The position numbers and the translations under genes were made by a program. A DNA stretch of 62,887 nt from an uncultured Dehalococcoidales bacterium (GTDB lineage: Bacteria > Chloroflexota > UBA6077 > FW602-bin22 > CADDYW01), in NCBI GenBank assembly GCA_964493975.1, contig CAZBQK010000002.1, positions 1 through 62,887 on the forward strand, written 5' to 3'. The notes beneath the pieces were generated by a model that saw only the letters and a program-made list of their open reading frames with translations, was not told the DNA's origin and searched no databases. Below, in pieces: positions 1 to 62,887 of this stretch (position 1 is the stretch's first letter; each line of letters starts with the position of its first letter).

Positions 1-10
1 ACTTTGGTGG

Positions 11-106
11 GTCGCCCGCTTCAAGAAATCGCGCACTGCTCTTGTGCGATTTTCACTATGGTGTCGCCTGGTCGGTCGGTTGGGGCGCACGGCCGTGCGC
101 CCCTAC
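11..106. repeat. REP-like composite repeat, copy 1. Conserved 5' block gtcgcccgcttcaagaaatcgcgcactgctc and 3' palindrome ggggcgcacggccgtgcgcccc (82-103).
   Basis: Read directly. The 5' ~31 nt and 3' ~26 nt are near-identical to the copy at 115-195. Positions 82-103 are a perfect GC-rich palindrome. Confidence 0.6.
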
Positions 107-114
107 GCTGGCCC

Positions 115-195
115 GTCGCCGGCTTCACGAAATAGCGCACTGCTCCAGTCAGCGCTGGCATGAGCAGCGTTGGGCGCGCGGCCCTGCGCCCCTAC
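115..195. repeat. REP-like composite repeat, copy 2 (gtcgccggcttcacgaaatagcgcactgctc ... gggcgcgcggccctgcgcccc).
   Basis: Tandem to copy 1 with the same flanking blocks and a divergent middle. The ORF-track entry 160-462(+) lying over it is probably spurious. Confidence 0.6.
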
Positions 196-300
196 CGATT
201 CGGCGCGTGGGCTCGCCATAGTCGGACTCTAATCCGCCGCGTGATTGCCATAAGTCGTTTCCGCGAAACGTCTCTACCAAAGATTGAGAATCCCGGGCGC

Positions 301-2499
301 CTACGTCTTTGTCCCCACCATCGTGACGTTGTGCGACGGCGCGTAACTGCTCCGGAGGTACAGATCCCGAGAATTACCAGCCGCGTCGATGACCGACCGG
401 TGGACGACGGCCAGGAAGCCGTCCTCGGCAGCCTCGGTGACGATCATTCTCCCCTTAGGTAGGGTTGGATCTGGCTGCAACATCGGCTTGGGATCGGTCT
501 TGACGAGATTGCTGATGACCGGTGGGTCGACTTTAACCGTCCATTGGGGCGGGACTCCGTAGATGGCGAAGTGTACGTTTGAGCCATCCGTGGACGACTG
601 AATCAGAATCGGACTATTGGTGTCGTTTTTGAACCGAAAATCGAGTCCAGCTTCCTCGTCGACGGTTGTATCGAGTCCAACGTCGCCATGCGACATGTAG
701 TGAGCGATCCAGTAGGCGTGAGAGTAGCGTTCCTCGATCGTGTACCCCGTCCAGAATACTGGCTGGAACAGTGTGGTGGCGACCTGACAGATTCCTCCAG
801 CCACCGATGGCACGGTCTTGACCGCGTCACCCTGCGCCTGGATCCCGTACCCCACTTGAAACCCGCGATCGAGGGTCGTCGGGCCCATTTCATGGTTGAA
901 CGAGAATACTTCGCCCGGGCCAATCACGACACCGTTCAACAATGAGGTTGCTAACTCGACATTATGTCGTCTTGGTGGAATCGAAAAACCATAGGGCGTC
1001 GCATTGTCGGCGATCAAACCAAGCGACGCGACGGCATCTGCGTCCTGCGACGACACGGCAGGCGCGACCGTCTGGGCCGCGAGAGGCACGGTTCGATCCG
1101 AGCCCGTAGCACCGTCGACGATCCGGGCGACGGTGTCCGATTGGGTAACGGTAACCCCCGCCGCGGAGTCCCGAATAACCTGGACCCCTCCGCTTGCATT
1201 GCGCTGAAATCGAGCGTTGAATGGCTGGTGGTCGACCTCTTTAGCGAGTTTTGCGACGAACGGGGCAACCTTTGCCGGATCCAGCCGTGGTAGATCGCCT
1301 CCCTTGATCGCGGCCGGATCTGGAACAACAATCATTTGGCGGAGTGTGGCCGACGAGAGCTTCCACGCGCCTGAATCGGGCGCGCGGATGACAAGATCCG
1401 AGCCAACAATTGTGTTTGCGCGAGCTAGGGCGGCCTGGAGGTCCCCGTCCTGGATATTTGGCGGCGTTTCGTCGACAACCGGGGCGATGGAGCGCTGATC
1501 CGCGAACAGCGTCGCTCCCAAACGAGCGATCGTGGCGCTTCGCTCGAGCTGTCGCGCCGTTTGGCTCGGGTGAAGGACGAAGCGATCCCCTTCGAGCGAT
1601 AGGGAGGCGTCTCGGGGCGGGCGGTCGATGTCCGCACCAATTCGATCCACGAGTTGACTGAGCAGCCGCGGATCGATTTGCAAGGAAGTCGAATTGTCGT
1701 TCGGCGGCGATCCCGGCAAAATCAGCGCGCTTTGGATCTCGTCGACGCCCAGGATCCAGCTTTGTCCAGCGTAGGTTAGTTGAACTGGCCCGCTCAGAAG
1801 CCGCTGCCCCTGTTGCCGGGCTGGCTCAAGATTGTCCGCTCGGACCCGTGGCGTCAGGGTCAATATTGGTACCTTGATCACGGCCGTCGATTCGGCGACC
1901 AAAGCCGCCGTCATCAAACGCTGAGCGGCCGCCCGATCCAGCTGAGACCCGTCGTGGTCCTTCGAGACCTCAGGCCGGCGATTGGACTCGATGGTGAGCT
2001 TCGCGTCGACCGCGGGGCGGTCGATTGACGCGGCAACGGGATCGAGAACTGATTTCCAGTCGGCATCGTCAACCAATAAGGTGACGCTTATATCGCGATG
2101 TGACATCCGAAGAACCGGCGCCCCCAACAGGTCGGACATGACCGATCCCGAGCGGCCGGTGGAATAAGCGACATCGACGACGTGATCGACGTCGTAATGA
2201 GCCCCAAGGGACGCGCGCGGCACGTGCCATTGGCGGTCGCCGATCTGAAGGGTAAGTGGCGCATCGCTGAGCAATCGCAGGCGCGATGAAAGGAGGTCGC
2301 GAGCTTCTGGTCGAGTCATTCCGCCGAGATCGATTCCTCGTGCCGTGACCCCAGGGAAAATCCGGTCGGCGTAGACGACGCGGTAGCCAATGAGATAGCA
2401 GGCTGCCAGGAGGACTGTGATTCCCACCGCGAGCCAAACCGGACGTAATCGGGCCAGAAACAATCCGCCGCGCATTCGGGCCAGAGGACTCGCGCTCAT
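301..2499 (-). CDS. VanW family protein: N-terminal membrane anchor, repeated PG-binding-like modules, C-terminal VanW domain.
   Basis: 732-aa ORF with an ATG start. N-terminal TM segment (WLAVGITVLLAACYLIGY). The C-terminal stretch GGICQVATTLFQPVFWTGYTIEERYSHAYWIAHY is typical of the VanW domain. Confidence 0.8.
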   Translation of the reverse strand: MSASPLARMRGGLFLARLRPVWLAVGITVLLAACYLIGYRVVYADRIFPGVTARGIDLGGMTRPEARDLLSSRLRLLSDAPLTLQIGDRQWHVPRASLGAHYDVDHVVDVAYSTGRSGSVMSDLLGAPVLRMSHRDISVTLLVDDADWKSVLDPVAASIDRPAVDAKLTIESNRRPEVSKDHDGSQLDRAAAQRLMTAALVAESTAVIKVPILTLTPRVRADNLEPARQQGQRLLSGPVQLTYAGQSWILGVDEIQSALILPGSPPNDNSTSLQIDPRLLSQLVDRIGADIDRPPRDASLSLEGDRFVLHPSQTARQLERSATIARLGATLFADQRSIAPVVDETPPNIQDGDLQAALARANTIVGSDLVIRAPDSGAWKLSSATLRQMIVVPDPAAIKGGDLPRLDPAKVAPFVAKLAKEVDHQPFNARFQRNASGGVQVIRDSAAGVTVTQSDTVARIVDGATGSDRTVPLAAQTVAPAVSSQDADAVASLGLIADNATPYGFSIPPRRHNVELATSLLNGVVIGPGEVFSFNHEMGPTTLDRGFQVGYGIQAQGDAVKTVPSVAGGICQVATTLFQPVFWTGYTIEERYSHAYWIAHYMSHGDVGLDTTVDEEAGLDFRFKNDTNSPILIQSSTDGSNVHFAIYGVPPQWTVKVDPPVISNLVKTDPKPMLQPDPTLPKGRMIVTEAAEDGFLAVVHRSVIDAAGNSRDLYLRSSYAPSHNVTMVGTKT

Positions 2500-2523
2500 C
2501 CGCCACCGCCGTCGATAACTAAC

Positions 2524-2547
2524 AACGGGCGCCGACAGGCGCCCGTT
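2524..2547 (-). terminator. Hairpin aacgggcgcc-gaca-ggcgcccgtt (perfect 10-bp stem), candidate terminator after the BNR-repeat gene.
   Basis: Read in the 89-nt gap between the two minus-strand genes. On the minus strand it is followed by guuaguuau, which is only partly U-rich. Confidence 0.5.
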
Positions 2548-2588
2548 AGAACCTTACCAGGCCGAGGTCGCGAGGTCGCTTCTAGAGT

Positions 2589-4577
2589 CTACCGGTCGAC
2601 GAAGCGCCAGAGATCCCCGCCCAGTGACATCGCGAAAACTTGCCGGTCCGACGCATAATTTGGTGAAATCGCGACCGCGACGGTCGATTTCTGCTTCAGC
2701 CCGCCCTCGACCGGCCGCCAGCTCAAGCCACCAGTTGCCGACTTATAGATGCCATGACTTGTCGCCGCGAATAGCGTCCGATCGTCGCCATAGGCGGGTG
2801 ACACCGCGAGCGCCACGACCGAGCCGGAGACCGGGGTGACTGCCTCGGCTTTCCAGATTCGGCGACGCGAGAAGCCTTCAGCCGAAACGCTGGGCTGCAT
2901 TGGCCGGAGTACCGCGTTGTGAATGCCCGCGAAAAACATTCCAGTCCCAGCGAAGGTTGCCGGCAGACCAAACGCGACCCAGCGATTGTTTGTACGGTAC
3001 GTCGTCTGACAAACGAGGTTATCGCCTGCGTCGTCGCCTCGCCACACGCCCGCCGTTCCACCGCCATCACGCGGGTCGACTGAAAATGTGCCAACCAGCA
3101 GCACTCGGTCTTCGGCGTAACCCGGAACGCAGGATAGCGCGACGATTTCTTCGTTATCCAGTTGCTTCTTCAGCGGCTGCCACGTCGTTCCACCGTCAGT
3201 CGAACGAAGAATTCGATTGTCGCTCGTCGTGACGAAGATCGTACGTTCGGCCGCGCTCGCGGGCGATACGGCAACCGCTCGGATATCCACGCCTTCTAGC
3301 TCGCCCGATATCGACGCCCAGGAATCGCCGCGATTGGAACTCCGGTAGAGTCCCTGACCGCACGCCGCGTATAACGTTTCATCCGAATCGTACCCTGGGG
3401 AGAGGGCGAGCGCCGGGACTTGTAGGGTAGGCAATCCCTCGTTGACGGCTTCCCACGACGCCCCACCGTCCTGGGAGCGCTCGACACCCTGGTCCAAGCT
3501 GGCCGTATACATCGTGTGGTCGTCAGCGAAGCCTGGTGATACCCAGAGTCCAACGACAAGACGGCCGGAGAGCCCGGCGTTCACTGTCCCCCACGTCGTG
3601 CCGCCGTCAATCGACCGGGCGATGCCTCCCATTGCCTGGCCAGCCAGAATCGTCGCCCCGTCGAGGCTGGATCCGGTCATTGCCAGGGTTAAAGCGGAGA
3701 TTTGCGTCACCTTTTCCCAGGTGGAACCACCATCGGTCGAACGGTGAACGCCATCACTCGTGGCTGTTAGAACGGTTCGATCTTTGGCGTAATTCGCCGA
3801 CACGACGATCCAGTTAACGCTAAGATCACTCAACCCCTCGTTGACCTGGGTCCAAGACGACCCACCGTTCGTGGAGCGGAAGAGGCCGTCGCCTTCGGTT
3901 CCGGCAAAAATGGTCTTGTCGACTCCGAAGGAAGGCGTCATTGCCAGAGATTGGACCGCGTAATCTTCGTCGCCAAGGTCCACCGCACGCCACGCCCGTC
4001 CAGCATTCGGACTGCGATAAACGCCCGACCCGGTCGCGACAAAAATGGTCTGATCCTCGGCAAAGTTCGGAGATACGGTGAGAGCCAGCACCGACATGTC
4101 GAGAAGGCCAAAATTACTGGGGTTCCAAGTTCGTCCCCGGTTCGTCGAGCGAAGAACTCCTGCGCCCTCGGTTCCGGCCAGAGCCAGTCCGTCGGCCTCG
4201 AACGCTGGCGACAGCACGATCGCCGTGACCGAGGATCCCTGACTCCAGAACTCAACTGGAAACCACGATTCACCGGCGTCAGTCGACCGAAATAGCCCGC
4301 CTTGACGGGTTCCCACTAGAACGGTTCGGTCCTGTTCGAATTTCGGCGATATCGCGATGGCGTCGACAAATGGACTATTCAACCCACTTCCCGACGGTTC
4401 CCAGGTGTCGCCACCATCAGTCGATCGATACAATCCAGCCAGCGTTCCCGCGAACGCCGTTCGGTCCTTTCCAAATCGCGGCGAAACCGCGACGACCGAA
4501 ACCGTCCCGCCCGTGCGCGGCCCAATCAGCTCCCAACTGACCGCGCTGGAGGTCGACGGCTTGTCCATCGTTTCCAT
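2589..4577 (-). CDS. BNR/Asp-box repeat beta-propeller protein (Ycf48/sialidase-like fold).
   Basis: 662 aa with about 11 SxDxGxTW-type boxes: STDGGDTW, STDAGESW, STNRGRTW, STNGGSSW, STDGGSTW, SIDGGTTW, SQDGGASW, STDGGTTW and others. Confidence 0.8.
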   Translation of the reverse strand: METMDKPSTSSAVSWELIGPRTGGTVSVVAVSPRFGKDRTAFAGTLAGLYRSTDGGDTWEPSGSGLNSPFVDAIAISPKFEQDRTVLVGTRQGGLFRSTDAGESWFPVEFWSQGSSVTAIVLSPAFEADGLALAGTEGAGVLRSTNRGRTWNPSNFGLLDMSVLALTVSPNFAEDQTIFVATGSGVYRSPNAGRAWRAVDLGDEDYAVQSLAMTPSFGVDKTIFAGTEGDGLFRSTNGGSSWTQVNEGLSDLSVNWIVVSANYAKDRTVLTATSDGVHRSTDGGSTWEKVTQISALTLAMTGSSLDGATILAGQAMGGIARSIDGGTTWGTVNAGLSGRLVVGLWVSPGFADDHTMYTASLDQGVERSQDGGASWEAVNEGLPTLQVPALALSPGYDSDETLYAACGQGLYRSSNRGDSWASISGELEGVDIRAVAVSPASAAERTIFVTTSDNRILRSTDGGTTWQPLKKQLDNEEIVALSCVPGYAEDRVLLVGTFSVDPRDGGGTAGVWRGDDAGDNLVCQTTYRTNNRWVAFGLPATFAGTGMFFAGIHNAVLRPMQPSVSAEGFSRRRIWKAEAVTPVSGSVVALAVSPAYGDDRTLFAATSHGIYKSATGGLSWRPVEGGLKQKSTVAVAISPNYASDRQVFAMSLGGDLWRFVDR

Positions 4578-4633
4578 TTATCACCCGGGTACCAGAGTTT
4601 CTCGGAGTAGTGTAGAGGAACCCCAAAATGTTG

Positions 4634-5167
4634 TCAACGAACGAGGAGGGAGGGCGCTCCTTTGGCCAGCCGAACTCCGGCCTGATCCGGGCCGAGCGCC
4701 GCGATCAGAGCGTCGATTGTTTGACCCGATAACGTTCGGAAATCAGGTGACACCTCCCGTAACGGCACGAGAACGAATGCGCGTTCCTCCATTGCCGGAT
4801 GAGGTGAGATTAATCCTCGACGGTTGATCGGTTCATCGCCATAACGCAGTATGTCGAGATCGATCTCGCGCGGGCCCCAGCGGAATGTTCGGGTTCTCCC
4901 TATTTCGGCTTCAATGGCTTGGAGGCAAACGAGGAGCTGAACCGGGCCAAGAGCGGTTCGGGCGTGAAGAACGGCGTTGAGGAAGATGGGCTGATCGACA
5001 AATCCCCAGGGATCGGATTCGTAGATCGACGATGTTTTCAGGATCTCGACGTTGCCGATTCGCGCAAGGTATCGGACGGCCGACTGGAGCGAGCCGATCC
5101 GGTCGCCGAGATTGCTACCTAGACCGATCCAGCAATCGACAAGGGGGGCAGTCGAAAGGTCGGTCAC
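4634..5167 (-). CDS. folK: 2-amino-4-hydroxy-6-hydroxymethyldihydropteridine diphosphokinase (HPPK).
   Basis: Motifs IGLGSNLGDR, SSIYESDPWG and GPREIDLDIL. The GTG start overlaps the folP stop (GTGA). Confidence 0.9.
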   Translation of the reverse strand: MTDLSTAPLVDCWIGLGSNLGDRIGSLQSAVRYLARIGNVEILKTSSIYESDPWGFVDQPIFLNAVLHARTALGPVQLLVCLQAIEAEIGRTRTFRWGPREIDLDILRYGDEPINRRGLISPHPAMEERAFVLVPLREVSPDFRTLSGQTIDALIAALGPDQAGVRLAKGAPSLLVR

Positions 5168-6045
5168 GGACTGGAAACGAGGTTTGATCTCAAAATCGCA
5201 TCCGCCACCTTCGCGACCCTCACCGAGGCACGGACGTCGTGGACGCGAACGATGTCGACCCCGTTGCCGATGGCGATGGGCAGCGTGGCGAGACTCCCTT
5301 CGAGTCGGTCTTCGACGGGGAGGCCCAGGATGTGACCGATGGTGCTCTTTCGCGACGTCCCAATCAATAAGGGCTGCCCAAGCTCACGAAACTCTCCCAG
5401 CCGGCGAAGGATCGTGAGATTATCGGCGAGGCTCTTCCCGAAACCAAATCCAGGGTCCAGAACGATCTGATCCAAGCCAACGCCGGCCCGCACCGCGAGG
5501 TGGAGCGACCGGTCGAGAAATTGTCGAACGTCGCCGACGACGTCGTCATACGCCGCGGGCCAGCGCACCGCCCAAGATTCGCCCGGAGAGTGCGTGACGA
5601 TGAGTCCGGCGTTGAATCCAGCCACGACCTCGGCAAGAGCAGGGTCGCGTTGGAGCCCGGTGACGTCGTTGACCAGATGGGCTCCCGCGTCCAGAGCGGC
5701 CTCGGCCACCTTCGCCCGCCGGGTATCCACCGAGATTGGTATCGAGACTCGCGCCGCGAGGGCGTGAATCACGGGGACAACCCGGTCGATCTCGACGGCC
5801 TCTTCGACAGCGCTAGCCCCGGGACGCGTGCTTTCGCCGCCGACGTCGAGAACGTCCGCGCCGTCGGCCACCATCCTCATTGCCAGCTCGACCGCCAGGT
5901 CGACGCGACCGGCCAGACCGTCGCCAGAAAAGGAATCGGGTGTCGCGTTTAGAATCCCCATCACGAGGGTGCGCGACCCGAAGGCAATTCGCAGATCGCG
6001 GAACCGCAGCTGCCCCGAACGGGGCAGCGGGTTGAATGGTGTCAC
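5164..6045 (-). CDS. folP: Dihydropteroate synthase.
   Basis: GILNATPDSFSGDG, DVGGESTRPG and GFGFGK motifs over a full-length 293-aa ORF. The GTG start position is uncertain. Confidence 0.92.
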   Translation of the reverse strand: MTPFNPLPRSGQLRFRDLRIAFGSRTLVMGILNATPDSFSGDGLAGRVDLAVELAMRMVADGADVLDVGGESTRPGASAVEEAVEIDRVVPVIHALAARVSIPISVDTRRAKVAEAALDAGAHLVNDVTGLQRDPALAEVVAGFNAGLIVTHSPGESWAVRWPAAYDDVVGDVRQFLDRSLHLAVRAGVGLDQIVLDPGFGFGKSLADNLTILRRLGEFRELGQPLLIGTSRKSTIGHILGLPVEDRLEGSLATLPIAIGNGVDIVRVHDVRASVRVAKVADAILRSNLVSSP

Positions 6046-6051
6046 GGAGGG

Positions 6052-7257
6052 CTATCCAGGACTGGTGATGTACGTGTGGACCCAATCGGTCTTTGAGCTT
6101 CCGGGCCCGTAGCTGACCTTTTGCGGATCGTTCTGCACCTTGCCCAGCCACGACTGATATCCGGCCTGACGAAGCTGATCGATGCGGGTCGGATCGAGTG
6201 CTCGGTTCGGATCGCTTTCGAGGACCTGAATCAGATGGTAACCAAACGACGTCTTAACCGGCTGAGAGATCTCGCCGGGCTTCAGGGCAAACGCCGCTTG
6301 TTCAAACTCGGGGACCATCTGTCCTTTGCCGAACCAGCCAAGATCGCCACCCTTGTCCTTGTTGCTCGTATCGGTGGAGTACTGCGCGGCCAGCGCCGCG
6401 AAATCCCCGCCACTATCCAGCTGCTTGCGGATAGTCAGAGCTTCTTGCTCGGTTGCTACGAGGATGTGACGGGCGTGAATTTGGGCTTGGGTCGTTTGAA
6501 CCGGGCCGGTGGACAACGCCGAAACCAGCCTGGCCTTGAGCACGGCCGGCTTGACGATTTGTTCGTTGATCTGGTCGAGGGTAAGAAAGCGATTGTTGGC
6601 GGCTATTTGGGTAAGGTCTTTTTGAGCGTCGTCCGTCGATACCAAGCCGGTGGTTGGCAGCTTATCGGGTAGTGCTTGCAAGCCTGATCCAGGAGAGCTC
6701 GCCGCATCGGGTGGGCTTAACAGCCAACGTTGGGCATCGCTCAATTCGGACGGACTGACGGTCAATCCTCGAGTTTTACCTTCGTCGATCACGAGCTTCG
6801 ACTCGATAAAATCAGTCAAACCATTTGTCGACAAACCGGCCTGCTGCGCCTGGAGAGACTGAAGGGTTGACTGGGCCTTTTGTTGCTCCGGCGTTAGTTT
6901 CGCGTCGGGCGCGGTCCCAGGCGGCGGCGCGAGCGGCTGAGTTCGGGTGATTTGCCTGGCTAAGATACCCTGCATGGCCCCGGCGTAGCGAGCGTACTGC
7001 TCGAGTGTGTACGACTGGCCGTTGATCACCGCGACCGGCGTGTCGCCGACTCGGATCACCTCGCGGTAGTACCCGTAGGCTGGGATCGCAATGGCGATAA
7101 GGACGATCAGAATCCCCCCGGCCAGAATCGCGAGTCGGGTTCGCCGCTCGCGCTCGAGGCGGGTCAGGTGTCGACGCGAAGGTGCCCGGACCTGCCGCGC
7201 GGCCGACGCCTGCGCGTGCCGGACACTTCGTTTCGTGCGGACCGAACGAGAATCCAC
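6052..7257 (-). CDS. Membrane-anchored peptidyl-prolyl cis-trans isomerase (parvulin/PpiC type, SurA/PrsA-like).
   Basis: Basic N-terminus plus a TM segment (LAILAGGILIVLIAIAIPA). C-terminal rotamase domain: ARHILV...DLGWFGKGQMVPEFEQAAF...FGYHLIQV. Confidence 0.8.
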   Translation of the reverse strand: MDSRSVRTKRSVRHAQASAARQVRAPSRRHLTRLERERRTRLAILAGGILIVLIAIAIPAYGYYREVIRVGDTPVAVINGQSYTLEQYARYAGAMQGILARQITRTQPLAPPPGTAPDAKLTPEQQKAQSTLQSLQAQQAGLSTNGLTDFIESKLVIDEGKTRGLTVSPSELSDAQRWLLSPPDAASSPGSGLQALPDKLPTTGLVSTDDAQKDLTQIAANNRFLTLDQINEQIVKPAVLKARLVSALSTGPVQTTQAQIHARHILVATEQEALTIRKQLDSGGDFAALAAQYSTDTSNKDKGGDLGWFGKGQMVPEFEQAAFALKPGEISQPVKTSFGYHLIQVLESDPNRALDPTRIDQLRQAGYQSWLGKVQNDPQKVSYGPGSSKTDWVHTYITSPG

Positions 7258-7296
7258 GGTTACATCATCCCAACGCGTCGACTTATTTGGGCAACG

Positions 7297-7755
7297 CTAC
7301 TCGCTTTCGGGAGTACCGTCTGCTGGCGCAGGCGAAACTGGTGCGGCCTGCACTGGTGGTTGGGCCGGATGCGGGAACTGCGGCGGCGGCATGGGAAGGA
7401 AAGGCCCTGGTTGGAACCAGCCACCAAGCTCCTGGATGTGCCTTGCCGCGATCGGCAGCAAAGCTACCTGACGCGCCCGCTTGATCGCCTGCGATACCTT
7501 ACGCTGGTGCTTCGCGCAAGTGCCGGTCTTGCGACGCGGCTCGATCTTTCCACGTTCGGAAATGTAACGACGCAAACGAATGACGTCCTTATAGTCGACC
7601 TCTTTAATCTTGTCGACACAGAACTGACATACCTTACGTCGAGGGGTGTACCGACCACGACCACGTCCGCGTGGCGGTCGGCCCCCGGGCCCTCCTGATG
7701 AGCCGCCCCCGTAGCTTGGGGGGCCGCCGGAGGAAGGAGCTGGATCAGATGCCAA
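7297..7755 (-). CDS. rpsR: 30S ribosomal protein S18 with Gly/Pro/Arg-rich N-terminal and Pro-rich C-terminal extensions.
   Basis: Core sequence [66 protein letters not shown] start at 7755 sits 5 nt after GGGAGGA. Last gene of the rpsF-ssb-rpsR operon. Confidence 0.9.
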
Positions 7756-7793
7756 GATATCCTCCCAATGAATCTGTCGGAATTAACGTTGAA

Positions 7794-8201
7794 TCAAAAC
7801 GGCAAGTCGTCGGGCTCGACGTCCCCGCCAAAATCGTCCGTCGCGGCGCCGGGCTCGGCCGTTCGGGTTCGGTTTGAGTCAAGGAAAGTTACCGTGTTTG
7901 CAATGACTTCCGTACGGTACCGTTTCTGGCCATCCTGGCCTTCCCAAGAGCGCGTGCGCAAGCGCCCTTCGACGTAGACCGATCGGCCTTTCGCCAATGA
8001 CTGGCTGCAGAGTTCGGCAAGCTTATCCCACGTCTCCACGCTGAACCACTCGGTCTCTTCTTGTGGCCCATTTTGGCCGGTCCACCGCCGGTTGACGGCC
8101 ACTCGAAACGTCGTCACCGCTTTCCCGTTTGGCGTGTACCGCATCTCAGGGTCCGCGCCCAGGTTTCCGATGATCATTACTTTGTTTAGAGAGCCAGCCA
8201 T
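7794..8201 (-). CDS. ssb: Single-stranded DNA-binding protein.
   Basis: OB-fold N-terminus LNKVMIIGNLGADPEMRYTPNGKAV and the canonical acidic tail DDLPF. ATG 8201 is preceded by GGAGG at 9 nt. The ORF-track start at 8267 looks like an over-extension. Confidence 0.92.
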   Translation of the reverse strand: MAGSLNKVMIIGNLGADPEMRYTPNGKAVTTFRVAVNRRWTGQNGPQEETEWFSVETWDKLAELCSQSLAKGRSVYVEGRLRTRSWEGQDGQKRYRTEVIANTVTFLDSNRTRTAEPGAATDDFGGDVEPDDLPF

Positions 8202-8285
8202 CGCGTCGAGCCTCCGTTCGGGGTCACGGCCGCTCCCAATCGCCTTTGAGACGGCCATGCCCGGCACTACACGTTGAACGAGAAA

Positions 8286-8567
8286 CTACTTCCGAATGAC
8301 GAAGTGGCGGAGGACGTCATCGGACAGTTTGAGGTTTCGTTCGACTTCGCCCAGACCGTCCGGCCGACCGCGAAAACTCAGTACCACGTACGCGCCATCG
8401 CGGGAATGCTTGATCGAGTACGCTAAGCGTTTTCGGCCGGCATTGGTCACGTTCACGACCTCACCGCCCGCCGCGGAGATCCAGCTCCCGACGGTATCGG
8501 TTGTTCCGTGAATTCCCTCTTCGCCGAGATCAGGTTTCAGAATGAGGCAAAGATCATACTCTCGCAC
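8286..8567 (-). CDS. rpsF: 30S ribosomal protein S6.
   Basis: VREYDLCLILKPD... matches the S6 N-terminus. GTG 8567 sits 6 nt after AAGGAG. The ORF-track TTG start at 8672 adds an implausible Arg/Pro-rich 35 aa. Confidence 0.85.
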   Translation of the reverse strand: MREYDLCLILKPDLGEEGIHGTTDTVGSWISAAGGEVVNVTNAGRKRLAYSIKHSRDGAYVVLSFRGRPDGLGEVERNLKLSDDVLRHFVIRK

Positions 8568-8742
8568 CAGGGGCTCCTTTCCATGGGATTGGCCCGGTCG
8601 GCTCGGGGGCGGGCGCAAACGCCTCCGTAACCGCGCGAACCAGAAAGGACGCGTCGCAAATCGTTCTTTCAAACGCGGCGCAACGCGAACAATTCATTTT
8701 GTGAAACGGGCAATTAGCGCCCACTTCGACAACTTAGCCTCA

Positions 8743-8751
8743 ATTATAGCA
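8743..8751 (-). promoter_or_regulatory. Extended -10 promoter element TGcTATAAT upstream of rpsF.
   Basis: The minus strand reads gtgTGcTATAATtgagg immediately after the stop of the upstream giant gene. It would give a ~170-nt rpsF leader. Confidence 0.5.
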
Positions 8752-8760
8752 CACGTGGCC

Positions 8761-11700
8761 TTATGGACTGAATACAAGGACCTGATCGAGCTCGGAATCC
8801 GCGACGTAGACGGCGCCCGCCTTGTCCACGGCGATGCCGACTGGTCGCACCATCTGTCCAGCGGCACCAATCTGGTCGACTGGCTGACCGCGCGGATCGA
8901 GATGGACGACGCGGTGACCGCCCGGGTCGGATAGGTAGATGGCGCCGTCCGGGCCAAGCGCGACGTGGGCAGCATTCACCGAATCGGTTTGGGTTATTCC
9001 CAGGTCGCCGACTAACGAAAATGACTGGTCGTAATGACCGAGGACGTGGGCCGTTGGGTCGGTCACGTAAAACGAGCCGTCCGGAGTCACTGCCACGCCG
9101 GTTGGCTCCTGAAGCTGGCCCGTCTGTTTACCATGTTCGCCCAGATTCTTGACTGATTCTCCGTTTGAGTTGAAAACGGCAATTCTTCCAGTGCCAGTAT
9201 CGGCGATGTAGAAGTTTCCGAGGCCGTCGACCGCGATGCCTCGCGGATGATAGAACGCCGCCGACGGGCCACCAAACTTGCCAATAAAGTCACCAGTCGG
9301 CGAGAAGCGTTGGATCCAGGACGTTTCCGAATCCAGGACGACGAGGTTTCCGGCCGGATCGAAAACCGCGGCGCTGGGATCGACGAACTGTCCATCGCCC
9401 GTTCCCTCCTTCCCGATTGCCCGGACGAACTTGCCATCGCTGTTGAACACGTCGACTCGCTTTGCCCCGGCGTCGACGATTGCCACGTTGCCGTCGCCAT
9501 CCACCGCGACCCCCCTGGCCTCGACGAGCTGACCAGGTCCGTTACCTTTTTCACCAACTGTCCGACTCAGCTGAAGATTCGCCGACGGCAACGTGCCAAT
9601 GGTCGCCAGGTTGGATGGCGGCGGCAGCGCTTTGTCGTCCGGAGGGTTACCCGGCGAAGCCAGTGCCGGCCCGGAGAGGTCGATCGACGAGGCGATTGCT
9701 GGCGTGAAGATGGTTTGGGCATTCCGGAGGGGACCTGCTCGTTCCGGATACGCCGCCATTGGCGGAAACACCCGGTCGCCAGGGAGGAGCGACCTGCCAC
9801 CGCCCGGTGGTTGCCAGTAAACGTCGATAAAGCTGTGACCGGTTTGGTCGATAAATCGAATTTTTAGGTCATGGAGCCCTTCAGGAAGGGTGACTGCCCC
9901 TTCCACGTATTGGTCAAGTTGGCGGCTGTTGTCGACGACTAGTCGACCGTCGACGTACAACCAGGAGTAGTCGATTGACTGAGTCCCGAAGCGGTAGATC
10001 CCGGTCGTGGGAACGTCGAGTTTTCCGACCCATTCGACCGTAAATGGTTGGGCGAGGGGAAGGTCGTGATAATGTTTCGAAACGTCCGGATCGATCCTTT
10101 GGATCGAGGGAGCACCACTCCAGTTCGCGTTCGGATAGAAGCTCGCCTGGAGCCCTCGTGTCTTCACCGGCGGCGAAAAGAGCACGTCCGCCGGCACGAC
10201 CTGGAGCAATCCACCGGGTGCCTGCCAGGACAGGCGAAGGTCGGATGGTATTGCGAACGCGGCCGTCACTTCGACGTCGTGGGTTCCCTGTGCGAGGCGG
10301 AGCGATTTCTGCTGACCGCCGTTGACGACCGGCGATTGATCAAGACTGAACCGGGCGCTTGTTGGACCGTCGAGGCGGAAGACATACTCGCCAAAGGCGG
10401 GGGCTTTCAGCGTGCCGCGCCAGGTCACGACAAAGGGCGGCGGCATTGGCGGCGATTGGGCCCAGTGAAAATCGATCGCTCGGTCAACTCGGGAGAAGAC
10501 CGGCTTCGCGTCGTCGCTGGTGCCGGTCGCGTACTGACCGGTCAGCCCCTGGACCGCCTGAACCTGCTTCGTGTCGAGAATCGCCTCATAGAGGATTGCC
10601 GGAGAATTCGCCGTCGCCGAGAAGGATTGATATTTTCCACCCGGATAATCCTGATGAACGGCATCGATCCAGGACTGGTTGGCGTCGCTCCCAAACACGA
10701 CGACGTTCGCGGGAACTCGGAACGGCAGCGACGTGGCCGGATCGAAGGGAAGCTCGCGGGTCAACTGGGGAGCAACGAATTTGATCGTCGGTTGACCGAC
10801 GAAAACCGGATCCATGAACACGGAGTAGGAAGAGCCAAGCCGATTGGCTTCTCGAGCGATAATCGTTGCCTGCGTTGAAAACTCCGCCCAGGATGCGTTG
10901 TCCCAGATCTGATGAAACCAGTAGACGTTGACGTTTGCGTAGCCGACGAGCAACAGGAGGCAAGCGGTGGCAAGGTCGAGAACGCGTATTGAGATCGATC
11001 CAAGCCAACGCCAGATAACCGTCCACGCGTAAGCGATGGGCAAAGCGGCGAGCAGTGAGGTCGCCGGTATGACGCCAATGCTCCGGTAAGACTGTGGTGC
11101 TTCGAAGTCGAGCGACAGAATTCCCGGTAACAGGAGGAACACTAGCCAGAGAAGGAGTAGCGCGAATCGTGGCTGGCGACCGCGGGCGACCGCGAAGATG
11201 ATTCCCAGGACAAAAAGGCCGCCGGTGATATCGTCGAGCTCGGGCGACCCCGCCAAATTGTGACGTCCATTTCGGTCGCCGCGAAAGTTGAACATCTCGA
11301 TGTGCTGGACAACGTTCGAGACGAGCGCCTGGCGGGCTTCCTCCGGACTCTTTCCGGTAAAAAGCGATGCCGTTCGGGTGCGCTCGAGGAACGCCTGCCG
11401 GTCGCCTATTGCAAATAGAGCCAGCGGAGCCAGGATGAGAAATGCCACGAGCCCGGCCGCGACGAGCTGGCGCCCGAATTTGCGTACGAAGGTGACTCGG
11501 CCGTTGGCGACCAGGATGGCGAGCCACACGAGGATCAGCAGGGGAACGACGTTGAAGGCAAGATAAGAATTGAGGCCGAGGCCCACGGCGGTGCCACCAA
11601 GTACAAAGTCACGGGTTCGGCCGGTCCGAAATCCCCGGGCCAAAAAGAAAAGGGCGAACACCAGGAAGAAGGGCGCCGCGATGCCATTCATGCCGAACCG

Positions 11701-12282
11701 GCTGAAATTGACGTGCCAGCGGCTCTGGCTCAGTAGAAACGCCGCGATCAGGCCAACCCGCTGCGAAAACAGCTCGCGACCAAGCAGAAAGACGCCGGGA
11801 ATCGTCAATAGGCCCAGCGCGGCCGACGCCAGGCGAACGGCGAGAATGTTGGAGCCAACGGCCGAGATCCAGGCTGCCATGTAGTAAAAGAATAGAGCTG
11901 GCAGCTGGGTAAGGTCGGAAATGTAGATCGGTTTATAGCTGGGGTCGGTCAGAATCCGTGTCGCTACAAGTCCATTCTGGGCTTCGTCGAACCACACACC
12001 CTGGGGGATTGAGGCCAGATCCCAAAATCTGACCGCGGCACCGCCGAGCAGAATGACGACCATGACCGCCACGATCTGATGTCGACTCAGTGGTGGGTCG
12101 TCGTCCGCATCGATTGACCGGATCGCGTAGAGTCCCAGGGCTCCCGCGACGGCAAGTACGAAGAGGCCGCCCAACAGATCGCCCTGACGAAGGCCTAGGG
12201 CTTGGCCGAGGTAGGCAAGTGCCAGGGACACAACCATGGCAAGGGAGGCGCGAGCCCTTATCCGATATTGACGAATCGTCAC
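8761..12282 (-). CDS. GT-C-type (PMT/ArnT-like, GT39/GT83-like) membrane glycosyltransferase fused to two PA14 domains and a six-bladed NHL-repeat beta-propeller.
   Basis: The N-terminal polytopic region has a first-loop DE motif (GVWFDEAQNG). PA14 x2 lie at about 10549-10205 and 10156-9797 (GLTGQYATG...FVVTWRGTL..GEYVFRL; GLQASFYPNANWSG...FTVEWVGKL..GIYRFG..DYSWLYVDG). Six NHL blades lie at about 9540-8764 (GVAVDGDGNVAIVD, AAVFDPAGNLVVLD, RGIAVDGLGNFYIAD and others). I chose GTG 12282 because it overlaps the upstream stop (GTGA). ATG 12237 is an alternative. The ORF-track start at 12540 would overlap the upstream gene by 262 nt. Confidence 0.8.
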   Translation of the reverse strand: MTIRQYRIRARASLAMVVSLALAYLGQALGLRQGDLLGGLFVLAVAGALGLYAIRSIDADDDPPLSRHQIVAVMVVILLGGAAVRFWDLASIPQGVWFDEAQNGLVATRILTDPSYKPIYISDLTQLPALFFYYMAAWISAVGSNILAVRLASAALGLLTIPGVFLLGRELFSQRVGLIAAFLLSQSRWHVNFSRFGMNGIAAPFFLVFALFFLARGFRTGRTRDFVLGGTAVGLGLNSYLAFNVVPLLILVWLAILVANGRVTFVRKFGRQLVAAGLVAFLILAPLALFAIGDRQAFLERTRTASLFTGKSPEEARQALVSNVVQHIEMFNFRGDRNGRHNLAGSPELDDITGGLFVLGIIFAVARGRQPRFALLLLWLVFLLLPGILSLDFEAPQSYRSIGVIPATSLLAALPIAYAWTVIWRWLGSISIRVLDLATACLLLLVGYANVNVYWFHQIWDNASWAEFSTQATIIAREANRLGSSYSVFMDPVFVGQPTIKFVAPQLTRELPFDPATSLPFRVPANVVVFGSDANQSWIDAVHQDYPGGKYQSFSATANSPAILYEAILDTKQVQAVQGLTGQYATGTSDDAKPVFSRVDRAIDFHWAQSPPMPPPFVVTWRGTLKAPAFGEYVFRLDGPTSARFSLDQSPVVNGGQQKSLRLAQGTHDVEVTAAFAIPSDLRLSWQAPGGLLQVVPADVLFSPPVKTRGLQASFYPNANWSGAPSIQRIDPDVSKHYHDLPLAQPFTVEWVGKLDVPTTGIYRFGTQSIDYSWLYVDGRLVVDNSRQLDQYVEGAVTLPEGLHDLKIRFIDQTGHSFIDVYWQPPGGGRSLLPGDRVFPPMAAYPERAGPLRNAQTIFTPAIASSIDLSGPALASPGNPPDDKALPPPSNLATIGTLPSANLQLSRTVGEKGNGPGQLVEARGVAVDGDGNVAIVDAGAKRVDVFNSDGKFVRAIGKEGTGDGQFVDPSAAVFDPAGNLVVLDSETSWIQRFSPTGDFIGKFGGPSAAFYHPRGIAVDGLGNFYIADTGTGRIAVFNSNGESVKNLGEHGKQTGQLQEPTGVAVTPDGSFYVTDPTAHVLGHYDQSFSLVGDLGITQTDSVNAAHVALGPDGAIYLSDPGGHRVVHLDPRGQPVDQIGAAGQMVRPVGIAVDKAGAVYVADSELDQVLVFSP

Positions 12283-13367
12283 GGTCCAAGCTCGACTGGG
12301 TGAGCCGAGCGTACCCTGGCCCGTCGCCAGAGGTGGCCAAATGTGAGCCCGGTGCGCCACAAGAAGAACAAGCCGACGACGACGACCGGGAAGAATAGGA
12401 CCGCGTGGAGGACAATCGTCATCCCGAACGCGGTCGTCGTCGCTACGCCGAGAAGAACAAGCATACGTTCGGCCACCGCTTCGAATGCGCCAAGTCCGGC
12501 CGGAGCGAGAGGCACCGCCGTCGCCAGGTTCACAACGCAAATCGTTGTGATCGCGGAGAGAGGCGAGAGCGAAACGTCAAAGGCCGCGCCTACCAATACG
12601 TAGGTCACCGCGCCAATGACCCAGATCGCAATCGACAACACGAGCGTCTCGGTCAGGCGGCGAAGATCCTTCAGCGCTCCCAGTCCATCAATGAAACCGG
12701 CAATGGCACGCAGAGCCGGTAATCGGACTCGTGGCGGTAGGCGTTCGAGCGTTTCCCGGGCAAGATCGATCCAGATTCGTCGTCCCAGAATGAGAAGCGC
12801 GATGAACAAAGTTCCGATCCCGAAGGTGACACCAGCCAGGAGAGCGAGCGCGGATACCCAGTCGCCCCCCGGCCCAATCGCTGCTGGTATAAAAGGCAGC
12901 GTCACGAGCAGGAGAGTTACCACGGTGAGGCCGTCGACAATCCGCTCAATCGCCACCGATGCCAGTACGACGCCGATCTCCACCTGCTCGCGCTGAGCGA
13001 CGAGATAGGCTCGGCTTAGCTCCCCAATGCGAACCGGCAGAAGATTGTTCGCCATGTAGCCGATCGCGAGGACGGGATAAAGTCGCCGCGCGGGAATTTT
13101 CCCGGTGGGGCAGAGTAAGACTTGCCACCGCAGGGCCCGAAAGCCGAGGTCGACAAAGTACACGATGGTTGCCAGGAGGACATACGGATAGCGGATTCCG
13201 ACGACGATCTGACCCATTCCGGGCAGATCGACCTCTCGGGCGGCGAGCCAGAGAAGAACGATACTGATGGCGATTCCCCCGCCCACCCGTGCCCAAGGAA
13301 TCGCAAAAGGTGGTTGACCGGTCACCAGGCCGGGCCGGTCGCTAACGTCATTTGTCTGGTTCCTCAT
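12279..13367 (-). CDS. Flippase-like integral membrane protein (LPG_synthase_TM / UPF0104 family, MprF flippase-domain type).
   Basis: 362-aa polytopic protein; I recognise the family by overall pattern. The ATG start overlaps the GT2 stop (ATGA). GT2 plus UPF0104 is a recurrent gene pair. Confidence 0.65.
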   Translation of the reverse strand: MRNQTNDVSDRPGLVTGQPPFAIPWARVGGGIAISIVLLWLAAREVDLPGMGQIVVGIRYPYVLLATIVYFVDLGFRALRWQVLLCPTGKIPARRLYPVLAIGYMANNLLPVRIGELSRAYLVAQREQVEIGVVLASVAIERIVDGLTVVTLLLVTLPFIPAAIGPGGDWVSALALLAGVTFGIGTLFIALLILGRRIWIDLARETLERLPPRVRLPALRAIAGFIDGLGALKDLRRLTETLVLSIAIWVIGAVTYVLVGAAFDVSLSPLSAITTICVVNLATAVPLAPAGLGAFEAVAERMLVLLGVATTTAFGMTIVLHAVLFFPVVVVGLFFLWRTGLTFGHLWRRARVRSAHPVELGP

Positions 13368-14254
13368 GGAGCCGGCAATCGACCGTCATCACGCCGGACC
13401 TCCCCATGTAGTGGGGCGTCGCCAGGCGGCCGACCTGAAGCGGTGGTATCGTTGACAGCCGGGGCACTCCGGGGAGTCTGCGCAAGATAGTGGCGGCTCA
13501 CGACGTCGGCGAATCGCTTGCGGAATTGCGGGACCGGACGGGCGCCCAAACGGTCGAGGAGAAATCGGATAACCACTCGGAGGGTCGCAACGCCGTAGAT
13601 GACGCTATTCCGAAAGTTGACCGACGACGCCTCCTTGAAATAGCGGGTTGGGACGGGGACCTCGGCAATCTTAAAACCGAAGGCAACGGTCTGGGCGATG
13701 ACTTCGGTGTCGAAAACGAACTTATCGGAATTCAGAACGAAGGGAATCGTCGTCAGAAGTCGCCGACTATAAGCCCTAAATCCGGTATGACATTCGGAAA
13801 GCTGTTGTTGAAACGCCGCGTTTTCGACGATCGTGAGAAATCGATTGGAGAGAAACTTGTAAAGCGGCATGCCACCGGCCAGCGCTCCGCCGTCCAACAG
13901 CCGCGACCCGAGGACAAGGTCGGCTTCACCCCGTCGAATGGGCTCGATTAATGCCGGTACGCGACGAGAATCATATTGATAGTCGGGGTGCAACATGACG
14001 ACGATGTCCGCCCCGTCTTTCAGAGCTTCGAGGTAACACGTTTTTTGGTTGCCGCCGTATCCACGGTTTTGAACGTGGACGATGACGGTGAGGCCAAGCC
14101 TTCGCGCGATCTCAACCGTGTCATCGTGGCTAACGTCGTCCACGAGGATGACCTTGTCCACGACCCCGTTGGGTAGATCGGCATACGTTCGTTCGAGCGT
14201 CCGGGCGGCGTTATAGGCGGGCATCACCACGACGACCCGGTTCTCGCCAGACAA
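13364..14254 (-). CDS. Family-2 glycosyltransferase, Dpm1/polyprenol-phosphate hexose synthase-like.
   Basis: VVVMPAYNAARTLERT...VILVDDVSHDDT (GT-A DXD region) and HPDYQYD. TTG start sits 9 nt after GGAG. Confidence 0.85.
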   Translation of the reverse strand: MSGENRVVVVMPAYNAARTLERTYADLPNGVVDKVILVDDVSHDDTVEIARRLGLTVIVHVQNRGYGGNQKTCYLEALKDGADIVVMLHPDYQYDSRRVPALIEPIRRGEADLVLGSRLLDGGALAGGMPLYKFLSNRFLTIVENAAFQQQLSECHTGFRAYSRRLLTTIPFVLNSDKFVFDTEVIAQTVAFGFKIAEVPVPTRYFKEASSVNFRNSVIYGVATLRVVIRFLLDRLGARPVPQFRKRFADVVSRHYLAQTPRSAPAVNDTTASGRPPGDAPLHGEVRRDDGRLPAP

Positions 14255-14376
14255 CGAGGAATCTCCAGCCTTACCGCGGTTTATGGGTGGGCGACGCGGG
14301 AGCTTCTTTCATCGGACATCCGCCGACACAACGATCCCGGCTGGCCAGCGTTTGGACGTTGAGTTTCACCGATGGC

Positions 14377-14406
14377 ATTGTACGAGGAAGACGGCCTTTG
14401 GCGCAA
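14377..14406 (-). promoter_or_regulatory. Candidate sigma-70-type promoter TTGCGC-18-TACAAT for the GT2/flippase/GT-C-PA14-NHL sub-operon.
   Basis: Read on the minus strand in the only sizeable gap (182 nt) within the glycosylation locus. Confidence 0.3.
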
Positions 14407-14436
14407 TTCGTCTTTCGGCGGACCGTTCGCGGTCAG

Positions 14437-17217
14437 TCACCCCCGAAAGGCCGTTAGCACCGTGCCGGTCAGCCGGTAAAACGTCCTCCCCGGGAAGTCG
14501 GCCACGAGCTTCCGGTCCTCGGCGTCGCCCAGGTCGCGAGCGTAAATGACGTCACCCTGGAGAAGTGGGTCGTTAGCAGGAAAGACCATGCCGTACTCCC
14601 ACCATTCGTACTGGTTTCCGACATCGGCGAAGACAACGGCGTTATGGATTCCGCTCGCTTGAACGGCGTCTAACTTCGCTGCGCTGACGTAGTTATAGCC
14701 GTGGTACAGCCTCAGCTGTCCTGGCAGGTAAAGCACGACGTTGAATGCGATCAAGGCAGCGATCAGGGCAAAGACGGCGCCGCTTACCGCGCGATGCTCG
14801 TTTCGCGCCTGAAGAACCGCACCCGGTTCGTCGACCGACGAGGTGGTTCCAAAGCCGAGAAGGACGTCGAATCCCCGAGCCGTCAGCAAGATCAAGAATC
14901 CAAATCCCTCGTAGTAAAACCGAGGTCCGTACATTATTCCGTCGGCCCACCAACAGGCGTAACCGACGACTAACCCAAGGAAGCCTGCAAGGAACAACCA
15001 GTCCCAGGTGCGGGCACGGGCGGTCAGAAACGGAATCGGAAAAAACGCCAGGGTAAGAAACGTCGGCCACCCGAAAGCATGAGTTAGTAGCTCGCTTAGG
15101 TTCCGACTGGTGTTGTTGAGCGCGTCGACCGGGGTGAAGCCCCACGGTCCATGGTCCGGACCAAAACCCACTTGATCGAACGGCCACCACAATTGCTGGG
15201 GTGGATAGAACCAATTCCCGGTGAACACCCGGTTATACGCTAGAAAAACCGCTATGAACGGAATCGCGGCGACGACCGTCAAGGCGTACCGGGTAATCCC
15301 GTCGCGTGGCTGCCGCGCAGCCTTGACCAGGGCGTAGACGGCCAGCGGCAAGCTTAGCGGAATGGCCGTAAACGGCCGAATCAAGAAGAGGATCCCGAAG
15401 GCGACGCCGGTCAAGATCGCCGGAAGAATCGGGCGGCTCGACCGCGAGGTGCGCAGAAAGCACCACGTCATCAGGAGGGTGAAAAGTAGCCCACTCGCAT
15501 GGGACATGAACGAGCCGGAAAGAAACAAGAAAAACGGGGCGCTCAAGCCAAGAAGTGCCGCGAGTAGGCCAACCCGGGGACGGTAAATTTCCGCTCCGAG
15601 CCGGTAGAGCACGACGAGCGAAAGAGCAGCGCAGATTGGATCGACCACCCATGGCGCCTTGGCCAGCTCGCCAAGCGCAAGGATCATCGGCCAGCCCGGC
15701 GGGTACTTGCTAAACCATCGCCCGGCCGTGTCCATCAAGATGAACTCGTGGGTGAAGAACTGAGGGTGGGATGGCGTCGGCACCCAGAGGCGACCAAGGG
15801 CAAACGTCTTCGCCTGAAAGACGTAGGCCACCGAGTCCTGGACGTGCGGGATGCGTTCGAGAAGCGTATTGGCCACATACAGGGTAGATGCGAGACCGGC
15901 TAGTGCAATCAACGCCGCGGTGATATTGGCGAGGCGGTTGGGGTGGGACGGTTGCCCCGTCGCAGCGGACACGTTCGACGTCGGGAGCGCCAGGACGCCC
16001 TCACCCGGCTGCGGCCGGCCTCTCCCAGCGGGGAGAGGCGGAACGTCCGCTCTACGAGCGGGGTGAGGCGGAACGTCCGCTCTCTCAGCGGGGAGAGGCG
16101 GAACGTCCGCTCTCCCAGCGGGGAGAGGCGGAATCGACGTACTCCCCGCGAGCAGTGGAGGAAGGGTCGCCTTCCCATTAGGAACAGGTGAAACTTGCTC
16201 GCTCGCGGCGGCACGGGGTGGAGCGACCGCGCTGCCCGCGTCGGGAGGTCCTTCCCCCTCTCCCTCTGGGAGAGGGTTGGGGTGAGGGTCGTACCCCCTC
16301 CCCGGTCGTGCTCCAATAATCAGCCTCTGAGGGAATGAGCGTTTGTCGTCGCCGCGCTCACCAGTTTCAGTGACAACCGCCATGGTGAAGTCTCGACCGC
16401 GGCGTCGGAGATTCGCGACCCAGGCAAGTACGCCGATCGCGCCGACGATGGTTGCGCCGCTGGGCAGCCCACCCAGGGCGAGGCGAGCGACGTCTTGAAT
16501 GCTAGACACTGGATCTTTCGAGAACGAACGGTACGGAGCGGTAGCTATGGGACCGTACCACTGGCCGTCACGAACCTCGTACCACATTACGTCGCGATTT
16601 TCAGGTCGGAAGTAGAACAGCAAACCGTTCCCGCCGGTCGGCTCGCCGACGAAGACTCCGGCCGCCGTCCGGGGACGGAGCAGGTCGACGTCGACGGCAA
16701 ATGTCTCGGTGGGGGGCGTCGACGCCATGGCCAAACCCGGACGCGCCGAGGCGTAGCCTCCAAGTGGGTGAATGAACCACCCACCGAAGCGAGGCGACAC
16801 GTCGCTCGTCGTCCGATCACCGGACGGCTGACCCGGGATTAGCCTGATGTGGGGGGTATCCCAGGCGCTCTCGGTTCCGAGCCGATAAATTAGCTCGGCG
16901 ATGCTGGTCGACGTTTCATCGGCCGTGCTCGACGGCTGCCAGACGATTGGTGCGTTCGGATCGCTTCCCTGGAGGAATAATCCGTAGGTGGCTGGACCAT
17001 GATCTGGACGAGCCGCCTGAACCAGCGTCGGGCCCACCCGCCCGGACACCGACGTGGGAGTCACGGTCAGCGAGACCGGCAGCCGCTCCGTGAGCGACCA
17101 CGCCAGAATAGCCGGGAGTATAAGTAGCCCGACGGCAACAACTATTGCCCGGCGATAACCGTCCGTCCTGCTCTTCACCAAGTTTGTCGAAAGCGTTGCC
17201 TCATTGGATCGGTGCAA
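14437..17217 (-). CDS. Membrane protein with an N-terminal anchored extracytoplasmic domain, a repeat-derived low-complexity linker and a C-terminal GT-C (PMT_2/ArnT-like) glycosyltransferase domain.
   Basis: The C-terminal half is polytopic, with ...ERIPHVQDSVAYVFQAKTF...SKYPPGWPMILALGE.. in ArnT/PMT_2 style. The TTG start at 17217 overlaps the upstream gene by 17 nt. In-frame TTG 17181 and GTG 17178 are alternatives. Confidence 0.7.
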   Translation of the reverse strand: MHRSNEATLSTNLVKSRTDGYRRAIVVAVGLLILPAILAWSLTERLPVSLTVTPTSVSGRVGPTLVQAARPDHGPATYGLFLQGSDPNAPIVWQPSSTADETSTSIAELIYRLGTESAWDTPHIRLIPGQPSGDRTTSDVSPRFGGWFIHPLGGYASARPGLAMASTPPTETFAVDVDLLRPRTAAGVFVGEPTGGNGLLFYFRPENRDVMWYEVRDGQWYGPIATAPYRSFSKDPVSSIQDVARLALGGLPSGATIVGAIGVLAWVANLRRRGRDFTMAVVTETGERGDDKRSFPQRLIIGARPGRGYDPHPNPLPEGEGEGPPDAGSAVAPPRAAASEQVSPVPNGKATLPPLLAGSTSIPPLPAGRADVPPLPAERADVPPHPARRADVPPLPAGRGRPQPGEGVLALPTSNVSAATGQPSHPNRLANITAALIALAGLASTLYVANTLLERIPHVQDSVAYVFQAKTFALGRLWVPTPSHPQFFTHEFILMDTAGRWFSKYPPGWPMILALGELAKAPWVVDPICAALSLVVLYRLGAEIYRPRVGLLAALLGLSAPFFLFLSGSFMSHASGLLFTLLMTWCFLRTSRSSRPILPAILTGVAFGILFLIRPFTAIPLSLPLAVYALVKAARQPRDGITRYALTVVAAIPFIAVFLAYNRVFTGNWFYPPQQLWWPFDQVGFGPDHGPWGFTPVDALNNTSRNLSELLTHAFGWPTFLTLAFFPIPFLTARARTWDWLFLAGFLGLVVGYACWWADGIMYGPRFYYEGFGFLILLTARGFDVLLGFGTTSSVDEPGAVLQARNEHRAVSGAVFALIAALIAFNVVLYLPGQLRLYHGYNYVSAAKLDAVQASGIHNAVVFADVGNQYEWWEYGMVFPANDPLLQGDVIYARDLGDAEDRKLVADFPGRTFYRLTGTVLTAFRG
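16021..16140. repeat. Tandem array of 4 x 30 nt (tctcccagcggggagaggcggaacgtccgc), each unit able to form a tctccc/gggaga hairpin, in frame inside the 926-aa CDS.
   Basis: Units at 16021, 16051, 16081 and 16111 differ by 0-3 nt, and the last diverges at its 3' end. The array encodes PPLPAGRADV/PPLPAERADV/PPHPARRADV/PPLPAGRG. Confidence 0.9.
16256..16289. repeat. REP-like hairpin ccctctccc-tct-gggagaggg followed by ttggggtgagggt, inside the same CDS.
   Basis: Perfect 9-bp stem. The same motif family occurs intergenically at 40869, 45723 and 45847. Here it encodes ..NPLPEGEGEG.. Confidence 0.8.
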
Positions 17218-20200
17218 ACTTTAGGATCCGGTTGTTGTCGCTATCCGTTACGTAAACATTTCCAGTTGCGTCGACAACAATGCCAGTCGGCGTATGGAAC
17301 GATGACTGGTCGTTACCTGCCGTACCCCAGGCGGCAAGCAGCTGACCGGATGAGCTGAACTTCAGGATCCGACTGCCGGGCGGATCGGTCGCATAGACGT
17401 TCCCGGCCGCATCGACGGCAAGGTACGGCTTGTCGACGACAGATTGGCTGTCCCAACCCGCCACCGGCCAGGAGGTCACGGGTTTAAAGTCCGGTCCGAA
17501 CTTCTGGATTCGTTGATTCCAGGTGTCCGCGACGTAGAAGTTACCCGCGCGGTCAGAGGCGATTCCGACCGGTTCATTGTAGTAACCGAGACCGGTTCCC
17601 GCCCCGCCAAAGGCGGCGAGGAAGCGGCCGTCGGGCGTGAACTTTTGCACCCGCTTATTACCGGTGTCCGTCACGTAAACGTTGCCTTGCAAATCGAGGG
17701 CGATCGATCGAGGGCCGTAGAACTGACCTTCTCCCGATTGAGGCTGTCCAACCGGCTCGCTTCCCCAGGCGCGCTGGAAGCTACCTTTCAGGTCGAAAAC
17801 CTGAACCCGGTGATTCCAGGTGTCGGCAACGTAGACAAGGCCCTGGGGACTCACCGCGATTCCCCACGGTTCTTCGAACTGCCCATCGCCGGTTCCCTTC
17901 GTTCCCCAGCTTCGTACGGCCTGGCCCGTCGCAGTCAGCTCGACAATCCGATTATTCTGGCTGTCGGCCACGTAGAGGTCACCGTTTGGCCCGATTGCGA
18001 TTGATTTCGGCTGTCGAACCTGCGCATCGGGGGACGGTCCGGTTCCCAGGATGGCGATCGACGCGATCGACCGCGTTCTCTGGGCGTACAGCGCTTCGTC
18101 GGCGGTTTGGGTTTCCGCCTGAGGCGCGGTCCAGGGCCCGTAGGCCAGGTCGCGCCGAACGAAGACGACGAAATCGGTGGAACCCAATTCGGTGGGTGTT
18201 TCGCGATAGATCAGGTAACGCCAGAGTTTAGATCGATCTTGGGCGTTGGCCAGGCCCGACAGGATGATTCCGGGGGTCAGTCCTCGGTACGTCGTGTCTT
18301 CCGGGAACCACCAGCGCAAACGGTACCGCTGGGACACGTATTTCGATCCCAGCAGCTGCTTGACCTGGGTATCGTGGCTGTTTTCCATGCCTACCAGAAC
18401 GATCGGCGCATTGGGCGGAGGCGAACCGGTTCCGATAAACTGGCGTGCCGTGTAGTCGCGTAGGTACCACTCGAAAGGCCACGAGACGCCCGAGTCATAG
18501 ACGACTGGAAACTTTGACTTGCCTAGACCGGTTCGATACGCCAGATCGTCGATCTGCTTCATCACCAGACCCACGTCGGGCGAGGTCTGGGTGTACACCA
18601 ACATTTCAACCGGAATGTCGCCGTGATAGTAGCTTACCTGCCAGGCAGCGCGGATCGAGAACGGCACGACGAGAATGACCGCGGTCACGGCGGCGACCTT
18701 CAGCGCGGCGGCGTTCCCAACTTTCGTCCAGAAGTGGGTCGCCGCGTACACCAGGCCGACGAAAATCGCGACCATGGCGAGCCACTGAAATAGCGCCTGC
18801 TGGGCCGCGATGGGCGTCTGATCCCCGAGAGGGGAGCCCTGACCGATGAGGGTCAGCGCTGCCAGAACGGCCAGTCCGAGACACAATGACAGAAGAATAC
18901 CGCCGCGCTTGACCGTCGCTGCCCAGTCCGTCGCTTCCACCAGCTTGCCGAGTGACAGCCCCGCCAGGAGACAAAACGGCAGTGCCATCTCCACGACCAT
19001 CCAGGGCATCTTCTCGGACGCAATACCCCAGAGGACGAGGCTAGCGACGCACCAGTACATCAGGAAGTTGGTGAAGAGGGTGCGGTGGCGAAGCCAGTAC
19101 ACCGCCGACGCGAGTCCAACGCCTACCACGAGGAACTCGTACAGCGGAAGCAGCGCCAGGTAGTAGTACCAGGGCTGACCACCCCTCGCGACGCCTTGCT
19201 GGTCGACCCAGTAGCGAAGGGAGCCAATAATCCCGGAGCTAACTCCTGGGATATTGCTGAAGAACGTCGTGTACAGGACGACGAAGATGCCCCAGAAGAG
19301 GATCGCCGAGCGAATCCAGACGGGTCGATTCCACCGAACACCGATCACCGCGCCAATCCCGAAAAGCACGGCGAACGTCAGGGCGAAAACAGCGTCGATC
19401 GTTCCTTCAACTTGAGTCTTCATCACGACGTAGGTGACCGCCGTGAAGAGGGGAAGAATCAGGCTGCCGAGCAGGACAAGCATGTCGGTGGCTGGCGACG
19501 TCGATTTCAGGCCGCGAACGATGACGTCGATAATGTCCTGGCGACTAATCGCGAGAAGAAAGGTCAGCAAAATCGCCATCAGGAAGTAGGTATCTTCCTT
19601 GTCGGCAAAAGCCAGGCTCATCGCTCCCACGGCGACGTACAGGTAGAAGTCCCGGGGCTGCGACAGAAATCGGAAAATCGCGACGACAAGAACGAGCATG
19701 AAGAAAATCTGATAGATGTCGTGGCGAATGAAGCGCGAGTAGTACAGGATTGTTGGCGAAAACGTCAAAAGGGCCGAGGTCAGAATTGCCCCGGTTCGCC
19801 CGAGTCGGTCACGCAAAAAGTAGGGCAGGCCGACCAACATCGTCCCAAAGAGAGCAGGAGCGACCCGAGCGGTCGCGTCGGTCGCCCCAAGTAGGAAATA
19901 GACCAGTGCGTTGAGCTCAAAGAGAAAAGGGCCATGCATCATCGGGTCGTGGACGTATCCCTTCCCGATATAGAGATAATACGAGTAGACGGCGTGGAGG
20001 CTCTCATCGTGGTGAAGCATCCGCGTTCCGAGGTCCCAGAATCGGAGAACCCCGGCCAGGACGGTCAGACAGATAAATACAAATGCTTCGCGGTCGATCG
20101 GAATGGCCGCGCTGACCTGCCGAAGCCAGAATCCGTCGTCGAACCAACGCTGGTCCACCCGATCCGCGTCGCGCTCGATTTGTCGTTCGATGACGGCCAT
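17201..20200 (-). CDS. TIGR03663/Agl23-like GT-C-type membrane protein fused to a C-terminal six-bladed NHL-repeat propeller.
   Basis: N-terminal HHDESLH and MMHGPF (the DE and HGP signatures I recall for TIGR03663). Six NHL blades lie at about 18020-17204 (IAIGPNGDLYVADSQNNRIVEL, GIAVSPQGLVYVADTWNHRVQVF and others). ATG 20200 is preceded by GGGAGGAG. Confidence 0.78.
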   Translation of the reverse strand: MAVIERQIERDADRVDQRWFDDGFWLRQVSAAIPIDREAFVFICLTVLAGVLRFWDLGTRMLHHDESLHAVYSYYLYIGKGYVHDPMMHGPFLFELNALVYFLLGATDATARVAPALFGTMLVGLPYFLRDRLGRTGAILTSALLTFSPTILYYSRFIRHDIYQIFFMLVLVVAIFRFLSQPRDFYLYVAVGAMSLAFADKEDTYFLMAILLTFLLAISRQDIIDVIVRGLKSTSPATDMLVLLGSLILPLFTAVTYVVMKTQVEGTIDAVFALTFAVLFGIGAVIGVRWNRPVWIRSAILFWGIFVVLYTTFFSNIPGVSSGIIGSLRYWVDQQGVARGGQPWYYYLALLPLYEFLVVGVGLASAVYWLRHRTLFTNFLMYWCVASLVLWGIASEKMPWMVVEMALPFCLLAGLSLGKLVEATDWAATVKRGGILLSLCLGLAVLAALTLIGQGSPLGDQTPIAAQQALFQWLAMVAIFVGLVYAATHFWTKVGNAAALKVAAVTAVILVVPFSIRAAWQVSYYHGDIPVEMLVYTQTSPDVGLVMKQIDDLAYRTGLGKSKFPVVYDSGVSWPFEWYLRDYTARQFIGTGSPPPNAPIVLVGMENSHDTQVKQLLGSKYVSQRYRLRWWFPEDTTYRGLTPGIILSGLANAQDRSKLWRYLIYRETPTELGSTDFVVFVRRDLAYGPWTAPQAETQTADEALYAQRTRSIASIAILGTGPSPDAQVRQPKSIAIGPNGDLYVADSQNNRIVELTATGQAVRSWGTKGTGDGQFEEPWGIAVSPQGLVYVADTWNHRVQVFDLKGSFQRAWGSEPVGQPQSGEGQFYGPRSIALDLQGNVYVTDTGNKRVQKFTPDGRFLAAFGGAGTGLGYYNEPVGIASDRAGNFYVADTWNQRIQKFGPDFKPVTSWPVAGWDSQSVVDKPYLAVDAAGNVYATDPPGSRILKFSSSGQLLAAWGTAGNDQSSFHTPTGIVVDATGNVYVTDSDNNRILKFAPIQ

Positions 20201-20218
20201 GTCTCTCCTCCCGATCCG

Positions 20219-22108
20219 TTAGGGTCGCCCGAGTTGGGTTTTGACAAAGACTTTAACGTATTCGTCGGTTTGGGTTGATGGCTGGCGATAGAGCCACCAA
20301 CGAACGAGATCTTTTAGCTGCAGCCCGGGAAGCGGTGCAGCGCTGGCAATCTGGAAGGTCTCGCCGGCGTACGCGCCACGGGGCGCTTTGGCCTGAGCCG
20401 GCACAATCGCCACGGCCGGCGCGTCGTCAATCGTGTTGACAACCAGGGCCTGCGGAAACTGACGGAGATACCAGGCGAGGGGCGCGGCCACCGGTGTTGC
20501 GATTTCGATGCTATCGGTGACCGGCCGACCTTCAAGCTGTCGTCCGATCTGTAGCTCGTTGACGACCGTCGAGACGTCTGTCGAGAGCGTTCGGATGTCC
20601 GGCGACGTCGCGGTGCCGACAAATGCCTCCGCCGGATTGAGACTCGAGCCCGGGTTGAGCATCATCGCCGCGTGAACGTTGAGAGTAAGCATGGCCACGA
20701 GTCCCACGACCGTGATGCCGGCCCAGGTCATCTCCCACCCTTGCTGCCACGCGAAAGTGGTCACCAGAATCGCGATGGCGAGCGCGGGTAAGACGAGGAT
20801 TTCCGGTGGAACGTTCGGGTCGGGCAAAGATAAGTTGCTCGCAGCGATGAGGGTCGATCCCAAGAATGACAGACCCAATGCGACGAAGAGAGCGATCGGC
20901 CGCCAGGACGTCTGATGAGCGAGCGACCGGGCCAGGCTCTCGCTGGCGAGTCCGGCGAGAAAACCGAGGGGCACGACGGCAATCGCAAACCAAGTTGGGT
21001 GAAAGCCGGTCGTGAGCGCGTATAAACCAATGGCCCCGCCCGCCCACCAAACCAGGAACTCGTCAAATCGGCGGCTCTTCTGCCGTATCGCGAAGATACC
21101 GCCGACGATTCCGAAGACGGCGGAAAAGGGTTCGTAGGCAAGGAGAAGCATTGGCAAAGAGACGAGGCCACGAGAACCGTTACCGGCCAGACCCGCGAGC
21201 CAAATTCCCAGCGGACCGGAAATGGCGTCTCCAAGGCCAATTGGATTGGTTCCGAGGCCAGTCGACACGACGACGTAGGCGAGACCCCCGACGAGAAGCG
21301 CGCCCCGAGCCGCCGCCGGCCGCGCTCGTAGTCGGGAAAGGACCGAAATGGTCCCGGCCGACATCGCCGGATCCGTCGGGTTTTCTCGGTCGGAATTGGG
21401 TGAGACCTCGCCCCGCCTGATCGACGTGACCACATATCCCCCAAGTATGAGGAGCAATGGAAAGGCAGCTGGTCCGCTCGTCGGGAGTAATGCCAGCAAG
21501 AATGCACCAAGATACATCAGCCGTGGCTTGAGATCTAACCTCTCGGACGTACAAACGAAGACAAGACCAAGCGCGAGTAACAGGGAAAGCGACGTGGAAT
21601 CGACCTGCCGCGACGCGACAATGAGAGTTGGCGACGTTGCAAGGGCCATGGCCGCGACGAGCGACCCAAGTCGCCCGAGCCTCGAGCGGAACGCGACCGG
21701 ACTCAGCGCCACGAGCGTTCCCGCGACCATCGGGAGCAAGCGTGACGTCGCGTCGGATGCTCCGAGCATGAGAAAGATCAGGGTGTTCGCATAAATGAGC
21801 AGTGGGGCCGACGAGACTGACAAGCCGGTGCGTTGAAAGATTCGCCAGGATTCCATCGCAAGCGCGCTCTCGTTCGACTGGAGCGGCGCACCGTCGAGGT
21901 TGAGCGCGCGCACCCCGACGGCGACCGCCGCGACGGCAAGCCAGGCCACGAGCTCGAGACTCGTCGTCGGCGTCCAAGTGCTTGACGACGCGTGCTCGAC
22001 CGGCACCGGCTTGCCGCCGGTTACTAGGACCGTGGTGGATCGACCGAGATTCGAGCGATCCGCTTCCGACGCAAACGTGCCGCGCGCCCGCCGACGGATG
22101 GGAGGCAT
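20219..22108 (-). CDS. TIGR03663-like polytopic membrane protein, a paralogue of 17201-20200 with degenerate signature residues.
   Basis: Aligns by eye to the neighbour (..LGASDATSRLLPMVAGTLV..RSRLGRLGSLV..TSPTLI..). It has NE in place of DE and SAP in place of HGP. The ATG start shares one base with the upstream stop (TGATG). Confidence 0.65.
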   Translation of the reverse strand: MPPIRRRARGTFASEADRSNLGRSTTVLVTGGKPVPVEHASSSTWTPTTSLELVAWLAVAAVAVGVRALNLDGAPLQSNESALAMESWRIFQRTGLSVSSAPLLIYANTLIFLMLGASDATSRLLPMVAGTLVALSPVAFRSRLGRLGSLVAAMALATSPTLIVASRQVDSTSLSLLLALGLVFVCTSERLDLKPRLMYLGAFLLALLPTSGPAAFPLLLILGGYVVTSIRRGEVSPNSDRENPTDPAMSAGTISVLSRLRARPAAARGALLVGGLAYVVVSTGLGTNPIGLGDAISGPLGIWLAGLAGNGSRGLVSLPMLLLAYEPFSAVFGIVGGIFAIRQKSRRFDEFLVWWAGGAIGLYALTTGFHPTWFAIAVVPLGFLAGLASESLARSLAHQTSWRPIALFVALGLSFLGSTLIAASNLSLPDPNVPPEILVLPALAIAILVTTFAWQQGWEMTWAGITVVGLVAMLTLNVHAAMMLNPGSSLNPAEAFVGTATSPDIRTLSTDVSTVVNELQIGRQLEGRPVTDSIEIATPVAAPLAWYLRQFPQALVVNTIDDAPAVAIVPAQAKAPRGAYAGETFQIASAAPLPGLQLKDLVRWWLYRQPSTQTDEYVKVFVKTQLGRP

Positions 22109-24714
22109 CAGTTCGCCCCTCGCGATTGATAGATCGTGACGCCCGGATTCCGGTAGGCGACGTCCATGAATTGACTGAACTTATTCAGCGACGCCTCGTT
22201 CTGCGCGTACTTTTGACGTTCCATCGGACCAACGTACACGAATTGCGCCTTGTATTTGAGAATAAGGTCTTGAGCGACTCGCCAATCGGAGCTTCGGTAA
22301 ATTGTATCGATGTCACGTTTTCGCTCGTCTTCGACCGGGATGATCGCTGCGCCATGCCATTGGATTTCGTGAAAGTCCCAGCCGAGGATCGTCGGGAGTC
22401 CAGTCATCCAAGCCACCTCAGCAAAGGCGCTATACGACCCGCCAGTCGCTTCCACGATCGTGGCGGTTCCCTTGACATTGTGATTTAACCACGCGATGCC
22501 GGCCGCGTCGTCGGACTGAAAACGGGCAAAGTAGCTTAGTCCGTTCAGATCTAGCTCCGTTGTAAACCCGTCGGTTCGTGATGCCAACGCCGCCGGCGCG
22601 TAAACCCCCGCCGCGAGGATCAGGAGGGATGCCGCCGCGAGCCAGGTCAGCGCCATCGGGCGGGGCAAAGCCCAGCGATTGCTAGCGAGTGATGACGGCC
22701 GGGTCGCCTCGGAGCGCAGCGAGGGGACCGGATCCGTCGCCAACCTCCCCGAGAATGCCGCTCTCCCTAGAACGAAAATCGTATAACCGCCAACAATTGC
22801 CAGGAGCTCCCACGTCTGAAAGTATAGTTTGAAGACCGTATTCATCCGGCTGCTGAACGAGTCCTCAATGTAGACAAGCTCGGTGCCGAACAACAACAGC
22901 ATCGCGACGAACAGCAAGATCAGGACATAGACTTTGTCGGCGTTTGGCATTGGCGTCGGCGCGCCCCCAGCTATCCCTGCCGGTTGACCCTGGGCGTCGG
23001 GGCTCGACGACGAGATCGCTACTCGATGATTGTCCATCGACTCGAAATATGGGCCACCGGCTGCCGCACCCGCGTCCGCGAGGTACCGAAGCGTCAAAAC
23101 CAGAGCGCCAACGCCAATCGGAATAACCAGGACCAGAGCCGGAGCGTCGACGTAGATCGCGACGGCCACCAGCGCGGCCACTCCGATCCAAACGAACGAG
23201 CTTCGAATCCAGGCAGGTCCGGCTTGAGGCTCACCGTCAACGCGGGATCGGTCCCCCGCGAACAGAAGGTCAGTCGCGACGAGCGACGCGGCGAGAAATA
23301 GGAGCGGTCCCCAAAAGATCAGGAAATAGCCGAGATGACTGTGAAGCCGAACGACCCCGAGCAGGCCAGTCGCCTGGGAGCGAAAAGTCAGGTAAAACGG
23401 AAAGTACGCCAGGACCGAAATGAAAAGTGCGACCAGCCCGAACGACGCGACATCGCGCAGCCAGCGCAGGTCAAATCGGGGACGATTCACGTAGCGTCGC
23501 GCGGCGAAGGCGCAGACGAGAACGAAAAGATAGGTCAGGATGTCCCACGCGTTGAGCAGAAACATCGACCCAAACAGGAAGATGATGAATGCCGCGTCAA
23601 ACGCGACGGTTCGGACTCGTCTCCACGGAAACTCTCCCGGCTCGCGAAGGAAGCTCAAGGCGAACGCGAGGCAGACAAATGCAAACGGAAGAGCGAGCAA
23701 ATGCGGGTGAAGGTCGCCAAGCAGGAAGCTAAAGAATGGAAACTCGGTGATCGTGTTATACCCGTCGGGTGGGGGCGTACCGGAGGGGTAGTCGAGAATC
23801 ACCCGAGACGCCCGGAACCACCACCAGTTGTCCTGCGCCTCGGTCGGGTACCACTTCTGACTGAAAAACGGGTGATCGAGGTGCCAGATCGCCAGCGATT
23901 GCCAGAACTGGGTCGAACCAAAGCCATGAGCGTGAAGCAGCTCAAAAACGCCTTCGAGGTTACCGAGTAACGCGACGAAAATCGCGGTGAGTCCGCCGAC
24001 GATCCAACCCGGTCGTTCGGCCGACGCCGGTACCAAGCTCATTTCGCTTCCGTCACGGGCGGCACTCGCCGGCGGCTGGCCTTCGGCTCGAGATCCATCG
24101 ACGAGCGCGTGACCCAGCGCAAATGCGCCGGTCACGGCCGCCGCGAACAGCGTTGCGATTGCCAGGTTGAAGGCCACGGCCGGGTCAACTCCGGACGCCT
24201 CGGTGATCGCGGCGACGACGACGTAACCAAGGTAGTAGTAACTGATCGAGTTGCCCGATAGCCACGGGTCGGCCGGTGGGAATCTTGAGCTACGCAAGAT
24301 CCCATTCAAGAAGCCGAGCTCCATCGGTTTTTCGGTGGCTTCAATATTTGGAATGTGCGCCCGAACGAAGGCCCAGACGAGGAATGCGCCAATGAAGAGC
24401 GCTTCGACGGCCAGCAATTGCGCGCGTCGATTCGCCCAGAGCGATCGTAGCTCGGCCGCAGCTTCCGGGACGCCAAGCCAGCCGGCGACCGCGATGACAA
24501 CGACGAGTAGGAGGACGGTTGCTCCGCTGTTCGACCACAGCCCAAACGTGCAGCCGGCCCACAGCGCCACGGCAACCGCCAGCGCTCCGACCGGACGGGC
24601 GAAGGCGTAGCCGCGGTCCGGAAGGTTCCTGAACGCTCGAATGGCCAGCGGAAGCGCGGCGAAACCCATCACCTCGAGCACGATTAACCATTTAAGAAGA
24701 TCAAGCATAAGCAA
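22108..24714 (-). CDS. DUF2298 / Chlor_Arch_YYY domain membrane protein (stand-alone form).
   Basis: LPDRGY, EKPMELGFLN, DPWLSGNSISYYYLGY (the YYY motif), ITEFPFFSFLLGDLHPH and GLPTILGWDFHEIQW. TTG 24714 or ATG 24708 lies directly after the upstream stop. Confidence 0.8.
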   Translation of the reverse strand: MLMLDLLKWLIVLEVMGFAALPLAIRAFRNLPDRGYAFARPVGALAVAVALWAGCTFGLWSNSGATVLLLVVVIAVAGWLGVPEAAAELRSLWANRRAQLLAVEALFIGAFLVWAFVRAHIPNIEATEKPMELGFLNGILRSSRFPPADPWLSGNSISYYYLGYVVVAAITEASGVDPAVAFNLAIATLFAAAVTGAFALGHALVDGSRAEGQPPASAARDGSEMSLVPASAERPGWIVGGLTAIFVALLGNLEGVFELLHAHGFGSTQFWQSLAIWHLDHPFFSQKWYPTEAQDNWWWFRASRVILDYPSGTPPPDGYNTITEFPFFSFLLGDLHPHLLALPFAFVCLAFALSFLREPGEFPWRRVRTVAFDAAFIIFLFGSMFLLNAWDILTYLFVLVCAFAARRYVNRPRFDLRWLRDVASFGLVALFISVLAYFPFYLTFRSQATGLLGVVRLHSHLGYFLIFWGPLLFLAASLVATDLLFAGDRSRVDGEPQAGPAWIRSSFVWIGVAALVAVAIYVDAPALVLVIPIGVGALVLTLRYLADAGAAAGGPYFESMDNHRVAISSSSPDAQGQPAGIAGGAPTPMPNADKVYVLILLFVAMLLLFGTELVYIEDSFSSRMNTVFKLYFQTWELLAIVGGYTIFVLGRAAFSGRLATDPVPSLRSEATRPSSLASNRWALPRPMALTWLAAASLLILAAGVYAPAALASRTDGFTTELDLNGLSYFARFQSDDAAGIAWLNHNVKGTATIVEATGGSYSAFAEVAWMTGLPTILGWDFHEIQWHGAAIIPVEDERKRDIDTIYRSSDWRVAQDLILKYKAQFVYVGPMERQKYAQNEASLNKFSQFMDVAYRNPGVTIYQSRGAN

Positions 24715-27700
24715 TCATTTTACCTGGTAGATCCGGACGCCAAGCTGGTCGTACACGACATTCAATGACGTTCCAACCAGAGAATCGAACTTGGCCCGCG
24801 CCCGGGGATAAAACCCTTGCTCGAGCTCGCCGTCGATAATGTACTTCACGTCGTAACGACGTAGGAGCGATAACGTCGTGTCGGTCGATGGACTGTCGTA
24901 CATTTGCCGGACGTCGTTCAGCCGATCGTCAACGGTGGTTTGGAAGCCCCAGCGCTGCTGCTTCTGGTGCCAGTCCCAGCCAATCACGGTCGGGAGCCCG
25001 GTGTAAATCGCGATCCGCGAACCCCATCGGTATAGCGGTCGAGTTCCTTCGAGAATTGTCGGGGTGCCTTGAATGTTGTCCTGGAGCCATTGAATCGCGG
25101 CTTTGTCGGTGGCAAAGTGCAATTGAGCCGTCAGATGGGATGTTTCGTCCGAATCGGTGTAGATCGCGCTGTCCATGTAGGCTGTGCCGTCAAGGGTTGG
25201 AGGAATCGACGTGTTAAATCGTTGTGATACTCTCGACTCGGTCCCAAGAATCGGATACACCGCCGACATGACGAAGAAAGCGGCCAAGACCGTCACCCAC
25301 GCTCGACGGATCCAGATCGAACGGAGCGATCCAAGGCGGTCCAGAATCCGGATCAAGGCAACCGCACCGCCTATGCCAAACAGCACCCAGATTTGTTCGT
25401 AGAACTTGAAAATCGTGTTCATTCGACCAACGTCGCCGTCGATGACGACCTGCTCGGTGCCGACGCTAATGGCGAGGCCAGTTGCGAAGAGCAAGATCAT
25501 AAAACAGTCTTCAACGGTGCGGTCGCGTCGGAGACCAAGAACCAGCGCCACGAGAAGGAACACCAGGAGCACCCCGGTCAGCGCCATCCCCCCAACTATC
25601 GAAGCGACAACGGCTACCGCGACCGCGACCAAACCGTACAAAAACAGCACCGTGTCGGTGGCCGGGGCGCGGACAAGCGCCTGACGAAGCTGAATGATCC
25701 GTGGCGTCAGCTCCCAGTTAGTGGCGATCAGTCGGATCGAGCGAACGATTCCCGTGCGCCGGTAGACCGCCCAACCCTCCAGGACAAAGTACGACAGCAT
25801 AATGACAAGGAATAGGCCATTTATTACGAAATACCAACGAATCTCGGACTTCTCGTCGCTTGGGTGGACCCCGGAGTAGAAGGACTGAAAATAGGCGCTG
25901 AAGGGTCGGTACAAAAGCTGACTCAAGACGACGATCAGCGCAAACGCGCCAAGCCGGATCGCCAGGCTTCGGACACCGCGCTTGCGCGACGCATACCATG
26001 GCACCAACAGCGCGAGCGCAATCAGACCGAGGTACGTTGGATAATCCCAGGAATTTGTCGGATATAGGGATCCCACTGCCAAACCGGTCACGACGAGAGT
26101 CGCGATCGCGGCCGCCGTCATCGGCGCCAAGGTAACCGCGCGTCTCACTCTCTCCTTGTCCCTCAGCGTGGCGCTAACGCGGTCGACGACATCCTCCAAT
26201 AAAGCCGTGCGCGACTTCAGAAGATTCACGCACAAAGCTAAGACGAGGAGGGTCAGCGGGAGGCCGATCAGATGGGCGTGCAGGTCGGCAAACAAGAAAG
26301 TGAAATATGGGAATTCATTGATCGAGCCGGTACCCCCTTTGATATCGAGGAGGGCGAGCATGCGCGTGCTCGACCAGTACCAATCCGGGGGAATGTTCAA
26401 CGGACGGCCGCCAAGGACAATCGCGTAAACGCCGCTCAGGAAGCTCACGAGCGAAGTAACTCCCGGGAGGTCGCTCTGAGTTGGGGACGCCGACTGCTGG
26501 CTGATCTCGCCGGCCAGCTGGCTAAAGCCGCCAATGTTCCCGAGCAAACACACCATGATCGAAGCCAGGACTCCCCCAACGATCGCCATTCGGTCAGGAG
26601 GGTCGTCACCCCGGCGGATGAGACCCAGCGCGACCGTGAACGTGCCTCCGACGGTCAGCGCAAAAAGTAGCGGCACGATCAGGTTATAGGCAGTCGTCGG
26701 GACGACGCCGGAGATCTTAGCAAGCGTGCCGACGAGGATTTGGCCAAAGTAGTAATAGTTGAGGTACCCGCCGGCGTACCACGGATCGTACGGCGGATAA
26801 ATCGGGCTCCGGATCGCGGCGGTGAGATAGGCGAGATCCATTGGCTTTTCGCCACCCAGGGTGGGGTGCCATAGGTCAGGATTCAAGCTTCTGACCCAGA
26901 CGTCGTACAAGAATGCGACCCAGAACAGACCTTCTTCGAACAGGACCAGCCGGCGACGGCGAATGAAGAACTCCGCGATCTCGGCGCGCTGCCAAAAAGC
27001 GACAGCCCATCCGACAGCCAGGATGAAGGCAAGCGCCACCAGAGCTTCCAGTCGGGTCGCAGTGCCGATGCCAACGCTGACCGCGATCCAGCTGACCCAA
27101 CCGACGAGCAGGACCCCGAGGGTCTTCGACACCAGGAAACCGCGGTCTGGAAGGAATCGGAATACCAGGAAACCGATCGGAGCAGCGGCCAAACCGATCA
27201 GCGCGGTCATGACGATCCAAACAAGTAACGGCACCCGATTAAAGATGTCGTTCCGGTCGAACAGGTCGTGGAACGTTCCCCCCACCTGGACGATTGCCGA
27301 TTGCGCGGGCGACAGCAGGAGCGACCGGTAGCGCGGCGACGAGTCGGTGGGTGTCAGATCGCCCGCGGTCGGTGGAGGTCCGATCAGGGCGCGAAGCTGA
27401 TCTGGACTCAGACGCTGAGTCTTCTTGAAGACGAGCACTCGCTGGTGGTCATAGACCGAAAAGCTCTCGTCCGCGTGGCCAAGATTGATCGTTATCGGCG
27501 CTGGACTGATCCGGCGAAGTAGAGCCGGAGTTGGGAGACCCGGGTCGGCGAGAGTATCGTCGACGAAAGCGACGCCCAAAAGATTCGGGTAGCGCTCGGC
27601 AACGTCGACCAGGGTGAACCCGAGCTGCTCGCCGAAGAGCTTTTCGTAGTACCGCCGCGACATCGGGTACCGGGCCGGTATTCGCGGTACCGTTCCGTAC

Positions 27701-29724
27701 AATCGGTTGCTGAAGAACACGATGTAATCCGCGTTGACGAGGTTGCCCACGACTTCGTTCAGCTTGGCGGCGTTGTCGTCTTCGTACATCGGCATCGTTA
27801 GATTCTGATAATTGAAGCTTTCGGCAGTGAGCGTACCTCCGTCGACCGGAACTGGGACCGGCATTCCTTCTTCCCAGTGCTCGGTGGCGAGGACGGATCC
27901 GCGGGGCGCGTTCGCGTAAAGCCACTCCGACGCCTGGACCGGCGGCGTTGGCGAGGCGTACATGTGGTCGTAGGCGAGACTGTAGAAGGCCGAAAACCCG
28001 AGGACGATTGCAATTGCCCCCAGGGCAAATCGCGTCGGCCAACGGCTAGCAAAAAAACGCGAGGCAGTCGGCGATTCGCGGACCGCGAGGGGAACGGGCA
28101 ACGTCGTCGGAGGTTCGTCAAACCCGGGGGCCATTCGTGGAATGTGGAGCGCGTCTCGTCCAATGCCATGGCCGTTTGGTGGCGCTTCGGTGGGGGCGAC
28201 GTTGTCCGCAGCGAGCAGGTCGAGCGACAATCCTTTCATCGCGAACCAGCGCTCGGTGGCAGCGTCCACGACGGACGCTCGCTCACGAACCAAAAGGCTC
28301 GGTCCGTCGTTCACAGAGTTCGTCGCCGCGAAGGACTCGGCTCTCGTCGAGTCCGGTTCTAGTTGATGCTCAATGGGACCGGAGAACCCGTCGACGAGCT
28401 CGAGCTCCTTGAGCTCGGTCTCCGACGTCGTCTCCGCGATTAACTCTGGGGGCAGCGACGTGCTCGGCGCCTCGGACTCTAAACTGGAGATTTGGGTTGG
28501 GTTAAGAACCGCTCGCCAGTGACGTGCAACCTCGAAGATCCAGACGAGAAACATCGCGGCGAATAGAGCGAGGATCGGGGAGATCGGGAGCATATATCTC
28601 AGGAACTTCGCCCAGAAGTTACCGGTTATCGCGAAGTAAGGCAGAACGTAAGACAGGAGGATGACGTCCCCGGCCCGAAGGAGTCGAAAGTTGCGAGCAC
28701 AAACGTAGACCGTCCCGGCGATCATGGCCAAACCGAGTGGAACGCCGACGCCAAATATGGTTAAGTTTTCGAGGAAGTACAAGTAGGCTGGCCGGCCGAA
28801 GTACTGGCGGGTGTAGGGTAGATCGGCGACCCCGCGGACCATACTCCCCTGCTCGACAATCCCGCCAATAAAGTGTTTGAAGTCAATAATCGCGAACGGT
28901 TCAGCCACGATGAAGGCGGCCGCAACGGCGACGAGCGTCAACGTGGCGAAGGCAGTCGCCTGAGAGATCGCAACCTGGCGCCGTCGATGGAAGCGCAGTC
29001 GGCCAATCGAATCGTTCGTAAAGAGCCGGAGCAGCTGCGCCATCCCGACCGGTACGAGGATCGGCGCGGCGCTGGCTTTGGTTGCTAACGCAAATCCACA
29101 GAAGACGCCGGCCAGAACGGCATCCCGCCGCCGACCGGTGTGGAGGAACGACGCCGACGCCGCGATCGCAGCCAGGACGAGGGCGGTGAGAATCGTGTCC
29201 GTCGCGTAAAAGTGCGAAAGCTGAATGTCAATGACCGAGAACGTCACCAACCCAGCGGCCAGGAGCGCCACTCGAGGCCCGTAGAAGCGCTTTCCGATTC
29301 GATAGATAAGATAAACGCTGGCCGTGTCGAATAAGGCCGAGATTGGCCGGCCAATTAGTCGAAGGTTCCCGAGGTCGTTCGTCGCGTCAAGGGCGTGGAC
29401 AAATGGTAGGGCGTGGTTGATCCCCGCGAGAATCGCGGCGACGATCCGGAGCAGATAAAACGAGAACGTCCCGTACGAATACGAGAAATCACGCGGTATG
29501 AGACTGCTCTGAGGGGAAAGAAGGTCGGAGAAATTGAGCGGCCAGGACAGGCTGATGGCCGCCGTGCTCATCAGGATGAATCGCTCATCTGGATGATAAA
29601 GGTGGCCAAGGTCCCAGTCGAATTGGTAAACCCGAAGACCAAACGCGACGAGCAGAAGGGCGGCTAGGCCGACCGATTCTCGACGACGGAATACGTTCAG
29701 CATGCCGTCGCCTCGGAAGGACAT
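24715..29724 (-). CDS. Giant fusion protein: N-terminal GT-C (PMT_2-like) glycosyltransferase module, acidic low-complexity spacer, C-terminal DUF2298/Chlor_Arch_YYY module.
   Basis: The N-terminus carries LYHPDERF (a DE motif in the first loop) and PMT_2-like helices. The C-terminal half parallels the 868-aa neighbour motif for motif (FLPDRGF, EKPMDLAYL, DPWYAGGYLNYYYFGQ, INEFPYFTFLFADLHAH, GLPTVIGWDWHQKQQRW). I chose ATG 29724, which follows GGAGGAG. The ORF-track GTG 29829 is the maximal start. Confidence 0.8.
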   Translation of the reverse strand: MSFRGDGMLNVFRRRESVGLAALLLVAFGLRVYQFDWDLGHLYHPDERFILMSTAAISLSWPLNFSDLLSPQSSLIPRDFSYSYGTFSFYLLRIVAAILAGINHALPFVHALDATNDLGNLRLIGRPISALFDTASVYLIYRIGKRFYGPRVALLAAGLVTFSVIDIQLSHFYATDTILTALVLAAIAASASFLHTGRRRDAVLAGVFCGFALATKASAAPILVPVGMAQLLRLFTNDSIGRLRFHRRRQVAISQATAFATLTLVAVAAAFIVAEPFAIIDFKHFIGGIVEQGSMVRGVADLPYTRQYFGRPAYLYFLENLTIFGVGVPLGLAMIAGTVYVCARNFRLLRAGDVILLSYVLPYFAITGNFWAKFLRYMLPISPILALFAAMFLVWIFEVARHWRAVLNPTQISSLESEAPSTSLPPELIAETTSETELKELELVDGFSGPIEHQLEPDSTRAESFAATNSVNDGPSLLVRERASVVDAATERWFAMKGLSLDLLAADNVAPTEAPPNGHGIGRDALHIPRMAPGFDEPPTTLPVPLAVRESPTASRFFASRWPTRFALGAIAIVLGFSAFYSLAYDHMYASPTPPVQASEWLYANAPRGSVLATEHWEEGMPVPVPVDGGTLTAESFNYQNLTMPMYEDDNAAKLNEVVGNLVNADYIVFFSNRLYGTVPRIPARYPMSRRYYEKLFGEQLGFTLVDVAERYPNLLGVAFVDDTLADPGLPTPALLRRISPAPITINLGHADESFSVYDHQRVLVFKKTQRLSPDQLRALIGPPPTAGDLTPTDSSPRYRSLLLSPAQSAIVQVGGTFHDLFDRNDIFNRVPLLVWIVMTALIGLAAAPIGFLVFRFLPDRGFLVSKTLGVLLVGWVSWIAVSVGIGTATRLEALVALAFILAVGWAVAFWQRAEIAEFFIRRRRLVLFEEGLFWVAFLYDVWVRSLNPDLWHPTLGGEKPMDLAYLTAAIRSPIYPPYDPWYAGGYLNYYYFGQILVGTLAKISGVVPTTAYNLIVPLLFALTVGGTFTVALGLIRRGDDPPDRMAIVGGVLASIMVCLLGNIGGFSQLAGEISQQSASPTQSDLPGVTSLVSFLSGVYAIVLGGRPLNIPPDWYWSSTRMLALLDIKGGTGSINEFPYFTFLFADLHAHLIGLPLTLLVLALCVNLLKSRTALLEDVVDRVSATLRDKERVRRAVTLAPMTAAAIATLVVTGLAVGSLYPTNSWDYPTYLGLIALALLVPWYASRKRGVRSLAIRLGAFALIVVLSQLLYRPFSAYFQSFYSGVHPSDEKSEIRWYFVINGLFLVIMLSYFVLEGWAVYRRTGIVRSIRLIATNWELTPRIIQLRQALVRAPATDTVLFLYGLVAVAVAVVASIVGGMALTGVLLVFLLVALVLGLRRDRTVEDCFMILLFATGLAISVGTEQVVIDGDVGRMNTIFKFYEQIWVLFGIGGAVALIRILDRLGSLRSIWIRRAWVTVLAAFFVMSAVYPILGTESRVSQRFNTSIPPTLDGTAYMDSAIYTDSDETSHLTAQLHFATDKAAIQWLQDNIQGTPTILEGTRPLYRWGSRIAIYTGLPTVIGWDWHQKQQRWGFQTTVDDRLNDVRQMYDSPSTDTTLSLLRRYDVKYIIDGELEQGFYPRARAKFDSLVGTSLNVVYDQLGVRIYQVK

Positions 29725-29749
29725 CGCCTCCTCCAAGCTGGTTCTCCGT

Positions 29750-29779
29750 ATTTTAGCACGGGTGGAAAAAGAGACACAA
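29750..29779 (-). promoter_or_regulatory. Candidate promoter TTGTGT-18-TAAAAT upstream of the glycosylation locus.
   Basis: Read on the minus strand in an AT-richer patch about 20-50 nt upstream of ATG 29724. Confidence 0.35.
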
Positions 29780-29883
29780 TTTTCATTCCAGCCCGGTGGT
29801 TCCGTGGGCGTGGTAGCATGACTCCGCACATCTTACGATAACGGTTGGTTAAACTCCACCAGCCGACCGTGGGGGCACCGTTT

Positions 29884-30150
29884 ATGTCGACCTCTGATCC
29901 AGAAGTTGCCGCCTATAACCAGGCACTCGTCCGTGCCTTGCGCACGACCGATGCCGAGGAGGTGCGACGTTTCGCCGGAATCTGGGGCGATCGTCTGGGC
30001 AACCGTGGTCTCAAACAATTGGCAAAGGCATCGCCGGAGGTGGTCGAGCGTCGGATGTGGATGATGATCTACGACCGGCCGGACCTGGCCGACCTGCATC
30101 AGCAGGCGGAAGAATGGTTCGAGTCCCACGAGGAGCCCGAAACCGAATGA
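29884..30150 (+). CDS. Hypothetical small acidic protein.
   Basis: ORF reading MSTSDPEVAAYNQALVRAL...EEWFESHEEPETE. Its stop overlaps the next ORF's start (ATGA). I recognise no family. The start could be TTG 29845 instead. Confidence 0.45.
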   Translation: MSTSDPEVAAYNQALVRALRTTDAEEVRRFAGIWGDRLGNRGLKQLAKASPEVVERRMWMMIYDRPDLADLHQQAEEWFESHEEPETE

Positions 30151-30350
30151 GCGGTGATCCAGGCTCTCAAAGCGGCGGGCCGCCACCAGACCGGATGACC
30201 AGTAACCCAGACATGCCGCTTGACGACGACTCGTACGATCCCGGCGACACCCTTAATCGCGGTATGTCGATCGCGTGCTCGCTCGTCTTTTTGTTTTTCG
30301 CCCTGGTGTCGTGCGGATTCATTATCTCCGTGCTCACCTTACATCGTTGA
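30147..30350 (+). CDS. Hypothetical small membrane protein (single C-terminal TM segment).
   Basis: ATGA-coupled to the preceding ORF. The C-terminal hydrophobic segment is MSIACSLVFLFFALVSCGFIISVL. Confidence 0.4.
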   Translation: MSGDPGSQSGGPPPDRMTSNPDMPLDDDSYDPGDTLNRGMSIACSLVFLFFALVSCGFIISVLTLHR

Positions 30351-30369
30351 ATGACTTGCCTGCCACGAG

Positions 30370-30401
30370 CTGAGCGCAACTGTCCTGTGCTCAGTTGTTT
30401 T
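30370..30401 (+). terminator. Rho-independent terminator candidate.
   Basis: ctgagcgca-actgtcc-tgtgctcag forms a 9-bp stem with one G.U pair, followed by ttgtttta. Confidence 0.5.
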
Positions 30402-30465
30402 ATCTTACGACCGGTCATCCCGAGAGCCAAAGCTTTTATCGTCGCGTTGCGTCGCGCGTAGCGTA

Positions 30466-31527
30466 TCAGGCCGCGCCGAGCAGCCGCGCAACGAGTTGTT
30501 GACGGGAGTTGACGCCGAGCTTGTCGAAAACCTTTCGCAAGTGGTCGTGCACCGTGTGCGGTGAGATGACCAGCTCGGCCGCGATCTCGAAGGTGCTCTG
30601 CCCCCGGAGGACTACCAGGGCAACGTCCGCCTCCCGCCGAGTGAGGCCCAGCTGCTCGAGCGCTTCCCTCGTGGTCGTTGGACCCACCGCCGCGGCCGGT
30701 TCGATCAGGACCATGCCGCGGGGGCGTCCGTCCGTGCCCGCGACCCGCTCGGCCCGCAGTCGGTAAATCTCGCCGTTTGCCTCATCCGTCAGGGTGAGGA
30801 CCGGCACGTCCGCCGCTCCTTCGTCGGTGAGCGCCCGCTCGAGTCGGGCGGCGACAATGTTCACCGCCGATAGGAAGCTGTGGCGGGTGCCGGAGGAGGG
30901 ACGAATGAATAGGCGCTGCGCGACCCCATTGGCCAGCTCGATGCCGCCGTCCGGCCCCAGAACCACGACCCCGGTCATCGTGCCGGGCGCCGCGGCGAGC
31001 GCCATCCGGACCGCTGCTGCCCGCAGTCCCGCGGCTAGGTGCGGCACGAGGGCCATGAGAAAGCGCAGCTCGCGCCCGCTGAAAGGGCCATCCTCCCGCC
31101 GTCGGCGAAGGCACAGATGTCCCCACGACTGTCCGCCACTCACGCAAGCTACCTGGACGTCGTAGCGCAGGCCGGCGGGACGCAATACCTTGATCATGTA
31201 CGGGTCCTGGTCCACGTCGTCGACGAGCTCCTCGAGTCGGGCGACCCGTTGGGGGCGGGTCACCCAGGGGCCAAAGTCCAGGGCCGGTGTCGTAAGGACC
31301 AGTCGGAGGAACGCGTCCATGGAGTCCGGACCAAGACCCACTGTCACGGAATGCACCGGCAGCGCGCTGGCCGGGTCGCTCGCCCCGAAGCAAAAGGACG
31401 GGCAGTGCAGATGGCCCGCCAGCCGCTCGCCGATCCGTTCCCTCAGGCGCGCGGAATCCAGTCCCTGATAGCACAGCGCCTTAACCGCGCGAAACTCGGC
31501 AACGTCCGTCTCGCTCAAGCGTCCCAT
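30466..31527 (-). CDS. LuxR-family helix-turn-helix transcriptional regulator with a large N-terminal sensory domain.
   Basis: C-terminal LTRREADVALVVLRGQSTFEIAAELVISPHTVHDHLRKVFDKLGVNSRQQLV. ATG 31527 sits 7 nt after GGAGGAG. Confidence 0.8.
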   Translation of the reverse strand: MGRLSETDVAEFRAVKALCYQGLDSARLRERIGERLAGHLHCPSFCFGASDPASALPVHSVTVGLGPDSMDAFLRLVLTTPALDFGPWVTRPQRVARLEELVDDVDQDPYMIKVLRPAGLRYDVQVACVSGGQSWGHLCLRRRREDGPFSGRELRFLMALVPHLAAGLRAAAVRMALAAAPGTMTGVVVLGPDGGIELANGVAQRLFIRPSSGTRHSFLSAVNIVAARLERALTDEGAADVPVLTLTDEANGEIYRLRAERVAGTDGRPRGMVLIEPAAAVGPTTTREALEQLGLTRREADVALVVLRGQSTFEIAAELVISPHTVHDHLRKVFDKLGVNSRQQLVARLLGAA

Positions 31528-31698
31528 TGTTGTCTCCTCCGACGCGTTCCTTGGATTCCCCAAGGTAAGAACTACCCTTACGACGGAATGACGCATCGTC
31601 TTCATCGTCGCGCGGTCGCGTTCCCGGAGAAACCCCAAGCCCGGGGGATACGCCAGGGACGGTGCCCCGCGAATCATGAGACCGTCGCGATTATATCC

Positions 31699-31717
31699 GA
31701 ATCAGGTCACCTGATTC
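31699..31717. promoter_or_regulatory. Perfect 19-bp palindrome GAATCAGGT-C-ACCTGATTC, an operator candidate.
   Basis: Lies 16 nt upstream of the O-methyltransferase ATG, in the divergent LuxR/OMT intergenic region, just downstream of a TTATAT box. Confidence 0.5.
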
Positions 31718-31732
31718 GACGTGGAGGGTTAC

Positions 31733-32770
31733 ATGAAAGGTGAGGATCAGCACGCTGGATCAATGGCAGGGAATATGGAGCGGGTACAGGTCGTGAGCAT
31801 GGCGTTGAGCTTCGTGATGGCGCAGGCTCTGCACGCCGCCGCGACGCTCGGAATCGCCGACCTCCTCGCGGAGGGACCGCGCCACATCGACGAGTTGGCG
31901 GTCGCCACGGGCGCCCACGATCTGTCCCTGTACCGGCTCTTGCGGGTGCTCTGCGGGGCCGGAGTGTTCGTCGAGCACGACCACCGCCGCTTCGCGCAGA
32001 CGGCGCTTAGCGAAGCCCTTCGGACCGACGTGTCGGGATCGATTCGCGCGGCCGTCATCTGGATCGGGGATCCACCGTACTATCAGAGCTGTGGCCAGGT
32101 ATTGACGAGTGTTATGACAGGCGGCCCGGCCTTCGACAGCATCTTCGGCACGCCCTATTTCGACTATCTCACGGCACACGCGGAATCGGGGCGGATCTTC
32201 GACGCGGGCATGGCCTGCTTCTCCGACATGGAAAACGTGCCGATCGCACGATCATACGAGTTCCCCCCATCAACACGTGTCGTCGATGTCGGCGGCGGAC
32301 GGGGGGGATTCCTCGCCGCGATCCTCCAGGCCAATCCCTCGGTTCGCGGCGTCCTCTATGACTTACCCGAGGTCGTAAAGGATCGTCGGCTGCTCGAGGC
32401 CGCCGGTGTGATCGATCGGTGCGCTCTTGTTGGGGGAAACTTCTTTCGGTCGCTTCCCCCCGGCGCCGACCTCTACATCTTCAAGCGCGTGCTTCACGAT
32501 TGGGATGACGAGACCTGCGTCTCGCTGCTTCGACAGTGCCGCCAGGTGCTCCCCCGGACGGGACGGGTGCTGGTGATAGACGCGGTCATCCCGCCTGGGA
32601 ACGATCCCCATCCCGCGAAGATCGTGGACGTGATCATGTTGACGGCGCTGACCGGGCGCGAGCGCACCGAGCCGGAGTTCCGCGCCCTCTTCGATGCGGC
32701 GGGGCTTCGGCTCACGCGAGTCCTTCCGACTCCGAGCACGCTCTCGATCGTGGAAGGTGTGCCGGTCTGA
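31733..32770 (+). CDS. Class I SAM-dependent O-methyltransferase (Methyltransf_2 type with N-terminal dimerisation/wHTH domain).
   Basis: VVDVGGGRGGF (SAM motif I), DLYIFKRVLHDWDD and the N-terminal LGIADLLAEGPRHIDELA. ATG 31733 follows GGAGGG. Confidence 0.85.
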   Translation: MKGEDQHAGSMAGNMERVQVVSMALSFVMAQALHAAATLGIADLLAEGPRHIDELAVATGAHDLSLYRLLRVLCGAGVFVEHDHRRFAQTALSEALRTDVSGSIRAAVIWIGDPPYYQSCGQVLTSVMTGGPAFDSIFGTPYFDYLTAHAESGRIFDAGMACFSDMENVPIARSYEFPPSTRVVDVGGGRGGFLAAILQANPSVRGVLYDLPEVVKDRRLLEAAGVIDRCALVGGNFFRSLPPGADLYIFKRVLHDWDDETCVSLLRQCRQVLPRTGRVLVIDAVIPPGNDPHPAKIVDVIMLTALTGRERTEPEFRALFDAAGLRLTRVLPTPSTLSIVEGVPV

Positions 32771-32815
32771 GGAACGAGCACTCGGCCGGTACCAACGAAG
32801 CTTGTTAGAGACTCT

Positions 32816-33532
32816 CTACGTGAGGATCTCGCCTGGTTGCAGTACGTGAATTCGAAGATCGGGGACGTCTGATGTGAGCGATTTCAGTTTTTCTGGCGTT
32901 CCGGTTAACGCTGGGAAGGTGCCCCAATGCATCGGAATGACCTCCCGAACCCCGAGAAAGCGAATCGCGTACGCGGCCTCGCGAGGCGACATTGTGAAGA
33001 GATCGCCGATCGGCAGAAAAGCAATATCCGGACGGTACAGCTCGCCAATGAGCCGCATGTCGCCAAAGAGCGCGGTATCGCCCGCGTGGTAGAGCCGGTA
33101 CCCGTTTTCGAGCTCGACGACATACCCCACGGCCTCACCACCGTAGACGATCGAACCGTCCTCTTCGGTGATTCCACAGCTGTGGTCGGCGTGGACCATC
33201 GTGATCTTGAGGCCGTCCACCGTCTGGGTGCCCCCCTTGTTCATTGGGGCCGTGGCCGTAACGCCCTTCCGCCCAAGCCAGTGGCAAATCTCAAAAATGC
33301 CAACCGCGGTCGCGCCGGTTCGCTTGCCAATCGTGACCGCGTCGCCGATGTGATCGAAATGGCCGTGGGTGATCAGCATCGCGTCCAGGGTTTCAATCGG
33401 CTTGAGCTCGGCCGGACACGCAGGATTTCCATCGACCCAGCAGTCAAGCAGGATCGTCTTTCCACCGGGTGTTTTCACCCGAAACGTTGAGTGTCCTAAC
33501 CATTGAATTGACACGTCATGGTTGAGCGTCAT
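32816..33532 (-). CDS. Metal-dependent hydrolase, MBL fold (UPF0173-like).
   Basis: ITHGHFDHIGD motif in a 238-aa ORF. ATG sits 6 nt after AAGGAG. Confidence 0.85.
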   Translation of the reverse strand: MTLNHDVSIQWLGHSTFRVKTPGGKTILLDCWVDGNPACPAELKPIETLDAMLITHGHFDHIGDAVTIGKRTGATAVGIFEICHWLGRKGVTATAPMNKGGTQTVDGLKITMVHADHSCGITEEDGSIVYGGEAVGYVVELENGYRLYHAGDTALFGDMRLIGELYRPDIAFLPIGDLFTMSPREAAYAIRFLGVREVIPMHWGTFPALTGTPEKLKSLTSDVPDLRIHVLQPGEILT

Positions 33533-33553
33533 CGAACTCTCCTTCTTAGGGAT

Positions 33554-35587
33554 TCAACCCCTCAACGCCCGGACTCGCTGCCGCTCCCGAAGATATAGAG
33601 GTTGTCCGCAGGTTGGACACAGGTGTAGGGTTGAAAGCTTGTCGAGGTAGTCGACGACCGTCGCGACGACCTCGGCGTGGCTCCAGGTCAAAGGCGACAC
33701 ACTGAGCGGCACATTCGTAAACGGATGTACCTGCTCGGCCAGCACCCCACTCCGTAGAGATCGGTCGCTGACCCAACGAAGTAACTCGAGCGCCGGCTTC
33801 AGGTCTTCGAGACTTTTCGCCCGGTCGATGTACCAACGCGCCAGCCACAGGGTTGAGATGAACCACGGGTTTCCGGGTACCTTCTCGATGTCGTTTGAGA
33901 CTTGATGGTAGTAATCGTTTTCGTAGCGGGCAACGCCGCCGACGTTGGTCTTTACCCAGAGTCGCTCGCGAACGGATTCCATTGTCCGAACAATCCGCGG
34001 ATCGTCAGCCGGATACATGCCGAACATGAACAACCCGGCAACGCTGGCGTCGATCGTCCAATCCGTCTCGAATCCGCCGTCGGCGGTTGGGTTCACCATC
34101 CGGACGAACCGGCCTGCCGATTTGCTCCAGAGGTGCACGTCGGCGCCGGCTTTGATCTCTTCGGCCGCGCATTGGTATCGGTCGCGGAGGTCGGTTTCGC
34201 CGAATGCATCGGTGAATCGAACGGCTGCCATCAGTCCGGCGTAGACTGCCGACGTCGTCCAGGCAAGGATCCCCCGTCGCTCCTCCCAGAGGTCCCAGCT
34301 GGGCTTCGGAAGACCAGTCTTTGGGTCGCGATACGACGCTAGAAACTCGGCCGCTCGAACGACGAGATCCCGATACAACGGCTTGATGACTTCGACCTCG
34401 GGGAATCGCTCGAAGTAGTTCCAGAGCGCCCACAACACGAGACCGGTCTCGTCCTCCTGGATCGGCAGCTCGCGCTGCTGATGGTCGTACCAGGGATGCC
34501 AGGAGCTTGCCAGGCTACCATCGGCGTTGTATTTGTGAAGAAAAAAACCTTCTTTCGTGAGCACCTGGGAACAAAAATCGAGGAACTTGCGAGCCGGGGC
34601 AGCGTAACCGGCGTTGACCAGTGCCGAGGCCACGAGAGCACCGTCTCTTGGCCAGACGTAGGCGTAGGTGTCCCGATTAAATCTCGTTATGTCAAAATCC
34701 GTCGCGGCGACGACTCCGCCGTCGACGTCGATCTGAGTTCGTAGGACGAGCAGGCTTCTCGAAAACAACTTTCCGACGTCGTGCGGAATTTCGTCGAGCT
34801 TATTCTGGGCCCCTCGGACCCAGAGACGCCAATAGTGGCGATTGCGATCGAGCATGGTGGCGGGCGTTTTCTGAATGACCAGTCGATTGATCAGCGTCAC
34901 GTTGTCAAAGCGGGTCGCGGCGGCGATCCAGTAATACAGCTCGCCGAACCCCTGGGGCTCCAGAGCCAGGTGCAGGCCAACCGTTGAATCCACGAGGCCC
35001 TGCGCGATCGGATTGCCACTCAGCTGACCGTCTTCGGCGTCCCGCCACGTTCCTTCGAAGCCGTTGTTCTCTTTTTGGCCGGTCGCGAATTGGTCGACCC
35101 CGTGGTTATCCGGTCCGCGCCAGCCGTTGATCATGAACCAGCGAAGGTCCTTGTAATGAAAAATCGCCCGTCGTTGAGGCTCGTAGTACGCGGTATCGCC
35201 GACATCGTTTTCATACAAATGAAAGTCATGATGAAAAAAGAACCGAACGTCAAGCGGCGTGTCGGCTCGGCTCGATACTCGTAGATGCCGCAGGAAGAGG
35301 TTTTCGTGAAAGTCGACGGCGTCGGAGGAAAGGATCGAAATCGGTAGATCGGGATGCTCCAGGTTGACCGAGGTGACGAGCGTATCGTTCTCGTAGACCA
35401 GCTCCCGCGACCATTTGCCGTCGTCGACCCAGCGAAACACGCCGTTGACCCACACGCCAAAACGAAATGGGTGGCCGGAGGTCTGATTTTCCTTCCCAAC
35501 GTGTGGAAAGTAGATGTCACGAATTTGGTACAGCGAATCAAAATTGACGAGAAGTGTACCGTTACTGAGGGGTAAATCTCGAGGCAC
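33554..35587 (-). CDS. Glycoside hydrolase family 15 (glucoamylase/glucodextranase/trehalase-like).
   Basis: 677 aa. N-terminal LSNGTLLVNFDSLYQIRDIYFPHVGKENQ, plus an (alpha/alpha)6-barrel region with WPRDGALV and LWEERRG motifs. Confidence 0.85.
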   Translation of the reverse strand: MPRDLPLSNGTLLVNFDSLYQIRDIYFPHVGKENQTSGHPFRFGVWVNGVFRWVDDGKWSRELVYENDTLVTSVNLEHPDLPISILSSDAVDFHENLFLRHLRVSSRADTPLDVRFFFHHDFHLYENDVGDTAYYEPQRRAIFHYKDLRWFMINGWRGPDNHGVDQFATGQKENNGFEGTWRDAEDGQLSGNPIAQGLVDSTVGLHLALEPQGFGELYYWIAAATRFDNVTLINRLVIQKTPATMLDRNRHYWRLWVRGAQNKLDEIPHDVGKLFSRSLLVLRTQIDVDGGVVAATDFDITRFNRDTYAYVWPRDGALVASALVNAGYAAPARKFLDFCSQVLTKEGFFLHKYNADGSLASSWHPWYDHQQRELPIQEDETGLVLWALWNYFERFPEVEVIKPLYRDLVVRAAEFLASYRDPKTGLPKPSWDLWEERRGILAWTTSAVYAGLMAAVRFTDAFGETDLRDRYQCAAEEIKAGADVHLWSKSAGRFVRMVNPTADGGFETDWTIDASVAGLFMFGMYPADDPRIVRTMESVRERLWVKTNVGGVARYENDYYHQVSNDIEKVPGNPWFISTLWLARWYIDRAKSLEDLKPALELLRWVSDRSLRSGVLAEQVHPFTNVPLSVSPLTWSHAEVVATVVDYLDKLSTLHLCPTCGQPLYLRERQRVRALRG

Positions 35588-35593
35588 GGGCTG

Positions 35594-37579
35594 TTACTCC
35601 TGGCTGACGCGTTGCCACGCGCGCAGCACTTCCGCGACGCTCCACGCCTGTGCGATGCATCCTCCCGGCGCGTGTGGTGGGTCGCCGTCGAAAACTTCGC
35701 CGATCGATCCCAACCCGATACCCGTCGACGTCCCGATCAGCCGTTCCAGAGCCGTGCGCAGTCGGGATATGTCCCGACCGGAGCGACGGCAAGCGTCGGC
35801 GTATCCCCCGAGCAGCCACGGCCAGACCGTTCCCTGGTGGTATGCCGAATCACGTCGGCGCTGGTCTCCGCCGTACCGCCCGACATACGCCGGATCGTCC
35901 GGGGAAAGTGAGCGAAGGCCGACCGGTGTTAGCAGCTTGTCGTCAATCTGGTCGAGGACCGACTCCCATCGCCGAGCGTCAAGAGTCGGATAGGTCAGAC
36001 CGATTGCGAAGAGTTGATTTGGTCGAAGTTTGGGGTCATCGCCATCCTCACCGTCGACGACGTCATACAGGTATCCCCGATCGCCGTTCCAAAAGCGACG
36101 ATTAAAGCTGTCGTAGACCTGGTCGGCGCTTTCGCGATAGTCGAGTTGGACGTGACCGAGTCGCGTGGTCCACGCGTCCATGAGTCGGAGGGCGTTGTAC
36201 CAGAGTGCGTTCACCTCGACTGGCTTGCCGTGTCGCGGCGTCACAACCCAGTCCCCGACTTTCGCGTCCATCCACGTGAGCTGTAGTCCCGGCGCCCCGC
36301 CGGTCAATAGTCCGTCCGATTCGTCGACGCCAATACCGAATCTCGTCCCTTCGCGATGCCAACGAATGATCTCGACCAGGGTCGGATAGACCTCGGCCAG
36401 AAGATCATCATCCCGAGAAGCGTCGAGATAGTGCTCGACGGCCCAGAAATACCAGAATGACGCGTCAATCGTGTTGTACTCCGGGGGCGTGCCTTCATCG
36501 GGAAGCCGGTTGGGAATCTGACCGTGGTCGACGAGGCGAGCGTAGCGGCGAAGAACGTCCTTCGCCTCGGAAAAACGCGCGTTCGCCACCAGGAGCCCTG
36601 GTAGCGAGATCATGGTGTCGCGGCCCCATTCGCAGAACCAGTGGTATCCAGCGATCGTCCCGCCGCCACGAGGTTCAGTCGCGACCGTGGGACGAGTATG
36701 GACGACAAACGCATCGGCAGCGAGGACAATGTCGCGCAAACCGGGTATACCAAGGCCAATTGGCGACGACGTCCAGAGTCGGCGCTGTCGATCGCGGCGG
36801 CGCGCTAACGAGGCCGCCGGGTCACGAGACAAATCGCTCCACTCGTCGGTGCTCGCCTGAATCGCGAACGACTCGTTCGGCCCAATCGTGCTCACGAAAA
36901 GTCCGGGAGTGTATAGGTCGTCGAGGTAGTCGAGGCCACGATCCCGCTCAACCCGATGCAAGTACCGCCAATACCAGACGCCCGTCTGAATCAATCTAAC
37001 TCCCGGAATGGCCCGAACCCGTAGGATGGCCGCGCCGGGATACGCCCCGATCTCGGTCCCCTCTGGGACGTCTGCAACGTGAAACGTCCAATCCGGTGCC
37101 CCCGCGGTTTCGTGGTGAAAGTCGCGGTAGTTGAGAAACAGACTGGCCCGCAAGGTGATGGGCTGGGACCCCGGTTCGAGCGCGTACAGTGCGGTAATTG
37201 TGTTTTGACCGTCATCCATCCAGATCGTTTTGGTCAGAGACGCGCCCGGTACGTCGTAAACAAACGTCGGGATACCGTCGTCGATTCGTACCTCGCGAAG
37301 ATGAATGTAACCGTTTGGGTTGACCGTTCCGTCCTTAAACTCGCTGGCGCCAAGGTAGAAGGAGCGGTCCTCCGAGATAACTTCCTCTTCGATCTTTGCG
37401 AGCACGAGGGTTCGCGCAGCGGGCGGGCGCAACGCCGCAATTAGGAGCCCGTGGTAGCGCCGGGTGTTGATGCCCGAGATAGTGCTGGAGGCATAGCCGC
37501 CGACCCCGTTCGTTACTAACCACTCGAGCTCGACCACGCGGTCGAAAACCGAGCACGTATCACGACCAATTGTGATCAA
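35594..37579 (-). CDS. Glycogen debranching enzyme (amylo-alpha-1,6-glucosidase, GDE_N/GDE_C bacterial-archaeal type).
   Basis: EWLVTNGVGGYASSTISGINTRRYHGLLIAA, HWFCEWGRDTMISLPGL, LTWMDAKV and AYHQGTVWPWLLG. Confidence 0.88.
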   Translation of the reverse strand: MITIGRDTCSVFDRVVELEWLVTNGVGGYASSTISGINTRRYHGLLIAALRPPAARTLVLAKIEEEVISEDRSFYLGASEFKDGTVNPNGYIHLREVRIDDGIPTFVYDVPGASLTKTIWMDDGQNTITALYALEPGSQPITLRASLFLNYRDFHHETAGAPDWTFHVADVPEGTEIGAYPGAAILRVRAIPGVRLIQTGVWYWRYLHRVERDRGLDYLDDLYTPGLFVSTIGPNESFAIQASTDEWSDLSRDPAASLARRRDRQRRLWTSSPIGLGIPGLRDIVLAADAFVVHTRPTVATEPRGGGTIAGYHWFCEWGRDTMISLPGLLVANARFSEAKDVLRRYARLVDHGQIPNRLPDEGTPPEYNTIDASFWYFWAVEHYLDASRDDDLLAEVYPTLVEIIRWHREGTRFGIGVDESDGLLTGGAPGLQLTWMDAKVGDWVVTPRHGKPVEVNALWYNALRLMDAWTTRLGHVQLDYRESADQVYDSFNRRFWNGDRGYLYDVVDGEDGDDPKLRPNQLFAIGLTYPTLDARRWESVLDQIDDKLLTPVGLRSLSPDDPAYVGRYGGDQRRRDSAYHQGTVWPWLLGGYADACRRSGRDISRLRTALERLIGTSTGIGLGSIGEVFDGDPPHAPGGCIAQAWSVAEVLRAWQRVSQE

Positions 37580-37711
37580 TTCGTGCCTTCCAACTCAGTC
37601 TGACTTAGTCTGAAACGTCTCGAGATTGGAGCGGGTTCGTTGGCGTGGGTCGCACGGCCGTCGCCGCGGCTTCGGTTATTGTAACCTGCTTTCACGACGA
37701 AATTTCATTGC

Positions 37712-38482
37712 TTAGGCGCGTTGAGTAATCCGTTCAAAAAGCTCGGTCGTCGCCGCTATTATCGCGTCGACCGGGCACTGTCGAACGTCCGCGACGGCCT
37801 GGGCAACCCCCACTAGATCGGCTGGCTCGGTCGTTCGACCCGGCAACGGGTACGTGTCGGTCTCGAGAAGTAGGCGATCCAGCGGAATTGCTCGGATGGC
37901 GGCGCGAAGGGCCCAGTTTGCCGGACGGGTAATGGGCTTCCCTACCGAGATAAGCAGGCCGGCGTCGAGTAGGCGAAACGCGTCTTTCCAATCACCGGTG
38001 AAGTAGTGGCAAATTGCGCCACGATCGACGGGAAAGCGTTCCCGCACGACCGCGAGCGCCTCGTCGACGGCGCCCACCAGGTGGAGGTTAACTGGCTTTC
38101 GCACCTGACTGGCGAGCGCCAGCATCGTCGCAAGGGCGTCGAGCTGGGTGGTGAGATCGGTGGGACCGTTCTGAGTGTCGACGCCGATTTCTCCGATGAA
38201 CCCAACCGAAGGCTCGGACGCGAGCCTTGTAAGTTCGGCGAGGGACTCGATCCCGACGGGAGATCGAACTTCAACGGGATGCACTCCTACCGCGGCGACG
38301 ACGTCGTTCCGGCCGCGCGCCAGCTCAACGTTCCAATGCGAGGTGGCCAGGTCAACTCCAATTGCGACGACCTGCCGAACCCCGACCGCCGCCGCCCTCG
38401 ACAAGAGCCCGTCGATGTTGGCGTACGAGTGAAGGTGGACGTGGGTGTCCACGAGACCCAAGGTTGACATCGCACCGCCCAC
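37712..38482 (-). CDS. TatD-family metal-dependent hydrolase.
   Basis: LVDTHVHL at the N-terminus; TIM-barrel length of about 250 aa; ETDTYP near the C-terminus. The start is GTG 38482 or ATG 38470. Confidence 0.8.
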   Translation of the reverse strand: MGGAMSTLGLVDTHVHLHSYANIDGLLSRAAAVGVRQVVAIGVDLATSHWNVELARGRNDVVAAVGVHPVEVRSPVGIESLAELTRLASEPSVGFIGEIGVDTQNGPTDLTTQLDALATMLALASQVRKPVNLHLVGAVDEALAVVRERFPVDRGAICHYFTGDWKDAFRLLDAGLLISVGKPITRPANWALRAAIRAIPLDRLLLETDTYPLPGRTTEPADLVGVAQAVADVRQCPVDAIIAATTELFERITQRA

Positions 38483-38491
38483 GAGCCTTTC

Positions 38492-39049
38492 CTACGACGC
38501 AAGGCCAAGCTGGGGAGCGATCTCGCGCATTGCCTGGAGGACGAACGCGATGTGTTCGTCGAGCGTCACGCCGAGTAACTCCGCCCCCGCGACGATGTCC
38601 TCCCGCCGAACGGCTCGGGCGAAAGCCTTGTCTTTCATCTTCTTCTTGACCGACGAGACCTCGACATCGGCCAGGCTCTTGCTTGGGCGAACGAGGGCCA
38701 CCGCAATGACAAAGCCACTGAGCTCGTCGACGGCCGGAAGACATTTGTCCATCCAGCTGCGTCGTTCCAGGTTGAGGTAGTCAGCGTGAGCCAGAATTGT
38801 GTAGATGACGGCTTCTGGCACCCCGGCCTCCCGAAGAATGGGCGCGCCGGCGGTTGGATGCTGCTGGGCGTTCGGATGTATTTCCCAGTCGAAGTCGTGG
38901 AGCAGCCCGGCCAATCCCCACTCGTCAGGATCTCCACCGTAGCGAACCGCGTAGGCTCGCATTGCTGCCTCCGCCGCCAAACAATGGTAAATGAGCCCCT
39001 CGCCTTTGACGTAATCGCGCAGCAGAGCCAGTGCCGCGGAACGATCCAC
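38492..39049 (-). CDS. HD-domain phosphohydrolase.
   Basis: ...IYHCLAAEAAMRAY...GLLHDFDWE (HD motif). GTG 39049 sits 5 nt after GGAGG. Confidence 0.75.
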   Translation of the reverse strand: MDRSAALALLRDYVKGEGLIYHCLAAEAAMRAYAVRYGGDPDEWGLAGLLHDFDWEIHPNAQQHPTAGAPILREAGVPEAVIYTILAHADYLNLERRSWMDKCLPAVDELSGFVIAVALVRPSKSLADVEVSSVKKKMKDKAFARAVRREDIVAGAELLGVTLDEHIAFVLQAMREIAPQLGLAS

Positions 39050-40777
39050 TTAAGCCTCCTCGGGCGTACGCGCCCGCCAATTACACTTTGGGCGACTGTT
39101 CGCTCGCTTGCGAGCCTTGAACGCCCGGTAGTCGATCCAGGGAAACGGGTTGTCCAGCTCTTCAATCCTTTTGACGAATTGCTCGTCCTCGTCGTGGAGA
39201 CGTGGCGCTCCCGCGATTAGCGCGAGACGATTGAATCGCGAGAGGTGCCCCTGGAAGCGCGAGAAAGCGTACTCGCGCGCTTGACCGGTACTGATCAAAA
39301 ACGGCCAGTCGCTGGACTCGAGCAGCAATAATTCTCGTGCCGCCTGGTTGAGAACGCACTTACGCCAGCCGACTTCGTCTGGGAAGCGAGCAACCAGCAG
39401 CTCCATCTCGCTCTCGGCCGCGTGGACGAGCGGCCAGACCCATTCGGTGTTTGGATTTAGCCAGGTCCAGTGATTACCACCGGATCCCCAGGAGCTTTCG
39501 GGAAGGTTGAGCGCCGAGGTTGGCGGGAAGCGATCGAGGTACTCGGCAGCCGTCGTCATGCCGATGGTCTCTTGCTTAGCCAGCCGTCGAAGAACCTGTT
39601 TGATCCACTCGACTCCCTCGAACCACCAGTGACCAAATAGCTCGGTATCGTAGGCGGATACGATCAAACCGGGCGTCCGGTCCGGCGAATGATGATTGCA
39701 AACGATGTCGGCAAGCAGTCGAACGAAGTGGTCCGCATGAATCTGGACTTGGGCGAGAGCCCGGTCGGGATCGTACAGGTCCTTGTCCTGGAGGTCGATC
39801 TCCGCGCCGCTAACGCGCCAGTACTGGAGACCGGACTCCGGGTCTTTTCGGTGGAACTCGCGGTAGAGAAAGTCACCGGGATATCCTTGCTTTGCCGACC
39901 AGACCTGGGTGCCGGTCCGCGCATCGCGCCCAAAGGCCGCGACCCGAGACGAGCGAACGTAATACGGCCGCAGAGCCGTTCGCTCTTCGTCTCGGTCGAC
40001 GACGGTCGATGGCGCCGCCAGATCACGGTCCGGCAGACCGCCGTACGGGCCATGCACGTCGTTTGCAATCTTGCCGACGAGCGCGCTACCTTCGATCACG
40101 CTCGTGTCGGTAAAGAAGTAGTCTATTCCCCGGTTCGCGAGAAACTCTTCGATGCCCGGAACATAATCGCCATTTCCTTGTCCGTAAAAGGCCGGCCGAT
40201 ATCCACACTCCGGGAGCCAGATCCCACGTGGGTGGTGGCCAAGGTGCCGTCGAGTTGTCTGGGTACCGACCTCGAGCTGGGCGTCGATCGAAGAGTCTCT
40301 TTCGAGCAAAGGCAGATAGCCGTGGGTCGCCGCACTGGTGATGATGTCGAGAACACCTTCGACTCGAAGCCGACGAAACGCGCCGACGACGTCTCGGTCG
40401 AATCGTCGCTCGTACGTGTCCTGGATGCCCGAGTACCACGATGCGTAATACCTCGCCAGTGCCGCCTGCCGATCCAGACCCTCCCGAACAAAACGCTTGG
40501 CGTCGCGCTTTGCGACCTCAATCTCCTCGGCCAGGTACAGCTCGAAATGACGGTTGACCTCCGGGTCGGCAAGCTGTTCGAGGAGGATTGGCGTGAGGCC
40601 AAGGGTCAACCGTGGTTTCAGTCCTTCTTGGATCAAATCGAATAAGGCGTTGAGTAGCGGAACGTACGTCTCGGCCAGGGCCTCGTGAATCATCTCTTCA
40701 CCGTGAGGCCAGCGACCGGCATTCCGAACGTATGGCAGGTGGCTATGCAGGACGAAAGTGAAATAGCCCCGCGGCAT
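39050..40777 (-). CDS. GH57-family 1,4-alpha-glucan branching enzyme.
   Basis: YFTFVLHSHLPYVRNAGRWPHGEEMIHEA, WLPECGY and DTELFGHWWFEG are GH57 branching-enzyme hallmarks. ATG 40777 sits 7 nt after AGGAG; the ORF-track ATG 40798 has no SD. Confidence 0.88.
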   Translation of the reverse strand: MPRGYFTFVLHSHLPYVRNAGRWPHGEEMIHEALAETYVPLLNALFDLIQEGLKPRLTLGLTPILLEQLADPEVNRHFELYLAEEIEVAKRDAKRFVREGLDRQAALARYYASWYSGIQDTYERRFDRDVVGAFRRLRVEGVLDIITSAATHGYLPLLERDSSIDAQLEVGTQTTRRHLGHHPRGIWLPECGYRPAFYGQGNGDYVPGIEEFLANRGIDYFFTDTSVIEGSALVGKIANDVHGPYGGLPDRDLAAPSTVVDRDEERTALRPYYVRSSRVAAFGRDARTGTQVWSAKQGYPGDFLYREFHRKDPESGLQYWRVSGAEIDLQDKDLYDPDRALAQVQIHADHFVRLLADIVCNHHSPDRTPGLIVSAYDTELFGHWWFEGVEWIKQVLRRLAKQETIGMTTAAEYLDRFPPTSALNLPESSWGSGGNHWTWLNPNTEWVWPLVHAAESEMELLVARFPDEVGWRKCVLNQAARELLLLESSDWPFLISTGQAREYAFSRFQGHLSRFNRLALIAGAPRLHDEDEQFVKRIEELDNPFPWIDYRAFKARKRANSRPKCNWRARTPEEA

Positions 40778-40862
40778 GGAATGGCTCCTGGGGAACATGA
40801 ATGATGGTCGTCATGATTGTACTGCCGGATTGGTCATTTGCTCGACCATTCCGCGGACCATG

Positions 40863-40891
40863 AAAAAACCCCTCTCCCGGTGGGACAGGGG
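40863..40891 (-). terminator. Rho-independent terminator after the bifunctional nuclease gene; belongs to the CCCTGTCCC/GGGAGAGGG hairpin family.
   Basis: The minus strand reads cccctgtccc-acc-gggagagggg followed by tttttt. The stem has one central G.G mismatch. Confidence 0.7.
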
Positions 40892-40926
40892 TTCGCTTGG
40901 GCGAGATTCCTGGCTGGCGACCTGCC

Positions 40927-41469
40927 TTACTTGTCTCGCTTGCCCAAGTCGTCTAAATCCAGCGTATTAATGAAGTCGCGGAAAACGGACAGTTTTCTAG
41001 CTTCTTCCTCGCGTACTGCTGGGGGCGTTTCGCCGGTCGACTCGGTTTCTTGCCCGGCCGCTTCGGCGTCGAGGGCCACCCCCGCCTTTTCGAGAACAGT
41101 GTCGTCGGCAAAGATCGGAGCCTGGACCCGGACCGCCAGCGCGATCGCGTCACTCGGTCGAGAATCGATTTCGACGTGCCGGCCATCGATGTCAATGTTT
41201 ACTCGGGCGAAGAAGACGTCGTTTTCGAGATCGTTAACGATTATCCGGGTTACCTTTGCCCCGAGCTCTCCGATCACGGACTTCAACAGGTCGTGGGTCT
41301 GAGGCCGCGGTACGGGCACATTTTGAAGCTGAATGACGATCGCATCCGCTTCGTTGTTTCCAATCCAAATGGGGAGGTACCGCTCTGAGGCTTTCTCTTT
41401 GAGGACGACAACCCGCTGGTACGTCTGCAGATTTACCCGGACGCTTTCCACGACCATCTCGACCAGCAT
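40927..41469 (-). CDS. Bifunctional nuclease family protein (BFN/DUF151).
   Basis: VVLKEKASERYLPIWIGNNEADAI and TRPQTHDLL-type motifs. ATG sits 7 nt after GAGGAG. Confidence 0.8.
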   Translation of the reverse strand: MLVEMVVESVRVNLQTYQRVVVLKEKASERYLPIWIGNNEADAIVIQLQNVPVPRPQTHDLLKSVIGELGAKVTRIIVNDLENDVFFARVNIDIDGRHVEIDSRPSDAIALAVRVQAPIFADDTVLEKAGVALDAEAAGQETESTGETPPAVREEEARKLSVFRDFINTLDLDDLGKRDK

Positions 41470-41558
41470 GACGGTTCTCCTCTCGATAGGGCGACGGAAT
41501 CAAACGGTAGACTGTGCTGGCGCCTCTCGCAGATCACGTGCCACTGGCAGGCAGAGTC

Positions 41559-41587
41559 AGTATAAAAATGCCACTAGTCTTTGTCAA
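41559..41587 (-). promoter_or_regulatory. Near-consensus promoter TTGACA-17-TATACT for the bifunctional nuclease gene.
   Basis: Read on the minus strand, about 85-115 nt upstream of ATG 41469. Confidence 0.55.
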
Positions 41588-41648
41588 GCGAGCGGCGGCC
41601 ATAAACAGACGTCCTAGCAAGCGTTGGCTGTTTAGCTGCGCCCGCCGA

Positions 41649-41657
41649 TGCTATAAT
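41649..41657 (+). promoter_or_regulatory. Extended -10 element TGcTATAAT ending 6 nt before the coaX ATG, which predicts a leaderless mRNA.
   Basis: gaTGcTATAATgcgctcATG. There is no SD between the -10 box and the ATG. Confidence 0.45.
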
Positions 41658-41663
41658 GCGCTC

Positions 41664-42461
41664 ATGTTGCTCGCCATTGACGTTGGAAATACCAACATCG
41701 TCGTCGGATTGCACGACAGTCGTCGTTGGCTCGACAGCTGGCGAGCGGCGACCGATGCATCTCGAATGGCGGACGAGTACGCGGTCCTTCTCGACGGCTT
41801 CTTCCGGTACGCCGGCGTCTCGCTTCGCGACGTTTCGTCTGTCGTGGTGTCAAGTGTCGTTCCGGCGCTGACCGCCACGTTCGTCGAGCTGGCGAAGCGC
41901 TTCTGTCGGTGCGATCCGGTTATCGTGGGAGCCGGGATCGAGACCGGAATCAAGATCCTGTATGAGAATCCGAGAGAAGTGGGCGCAGACCGCATCGCGA
42001 ACGCCGTGGCCACGCTCAAGCTTCACGGTGGCCCGGCCATCGTGATTGACTTCGGGACCGCGACGACTTTCGATGCACTTTCGGGAAATGGCGAGTACCT
42101 TGGAGGCGCCATTGCGCCGGGCCTGACCATTGCCGCCGACGCGCTTTTCCAGCACGCCGCCCGTCTTTTTCGGGTTGAGCTCAAACAGCCGGACGTCGCC
42201 ATCGGGCGTAACACCAGCGCGAGCGTGCAGTCTGGAATAATCTTTGGTTACGTCGGGCTCATCGAAGGGTTGATCGCGCGTTTCCGACAGGAAATGGTGG
42301 ACATGGGACCGGCGAAGGTAATCGCAACTGGCGGTCTAGCTGACGTCATCGCCAGCCAGACGACTATGGTCGACATCATCGATCCAATGTTGACGCTCGA
42401 AGGCCTGCGCCTCATATACGAGATGAATCGGCAGACAGTGGCGGCCGGGACGGTCCCGTGA
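41664..42461 (+). CDS. coaX: Type III pantothenate kinase.
   Basis: MLLAIDVGNTNIVVGL, GADRIANAVA and IVIDFGTATTFD. The ORF-track start at 41514 is upstream of the promoter-like box. Confidence 0.9.
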   Translation: MLLAIDVGNTNIVVGLHDSRRWLDSWRAATDASRMADEYAVLLDGFFRYAGVSLRDVSSVVVSSVVPALTATFVELAKRFCRCDPVIVGAGIETGIKILYENPREVGADRIANAVATLKLHGGPAIVIDFGTATTFDALSGNGEYLGGAIAPGLTIAADALFQHAARLFRVELKQPDVAIGRNTSASVQSGIIFGYVGLIEGLIARFRQEMVDMGPAKVIATGGLADVIASQTTMVDIIDPMLTLEGLRLIYEMNRQTVAAGTVP

Positions 42462-43675
42462 CCGACGTCCTCCAGGGAAAGCGAATCATTCTGGGTGTAT
42501 CCGGCAGTATCGCCGCCTTCAAGGCAGTTGCACTTGCCAGCGAGCTGACGAAAGCTGGCGCTCTCGCCGACGTTATTCTGACCCCAGCCGCTCAGCGTTT
42601 CGTGACCCCGTTGAGCTTCTCCGCCATCACTCACCGGCCGGTGCTCACCGACCTGTGGGAAGGTTCTTCAAGTTCCGTCCCTCACGTCTCACTCGGCGTT
42701 GGCGCCGACGCATTTATCGTCGCGCCCGCCACCGCCGACTGTATCGCCGGACTTGCGCTAGGACTCGCCGACGATGCCCTGCGAGCCACCGCGCTTTCAT
42801 CGGTCGCACCGATATTTCTCGCGCCAGCTATGGAAACCCTGATGCTCGAGCATCCGGCAACCCAGGCGAACCTCGAAACGTTGCGCCGGCGCGGAGCCCT
42901 GATCCTCGAGCCGACGTCCGGTCACCTCGCCTCGGGCCGGGTTGGCCGAGGGAGGATGGCGGAGCCCCTGGAGATTCTGTCGGCCCTACGCGCCCGGTTC
43001 GGTCGGGTCCAGGAGCTCGCCGGCCGCCGGATCGTCGTGACGGCCGGCGGCACCCAGGAGCCAATCGATCCGGTGCGCTTCATTGGTAATCGATCGAGTG
43101 GAAAAATGGGCTTTGCTCTTGCCGAATCGGCTCGGGATCGGGGAGCCTCGGTCGTGCTCGTGACCGGACCCACGGCCCTTCGGGCGCCAGATCGGGTCGA
43201 GGTCCGAGCGGTGTCCACCGCCGAAGAAATGCGAGACGCCATCCACGCCGCGGTCGTCGGCGCCGACGCGATCGTCATGGCCGCCGCCGTGGCCGACTAC
43301 CGGGTGGCGTCGATCGCGGACCACAAGATGAAACGTGGGCCCGAGGCATTAACTCTTCGGCTCGTGCCCAACCCTGACATTATCGCGGGTCTCGCCACGG
43401 CCACATTAATTAAAGTCGGCTTCGCCGCGGAAACCGAGAATGTGCTCGCAAATGCCCGCGCGAAGCTAGAACGGAAAGGTCTGGACTTGATCGTCGCGAA
43501 CGACGTCTCGTCGCCCGGCTCCGGATTTGGAACCGATACCAACCAGGTTATTCTGATCGATCGGGCTCGCGCCGAGCCTTTACCCCTTCTGTCAAAACGA
43601 GAGGTAGCGGAGCGGGTGGTCGACCGGATCGTCCAGCTACTCGCGACGCCGCGCGTCCTCCAGCCGGCGACCTAG
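42458..43675 (+). CDS. coaBC: Bifunctional phosphopantothenoylcysteine decarboxylase / phosphopantothenate-cysteine ligase.
   Basis: ILGVSGSIAAFKA (flavoprotein N-terminal domain), VTAGGTQEPIDPVRFIGNRSSGKMG, and AAAVADYR (CoaB). The GTG start overlaps the coaX stop (GTGA). Confidence 0.92.
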   Translation: MTDVLQGKRIILGVSGSIAAFKAVALASELTKAGALADVILTPAAQRFVTPLSFSAITHRPVLTDLWEGSSSSVPHVSLGVGADAFIVAPATADCIAGLALGLADDALRATALSSVAPIFLAPAMETLMLEHPATQANLETLRRRGALILEPTSGHLASGRVGRGRMAEPLEILSALRARFGRVQELAGRRIVVTAGGTQEPIDPVRFIGNRSSGKMGFALAESARDRGASVVLVTGPTALRAPDRVEVRAVSTAEEMRDAIHAAVVGADAIVMAAAVADYRVASIADHKMKRGPEALTLRLVPNPDIIAGLATATLIKVGFAAETENVLANARAKLERKGLDLIVANDVSSPGSGFGTDTNQVILIDRARAEPLPLLSKREVAERVVDRIVQLLATPRVLQPAT

Positions 43676-43681
43676 CCAGGC

Positions 43682-43703
43682 CACGGCGCGGTCCACCGCG
43701 CCG
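43682..43703. terminator. GC-rich hairpin acggcgcgg-tcca-ccgcgccgt between convergent coaBC and bactofilin genes.
   Basis: Perfect 9-bp stem in a 43-nt convergent gap. There is no U-tract on either strand. Confidence 0.35.
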
Positions 43704-43718
43704 TCGCGATTGGCTCAG

Positions 43719-44333
43719 TTAGACGTGTTCGGCGACCGCGGGTACTGGCGCGGGATGCTTAGTTGACTTCTCGGGAACCAGCTTGAGCCCACCATCGCGG
43801 GATGCAGGGGCCGGAGCTGGAGTGACCGCCGTCTCATTCCGGGTCATGTGGACCTGTCCCTCGATATACGCGCCCTCGAAGACGGTGAGCGAGCGGGTCG
43901 TGAGCTCGGCGCGGACTCGGCCGGTCGGCATGATCTCCAGGCGATCGGTGCAATTGACCTCGCCCTCGATATCGCCGGCGATCACGACCTTGGCGGCTCG
44001 GATCTTCGCGTTTACCTTCGCCGACTCGGCGACGAAAACCGTCTCACGCGCGTCGATCTCGCCCGAAACCTGCCCGTCAATTCGCACACTGCCGTCAATT
44101 TTCAGGTTCCCCTGCCAGCAAGAGCCAAACGACACGACGCTTGAGTGATCGTCGATGTCGACGCTAAGAGCTGGTAGCTGCATCGCCGAGTCGCTTGTCG
44201 CGGTTTTCAACGAATCCTGCCCTTCCGCGCTCGACGCGCCCTCGGATTCCGATTTCTGGGCATACCGCTCCGCGGGCTTGAGCGCTTGTCGCATTTGTTC
44301 AAACTCCTTGATGCTGTCTTTCTTTCCGAACAT
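43719..44333 (-). CDS. Bactofilin (polymer-forming cytoskeletal protein, DUF583).
   Basis: The beta-helix repeat region is GNLKIDGSVRIDGQVSGEIDARETVFVAESAKVNAKIRAAKVVIAGDIEGEVNCTDRLEIMPTGRVRAELTTRSLTVFEGAYIEGQV. ATG 44333 sits 8 nt after GGAGG. The rest of the 553-aa ORF-track entry is antisense to gap. Confidence 0.8.
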   Translation of the reverse strand: MFGKKDSIKEFEQMRQALKPAERYAQKSESEGASSAEGQDSLKTATSDSAMQLPALSVDIDDHSSVVSFGSCWQGNLKIDGSVRIDGQVSGEIDARETVFVAESAKVNAKIRAAKVVIAGDIEGEVNCTDRLEIMPTGRVRAELTTRSLTVFEGAYIEGQVHMTRNETAVTPAPAPASRDGGLKLVPEKSTKHPAPVPAVAEHV

Positions 44334-44633
44334 TCCCGTTGACCTCCGCTCGCGAAACGTTATCGGCCGCGCCAGAATCACGAGTCTCGCTTCGCGGACT
44401 CGTCCCGGTACTCGCCTGTTGTCGGTGTGGGATGCCAATGTCAAGGGTACGGGTAACCGCCGCGCTCCGACAAGCCCAAAACGCCACGCCGTATGGGTAA
44501 TTCGGGCCAGCCCAGTCAAGTCAGGACCAATGGGGGATCGAAGTCGCGTTCGATGTCTCGCTTGGAGGTCGGCATACATAATGCCGACGAATCCGGCTAG
44601 TTTAACGCGAATCGCGTTTCGGTGGAGGCGCAG

Positions 44634-45704
44634 GTGGCGACCAGAATTGGAATTAATGGTCTGGGGAGGATCGGCACGCTGGCATTGCGGGCCGGGCTTG
44701 ACTACCCCGATTTGGAATTCGTGGCGGTAAACGATCTCACGAAGCCGGAAACGTTGGCGTATCTTTTCGAGTTTAACTCCGTCCACGGCACGTTCGAGGG
44801 ATCGGTTGACGTCCGAAACAGCTCCCTGATCATCGATGGACACGAGATACGTGTCTTCGCCGAACGGGAGCCCGCCAAGATTCCGTGGAAGGACGTCGGC
44901 GTCGACATTGTCATTGAAGCCACCGGCGTCTTCGAGAACATGCAAATGGCTTCGATGCACCTCCAGAGTGGCGCAAGTCGAGTCATTATCACGACCCCGG
45001 CCAAGAACGTTCCAACCTGCTTGGTCATGGGAGTCAACGAGCAGAGCTTCGATCCCTCCCGCGACCAGGTTGTGTGCATGGGCTCCTGTACGACCTACGC
45101 GCTTGCGCCGGTCACAAAGGTGCTGAACGATACCTTCGGCATCGTCCGGGGATTCGTCAACACGGCTCATGCGTACACCAATACCCAGCCGCTGCTCGAC
45201 AAACCAATGGGGTCGCTTCGCCGAAGTCGTGCCGCCGGTCTGAACATCGTTCCGACGACGACGGGTGCCGTGAGGGTGATTGGCACGATTATTCCGGAGC
45301 TGGAAGGCAAGATCGACGGTATCGCCCTGCGGGTGCCGGTTCCGGACGGATCGCTGATTGATTTGACCTGTGTTCTTCAACGTGACGTCACCGCGGACGA
45401 GGTCAATCGGGTGTTTGACCAGGCGGCGAAGAGCGATGAGCTCTCACCGTACCTGGCCGCGATCGACGCGGAGCTAGTTTCGAGCGACATCATTGGCGTC
45501 GACCAGTCATCGGTTATCGACAAGACGCTGACAATGGCAAGCGGTAGCCTGGTTAAGGTCTTTAGCTGGTACGACAACGAGTGGTCCTTCGCCTTGCGTG
45601 TTTGCGACGTAACAAGCTACGTCGCGGCCCAGTCGGCAGCGCCTACGAGTGCTCAAGCCGGCGCCAAACCCCAGCCGCGAAGCGCGCCAAAGTCCGGAAA
45701 GTAG
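44634..45704 (+). CDS. gap: Type I glyceraldehyde-3-phosphate dehydrogenase (divergent).
   Basis: RIGINGLGRIG, GSCTTYALAP (catalytic Cys retained), NIVPTTTGA and WYDNEW. GTG 44634 sits 5 nt after GGAGG. It has an Ala/Pro/Lys-rich C-terminal tail of about 25 aa. Confidence 0.85.
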   Translation: MATRIGINGLGRIGTLALRAGLDYPDLEFVAVNDLTKPETLAYLFEFNSVHGTFEGSVDVRNSSLIIDGHEIRVFAEREPAKIPWKDVGVDIVIEATGVFENMQMASMHLQSGASRVIITTPAKNVPTCLVMGVNEQSFDPSRDQVVCMGSCTTYALAPVTKVLNDTFGIVRGFVNTAHAYTNTQPLLDKPMGSLRRSRAAGLNIVPTTTGAVRVIGTIIPELEGKIDGIALRVPVPDGSLIDLTCVLQRDVTADEVNRVFDQAAKSDELSPYLAAIDAELVSSDIIGVDQSSVIDKTLTMASGSLVKVFSWYDNEWSFALRVCDVTSYVAAQSAAPTSAQAGAKPQPRSAPKSGK

Positions 45705-45722
45705 GGAGGCGGATCACTATTC

Positions 45723-45742
45723 CCCTCTCCGTCGGGAGAGGG
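45723..45742. repeat. REP-like hairpin ccctctcc-gtcg-ggagaggg.
   Basis: 8-bp perfect stem just after the gap stop, followed by cgaggatgag (compare gggagagggttggggtgaggg at 16268). Confidence 0.7.
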
Positions 45743-45846
45743 CGAGGATGAGCGGCGTTCCATTCTGGAAGGCCCCGAAACCTTCCAAGCGTTGGGAATG
45801 GACGGGTCGCCCCTCACCCCTTCGCTACTCTCAGGGCAGGCTCTAA

Positions 45847-45867
45847 CCCTGTCCCGTGGGGAGAGGG
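45847..45867. repeat. REP-like hairpin ccctgtccc-gtg-gggagaggg.
   Basis: Same stem, with the same central mismatch, as the terminator at 40869-40891. It sits just after the thyX-like stop. Confidence 0.7.
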
Positions 45868-45886
45868 GATTAGGTTTCTGCCAGCG

Positions 45887-46681
45887 TTACGACGTCGACA
45901 CATCTTCATCTGTCTCGAGCGGCTCAACCGCCACGGGTCGATTCGGAACCATGCTTTTATGGGGGCGCACGCGGCTTAGCGGGCACTTCTGGTAGTCGCC
46001 AATGGTTTCGTCACAGTACCCGAGACGAAACTGGCCGCACTTGGGCTGGATGAGCTTCTTCAGCTCTGGGCAAACCTTACCGACTTCGGCCCGCGCCTTG
46101 GCCCAGACGTGACGAATTTCCCACTGAGCCCTGGTGCATAACCGCTGGTCCGCAATATGAAGGAACTCCTCGAAGTTGACGGTGAATTGAATGTTGGTTG
46201 CCGCGCTGTGCGGGAGAACGAACCGCGCGTCCTCGCCCGGTATCCCGGCGTCGAGTGCTTCCTGATACAGCTGGGCTGCCTGGGTCATAAAGGCAACGTA
46301 TCGATCAACCTTGCCGGCCTTGACCCAGGTCGGTGGAACAACGTACGGAAAGTCAGCGCCTTTAAATTCGACATACCGCTGGCTTTGCTGATCGAACACG
46401 ATCCCGACGTGATGGCGAACGAACTGGTGGGACGTCACCCGCGACATGCCGCTGAGCCCAAAGGTAAAGCTCAGCTGCTGTTTGGGCGATCCGTGGCCGG
46501 TTGGTAGCCAGCGCTCGAGGAACTCGAGCATCTTCTCCCGGCTAATTTTTCCGGCGTCGATCCGACGCCGAAGCTCCTGAGGCGCGATGCTGGAGTAGCA
46601 CGTCCGGTAGGCCACATACAGAACCGCGAGCGGATCACGCGGGTAGTCCAGCAATTTGACCTCTGGAGTAACTTCCGCCAC
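45887..46681 (-). CDS. thyX: ThyX-family (FAD-dependent thymidylate synthase-like) protein with an atypical signature motif and a Cys-rich tail.
   Basis: ...HQFVRHHVGIVFDQQSQRYV..., ARFVLPHSAATNIQFTVNFEEFLHIADQRLCTRAQWEIRHV. GTG 46681 sits 5 nt after AAGGGAG; the longer ORF-track start overlaps the upstream gene. Confidence 0.75.
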   Translation of the reverse strand: MAEVTPEVKLLDYPRDPLAVLYVAYRTCYSSIAPQELRRRIDAGKISREKMLEFLERWLPTGHGSPKQQLSFTFGLSGMSRVTSHQFVRHHVGIVFDQQSQRYVEFKGADFPYVVPPTWVKAGKVDRYVAFMTQAAQLYQEALDAGIPGEDARFVLPHSAATNIQFTVNFEEFLHIADQRLCTRAQWEIRHVWAKARAEVGKVCPELKKLIQPKCGQFRLGYCDETIGDYQKCPLSRVRPHKSMVPNRPVAVEPLETDEDVSTS

Positions 46682-46691
46682 GGTGACTCCC

Positions 46692-47432
46692 TTACCCCAG
46701 AATCTCGTGAGCGTAGATTTCGGCATCATCCTCGGGTTGGTAGCCCAGCCGTTCGATTGTCTCGGTAAGATCCCAATGACGGCGACTGTTGCGGGAGATG
46801 GCATAGAAGACGCCGTATCCGATGGGACTTTCAATTGCGCGCCAGACGACCTGGGCGCAGTCGCGGGGACTCAACCACATCCAAAGACCGATCTCGTCGT
46901 GCGGTTTTGGCAGAAACCAGCCGATTCGAAGACAGACGATCGACAAGCCGTACCGGTCGACGTAGTGACGGGCGAGAGTTTCGCCGAACGCCTTCGACAC
47001 ACCGTAGAGCGAATCTGGACGAGGCGGTTGCGAGGTGTAGATTGGCCATTGTCGATCGCGATCGTACATACCCATGACGTGATTGGTTGATGCCAGGACG
47101 ATCTTACGAACCCCGGCTAGCCGAGCGGCTTCGAAGACGTTGTAGGTGCCGGAAATATTCCGATCGCGCACGCTCTCCCAGGTGGCTCGGGTGCTGGGAT
47201 CCGCGGCCATATGAACGACCGCGTCAATTCCCTCGAGCGCGGGAGCGATTTCTTCGTATTTCGAAACGTCGGCGATGTGAACGTCGTCAACCGGCGGTTT
47301 CTCGGGAATGCGGTGATGGTAGTGGAGGCGAAGGTCGTAACGGTCTTTCAAAGACTCGGCGAGCGAGCTGCCGATGCGACCGGCGGCGCCGGTAATGAGG
47401 ACTCGCTTCCGCGACGCGCCGGGATTCGTCAC
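46692..47432 (-). CDS. NAD-dependent epimerase/dehydratase family (extended SDR) protein.
   Basis: VLITGAAGRIGSSL Rossmann motif and YGVSKAFGE (YxxxK). The GTG start overlaps the upstream stop (GTGA). Confidence 0.8.
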   Translation of the reverse strand: MTNPGASRKRVLITGAAGRIGSSLAESLKDRYDLRLHYHHRIPEKPPVDDVHIADVSKYEEIAPALEGIDAVVHMAADPSTRATWESVRDRNISGTYNVFEAARLAGVRKIVLASTNHVMGMYDRDRQWPIYTSQPPRPDSLYGVSKAFGETLARHYVDRYGLSIVCLRIGWFLPKPHDEIGLWMWLSPRDCAQVVWRAIESPIGYGVFYAISRNSRRHWDLTETIERLGYQPEDDAEIYAHEILG

Positions 47433-47677
47433 TTGCCCTCCCCTTGGGCCTTACCGTCATCACGGGAATCGACGAGCGGACGTAACCGGCGACGGGTGTC
47501 CGCGATGAGCTCGCGCGCCTGTTCGACCCGGGCCCGGTCGCCGTCGGCGAGGTAGAGTCGGTCGACGTACTGGGTCAGCCGCTCGTCGAGCTCAGCCAGT
47601 GTTAGGCCAATCGGACGGAGCAACGCGTCGGCATACTGCTCGTCAATATGGTAGGGGTTCCTAGGTCTTCCTGACAC
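47429..47677 (-). CDS. Hypothetical small protein (82 aa).
   Basis: The ORF is translationally coupled (GTGA) to the SDR gene. I recognise no family. Confidence 0.45.
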   Translation of the reverse strand: MSGRPRNPYHIDEQYADALLRPIGLTLAELDERLTQYVDRLYLADGDRARVEQARELIADTRRRLRPLVDSRDDGKAQGEGK

Positions 47678-47906
47678 TACCAGCTCCTAGCGCTCGGGGC
47701 GTTTCTCGCGCAAGCGTGTGTAGAATAGTGGCACAAAGGGTAATTTGCAACGGCTTCGCGACGATTCTAACGGGGCCCGACGCCAGGGCTAGAATGCGCT
47801 CGTAGCTGGCCCTCGTGTCGTCGGCGTCCGACACCGACACCGACTGGCCTCTTCGAAAAGGGGTAGCCACCGACCCGTCGCGGTCGGATTAGACGGGGAT
47901 GGCCCG

Positions 47907-47915
47907 TGCTATAAT
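47907..47915 (+). promoter_or_regulatory. Extended -10 element TGcTATAAT upstream of the split transketolase genes.
   Basis: ccgTGcTATAATgcgcg, about 62 nt upstream of GTG 47977. It shares the GCTATAATGCGC core with the coaX element. Confidence 0.45.
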
Positions 47916-47976
47916 GCGCGATGCCTCTCCCGCGACGTCGCGCGTCGGGGGCGGTGACTCACGTCGGAGGTACCTC

Positions 47977-48846
47977 GTGCAAACCGCGGCTCTCGAAGAT
48001 CTGGACACACTTCGACAAACCGCTCGCGAAGCGCGCCGACTCATCGTTCAGTCGGTCTATCACGCTGGAGCGGGACACCTCGGTGGGCCGCTTTCCGCGG
48101 CCGACGTCCTGACCGTCCTATATTTCAACGTCATGCGGATCGATCCAACCCGGCCGGACTGGCCCGATCGAGACCGCTTTATTCTGTCGAAGGGCCACTC
48201 CGCGATTGGACTTTACTCAATCCTAGCTCTTCGCGGCTACTTTCCCGTCGAAGAATTGGCAACGTTCGACGAAATCAATTCGCGCCTCCAGGGACATCCC
48301 GACATGACCAAGCTACCCGGATTGGATATGTCAAGTGGCTCGCTCGGTCAGGGCCTTTCCCCGGGAGTGGGAATGGCGCTGGGTGCTAAGCTGCTTGGAA
48401 AGGATTTCCGAACGTGGGTTATGCTCGGCGACGGCGAAATTCAGGAAGGACAAATCTGGGAAGCCTCGCTGGTAGCCGAGCGCTACGGGCTGGACAACCT
48501 CACGGCGGTTCTTGACTACAACGGTCTCCAACAGTATGGCTGGACGGCGGCCCACGACGATGGAAAGCGACGTATGCGCATTTCAATCGAGAATCCCGGC
48601 AAGCTCTGGGACGCCTGGGGCTGGAACGTTCTTGAGACTGACGGCCATGACGTGGGTAAGATCCTCGAATCCTGTCGTGCCGCGATCCAGACCAAGGGCC
48701 GGCCGACGGTGATCATCTCCCACTCGGTCAAGGGGAAGGGCGTCTCCTACATGGAAAATGACTACAACTGGCACTCGAAGGTCATGACGACCGCGGACCT
48801 CGAACGGGCAATGGCGGATCTCGAGCGACCGTTGGGGGGTAAGTAA
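47977..48846 (+). CDS. Transketolase, N-terminal (TPP-binding) subunit.
   Basis: GHLGGPLSAADV, SKGHSAIGLY and GSLGQGLSPGVGMA...LGDGEIQEGQIWEA. GTG 47977 sits 6 nt after GGAGG. Confidence 0.9.
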   Translation: MQTAALEDLDTLRQTAREARRLIVQSVYHAGAGHLGGPLSAADVLTVLYFNVMRIDPTRPDWPDRDRFILSKGHSAIGLYSILALRGYFPVEELATFDEINSRLQGHPDMTKLPGLDMSSGSLGQGLSPGVGMALGAKLLGKDFRTWVMLGDGEIQEGQIWEASLVAERYGLDNLTAVLDYNGLQQYGWTAAHDDGKRRMRISIENPGKLWDAWGWNVLETDGHDVGKILESCRAAIQTKGRPTVIISHSVKGKGVSYMENDYNWHSKVMTTADLERAMADLERPLGGK

Positions 48847-48847
48847 C

Positions 48848-49792
48848 GTGGCGCAATCGGTGGCGATGCGCGAAGTGTTCGCTTCCACGTTGGTCGAGCT
48901 GGGCGCCGAGCACCCAAATCTCGTGGTTCTTGACGGCGATCTTGCCAACTCGACCCGAGCGGAAGTTTTCGAGCAACACTATCCGGAGCGCTTCCTCGAG
49001 ATGGGGATCGCCGAGCAGAACTTGATGGGCGTGGCGGCGGGACTTGCCACGGTCGGATTCATCCCGTGGCTGAGCAGCTTCGCGGTCTTCCTCGTCAATC
49101 GAGACCTCGATCAGCTTCGAATGGTCGTGGCCCAGCCAAACCTGAACGTCAAAATTGGGGCCGGCTACTCCGGTCTTTTCACCGCCAGAACCGGCAAAAC
49201 GCATCAGGACGTGTCCGACCTCGCGGTTATGCGGGCGATGCCTCACATGACGGTCACTGCACCAGGCGATGGCGTCGAGGCTCGTTTGATCATTCGGTCC
49301 GCGACGGTAAGCCCCGGACCGTGGTACGTCCGGCTGGTTCGTGACGCGACCCCGTCAATCTTCGGCGACGACTACGTCTACGTCCCCGGCGCCGTCGTCA
49401 CGTTGCGCTCCGGTACCGATGTCACGCTTGTCGGAACGGGAACTCAGTCCGGTCGCGCGCTCGAGGCCGCGAAACTACTCGAAGCCGATGGAATTTCAGC
49501 CGAGGTTCTTCACGCTCCCACGCTCAAGCCGATCGATCCCGACGCGATCGTTCGATCGGCGACCAAAACCGGCGCCGTCGTGACGACCGAAGAGCATACC
49601 GTGATCGGTGGATTAGGCAGCCTCGTCGCCGAGATCCTCGGCGAGCACCGCCCCACTCCGCTCCGACGCCACGGACTAGCCGACCTTTACGGAGAATCGG
49701 GGTCGAACGACGACCTGCTCGAGAAGTACGGGCTGACGCCCCGCCACATCGCCGAAGCCGCGAAGGCGCTGCTGAAGACCGTACGCGGATAG
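48848..49792 (+). CDS. Transketolase, C-terminal (pyrimidine-binding) subunit.
   Basis: MREVFASTLVELG..., FLEMGIAEQNLMGVAAGLA, EEHTVIGGLGS. Confidence 0.9.
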   Translation: MAQSVAMREVFASTLVELGAEHPNLVVLDGDLANSTRAEVFEQHYPERFLEMGIAEQNLMGVAAGLATVGFIPWLSSFAVFLVNRDLDQLRMVVAQPNLNVKIGAGYSGLFTARTGKTHQDVSDLAVMRAMPHMTVTAPGDGVEARLIIRSATVSPGPWYVRLVRDATPSIFGDDYVYVPGAVVTLRSGTDVTLVGTGTQSGRALEAAKLLEADGISAEVLHAPTLKPIDPDAIVRSATKTGAVVTTEEHTVIGGLGSLVAEILGEHRPTPLRRHGLADLYGESGSNDDLLEKYGLTPRHIAEAAKALLKTVRG

Positions 49793-49971
49793 ACCTAACC
49801 CCCGCGCCCCCTTCCCTTTGAGGGAAGGGGGACCGAGAGCACGACCAGGGCCGATCACGGCGCCATTCCCCACCCGGTCATTTGCGCTTCGCGCAAGAGC
49901 TGGTCAGAGCCCACCTGCCCGTCCGTTCAAGTCCCCCTTCCCTCGAAGGGAAGGGGGCGCGGGGGTTAGGT
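49793..49971. mobile_element. 179-bp MITE-like element with perfect 25-bp terminal inverted repeats, each end also forming its own 11-bp hairpin.
   Basis: The left end acctaacccccgcgcccccttccct (49793-49817) is the exact reverse complement of the right end agggaagggggcgcgggggttaggt (49947-49971). Local hairpins cccccttccct-N3-agggaaggggg lie at 49807-49831 and 49933-49957. Confidence 0.6.
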
Positions 49972-50039
49972 CCGGTTCCCATGGTCGCATTTATGCCCAG
50001 TGTCATCGGGCGGAAGCGGCTTCGACGGGGGTTGTTGGT

Positions 50040-50068
50040 TTGACACTGGTCGGTCAGGCGACTATAAT
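50040..50068 (+). promoter_or_regulatory. Consensus sigma-70 promoter TTGACA-17-TATAAT for rpmH-rnpA-yidD-yidC-jag.
   Basis: Both hexamers match consensus exactly with a 17-nt spacer, 45 nt upstream of the rpmH GTG. Confidence 0.7.
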
Positions 50069-50112
50069 CTGTCCTTGAATCATTGAATGTCTAACGGAAG
50101 GACGAGTAGGCC

Positions 50113-50253
50113 GTGCCCAAACGAACCTATCAACCGAAGAAGCGCCGTCGAGCCCGCGTTCACGGATTCCTGTCACGAATGGCGACGCGGGGTGGGCGCG
50201 ACGTTTTGAGACGTCGTCGCGCACGTGGGCGCGCACGGCTGGTCCCGGAGTAA
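50113..50253 (+). CDS. rpmH: 50S ribosomal protein L34.
   Basis: My own translation is [46 protein letters not shown] (46 aa, GTG start, GGAAGGA upstream). It is absent from the ORF track because it is under 60 aa. Confidence 0.93.
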
Positions 50254-50293
50254 GCGGTTTACCCATTCCGCGGATTCTCAACGTCGCCTTTGC

Positions 50294-50680
50294 GTGAGTC
50301 TCACCGAGAACGCCGACTTCGAGCGAATTCGCGCTGAGGGACGGATGTGGTCTTCGACCATGCTCTTGATGCGGATCGCGCCGGGGCCCGAGGGTCAAAT
50401 CCGATTCGGAATTGTGACAAGCAAGCGTCTCGGGAAGGCGGTGCGTCGCAATCGGGCACGACGCCTTCTGCGCGAGGCGATGTGGCGGTTGTGCTCGCGG
50501 TTCCGTCCGGGAACAGATGTCGTTCTGGTCGCGCGGTCGGGCATTCTGGGTGTGAAGGCCGATCAGGTTCTGCAGGATCTGGAAGCACTGGTGTCGCGTG
50601 CCGGGCTCCTTGAAGGCCCGCCGGAGGATCGATCGTCCGCCGGCGGGTCTCAATTTTGGTCGCGGCCAGGCCAGATGTGA
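50294..50680 (+). CDS. rnpA: Ribonuclease P protein component.
   Basis: [25 protein letters not shown] (RNR motif), in the position directly after rpmH. GTG 50294 is chosen; the start is uncertain. Confidence 0.85.
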
Positions 50681-50934
50681 ACGCCGGTGGACGATTTAGG
50701 GGCGACTGGGCGAGTAATGGTCCGGTGAAAGCTCTTGCGTTGGGAGCCATTCGACTGTATCAGATGACACTTTCGCCGCTTTTGGGCACGACGTGTCGGT
50801 TCTACCCGTCGTGTTCGCGGTATGCTTATGAAGCCATCGATCGATATGGCGTCGCGCGGGGCGGCTGGATGGCCATTCGCCGTCTTGGCCGATGTCACCC
50901 GTTCCACCCGGGTGGATACGACCCAGTTCAGTAG
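50677..50934 (+). CDS. yidD: Membrane protein insertion efficiency factor YidD.
   Basis: [63 protein letters not shown] 50677 overlaps the rnpA stop (GTGA). Confidence 0.88.
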
Positions 50935-50953
50935 CCGGTGAGGAGGCTCTTTC

Positions 50954-51829
50954 GTGGACATCGGCGCTATTTACAATGGGGCGCGGGCGGCGATCGCCGG
51001 CCCCATGGAACAGCTCCTCGTCGGCCTGTACCATTTGCTTGGAGGCTTCGGACTGGCCAACTGGGGGCTGACGATTATCGTCTTCACCCTTCTCGTCAAG
51101 CTGGTCTTTTGGCCCTTGAGCATGCAGCAGCTCCGTGCGTCAAGAGCAATGCAGGCGCTCCAGCCGCAGCTCAACGAGCTGAAGAAGAAGCACGGCAAAG
51201 ACAAAGAGATGCTGATGCAGGAGCAGATGCGGCTCTACAAGGAAAATCGGGTCAACCCGATGGCCGGCTGTCTGCCCATGCTGATCCAGTTTCCCATATG
51301 GATCGGCCTGTATCAGGCGTTGTTCCTGCTGAAGGGTCGCGAAGACTTCGCGAGTCGTTTCCTGTGGATTCCAAGTCTCGCCCAACCAGAGGGATTTCCA
51401 TTTATCCTGGCACTTTTGACCGCTGGTAGCCAGTTCGTCGTTCAAAGGATGATGGCGGTGCGAAGCACCGATCCACAGCAGCAGTCGATGAACCAGGCAA
51501 TGCAGTTCATGCCGCTGATGTACCTTGTGTTCGCGTATAGCATGCCGGCTGGGCTTGTTCTATACTGGGTTGCTTCGAACGTATTTACCATGGTCCAGCA
51601 ATCGTTCTATACCGGTTGGAGCCAGGTTTTGCCGCGTTGGACCCAGCCGGCCGCGGCGGCCGGGGGCGGCCGGACCCGGCCCACGAGTCGACCGACGGGT
51701 ACGATCGAAAGCACCGAAACCGGATCGGCGCGGATCGAGGCCGCTCCTCGTCCCCAGGCCGTGGTTGCGACGCCCGCGGGCGCGCCGGCAACGGGCGCCC
51801 CACGCCGGACCAAGAAACGTCGGAAGTGA
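50954..51829 (+). CDS. yidC: Membrane protein insertase YidC (short form, with a basic C-terminal tail).
   Basis: NWGLTIIVFTLLVKLVFWPL, PMAGCLPMLIQFPIWIGLY and AGLVLYWVASNVFTMVQQ. GTG sits 7 nt after AGGAGG. Confidence 0.9.
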   Translation: MDIGAIYNGARAAIAGPMEQLLVGLYHLLGGFGLANWGLTIIVFTLLVKLVFWPLSMQQLRASRAMQALQPQLNELKKKHGKDKEMLMQEQMRLYKENRVNPMAGCLPMLIQFPIWIGLYQALFLLKGREDFASRFLWIPSLAQPEGFPFILALLTAGSQFVVQRMMAVRSTDPQQQSMNQAMQFMPLMYLVFAYSMPAGLVLYWVASNVFTMVQQSFYTGWSQVLPRWTQPAAAAGGGRTRPTSRPTGTIESTETGSARIEAAPRPQAVVATPAGAPATGAPRRTKKRRK

Positions 51830-51855
51830 GCTCCCCCTTGGAGGAGGAAAGAATC

Positions 51856-52542
51856 GTGGAGAGCCTGGAGATCACCGCTCGGACTGTCCCCGAAGCGATT
51901 GAGAAGGCGCTCGCGCGGCTAGGCAAGTCGCGGGAGGAAGTTGATATCTCGGTCCTTTCCGAGGGGAGTCGCGGGATTCTGGGGATCGGCAGCGAGGACG
52001 CTCGGATCCTGGTCTCGCCACGGGAACCCGTCGTGGTCGCCCGACCAAAGCCCCCGACGCTATCAAGTGAAGACGTCGTTGCGACGGCGCGTGATGTTCT
52101 CGAGACGATACTGGGCGGAATGAAGGTTCAGGCCGAGGTCGAGGTACGGCCAATTCCTGACCTCGTCGCCGACGAGGGATTCGCCGCGATTCTCGACATC
52201 GTCGGAGCGGAGGATGTTGGCATTCTCATCGGCCGGCGAGGCGAAACCCTTTCATCCCTTCAGTTCATGGTCACGCTTATACTCTCCCGAAAGGTCGGCC
52301 ACTGGACGAAAGTCCTCGTCGACGTGGAAGGTTACCGGGCGCGCCGAGAGGTATCGCTGCGAAGCATGGCTACTCGGATGGCGCAGCGCGTTGTCCAGAC
52401 CCGACAGCCGGTCGCGCTCGAGGCGATGCCGCCAAATGAGCGACGAGTCATTCATTTGACCTTGCAGGAACACCCTTCCGTTACCACCTCGAGCTCGGGC
52501 GAGGGCGACACGCGGCACGTCGTCATTCTGCCAAAGCGATAG
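51856..52542 (+). CDS. jag: Jag/KhpB RNA-binding protein (Jag_N + KH + R3H).
   Basis: N-terminal ITARTVPEAIEKALARLG, then GRRGETLSSLQFMV (KH) and NERRVIHLTLQEH (R3H). GTG 51856 follows GGAGGAGGAAAG. The ORF-track start at 51616 lies inside yidC. Confidence 0.85.
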   Translation: MESLEITARTVPEAIEKALARLGKSREEVDISVLSEGSRGILGIGSEDARILVSPREPVVVARPKPPTLSSEDVVATARDVLETILGGMKVQAEVEVRPIPDLVADEGFAAILDIVGAEDVGILIGRRGETLSSLQFMVTLILSRKVGHWTKVLVDVEGYRARREVSLRSMATRMAQRVVQTRQPVALEAMPPNERRVIHLTLQEHPSVTTSSSGEGDTRHVVILPKR

Positions 52543-52607
52543 ACGCCTTTTACGGCCCTTCCCGGTCTGGCGCGTCAGTCGACGAGGGGAGTGGTTTCGA
52601 TTACCTT

Positions 52608-53444
52608 TTGGTCGGCTCGGTGACGCGCGATGTGGTACGGGATGGCTATGTCCCCGGTGGCACGGTGACCTATGCCGGACTCACGGCCGTGGGGCTTGGT
52701 GCACGAGTCGCGGCGGTGACGAGTGTTGGTCCCGACATCTCGATTGAGCAGACCTTACCTGGCATGTCGGTACGGGTCCGTCCCGCCGCGGTGTCGACGA
52801 CTTTTGAGAACGTCTATCGCGACGGTCGCCGAACCCAATGGCTGAGAAGCACGGCACTTCCCCTCGATCTCGATCTCATCCCACCTGACTGGCGACGCGC
52901 CCGCGTTACCCACCTTGCGCCTCTGGTCAACGACGTCGGCGCCGACCTCGTGGGCGGTTTGCGAGGAAGCGAACTGCTGGGAATCACCCCGCAAGGCTGG
53001 CTGCGCGAGTGGGACGAGCATGGACTCGTTCGCCGTAGCTCCCTTCGACAACCGGAGTCGGCCCTTGCCGGCTGTGACGTCGTCATCCTCAGCGAGGAGG
53101 ACGTGGATCGCGACTGGGATTTGATCGAGCACTGGGCGTCAGTTGTGAAGCTGCTCGTCGCAACTCAAGGAGAACGAGGCTGCGCAGTTTTTGACAAGCG
53201 ACGACGATGGAACGTTCCGGCGTTCCCGGTGACCGAAGTCGACGCCACGGGGGCGGGCGACGTCTTCGCGGCCGCGTTTCTCCTCAAGTTGAGCGATACC
53301 GGTGATCCGATTCAAGCGGCCCGATTCGGTAACTGCGTCGCCTCGTTCGCGGTGGAAGTTCTCGGACCACCCTCCGAGTGGTCGCCCCACGCGATCGAGC
53401 AGCGTTTGGCCGCTGCCTCGTCATTTCCAGTCGTCGCGGAGTAA
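52608..53444 (+). CDS. PfkB-family carbohydrate kinase.
   Basis: C-terminal DATGAGDVFAAAFL and an N-terminal LVGSVTRD beta-strand. The only in-frame start is TTG 52608. Confidence 0.75.
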   Translation: MVGSVTRDVVRDGYVPGGTVTYAGLTAVGLGARVAAVTSVGPDISIEQTLPGMSVRVRPAAVSTTFENVYRDGRRTQWLRSTALPLDLDLIPPDWRRARVTHLAPLVNDVGADLVGGLRGSELLGITPQGWLREWDEHGLVRRSSLRQPESALAGCDVVILSEEDVDRDWDLIEHWASVVKLLVATQGERGCAVFDKRRRWNVPAFPVTEVDATGAGDVFAAAFLLKLSDTGDPIQAARFGNCVASFAVEVLGPPSEWSPHAIEQRLAAASSFPVVAE

Positions 53445-53449
53445 TCGAC

Positions 53450-54211
53450 GTGACTGTTCTGGCTGTAGCCAACCAGAAAGGCGGGGTCGGAAAGACGACC
53501 ACCGCGGTTAATCTGGGCGCCGCGCTCGCCGAGCTGGGTCGACAGACGTTACTTCTCGACCTGGATCCTCAGGCAAATGCCACTAGCGCCTTAGGCTTCG
53601 ACAAACGACGGATGGAAAAGTCGATTTACGAGGCAATGATCGGACAAGCCGACGCGGCCTCGGTCGTCCAGTCGACACAATGGAGCGGGCTTTCGATCAT
53701 ACCGTCGACGATCCGGCTCGCTGGCGCGGAAATCGAGATGGTCGGTCTCATGGCTCGAGAGCAACGGCTTCGTCGGATCATCGAACCGCTCCGCGGCGAT
53801 TTCGACGTGGTGCTCGTGGATTGCTCGCCGTCTCTCGGACTTTTGACGGTGAACGCGCTCACCGCGGCCGATGGTATTCTGATCCCGATTCAGTGCGAAT
53901 ACCTTGCCCTGGAGGCACTCGGTCAGCTAACGAGTACTCTTGAGTTGATCCGAGATAACCTCAACCCCCGACTTCACCTCGCCGGAATTGTGATGACCAT
54001 GTTTGACGCGCGAACGAACCTATCCCAACAGGTCGTGGAACAGGTCCGCACCCACTTTCCAAACGATGTGTTCCAGACCGTGGTACCGCGTAGCGTCCGG
54101 TTGTCCGAGGCCCCTAGTTACGGACAGCCCATTACTGCGTACGACCCGACTTCACGCGGGGCAGCGGCGTATCGAAGCCTGGCCACCGAGCTACTTCCTC
54201 GCCTCGGTTAG
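53450..54211 (+). CDS. parA: ParA/Soj chromosome-partitioning ATPase.
   Basis: LAVANQKGGVGKTTTAVNLGAALA (deviant Walker A), VLVDCSPSLG, and PRSVRLSEAPSYGQPI. GTG 53450 lies just after the previous stop. Confidence 0.9.
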   Translation: MTVLAVANQKGGVGKTTTAVNLGAALAELGRQTLLLDLDPQANATSALGFDKRRMEKSIYEAMIGQADAASVVQSTQWSGLSIIPSTIRLAGAEIEMVGLMAREQRLRRIIEPLRGDFDVVLVDCSPSLGLLTVNALTAADGILIPIQCEYLALEALGQLTSTLELIRDNLNPRLHLAGIVMTMFDARTNLSQQVVEQVRTHFPNDVFQTVVPRSVRLSEAPSYGQPITAYDPTSRGAAAYRSLATELLPRLG

Positions 54212-55500
54212 ACCGACGCAAAAGCCCCGTTCACCGAGATCGTCTGTCGGCGGTGCTGGCCAACGGAGATGAGGTCGACCGGACACTCGATCAGCTCGCT
54301 CAGGCGGTCGAGGTAGTGGCGCGCGTTTCGGGGAAGATCGCCGAGAGTTCGGGCATTTGACGTCGGTGCGTTCCAGCCCGCCACCTCTTCCCAGATTGGC
54401 TCGCACCGGGCGTAGCTTGCCAGGCTAGCCGGGAGAAAATCGATCGTCTGACCGTCGAGGCGGTAGCCGACGCACACCCGGATGATCGGATAGTCGTCGA
54501 GCACGTCGAGCTTGGTGACCGCCGCCGCGCTCATGCCGTTCGTTCGAACCGCGTGCCGCCCGACAACGGCGTCAAACCATCCGCAACGGCGTGGGCGTCC
54601 GGTCGTCGTCCCATACTCCTGCCCGAGGTCGCGTAAGCGGTCGCCCTCGGCTCCAGAGAGCTCGGTTGGAAACGGTCCGGCACCAACTCGCGTCAGGTAC
54701 GCCTTGAAAACACCGAGAACGCGGTCGATCTGGGTTGGTCCAATCCCGAGCCCACCACAGGCTCCGCCTGCCACGGGCGAGGACGACGTGACGTAGGGAT
54801 ACGTGCCGTGGTCGATGTCGAGCAGCGTCGCCTGGGCGCCTTCGACGAGAACGTTTTCCCCGTTCCGAATTGCCGCGTGCAATAGCGCGGACGTGTCGCG
54901 AATGAAGGGTCGAAGCCGTTCCCCATACGAGCGGTACTCATCGAGAACCGCCTCTCGATCCAGCGCGGTTCCCCCGTACAACGACGTGATAATCCGGTTT
55001 TTCTGCCCTACCAGCTCGAAGATGCGGCTCCGGAGGCTGGCGACGTCAATCAGATCGCACATTCGCAGCCCAGACCGCGCGGCCTTGTCGACGTACGCTG
55101 GACCGATCCCACGTCGCGTCGTCCCTAGATTCGCGGCACCCCGTTTCTCTTCTTCTAGCGCGTCCAAGACCGGGTGATACGGCATGACGACGTGGGCCCG
55201 GTCACTGACATAAAGCCGATCGATCGACACGCCAAGGCCGGTCAGCATGTCCAGCTCGGCGATGAGCTCGCGGGGATTGACGACGACGCCGTTGCCGATG
55301 ATGCAGGTAACGCGAGGATCAAAGATGCCGGAGGGCACCAGATGCAGGCGAAACGTTCCGCGGTCGTTGACAACCGTGTGGCCGGCATTCGTCCCCCCCT
55401 GATAGCGGGCGACGACGGTTGATTCCGCGGCGAGGTGGTCGACAATGCCTCCTTTGCCTTCGTCTCCCCACTGGGCACCAACGACAACAAGAACCGGCAT
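54208..55500 (-). CDS. purA: Adenylosuccinate synthase.
   Basis: MPVLVVVGAQWGDEGKGGIVDHL, GTTRRGIGPAY and TTGRPRRCGWFD. ATG 55500 is chosen. The stop overlaps the parA stop convergently. Confidence 0.93.
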   Translation of the reverse strand: MPVLVVVGAQWGDEGKGGIVDHLAAESTVVARYQGGTNAGHTVVNDRGTFRLHLVPSGIFDPRVTCIIGNGVVVNPRELIAELDMLTGLGVSIDRLYVSDRAHVVMPYHPVLDALEEEKRGAANLGTTRRGIGPAYVDKAARSGLRMCDLIDVASLRSRIFELVGQKNRIITSLYGGTALDREAVLDEYRSYGERLRPFIRDTSALLHAAIRNGENVLVEGAQATLLDIDHGTYPYVTSSSPVAGGACGGLGIGPTQIDRVLGVFKAYLTRVGAGPFPTELSGAEGDRLRDLGQEYGTTTGRPRRCGWFDAVVGRHAVRTNGMSAAAVTKLDVLDDYPIIRVCVGYRLDGQTIDFLPASLASYARCEPIWEEVAGWNAPTSNARTLGDLPRNARHYLDRLSELIECPVDLISVGQHRRQTISVNGAFASV

Positions 55501-55625
55501 GCCTACCTCGACGTGCTGGAGTTGCCGGGTCGACGGTCCGGTCGAATAACCGACCCGTAACGCGGACAGACGGTCATTATAGCATAATGCAGACAAGAAA
55601 CGACCGATTAGGCGAGGAAACCGGG

Positions 55626-56594
55626 CTATAAGCGAACGACCCCAACCGCCCGTCGCTCGACTATATGAACAGTGTCGATAAAGCGAATCGTTCCCGTTCG
55701 GTAGGTCATCACCAGCGAGTGGGTTCGGGCACCGCCGCCAAAATATTGTACTCCCTTGAAGAGCTCACCGTCCGTCACCCCGGTCGCCACGAAGATAATC
55801 TCCTCGCCGCTGGCAAGCTCGGCCGTCGTGTAGACCCGACTGAGGTCGATTCCCATCGATTGCGCGCGTTCGGCCTCGGCGTTGTCGCGTGGCTTGAACC
55901 GGGCGAAAATCGCTCCACCGAGACAGCGCAACGCAGCTGCCGCGAGTACCCCCTCCGGGGCGCCGCCGATGCCCATCACCGCGTGATCGCCGGTCCCAGA
56001 AACGGCAACGGATATTGCCGCCGAGATGTCCCCGTCCGAAATGAGCTTTATGCGGGCACCGGCGTCGCGGACTTCTTCGATCAACGCCGCGTGGCGAGGC
56101 CGGTCGAGGATGATGACAGTGAGATCGGAGACATGCCGATTCAACGAATCGGCGATCAACTGTAAGTTTGCCCGGACCGGATAGTCAATGTTCACTTTGT
56201 TGGCGGCTGGCGGTCCGACGATGAGTTTCTCCATGTAGGTGTCGGGAGCGTGGAGCAGTCCCCCTCGTTCGGCTGCCGCGATCACGGCCAGGGCGTTCGG
56301 CATTCCCCGCGCGACTAAATTCGTTCCTTCGACCGGATCGACCGCGATATCGACGTCGGGTCCTTGACCAGACCCAACCCGTTCGCCGATGAAAAGCATA
56401 GGAGCTTTGTCGCGCTCGCCCTCACCAATTACGACGGTTCCGGAGACTGGGATGCCCTCGAGTGCCTTGCGCATTGCTTCGACCGCCGCTTGGTCCGCGG
56501 CATTGTTGTCGCCGTGTCCCATCCAGCGCGCTGCCGCGAGGGCAGCCGACTCGGCGGTGCGAAGAAAGTCAAGGGTTAGTGCTACTTCCACCAT
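55626..56594 (-). CDS. glpX: Class II fructose-1,6-bisphosphatase (GlpX type).
   Basis: [29 protein letters not shown] and [24 protein letters not shown] 56594 sits 6 nt after AAGGAGG. Confidence 0.9.
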
Positions 56595-56765
56595 ATCGGA
56601 CCTCCTTTGTCGCCGTTGACAAGTAAGTATCGATGGTGTCAAGCGGGAAATAAGCGTCGACTAACGCGAGGGAACGAGAAAAGCATACCGAGCGCTCAGG
56701 CGGTGGTGTTGATTCCGCCGTCTGGACCAGATATCGAAAGGGCTTGATACATGCAGCGTGACCCA

Positions 56766-57644
56766 CTAGCCCTTAATGCCGGTGAGCGTGATGCCCTGGA
56801 CAAAGGTGCGCTGGGTGAAGAAAAACAGGATGATGATCGGCGCGCTCATGATGACGGACGCGGACATGAGTAGGGACCACTCCGTGGTGTGTTGGCTCGA
56901 GAACATGGTCAGACCGATGGAGAGCGTGTACTTTGCCTCGTCGGTGAGGTAGATCAGCGGTCCCATGAAGTCGCGATACGAGCCGAGGAACTGAAACAGG
57001 GCGATCGTCGCGATGGCCGGCCGGGTGAGCGGCAGAATGATTCGACGGAAAATACCAAATTCATTCGCGCCATCGATCCGGGCGGCGTCGGAGAGGTCGA
57101 GCGGGATCGTCATGAAGAACTGTCGGAGTAAGAAGATGTAGAAGGCGGTGCCAAAGTACTGAGGAATCACCAGCGGACCGAAGGTGTTGATCCAGCCGAG
57201 GTTCTTAAAAACGATAAAGAGCGGGATCAGGGTCACCGCGAATGGCAGCATCATCGTCGCAAGGGTCAAGAGGAACAGAAAGTCTCGACCGGGCCACTGC
57301 AGACGGGCCAGGCTATACGCGACCAGTGAACACGAGATGATGGTGCCGATCGTCGCAATCACCGAGATCTCGAGAGTGTTGAAAAAATACCTGAAGAACG
57401 GAATGTACGTGACCGCGCGCGGGTAATTCAAAAAGACGACCGGGTTTGGGATCCAGACCGGCGGGTAAATAAAGATCTGCGTGTCGACCTTGAGCGACGT
57501 CGAGATCATCCAGAGAAAAGGGACCAGGAACGACAGGCCGGCGATGACCAGCACGATCTGGACGAGGATGGGTTGGATCCAACCCTGCAAGATACTGCGT
57601 TTCCTCGTGTGGACGGTCGTTACCGGCGCGGCGGTTGTTGCCAC
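56766..57644 (-). CDS. Carbohydrate ABC transporter permease (MalG/CUT1-like).
   Basis: EAA-loop region LDLSDAARIDGANEFGIFRRIILPLTRPA. GTG sits 7 nt after TAGGAG. Confidence 0.88.
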   Translation of the reverse strand: MATTAAPVTTVHTRKRSILQGWIQPILVQIVLVIAGLSFLVPFLWMISTSLKVDTQIFIYPPVWIPNPVVFLNYPRAVTYIPFFRYFFNTLEISVIATIGTIISCSLVAYSLARLQWPGRDFLFLLTLATMMLPFAVTLIPLFIVFKNLGWINTFGPLVIPQYFGTAFYIFLLRQFFMTIPLDLSDAARIDGANEFGIFRRIILPLTRPAIATIALFQFLGSYRDFMGPLIYLTDEAKYTLSIGLTMFSSQHTTEWSLLMSASVIMSAPIIILFFFTQRTFVQGITLTGIKG

Positions 57645-57700
57645 GATCTAACTCCTATCGAGGTCCAGGTGACTCTTCTTGCGCTATCATCATCCGACGC

Positions 57701-58648
57701 TCACTTCTTCTCGTCTCCGCCGTAGTAGACCCAGCGGCTCGAGGTTCGAACGAGCACGAGAGTCATGAGAAGAATGATGAGAAAGAGCATCCACGCCTGG
57801 GCGGAGGCGAGGCCCATCTTGAAGTAAATGAAGGCGTTGCGGTAAAGGAGGAGAACGTAGAACATCGCGGCATTGACCGGATTTCCGGTTCCGCCGGTGA
57901 TGATGTACGCCTCGGTAAAGGTCTGCATTGCGCCGATCAGGCCGACGACCACGTTGAAGAAGATGACCGGGGTGATCATCGGCAGCGTGACGTTGCGCAC
58001 TTTTTGGAGGGAGCCCGCACCGTCGATCGACGCCGCGTCGTACAGGTCCGCCGGCACGTCCTGGAGCCCGGCCAGATAAATGACCACCGCGTTACCAACG
58101 GTCCAGAGTGACATGATCACATAGGACGGTTTCGCCCAGTATTCGTTGGCATACCAACCAGGACCGACGATCCCGACCATGTCGAGTAATGCGTTCAAGA
58201 TTCCGTAGGTGGGGTTGAGCACCCACTGCCAGACGAGCGCCAGGGCGACCGAAGGGACGAGAACGGGAAGGTAGAAGATGGTGCGGTGATAGGTAAGGAA
58301 TTTGACTTTCATGTTCAAGAGCAATGCGAGCAGAATCGCGAAGATTGTTCCAATCGGGATCAACATCCCCGCGTAGATGGCGGTGTTGGCGGCGGAAAGA
58401 CCGAAGAGCTTGTCAGTGGTCAAGAGATCGACGTAGTTTTTCGTCCCAATGAAGCGCGGCGCCTCGAGGACGCTGTAGTCGGTGAGGCTGTAGTAAAACG
58501 AGGCGAACATCGGGTAGACGAAAAAGACAGCGAGCCCGACGATCCAGGGCGAGGCGAAGGCCACGCCGGTCAGCAGTTTGCTGATCTGCTTGGCTCGTGC
58601 GGCCCGGAGACGCTCGGGCGTTATGAGCGCTATTCCTTTAGTGGCCAT
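57701..58648 (-). CDS. Carbohydrate ABC transporter permease (MalF/CUT1-like).
   Basis: LYDAASIDGAGSLQKVRNVTLPMITPV EAA loop. ATG 58648 sits 7 nt after AGAGGGGG. The ORF-track start at 58729 runs into the intercistronic palindrome. Confidence 0.88.
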   Translation of the reverse strand: MATKGIALITPERLRAARAKQISKLLTGVAFASPWIVGLAVFFVYPMFASFYYSLTDYSVLEAPRFIGTKNYVDLLTTDKLFGLSAANTAIYAGMLIPIGTIFAILLALLLNMKVKFLTYHRTIFYLPVLVPSVALALVWQWVLNPTYGILNALLDMVGIVGPGWYANEYWAKPSYVIMSLWTVGNAVVIYLAGLQDVPADLYDAASIDGAGSLQKVRNVTLPMITPVIFFNVVVGLIGAMQTFTEAYIITGGTGNPVNAAMFYVLLLYRNAFIYFKMGLASAQAWMLFLIILLMTLVLVRTSSRWVYYGGDEKK

Positions 58649-58703
58649 AGACGCGCCCCCTCTGAGCGGTGATGGCGTGTCGGTGAACAACGCCTCTCGT
58701 TGG

Positions 58704-58741
58704 GCCCAATCCCGGATGCCGCGCGGCATCCGGGATTGGGC
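58704..58741 (-). promoter_or_regulatory. Perfect 38-nt palindrome (19-bp stem), an intercistronic RNA hairpin between the binding-protein and permease genes.
   Basis: gcccaatcccggatgccgc|gcggcatccgggattgggc, read directly. It lies 22 nt after the SBP stop and 56 nt before the permease ATG. Confidence 0.6.
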
Positions 58742-58762
58742 AGGTCCGACCGATCGACGAGG

Positions 58763-60196
58763 CTACGCGTACTTCGCCAGCTCGTCGTTGACCGCTTTGG
58801 TGAGGTCGTCCATGGCCTGTTGCGGGGTCTGCTTGGCGTGCATGATCGCGCTCTGGGCCTCGCCGAGTGAGTTCCAGAGGAGCTGGCCGGCTGGAATGGC
58901 CGGGCGGTTCTTCGCCGTCTTGAGAAAGTCCATAAACTTGGCATGGTCCGGGTTCTCGCGGAAACCAGGGTCCATCGACGCCTGGACGTTGGTCGGTATG
59001 TGCTTCGTGGCCAGGCACCACGCCTTCATGCCGACGGGTCCGCAGTAGAAGCTAATGAAGTTGAAGCCCGCGTCTTTCTGCTTGGTGCCTTTTGGAAGAA
59101 CCTGCGACCAGCCACCGGCCATACACGACGCCGGGCCGGTCTTACCGGGCATCGGAATGACGGTGTACTTCATGTCCGGCTTGAACTGTTGGAGCGTGGC
59201 GATCTGCCAGTCACCGTCCGAGATCATGGCGATCTGCCCGGCCATGAACGGGTCGTTCGCCTGGGTGCCGAAAGCCGACTGGAAGGCTTCCATGTCCTGG
59301 ATGTTGTACTTGTCCGCGTACGTCTTCATCCAGGTGAATGCTTCGATAATCTTCGGATCGTTGGCGGTGCATTTCCCGCTAGCTTTGTCGTAGAACGACC
59401 CGTCGAACTGCAGGCCCACCGCGAAGTGGAACGACTGCCGAAAGGCCGGACTGTAGCCCCAGTAGACGAACTTTCGGCCGTCTTTCTTGGTCAGCTTGTC
59501 GGCCCAGGTGTCGAGCTCCGCGATGGTTGTCGGCGTTTTGGTCAAATCCATGCCGGCTTTGGTAGCAAGATCGTTGTTGATGTAGATGCCACGCGTATCA
59601 GTGTCGTGAGGAAGGGCGTAAAGCTTGCCTTTGTAGGATGCCTCTTCCCAGGCGAACGGGTAGAACTGGTCGGCAGTAACGCTCGCGCCTTTGGCCAGGT
59701 CACTGAGGTCCTCGAGCGAGCCCTTGGCCGCCCAGGAGGAGACAATAAAGCGGTCAAACTCGGCCGTATCAGGCGGCGTGCCAGCTGCGATCGACGTTAG
59801 CAGCTTCTCCGACATCTGCGTGCCCTGCGTGACGGGGATGTATACGACCTGAGCGCGGATCTTGTCCTGAGACTTGTGGTACATATCGACGACCTGATTG
59901 GTCGCGTCCAGGTCGACCTTGTCGCCACGTGGGGTCCACCAGTCAACCTTGGTCTGGCCTGCTGCGACCACAACTTGCGCGATGGTCGGTGGGGTCGGCG
60001 ACGGCGTATCAATAATCTTCGGTGGGGCCTCGGTTGCTGTTGCTGCCGCGGCACCGCCTGCTGCTGGTGCTGCTCCAGATGCTGGTGCTGCCGTTGGGGG
60101 GGCTGTCGCGCCGCCGCAGGCATTCAGTAGTAGCACTGCCGCGGCCCCGGTGCCTAACGCAACAAATGACCTACGGGTATACCTAATATCCGCCAA
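58763..60196 (-). CDS. ABC transporter extracellular solute-binding lipoprotein (family 1, sugar type) with a Tat-like signal.
   Basis: TRRSFVALGTGAAAVLLLNACGG (RR motif plus lipobox), followed by an Ala/Pro-rich linker and an SBP_bac_1-like body. TTG 60196 sits 6 nt after AAGGAG. Confidence 0.85.
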   Translation of the reverse strand: MADIRYTRRSFVALGTGAAAVLLLNACGGATAPPTAAPASGAAPAAGGAAAATATEAPPKIIDTPSPTPPTIAQVVVAAGQTKVDWWTPRGDKVDLDATNQVVDMYHKSQDKIRAQVVYIPVTQGTQMSEKLLTSIAAGTPPDTAEFDRFIVSSWAAKGSLEDLSDLAKGASVTADQFYPFAWEEASYKGKLYALPHDTDTRGIYINNDLATKAGMDLTKTPTTIAELDTWADKLTKKDGRKFVYWGYSPAFRQSFHFAVGLQFDGSFYDKASGKCTANDPKIIEAFTWMKTYADKYNIQDMEAFQSAFGTQANDPFMAGQIAMISDGDWQIATLQQFKPDMKYTVIPMPGKTGPASCMAGGWSQVLPKGTKQKDAGFNFISFYCGPVGMKAWCLATKHIPTNVQASMDPGFRENPDHAKFMDFLKTAKNRPAIPAGQLLWNSLGEAQSAIMHAKQTPQQAMDDLTKAVNDELAKYA

Positions 60197-60537
60197 CTCC
60201 GTCTCCTTTGCTGATGGGGTCGTGATAGTTCACGTTTGGACGATCGGACCACGTCGTCCTGGCCCGGCGTCTAGCTGGATCCAACCAATGGGACAGACGC
60301 TGACCGCGCGAGAAAGGCCGGAAGACAACTCATGGACAAAACCACCTTCCGACTCCCAGGTCATCACGTGGCGGTGCCTGCCGACGAGACTACTTATCCC
60401 TCCGGCTGCCGTCTCCCATCAAGTTGGCCGCCCACAGGATATCGCAAGGGCAAAATCGGTTATCGTCGAAGCATCGTATCCACGCAACCTGGGAAATGGA
60501 CCTCCCCAAAGAGCCAGTCCAGCTAGGCGGCCTAGGG

Positions 60538-60566
60538 ATTATGTGTAAGATCGATCGCATTGTCAA
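60538..60566 (-). promoter_or_regulatory. Near-consensus promoter TTGACA-17-CATAAT upstream of the ABC transporter operon; the -35 box lies inside the palindrome GTCAATATTGAC.
   Basis: Read on the minus strand in the AT-richest patch of the window. It would give a leader of about 335 nt before the SBP start. Confidence 0.55.
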
Positions 60567-60654
60567 TATTGACTGGAGTGTTCAGGCACGAAAGTAGAGC
60601 CACGCTGTCGAAGAGATGGAGGTTGGGGGGACGCACCGCGGAGACATTGGGCGG

Positions 60655-60933
60655 CTAGTCGGAGTCGCCGCCCTGCCAGAAAACTTCACCATCGCGCTGG
60701 CAAAATTGCGACAGTACGGCCTCGTCCAATGTCGCGATTCCCACTTCAGCCGTGCGGACGGTATGGTGGTGGAAGTGCTTTCGCACGAGTGTCAACACTG
60801 TCGCGGACCAATCGTTTGCCTCGATTGGACAAAAGGCGATGCCCCCACCCCGCCGGGCTACCTGATCGTCCCAGATGGGAAATACGGTTTCGAACGCCAC
60901 CACCCGGTATCTTTGCATGCCTGAACCGGTCAA
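60655..60933 (-). CDS. Hypothetical protein (87-92 aa).
   Basis: Same strand as the flanking genes. TTG 60933 overlaps the upstream stop, and ATG 60918 is an alternative. A competing plus-strand ORF at 60616-60924 cannot be excluded from sequence alone. Confidence 0.35.
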   Translation of the reverse strand: MTGSGMQRYRVVAFETVFPIWDDQVARRGGGIAFCPIEANDWSATVLTLVRKHFHHHTVRTAEVGIATLDEAVLSQFCQRDGEVFWQGGDSD

Positions 60934-61769
60934 AGCTCGAGGTGAAGCTCGCGAAGAAGATAGTCCTTGCTCATCGCAACACTCTCGTAGGGTGTGCGCC
61001 GGGTGTAGTCAAGCTCGATCGTGAGCCACCCTTCGTAGCCGGATGACCGAAGTATCTCGATCGCGCCCTTGAGGTCAACAATCCCCAGTCCCAGCTCGCA
61101 AAAGTCCCGAATGACGGCGGTTCCGCCCTGTCCGGTGTGTTCCGGCGGCAGATTCGGATCCCAATCTTTGAGGTGAACGTATTTGATCCGATTGGCGTAG
61201 CGTCGAAAGACGTCAATCTCGGCCGTCGGAGACTCGGGATTTCCTTTCCGCAAATGGGCGGTATCGGCCGCCATCGCGACGAATCTCGGGTCGACCCGGT
61301 CCATGATGAAATCGATCTCGTCGAGTTTTTCGATCGCCGTGTTGACGTGCGGGTGCACGCACGAAAGAACACCGTACTCAAGCGAACGACGCCCTATCTC
61401 ATTCAGGCAGTGGACCTGATTCAGGAGATCGTCCCGAGTTGGTCCGCCTTCTGGACGTCGACCCGGACCAAGCACGAGCCGCCCGGCGTCGTTCGCCGCG
61501 AGGAATCGGGCCAGGCGGACGTTTCGAGCGACAAGCTCGTCGTGTAAGGAGGCATCGTGCATGTTGCCACCACCGTAAAGCGCCACCAATTGGAGAGCAT
61601 TCCGAGCAAGCAGGCTACGAAACTCGTCTAGACGGCCGAAGCCAAAATCGTCGGCGACAAACGCAAACGCTTCAAATCCGTGAAACCCGAGCGTCCGAAG
61701 GTCCTCGATCGCCTGGTCCAGTCCGTCGCGCCCCCAGGTTATTCCATGGCACGAAACGCGAATTGCCAA
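60930..61769 (-). CDS. Sugar phosphate isomerase/epimerase (xylose isomerase-like TIM barrel).
   Basis: ...HGFEAFAFV..., VHPHVNTAIE, YVHLKDW and GWLTIELD, the typical AP_endonuc_2 pattern. TTG 61769 sits 5 nt after GGGGAGG. Confidence 0.8.
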   Translation of the reverse strand: MAIRVSCHGITWGRDGLDQAIEDLRTLGFHGFEAFAFVADDFGFGRLDEFRSLLARNALQLVALYGGGNMHDASLHDELVARNVRLARFLAANDAGRLVLGPGRRPEGGPTRDDLLNQVHCLNEIGRRSLEYGVLSCVHPHVNTAIEKLDEIDFIMDRVDPRFVAMAADTAHLRKGNPESPTAEIDVFRRYANRIKYVHLKDWDPNLPPEHTGQGGTAVIRDFCELGLGIVDLKGAIEILRSSGYEGWLTIELDYTRRTPYESVAMSKDYLLRELHLEL

Positions 61770-62068
61770 CCTTTCCTCCCCGATCTCGGCGTGCGTGACG
61801 AATACGCCGATTGAATTGGGCAGTAGTATAGTGGGACCAGCTTCACCCCGGCAAACCAAGTGCTAGACATAGTTGGGCGCGAGAAAGTGCCGTCTTCGGG
61901 TGGCAGCCTTGCATCCTTGCGCTCGGTAGAGACGTTTCGCGGAAACGTCTCCGTATTCCCCGCGCGCTTGCTGGCATCTGAAGGACCGGATTACAATAGG
62001 GCTCGAGACGATCTACCTCGTAGCCATCCAATGGATCCGGTCGAGATGGCCGGAGCGGAGGAACTCGC

Positions 62069-62887
62069 ATGCTCGATCTCAGCGTCGAAGAGCTCATCGC
62101 AATCGATCAGGCCCACGTCATCCACCCGCAACATAATCCAAGCGCCCATGCTGCTGCCGGTCCGGTTGTCATCGTGAGCGGTCAAGGGGCGGTACTTCGT
62201 GACGCCCATGGCAAGGAGTACATCGACGGCCTTTCCCAGCTCTGGAACGTCAACGTCGGGCACGGCCGGCGAGAGCTAGCGGACGCTGCTGCTGAACAGA
62301 TTAGCCAGATTGCTTTTGTTTCGAACTACACCGGGCAGGCTAACATTCCGGCGATTCGATTGGCCCAAAAGCTCGTCGAGATCGCCTATCCGAACCTGGA
62401 ATCCGTCTACTTCGCGAGTGGTGGCGCGGAGTCGAACGAATCCGCGTTCAAGCTGGCCCGCTCGTACTGGCGCGGCCAGGGCTATTCCGACAAAGTGAAA
62501 ATTATTTCGCGGCGGTTTGGCTACCACGGTGTGTCCCTGGGAGCGATGAGCGCGACCGGCATCTCCACGTTCTGGCCGCAGTTTGAGCCGCGGGCTCCCG
62601 GATTCGTTCACGTCGCTCCTCCTTACTGCTATCGGTGCGAGCTTGGAAAGACCCCCGGACACTGTCCAATCGACAATGCCGAGGACCTGGAGCAGGCGAT
62701 TCTTCAAGAAGGACCGGACACGGTTGCCGCGTTCATTGCCGAGCCGGTCATCGGCGCGGGAGGAGTGATCCCGCCCCCTGCCGAATACTTTCCGCGGGTT
62801 CGCGACGTCTGCGATCGGCACAAGGTCTTGTTCATCGCCGACGAGGTCATTACCGGTTTCGGTCGGACCGGCAAGATGTTCGCTCTC
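62069..62887 (+). CDS. Class-III (omega-type) pyridoxal-phosphate aminotransferase, 3'-truncated by the window end.
   Basis: My own translation is [23 protein letters not shown]...[13 protein letters not shown]...[17 protein letters not shown]...[11 protein letters not shown]...[13 protein letters not shown]...[23 protein letters not shown] follows GGAGG. It is open to the end of the window, so it is absent from the ORF track. Confidence 0.88.

Follow-up and report, generated by a model that had tools for sequence, protein, structure and literature searches.

The window analysed here, a 62,887-nt stretch of contig CAZBQK010000002.1 from an uncultured Dehalococcoidales bacterium, carries a 21-kb locus whose product is most likely a surface glycan assembled outside the cell. 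We read its eight genes as an operon for extracytoplasmic glycan assembly from polyprenyl-phosphate-linked sugars, and put the probability of this reading at about 0.6. The locus is made up of seven GT-C modules in six large proteins, drawn from three lineages, together with genes for a GT2 and a flippase-like protein. Two of its families, DUF2298 and Agl23-type, have never been characterised in bacteria.

Layout of the locus

Eight co-directional minus-strand genes span positions 8761-29829 and, judged from translations and start-codon contexts, overlap or nearly abut. The ORFs lie exactly where the first-pass annotation had put them, in an uninterrupted run with a single gap longer than 20 nt, which separates g5 from g6 and measures 182 nt. 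In transcription order, followed by a small neighbouring ORF, the features are:

g1, likely gene 24715..29724 (ORF 24715-29829), minus strand, 1669 aa, PMT_2-type GT-C module and DUF2298/TIGR03662 module
g2, 22108..24714, minus strand, 866-868 aa, stand-alone DUF2298/Chlor_Arch_YYY protein
g3, 20219..22108, minus strand, 629 aa, degenerate TIGR03663-like paralogue
g4, 17201..20200, minus strand, 999 aa, TIGR03663 (Agl23-family) GT-C module and NHL beta-propeller
g5, 14437..17217, minus strand, 926 aa, C-terminal PMT_2-type GT-C module
g6, 13364..14254, minus strand, 296 aa, soluble GT2 of polyprenyl-phosphate sugar synthase type
g7, 12279..13367, minus strand, 362 aa, MprF-flippase-like polytopic membrane protein (LPG_synthase_TM/UPF0104/TIGR00374)
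g8, 8761..12282, minus strand, 1173 aa counted from the GTG overlapping the g7 stop, PMT_2-type GT-C module, two PA14 domains and NHL propeller
small ORF, 29845..30150, plus strand, 101 aa, divergent from g1, position conserved upstream of g1 orthologues

The likely start of g1 is the ATG at 29724, preceded by GGAGGAGG. Genes g1 and g2 abut, g2 and g3 overlap by 1 nt (TGATG), g4 and g5 overlap, and 4-nt overlaps place the g6 stop over the g7 start (ATGA) and the g7 stop over the g8 start (GTGA). The 18 nt between g3 and g4 contain the Shine-Dalgarno-like GGGAGGAG. No convincing internal terminator was found within the eight-gene locus. Given this and the overlapping stops and starts, the eight genes most likely form a single operon. 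The divergent 101-aa ORF, which has no Pfam match, may be part of the locus; counterparts lie upstream of the g1 orthologue in two related loci (L001, 61% over 79 aa; L006, 58%).

Domain architecture and GT-C folds

Domains were called with Pfam and NCBIfam profiles against curated cut-offs, and AlphaFold models were compared with the PDB using Foldseek; the topology of the locus proteins was taken from crude hydropathy and homology only. Matches exceed the cut-offs across the locus, the exceptions being g3 and the named equivalogs of g6. All domain calls of the first-pass annotation were reproduced, that of TIGR03663 in g3 below its cut-off, and the motifs it quoted (HPDERF, SISYYYLGY, HHDES and HGP) are all present. 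Its assignment of the large proteins to the GT-C superfamily was also borne out, as profiles place the N-terminal part of g1, g4, g5 and g8 in PMT_2 and model structures place TIGR03663 and DUF2298 in the GT-C fold. Its count of five putative transferases was too low: of the seven modules in six proteins, one (g3) being degenerate, those of g1 (N-terminal), g5 and g8 are of PMT_2 type, those of g3 and g4 of TIGR03663/Agl23 type, and those of g1 (C-terminal) and g2 of DUF2298 type. An acidic motif stands shortly past the first TM helix in the N-terminal modules of g1 and g8, in g4 and in the C-terminal module of g5.

The N-terminal module of g1 (about nt 28465-29724; PMT_2 45.9 bits) has HPDERF as a loop motif at residue 44 and is followed by a low-complexity linker and a domain of about 250 aa that has no Pfam match. 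The C-terminal module (nt 24715-27231) scores 372 bits against DUF2298 and 532 bits against TIGR03662 (cut-off 300) and holds all motifs of the DUF2298 family. For g2 (TIGR03662 509 bits), the AlphaFold model (pLDDT 85.6, pTM 0.90) is GT-C-like, and its best PDB matches are all GT-C proteins, namely DPY19 (7zli, E 3.5e-5), AglB (5gmy, 7e9s, 3waj) and ArnT. The g4 protein joins a TIGR03663 module (about nt 18443-20080; TIGR03663 294 bits, PMT_2 35 bits, above cut-off), which carries HHDES and HGP, to a C-terminal NHL beta-propeller (about nt 17201-18043; five repeats). The top 31 PDB matches of its model (pLDDT 86.2) are all GT-C enzymes, ArnT first (5ezm, E 3e-8), and the structural matches of the TIGR03663 module include ArnT, STT3, Pmt4, ALG9/12, PglB and Emb. 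Foldseek probabilities for the g2 and g4 models were 1.0, at modest TM-scores of 0.3-0.56. On these confident models, both DUF2298 and TIGR03663, formerly uncharacterised families, are predicted to have the GT-C fold.

The second TIGR03663-like protein, g3, scores 102.7 bits, under the 126-bit cut-off, and has no Pfam match. It has QSNES in place of the HHDES of the family, has lost the HGP, QPWYYY and EKMPW motifs, and retains 23 of the 56 residues invariant among g4 orthologues; 11 g3 orthologues retain 20-27 of them and, of the Asp-Glu pair, have only Glu in every case. In g4 this pair (D65 and E66) is invariant in 36 orthologues and kept in a haloarchaeal Agl23; like HGP and YYSRFxRxD, it does not vary between Chloroflexota and a haloarchaeon. 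Since the putative catalytic residues of the family are lost, g3 is probably a non-catalytic partner of g4.

According to its hydropathy profile, g5 consists of a TM helix, a domain of about 200 aa without a Pfam match, a second TM helix, a Pro-rich linker containing a 30-nt tandem repeat (16020-16133) and the GT-C module (about nt 14437-15924; PMT_2 38.6 bits, residues 525-655). The g8 protein combines a PMT_2-type module (54 bits; WFDEAQ at residue 97) with two PA14 domains (88 bits in two stretches, about nt 9643-10485) and an NHL propeller (93 bits, about nt 8761-9597).

The g6 protein matches Glycos_transf_2 (78 bits), and no TM segment was found in its hydropathy profile. Its best NCBIfam matches (AglJ, PpgS and a haloarchaeal Dol-P-hexose transferase) all fall far below the equivalog cut-offs. 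We take g6 to be a putative lipid-sugar synthase because its only PDB relative is the Pyrococcus dolichyl-phosphate mannose synthase (5mlz, E 1.8e-11). The g7 protein scores 168 bits against LPG_synthase_TM (cut-off 33) and 83 bits against TIGR00374.

Conservation across related loci

The order g1-g2-g3-g4-g5-g8 recurs in five other Chloroflexota genomes at 43-70% identity, and the arrangement is therefore not due to chance. Orthologues of g8 are present in L001-L003, L005, L006 and L008. Synteny in related genomes, on which the first-pass annotation had staked its claim, holds for the six large genes; g6 is rare (g6-like GT2s occur in 4 of 84 related loci), and g7 is frequent but shifts its position: 32 of 70 loci have a homologue within 3.5 kb on the downstream side of the TIGR03663 gene. 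Only this lineage has the GT2 and flippase pair in the g5-g8 interval: there, L001 has a GT2 and no flippase gene, and L002 and L003 have neither. In two loci a GT2 lies between TIGR03663 and the flippase-like gene. Of 71 loci, 54 have DUF2298 immediately upstream of TIGR03663. In Dehalococcoidia, Anaerolineae and Chloroflexia alike, g7-like genes repeatedly accompany the two, in most cases with no GT2. The ancestral core predicted from these neighbourhoods is DUF2298-TIGR03663, often with an MprF-type flippase-like gene next and rarely with a GT2 in cis. The scarcity of g6-like genes implies that donor synthesis is usually encoded elsewhere and makes the link between GT2 and GT-C genes circumstantial. 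The complete make/flip/transfer set proposed earlier is present in this locus as GT2, flippase-like and GT-C proteins, but its GT2 lies outside the conserved core.

On a Halogeometricum plasmid, a GtrA gene adjoins a TIGR03663 gene with a 4-nt overlap, and the three chromosomal haloarchaeal Agl23 loci examined have no DUF2298 nearby. A Pseudobutyrivibrio (Bacillota) plasmid also carries DUF2298, within a cluster for polysaccharide biosynthesis, contrary to the supposed near-restriction of this family to Chloroflexi and Archaea. In 11 loci the cassette has a sortase ORF upstream.

Proposed mechanism and its alternatives

The explanation we favour builds on the observed gene order, domain families, GT-C folds, motif conservation and synteny. 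At the inner membrane face, soluble g6 would load polyprenyl phosphate with a hexose or hexosamine taken from a nucleotide sugar, and the translationally coupled g7 would then carry the lipid-linked sugar to the outer face. There, the six giant polytopic proteins with their seven GT-C-fold modules would pass sugars from the presumed lipid donor to an envelope acceptor, while the NHL propellers of g4 and g8 and the PA14 domains of g8, predicted to lie outside the membrane, would hold the acceptor or the growing glycan. Because the GT-C modules are many and diverse and the gene order is fixed, they point to a multi-step or multi-subunit machine making a complex glycan. Possible acceptors are a wall polysaccharide or a protein of a surface layer or sheath.

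The role of g3 and g4 is where a different assignment has published support. TIGR03663, earlier listed as of unknown function, is now called flippase-associated by the literature and NCBI, which rivals the transferase reading; the link that the first-pass annotation drew to haloarchaeal Agl23 was correct. NCBIfam names the family 'flippase activity-associated protein Agl23', and in proteoliposomes purified Agl23 of Haloarcula hispanica translocated M5GN2-PP-Dol; the protein also rescued yeast deleted for rft1 (PMC11182771). With this reported flipping of a lipid-linked oligosaccharide by Agl23, g3 and g4 may be something other than transferases; they would then be flippases of lipid-linked sugars, which would leave the DUF2298 and PMT_2 proteins as the sole transferases and g7 to flip a different lipid. 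The absence of catalytic-looking residues from g3 would suit transport. We nevertheless consider this quite unlikely, given that the g4 model matches GT-C glycosyltransferases only, that g4 passes the PMT_2 cut-off, and that invariance of Asp-Glu, HGP and YYSRFxRxD as far as a haloarchaeon is expected of an active site. A dedicated flippase-type gene, moreover, adjoins TIGR03663, be it LPG_synthase_TM in 32 of 70 Chloroflexota loci or GtrA on the Halogeometricum plasmid, and scrambling of polyprenyl-linked sugars in liposomes could be a non-native effect of a GT-C enzyme that binds such sugars. Fold, conserved Asp-Glu motif and adjacent flippase-like genes together suggest that TIGR03663 is a transferase rather than a flippase.

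Another possibility, overlapping with the favoured explanation but committed to a protein acceptor, is that DUF2298 proteins are AglB/STT3/DPY19-like protein glycosyltransferases and that the locus is a protein glycosylation system (e.g. for surface-layer glycoproteins) common to Archaea and Chloroflexota, whose remaining GT-C enzymes would lengthen or decorate the glycan on the far side of the membrane. In structure searches g2 indeed came closest to protein-modifying enzymes, the C-mannosyltransferase DPY19 and the oligosaccharyltransferase AglB, and its C-terminal 155 aa make up an AglB-like globular part that in its own right matches the globular domain of AglB-S2 (3vu0, TM 0.51). The sortase ORF would fit as well, as would the invariant DUF2298 motifs TITEF and GWDxH, which are reminiscent of the TIXE and WWDYG motifs of STT3 and may correspond to them. 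We hold this to be unlikely, because no sequence-level similarity of DUF2298 to STT3, AglB or any PDB entry was found, even by profile, nor any DPY19 profile match; identity is 10-12% and the global TM-score about 0.3. GWDxH, about 65 residues into the domain, differs from WWDYG, which is absent, the PA14 domains and the setting in Pseudobutyrivibrio speak for a polysaccharide, and DUF2298 is missing near the three chromosomal haloarchaeal Agl23 loci. It could also be that g6 and g7 are an independent membrane-glycolipid module of GpgSDF/HexSDF type, in which a GT makes a glycolipid and a UPF0104 protein flips it, inserted in an unrelated GT-C operon. Their lineage-specific position between g5 and g8 would agree with this, as would the pairing of UPF0104 proteins with glycolipid synthases in Pseudomonas and Clostridium (PMC12713373). 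This reading is highly improbable, however, as g6 is a GT2 nearest to polyprenyl-/dolichyl-phosphate sugar synthases and not of the GT4 GpgS type, g7-like genes recurrently adjoin DUF2298-TIGR03663, usually without a GT2, and the g7 stop overlaps the g8 start.

The make/flip/transfer principle of the favoured mechanism is already known from Gtr-type three-component systems and mycobacterial GT-C cascades, and was predicted for an archaeal neighbourhood. GtrA/GtrB/GtrC, CsbB or GtcA with YfhO, and ArnC/ArnEF/ArnT each comprise a GT2 polyprenyl-phosphate sugar synthase, a small flippase and an outer-face GT-C, roles that g6, g7 and the GT-C proteins would fill. Unlike those systems, the locus has a flippase candidate of MprF/UPF0104 type rather than a GtrA or EmrE-like one, and seven GT-C modules where they have a single GT-C; the DUF2298 and TIGR03663 lineages differ from the GtrC, YfhO and ArnT families, and the GT2 is not conserved in cis. 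In mycobacteria and corynebacteria, the GT-Cs EmbA/B/C, AftA-D and MptA-C (with Ppm1 or decaprenyl-phosphate-arabinose (DPA) synthesis genes) polymerise envelope polysaccharide outside the membrane from polyprenyl-P-monosaccharides. They share with the locus the overall logic, the multiplicity of GT-Cs and the fusion of large extracytoplasmic carbohydrate-binding domains to GT-C cores; they differ in phylum, show no sequence-level relationship, provide only distant structural matches (Emb), and the NHL/PA14 fusions set the locus apart. For Archaea, UPF0104 (arCOG00899), PMT/STT3-like arCOG00563 (MJ_1079, HVO_2052) and an AglD-like GT2 were predicted in 2015 to form a glycosylation pathway (PMC5898192). 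That neighbourhood, a prediction only, has the same three protein types and pathway logic but lacks DUF2298, the multi-GT-C expansion and the NHL/PA14 fusions. For DUF2298 and TIGR03662, a full-text literature search brought up no functional study. As for Agl22 and Agl23 of Haloarcula hispanica (Lu et al. 2020, cited in PMC11182771), g4 is a bona fide member of the TIGR03663 family and has the YDE/HHDE, HGP and YYSRFxRxD motifs in common with a haloarchaeal Agl23. Haloarchaeal Agl23 differs in its length of about 570-650 aa, in having Pfam Agl23_C (no match in g3 or g4) and no NHL, and in being a stand-alone gene in the three chromosomal loci; its description as a flippase contrasts with the evidence from the locus, which favours a transferase.

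Layout of the locus

The eight consecutive minus-strand ORFs that the first-pass annotation had claimed at 8761-29829 are present in the window according to ORF calling, translations and start-codon contexts, and are numbered here in the order of transcription.

g1, 24715-29724, minus strand: PMT_2 module (g1N) fused to a DUF2298 module (g1C); ATG start behind GGAGGAGG; 1669 aa
g2, 22108-24714, minus strand: stand-alone DUF2298 protein
g3, 20219-22108, minus strand: TIGR03663-like protein
g4, 17201-20200, minus strand: TIGR03663 module (g4N) with NHL repeats
g5, 14437-17217, minus strand: protein ending in a PMT_2 module (g5C)
g6, 13364-14254, minus strand: GT2 glycosyltransferase
g7, 12279-13367, minus strand: LPG_synthase_TM protein, putative flippase
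g8, 8761-12282, minus strand: PMT_2 module (g8N), two PA14 domains and NHL repeats

The mechanical ORF of g1 extends further, to a GTG at 29829. Genes g1 and g2 abut, g2 and g3 share one base (TGATG), g3 and g4 are spaced by 18 nt containing a Shine-Dalgarno-like sequence, g4 and g5 overlap, and g6/g7 and g7/g8 overlap by 4 nt each (ATGA and GTGA, respectively), leaving the 182 nt between g5 and g6 as the sole long gap, as had been claimed. A terminator scan inside the cluster gave 14 candidates, none of them convincing, versus 21.6 in shuffled sequence, and since promoter and terminator scans returned nothing exceeding the shuffled expectation, operon boundaries cannot be drawn from them. An Rfam search of the window gave zero matches. 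By a crude hydropathy scan every protein but g6 is polytopic, g6 having no membrane segment.

GT-C-fold modules of three lineages

The locus carries seven GT-C-fold modules of three separate lineages in six proteins; the first-pass annotation had the fold right but had counted five putative transferases, and one of the seven modules, g3, is degenerate. Placement of the large proteins in the GT-C superfamily, which had been set as a check, held by virtue of PMT_2 profiles (g1N, g4, g5C and g8N) and of predicted structures of g2 and g4N whose top matches were exclusively GT-C. PMT_2 scored 45.9 bits in g1, and g1N, g5C and g8N pass the gathering score, an assignment by profile only; the PMT_2 end of g5 and the combination of PMT_2, two PA14 domains and NHL repeats in g8 were reproduced. 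In searches of PDB sequences, g2, g4N, g7, g8N, g1N and g5C had no match. A profile-profile comparison (hhalign) of DUF2298 with TIGR03663 gave no relationship (probability 1%), which makes the two families, in sequence, distinct GT-C lineages. An acidic motif comes after the first membrane helix in g1 (HPDERF), g4 (HHDES), g8 (WFDEAQ) and g5 (VQDSV), the PMT_2 and TIGR03663 modules having an Asp-Glu or Asp 10-15 residues past that helix (HPDE, HHDE, FDE, QDS), with the Asp absent in g3; this is presumably the position at which the catalytic acid of ArnT, PMT and STT3 enzymes sits. The N-terminal domain of g5 and the middle domain of g1 had no Pfam match at E <= 1. Within g5, a tandem repeat at 16020-16133 (30-nt unit, 3.8 copies, 90% identity) encodes Pro-rich decapeptides (PPLPAGRADV-like) that form a linker between the second TM helix and the GT-C core, and it is over this linker that g5 orthologues fail to align.

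The fusion of PMT_2 and DUF2298/YYY modules in g1 and the stand-alone YYY protein g2 were recovered with both Pfam and NCBIfam profiles. Against TIGR03662 g1C scored 532 and g2 509 bits (cut-off 300), and against PF10060 372 and 364 bits (cut-off 27.8), well within family membership. In an alignment of 41 homologues, the motifs LPDRG, EKPM, DPW, YYY, [ST]I[NT]EFP, DLHxH, NxWD, RMNT and GWDxH were invariant and found in both g1C and g2, the invariant acidic residues being D31, E126, D147, E322 and D332. A positive-inside analysis of the DUF2298 loops, with helices taken from the model, was ambiguous and did not fix the equivalent of the first extracytoplasmic loop. The predicted structure of g2 (pLDDT 85.6, pTM 0.90) had GT-C proteins as its top 8 Foldseek matches (E 3.5e-5), the best PDB entries being the DPY19 C-mannosyltransferase (E 3.5e-5), Archaeoglobus AglB (four entries) and ArnT, and its C-terminal domain of about 155 residues by itself matches the C-terminal globular domain of AglB-S2 (target-normalised TM 0.51, probability 1.0). 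Neither g1 nor g2 matched the STT3 profile PF02516 at E <= 0.01, and a DUF2298 profile run against PDB sequences retrieved no AglB or PglB, only spurious matches at E > 0.5. The WWDYG motif is not found at the start of the C-terminal domain; DUF2298 has GWD[FW]H about 65 residues into it. The likeness of DUF2298 to STT3, AglB and PglB, as judged from the predicted structure, is thus one of fold level only; the TITEF and GWDxH motifs may recall TIXE and WWDYG of STT3. A DUF2298 search returned more than 2,500 protein clusters, and on a Pseudobutyrivibrio plasmid the domain lies inside a polysaccharide biosynthesis cluster.

For the second family, g4 matched TIGR03663 at 293.6 bits over model positions 3-433 of 435 (cut-off 126.25) and also passed PMT_2, and its description as a TIGR03663 protein with NHL repeats, of which there are five, is borne out. 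The g4N model (pLDDT 86.2) had GT-C proteins as its top 31 Foldseek PDB matches (target-normalised TM up to 0.62), led by ArnT (E 3e-8) and followed by STT3, Pmt4, ALG9/ALG12, PglB, EmbA/B/C and AftD. The g4 module was aligned with 35 homologues; D65 and E66 are invariant across the 36 orthologues and align with YDE of a haloarchaeal Agl23, in which HGP and YYSRFxRxD are also kept. The Agl23_C Pfam domain, present in three chromosomally encoded haloarchaeal Agl23 proteins, is absent from g3 and g4. The reading of g3 as TIGR03663-like stands in so far as the match covers its whole length, but at 102.7 bits it does not reach the family cut-off of 126.25, and no Pfam domain was matched. Only 23 of the 56 residues invariant in g4 orthologues are kept in g3, and together with its eleven orthologues it retains 20-27 of the 56 and, from the Asp-Glu pair, only the Glu. 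Since the Asp, HGP, QPWYYY and EKMPW are lost in g3 and its orthologues, and g3 invariably precedes g4, we regard it, on alignment evidence, as a conserved but degenerate paralogue that lies outside regular TIGR03663 membership and is probably a non-catalytic partner.

Gene order in Chloroflexota and the g6-g7 pair

At least 593 genomes encode relatives of the g4 module in a pattern scan with one genome per GTDB species, and the best 80 of these are all Chloroflexota MAGs (Dehalococcoidia, Anaerolineae, Caldilineaceae, Chloroflexia and SAR202). The modules of the window were mapped onto 85 fetched loci, 84 of which contain a TIGR03663 anchor. The survey of related genomes, also set as a check, revealed the order g1-g2-g3-g4-g5-g8 in five other loci, at identities of about 70% (L001 and L006), about 50% (L002 and L008) and 43% (L003). 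Where enough flank was available, 54 of 71 loci had a same-strand DUF2298 gene no more than 2.5 kb upstream of TIGR03663; 32 of 70 had a g7-like gene at most 3.5 kb downstream, and 31 of 70 an NHL-TIGR03663 fusion. Unbiased clustering of all ORFs in the loci gave the same ranking (TIGR03663 > DUF2298 > LPG_synthase_TM). From these data the ancestral unit consists of DUF2298-TIGR03663, in many cases accompanied by the flippase-like gene. A g6-like GT2 occurred in only 4 of the 84 anchor loci, and in two of these its neighbours are TIGR03663 on one side and the flippase-like gene on the other. The window, as read from gene order, is a lineage-specific expansion in which g5 and g8 are separated by an inserted GT2 and flippase pair. 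Different members are amplified in other Chloroflexota lineages, with three tandem TIGR03663(+NHL) genes in L085 (8210-18385) and two or three PMT_2+PA14 genes in L010 (13989-22033), a pattern typical of glycan-diversifying loci that suggests lineage-specific diversification of the product.

In L004, L005 and about 24-31 other Dehalococcoidia loci (e.g. L029, 6510-7475, and L083, 14263-15651), the minimal cassette has the conserved order rnc, ftsY, DUF2298, TIGR03663, LPG_synthase_TM, flavoprotein and nuoE/F/G-like genes. The flavoprotein gene (amine-oxidase/phytoene-desaturase-like) follows the flippase-like gene in 31 loci; its product might act on the lipid carrier, but alternatively the order may reflect no more than shared ancestry of the genomes. 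The window contains neither a homologue of this flavoprotein nor one of ftsY. In 11 loci (e.g. L070, 4067-5119) an ORF with a sortase domain precedes the DUF2298-TIGR03663 cassette by a few kb, which faintly hints at a link to surface-protein anchoring.

The assignments of g6 and g7 were likewise reproduced. For g6 the GT2 profile scored 78 bits (cut-off 23), and its best named relatives all fell below their equivalog cut-offs (AglJ, 84 vs 325 bits; PpgS, 76 vs 370; haloarchaeal Dol-P-hexose transferase, 62 vs 375), so that no characterised polyprenyl- or dolichyl-phosphate hexose synthase was matched at equivalog level and the resemblance to these enzymes is therefore functional in type only. 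Among proteins of solved structure, its sole relative is the dolichyl-phosphate mannose synthase of Pyrococcus (5mlz, E 1.8e-11). LPG_synthase_TM matched g7 at 168.3 bits (cut-off 33.4) over model positions 4-302 of 302, and TIGR00374 at 83.1 bits (cut-off 43.2), marking g7 as a putative flippase. A 2015 study by Makarova and colleagues predicted a flippase role for UPF0104 proteins in archaeal glycosylation and pointed out a conserved archaeal neighbourhood that joins UPF0104 to a PMT/STT3-like protein and an AglD-like GT2 (PMC5898192).

A working model and its alternatives

We consider it likely, at a probability of about 0.6, that the locus works by charging, flipping and transfer: at the inner membrane face g6 would load a sugar onto polyprenyl phosphate, g7 would flip the lipid-linked sugar to the outer face, and the GT-C modules would move sugars onto an envelope acceptor outside the membrane, with the NHL and PA14 domains holding the acceptor. 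A polyprenyl-phosphate-linked donor for the GT-C modules is what their fold and the neighbouring GT2 and flippase-like genes point to, and the fixed order of the six large genes together with the degenerate g3 suggests a multi-subunit or sequential machine. Such a machine might resemble the mycobacterial Emb/Aft/Mpt enzymes in its logic. The Gtr-type three-component system (GtrA, GtrB and GtrC) also shares this logic, but the locus is not a member, no GtrA-family protein being found in the window and the flippase candidate belonging to another family. The extracytoplasmic glycosylation system proposed in the first-pass annotation is supported, with the corrections described and with the proviso that the make/flip/transfer principle is already known; the component families are uncharacterised in bacteria.

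The link between TIGR03663 and Agl23 made in that annotation is borne out, the family now being named after Agl23 of Haloarcula hispanica, and it brings with it a different reading, in which TIGR03663 proteins are themselves flippases. Agl23 was proposed earlier as a dolichyl-phosphate hexose flippase, as related in PMC11182771, which reports that the protein translocates a lipid-linked oligosaccharide in proteoliposomes and that it rescues an rft1 deletion in yeast. This biochemistry keeps the flippase reading alive, but the fold, the conserved motifs and the frequently adjoining flippase-type gene count against it, so that we judge it improbable and favour a transferase role. The synteny argument is weak for archaeal Agl23, because only the copy on Halogeometricum borinquense plasmid pHBOR02 (L086, 8971-11342) adjoins a GtrA-family gene, which it overlaps by 4 nt, whereas the chromosomal Agl23 genes of three other haloarchaea (L088-L090) stand alone with no GtrA-type partner. 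The plasmid pair also adjoins two GH18 chitinase-like genes and genes for PKD-domain proteins. The acceptor might be a protein on which DUF2298 acts like AglB or DPY19, a reading of low probability. Unlikely, too, is the broader proposition that DUF2298 represents a hitherto overlooked third lineage of AglB/STT3/DPY19-like protein glycosyltransferases and that, with Agl23-type GT-C enzymes (then mis-assigned as flippases), it constitutes a surface-layer or surface-protein glycosylation system common to Archaea and Chloroflexota and expanded here into a seven-module machine. Bacterial UPF0104 proteins also accompany glycolipid synthases (PMC12713373), and g6 and g7 might be an unrelated glycolipid module inserted into the cluster; we hold this to be very unlikely, and retain the charge-flip-transfer model.

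Chloroflexota are abundant in soils, sediments and oceans, and their cell envelope is poorly understood. DUF2298 and TIGR03663 are widespread membrane-protein families whose biochemical role in bacteria is not established; searching the literature for DUF2298, TIGR03662, TIGR03663 and Chlor_Arch_YYY brought up no functional study, and a search for oligosaccharyltransferase in Chloroflexi found nothing relevant. The GT-C fold predicted for both families and the conserved cassette with an MprF-type flippase-like gene would provide a testable model of how the Chloroflexota envelope glycan is built. The results also bear on the question of which proteins flip dolichyl- and polyprenyl-phosphate sugars: Agl23 may be a transferase instead of a flippase, as suggested by the fold, an invariant Asp-Glu motif and the adjoining dedicated flippase candidates, and the locus is a natural system for separating the two candidate flippase types, g7 versus g3/g4, by experiment.

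Genomic setting

The region is ordinary chromosome of an uncultured Chloroflexota bacterium whose nearest public relatives are MAGs at 69-88% protein identity. Downstream lie housekeeping genes (rpsF, ssb, rpsR, PPIase, folP and folK), and upstream, after a gap of about 740 nt, genes for a LuxR-type regulator, an O-methyltransferase and glycogen metabolism. A mobile element or horizontally acquired island was considered and rejected in view of the uniform G+C (about 0.60), the rpsF-ssb-rpsR flank and the recurrence of that flank in L001. The AT skew of the plus strand reaches +0.16 to +0.21 over 10000-30000 and is near zero elsewhere in the window, a signature of T-rich codons for hydrophobic residues in minus-strand membrane-protein genes that has no replication meaning.

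Divergent from g1 is a small plus-strand ORF (29845-30150, 101 aa) with no Pfam match at E <= 1, whose position upstream of the g1 orthologue is conserved in L001 (61% identity over 79 aa) and L006 (58%); it may encode a small protein with a regulatory or accessory role in the locus. Two predicted envelope proteins are encoded nearby on the minus strand, a BNR/Sortilin-type beta-propeller protein (2589-4577) and a VanW + PG_binding_4 protein (301-2499), the latter implying that the organism has peptidoglycan, which is relevant to the identity of the acceptor.
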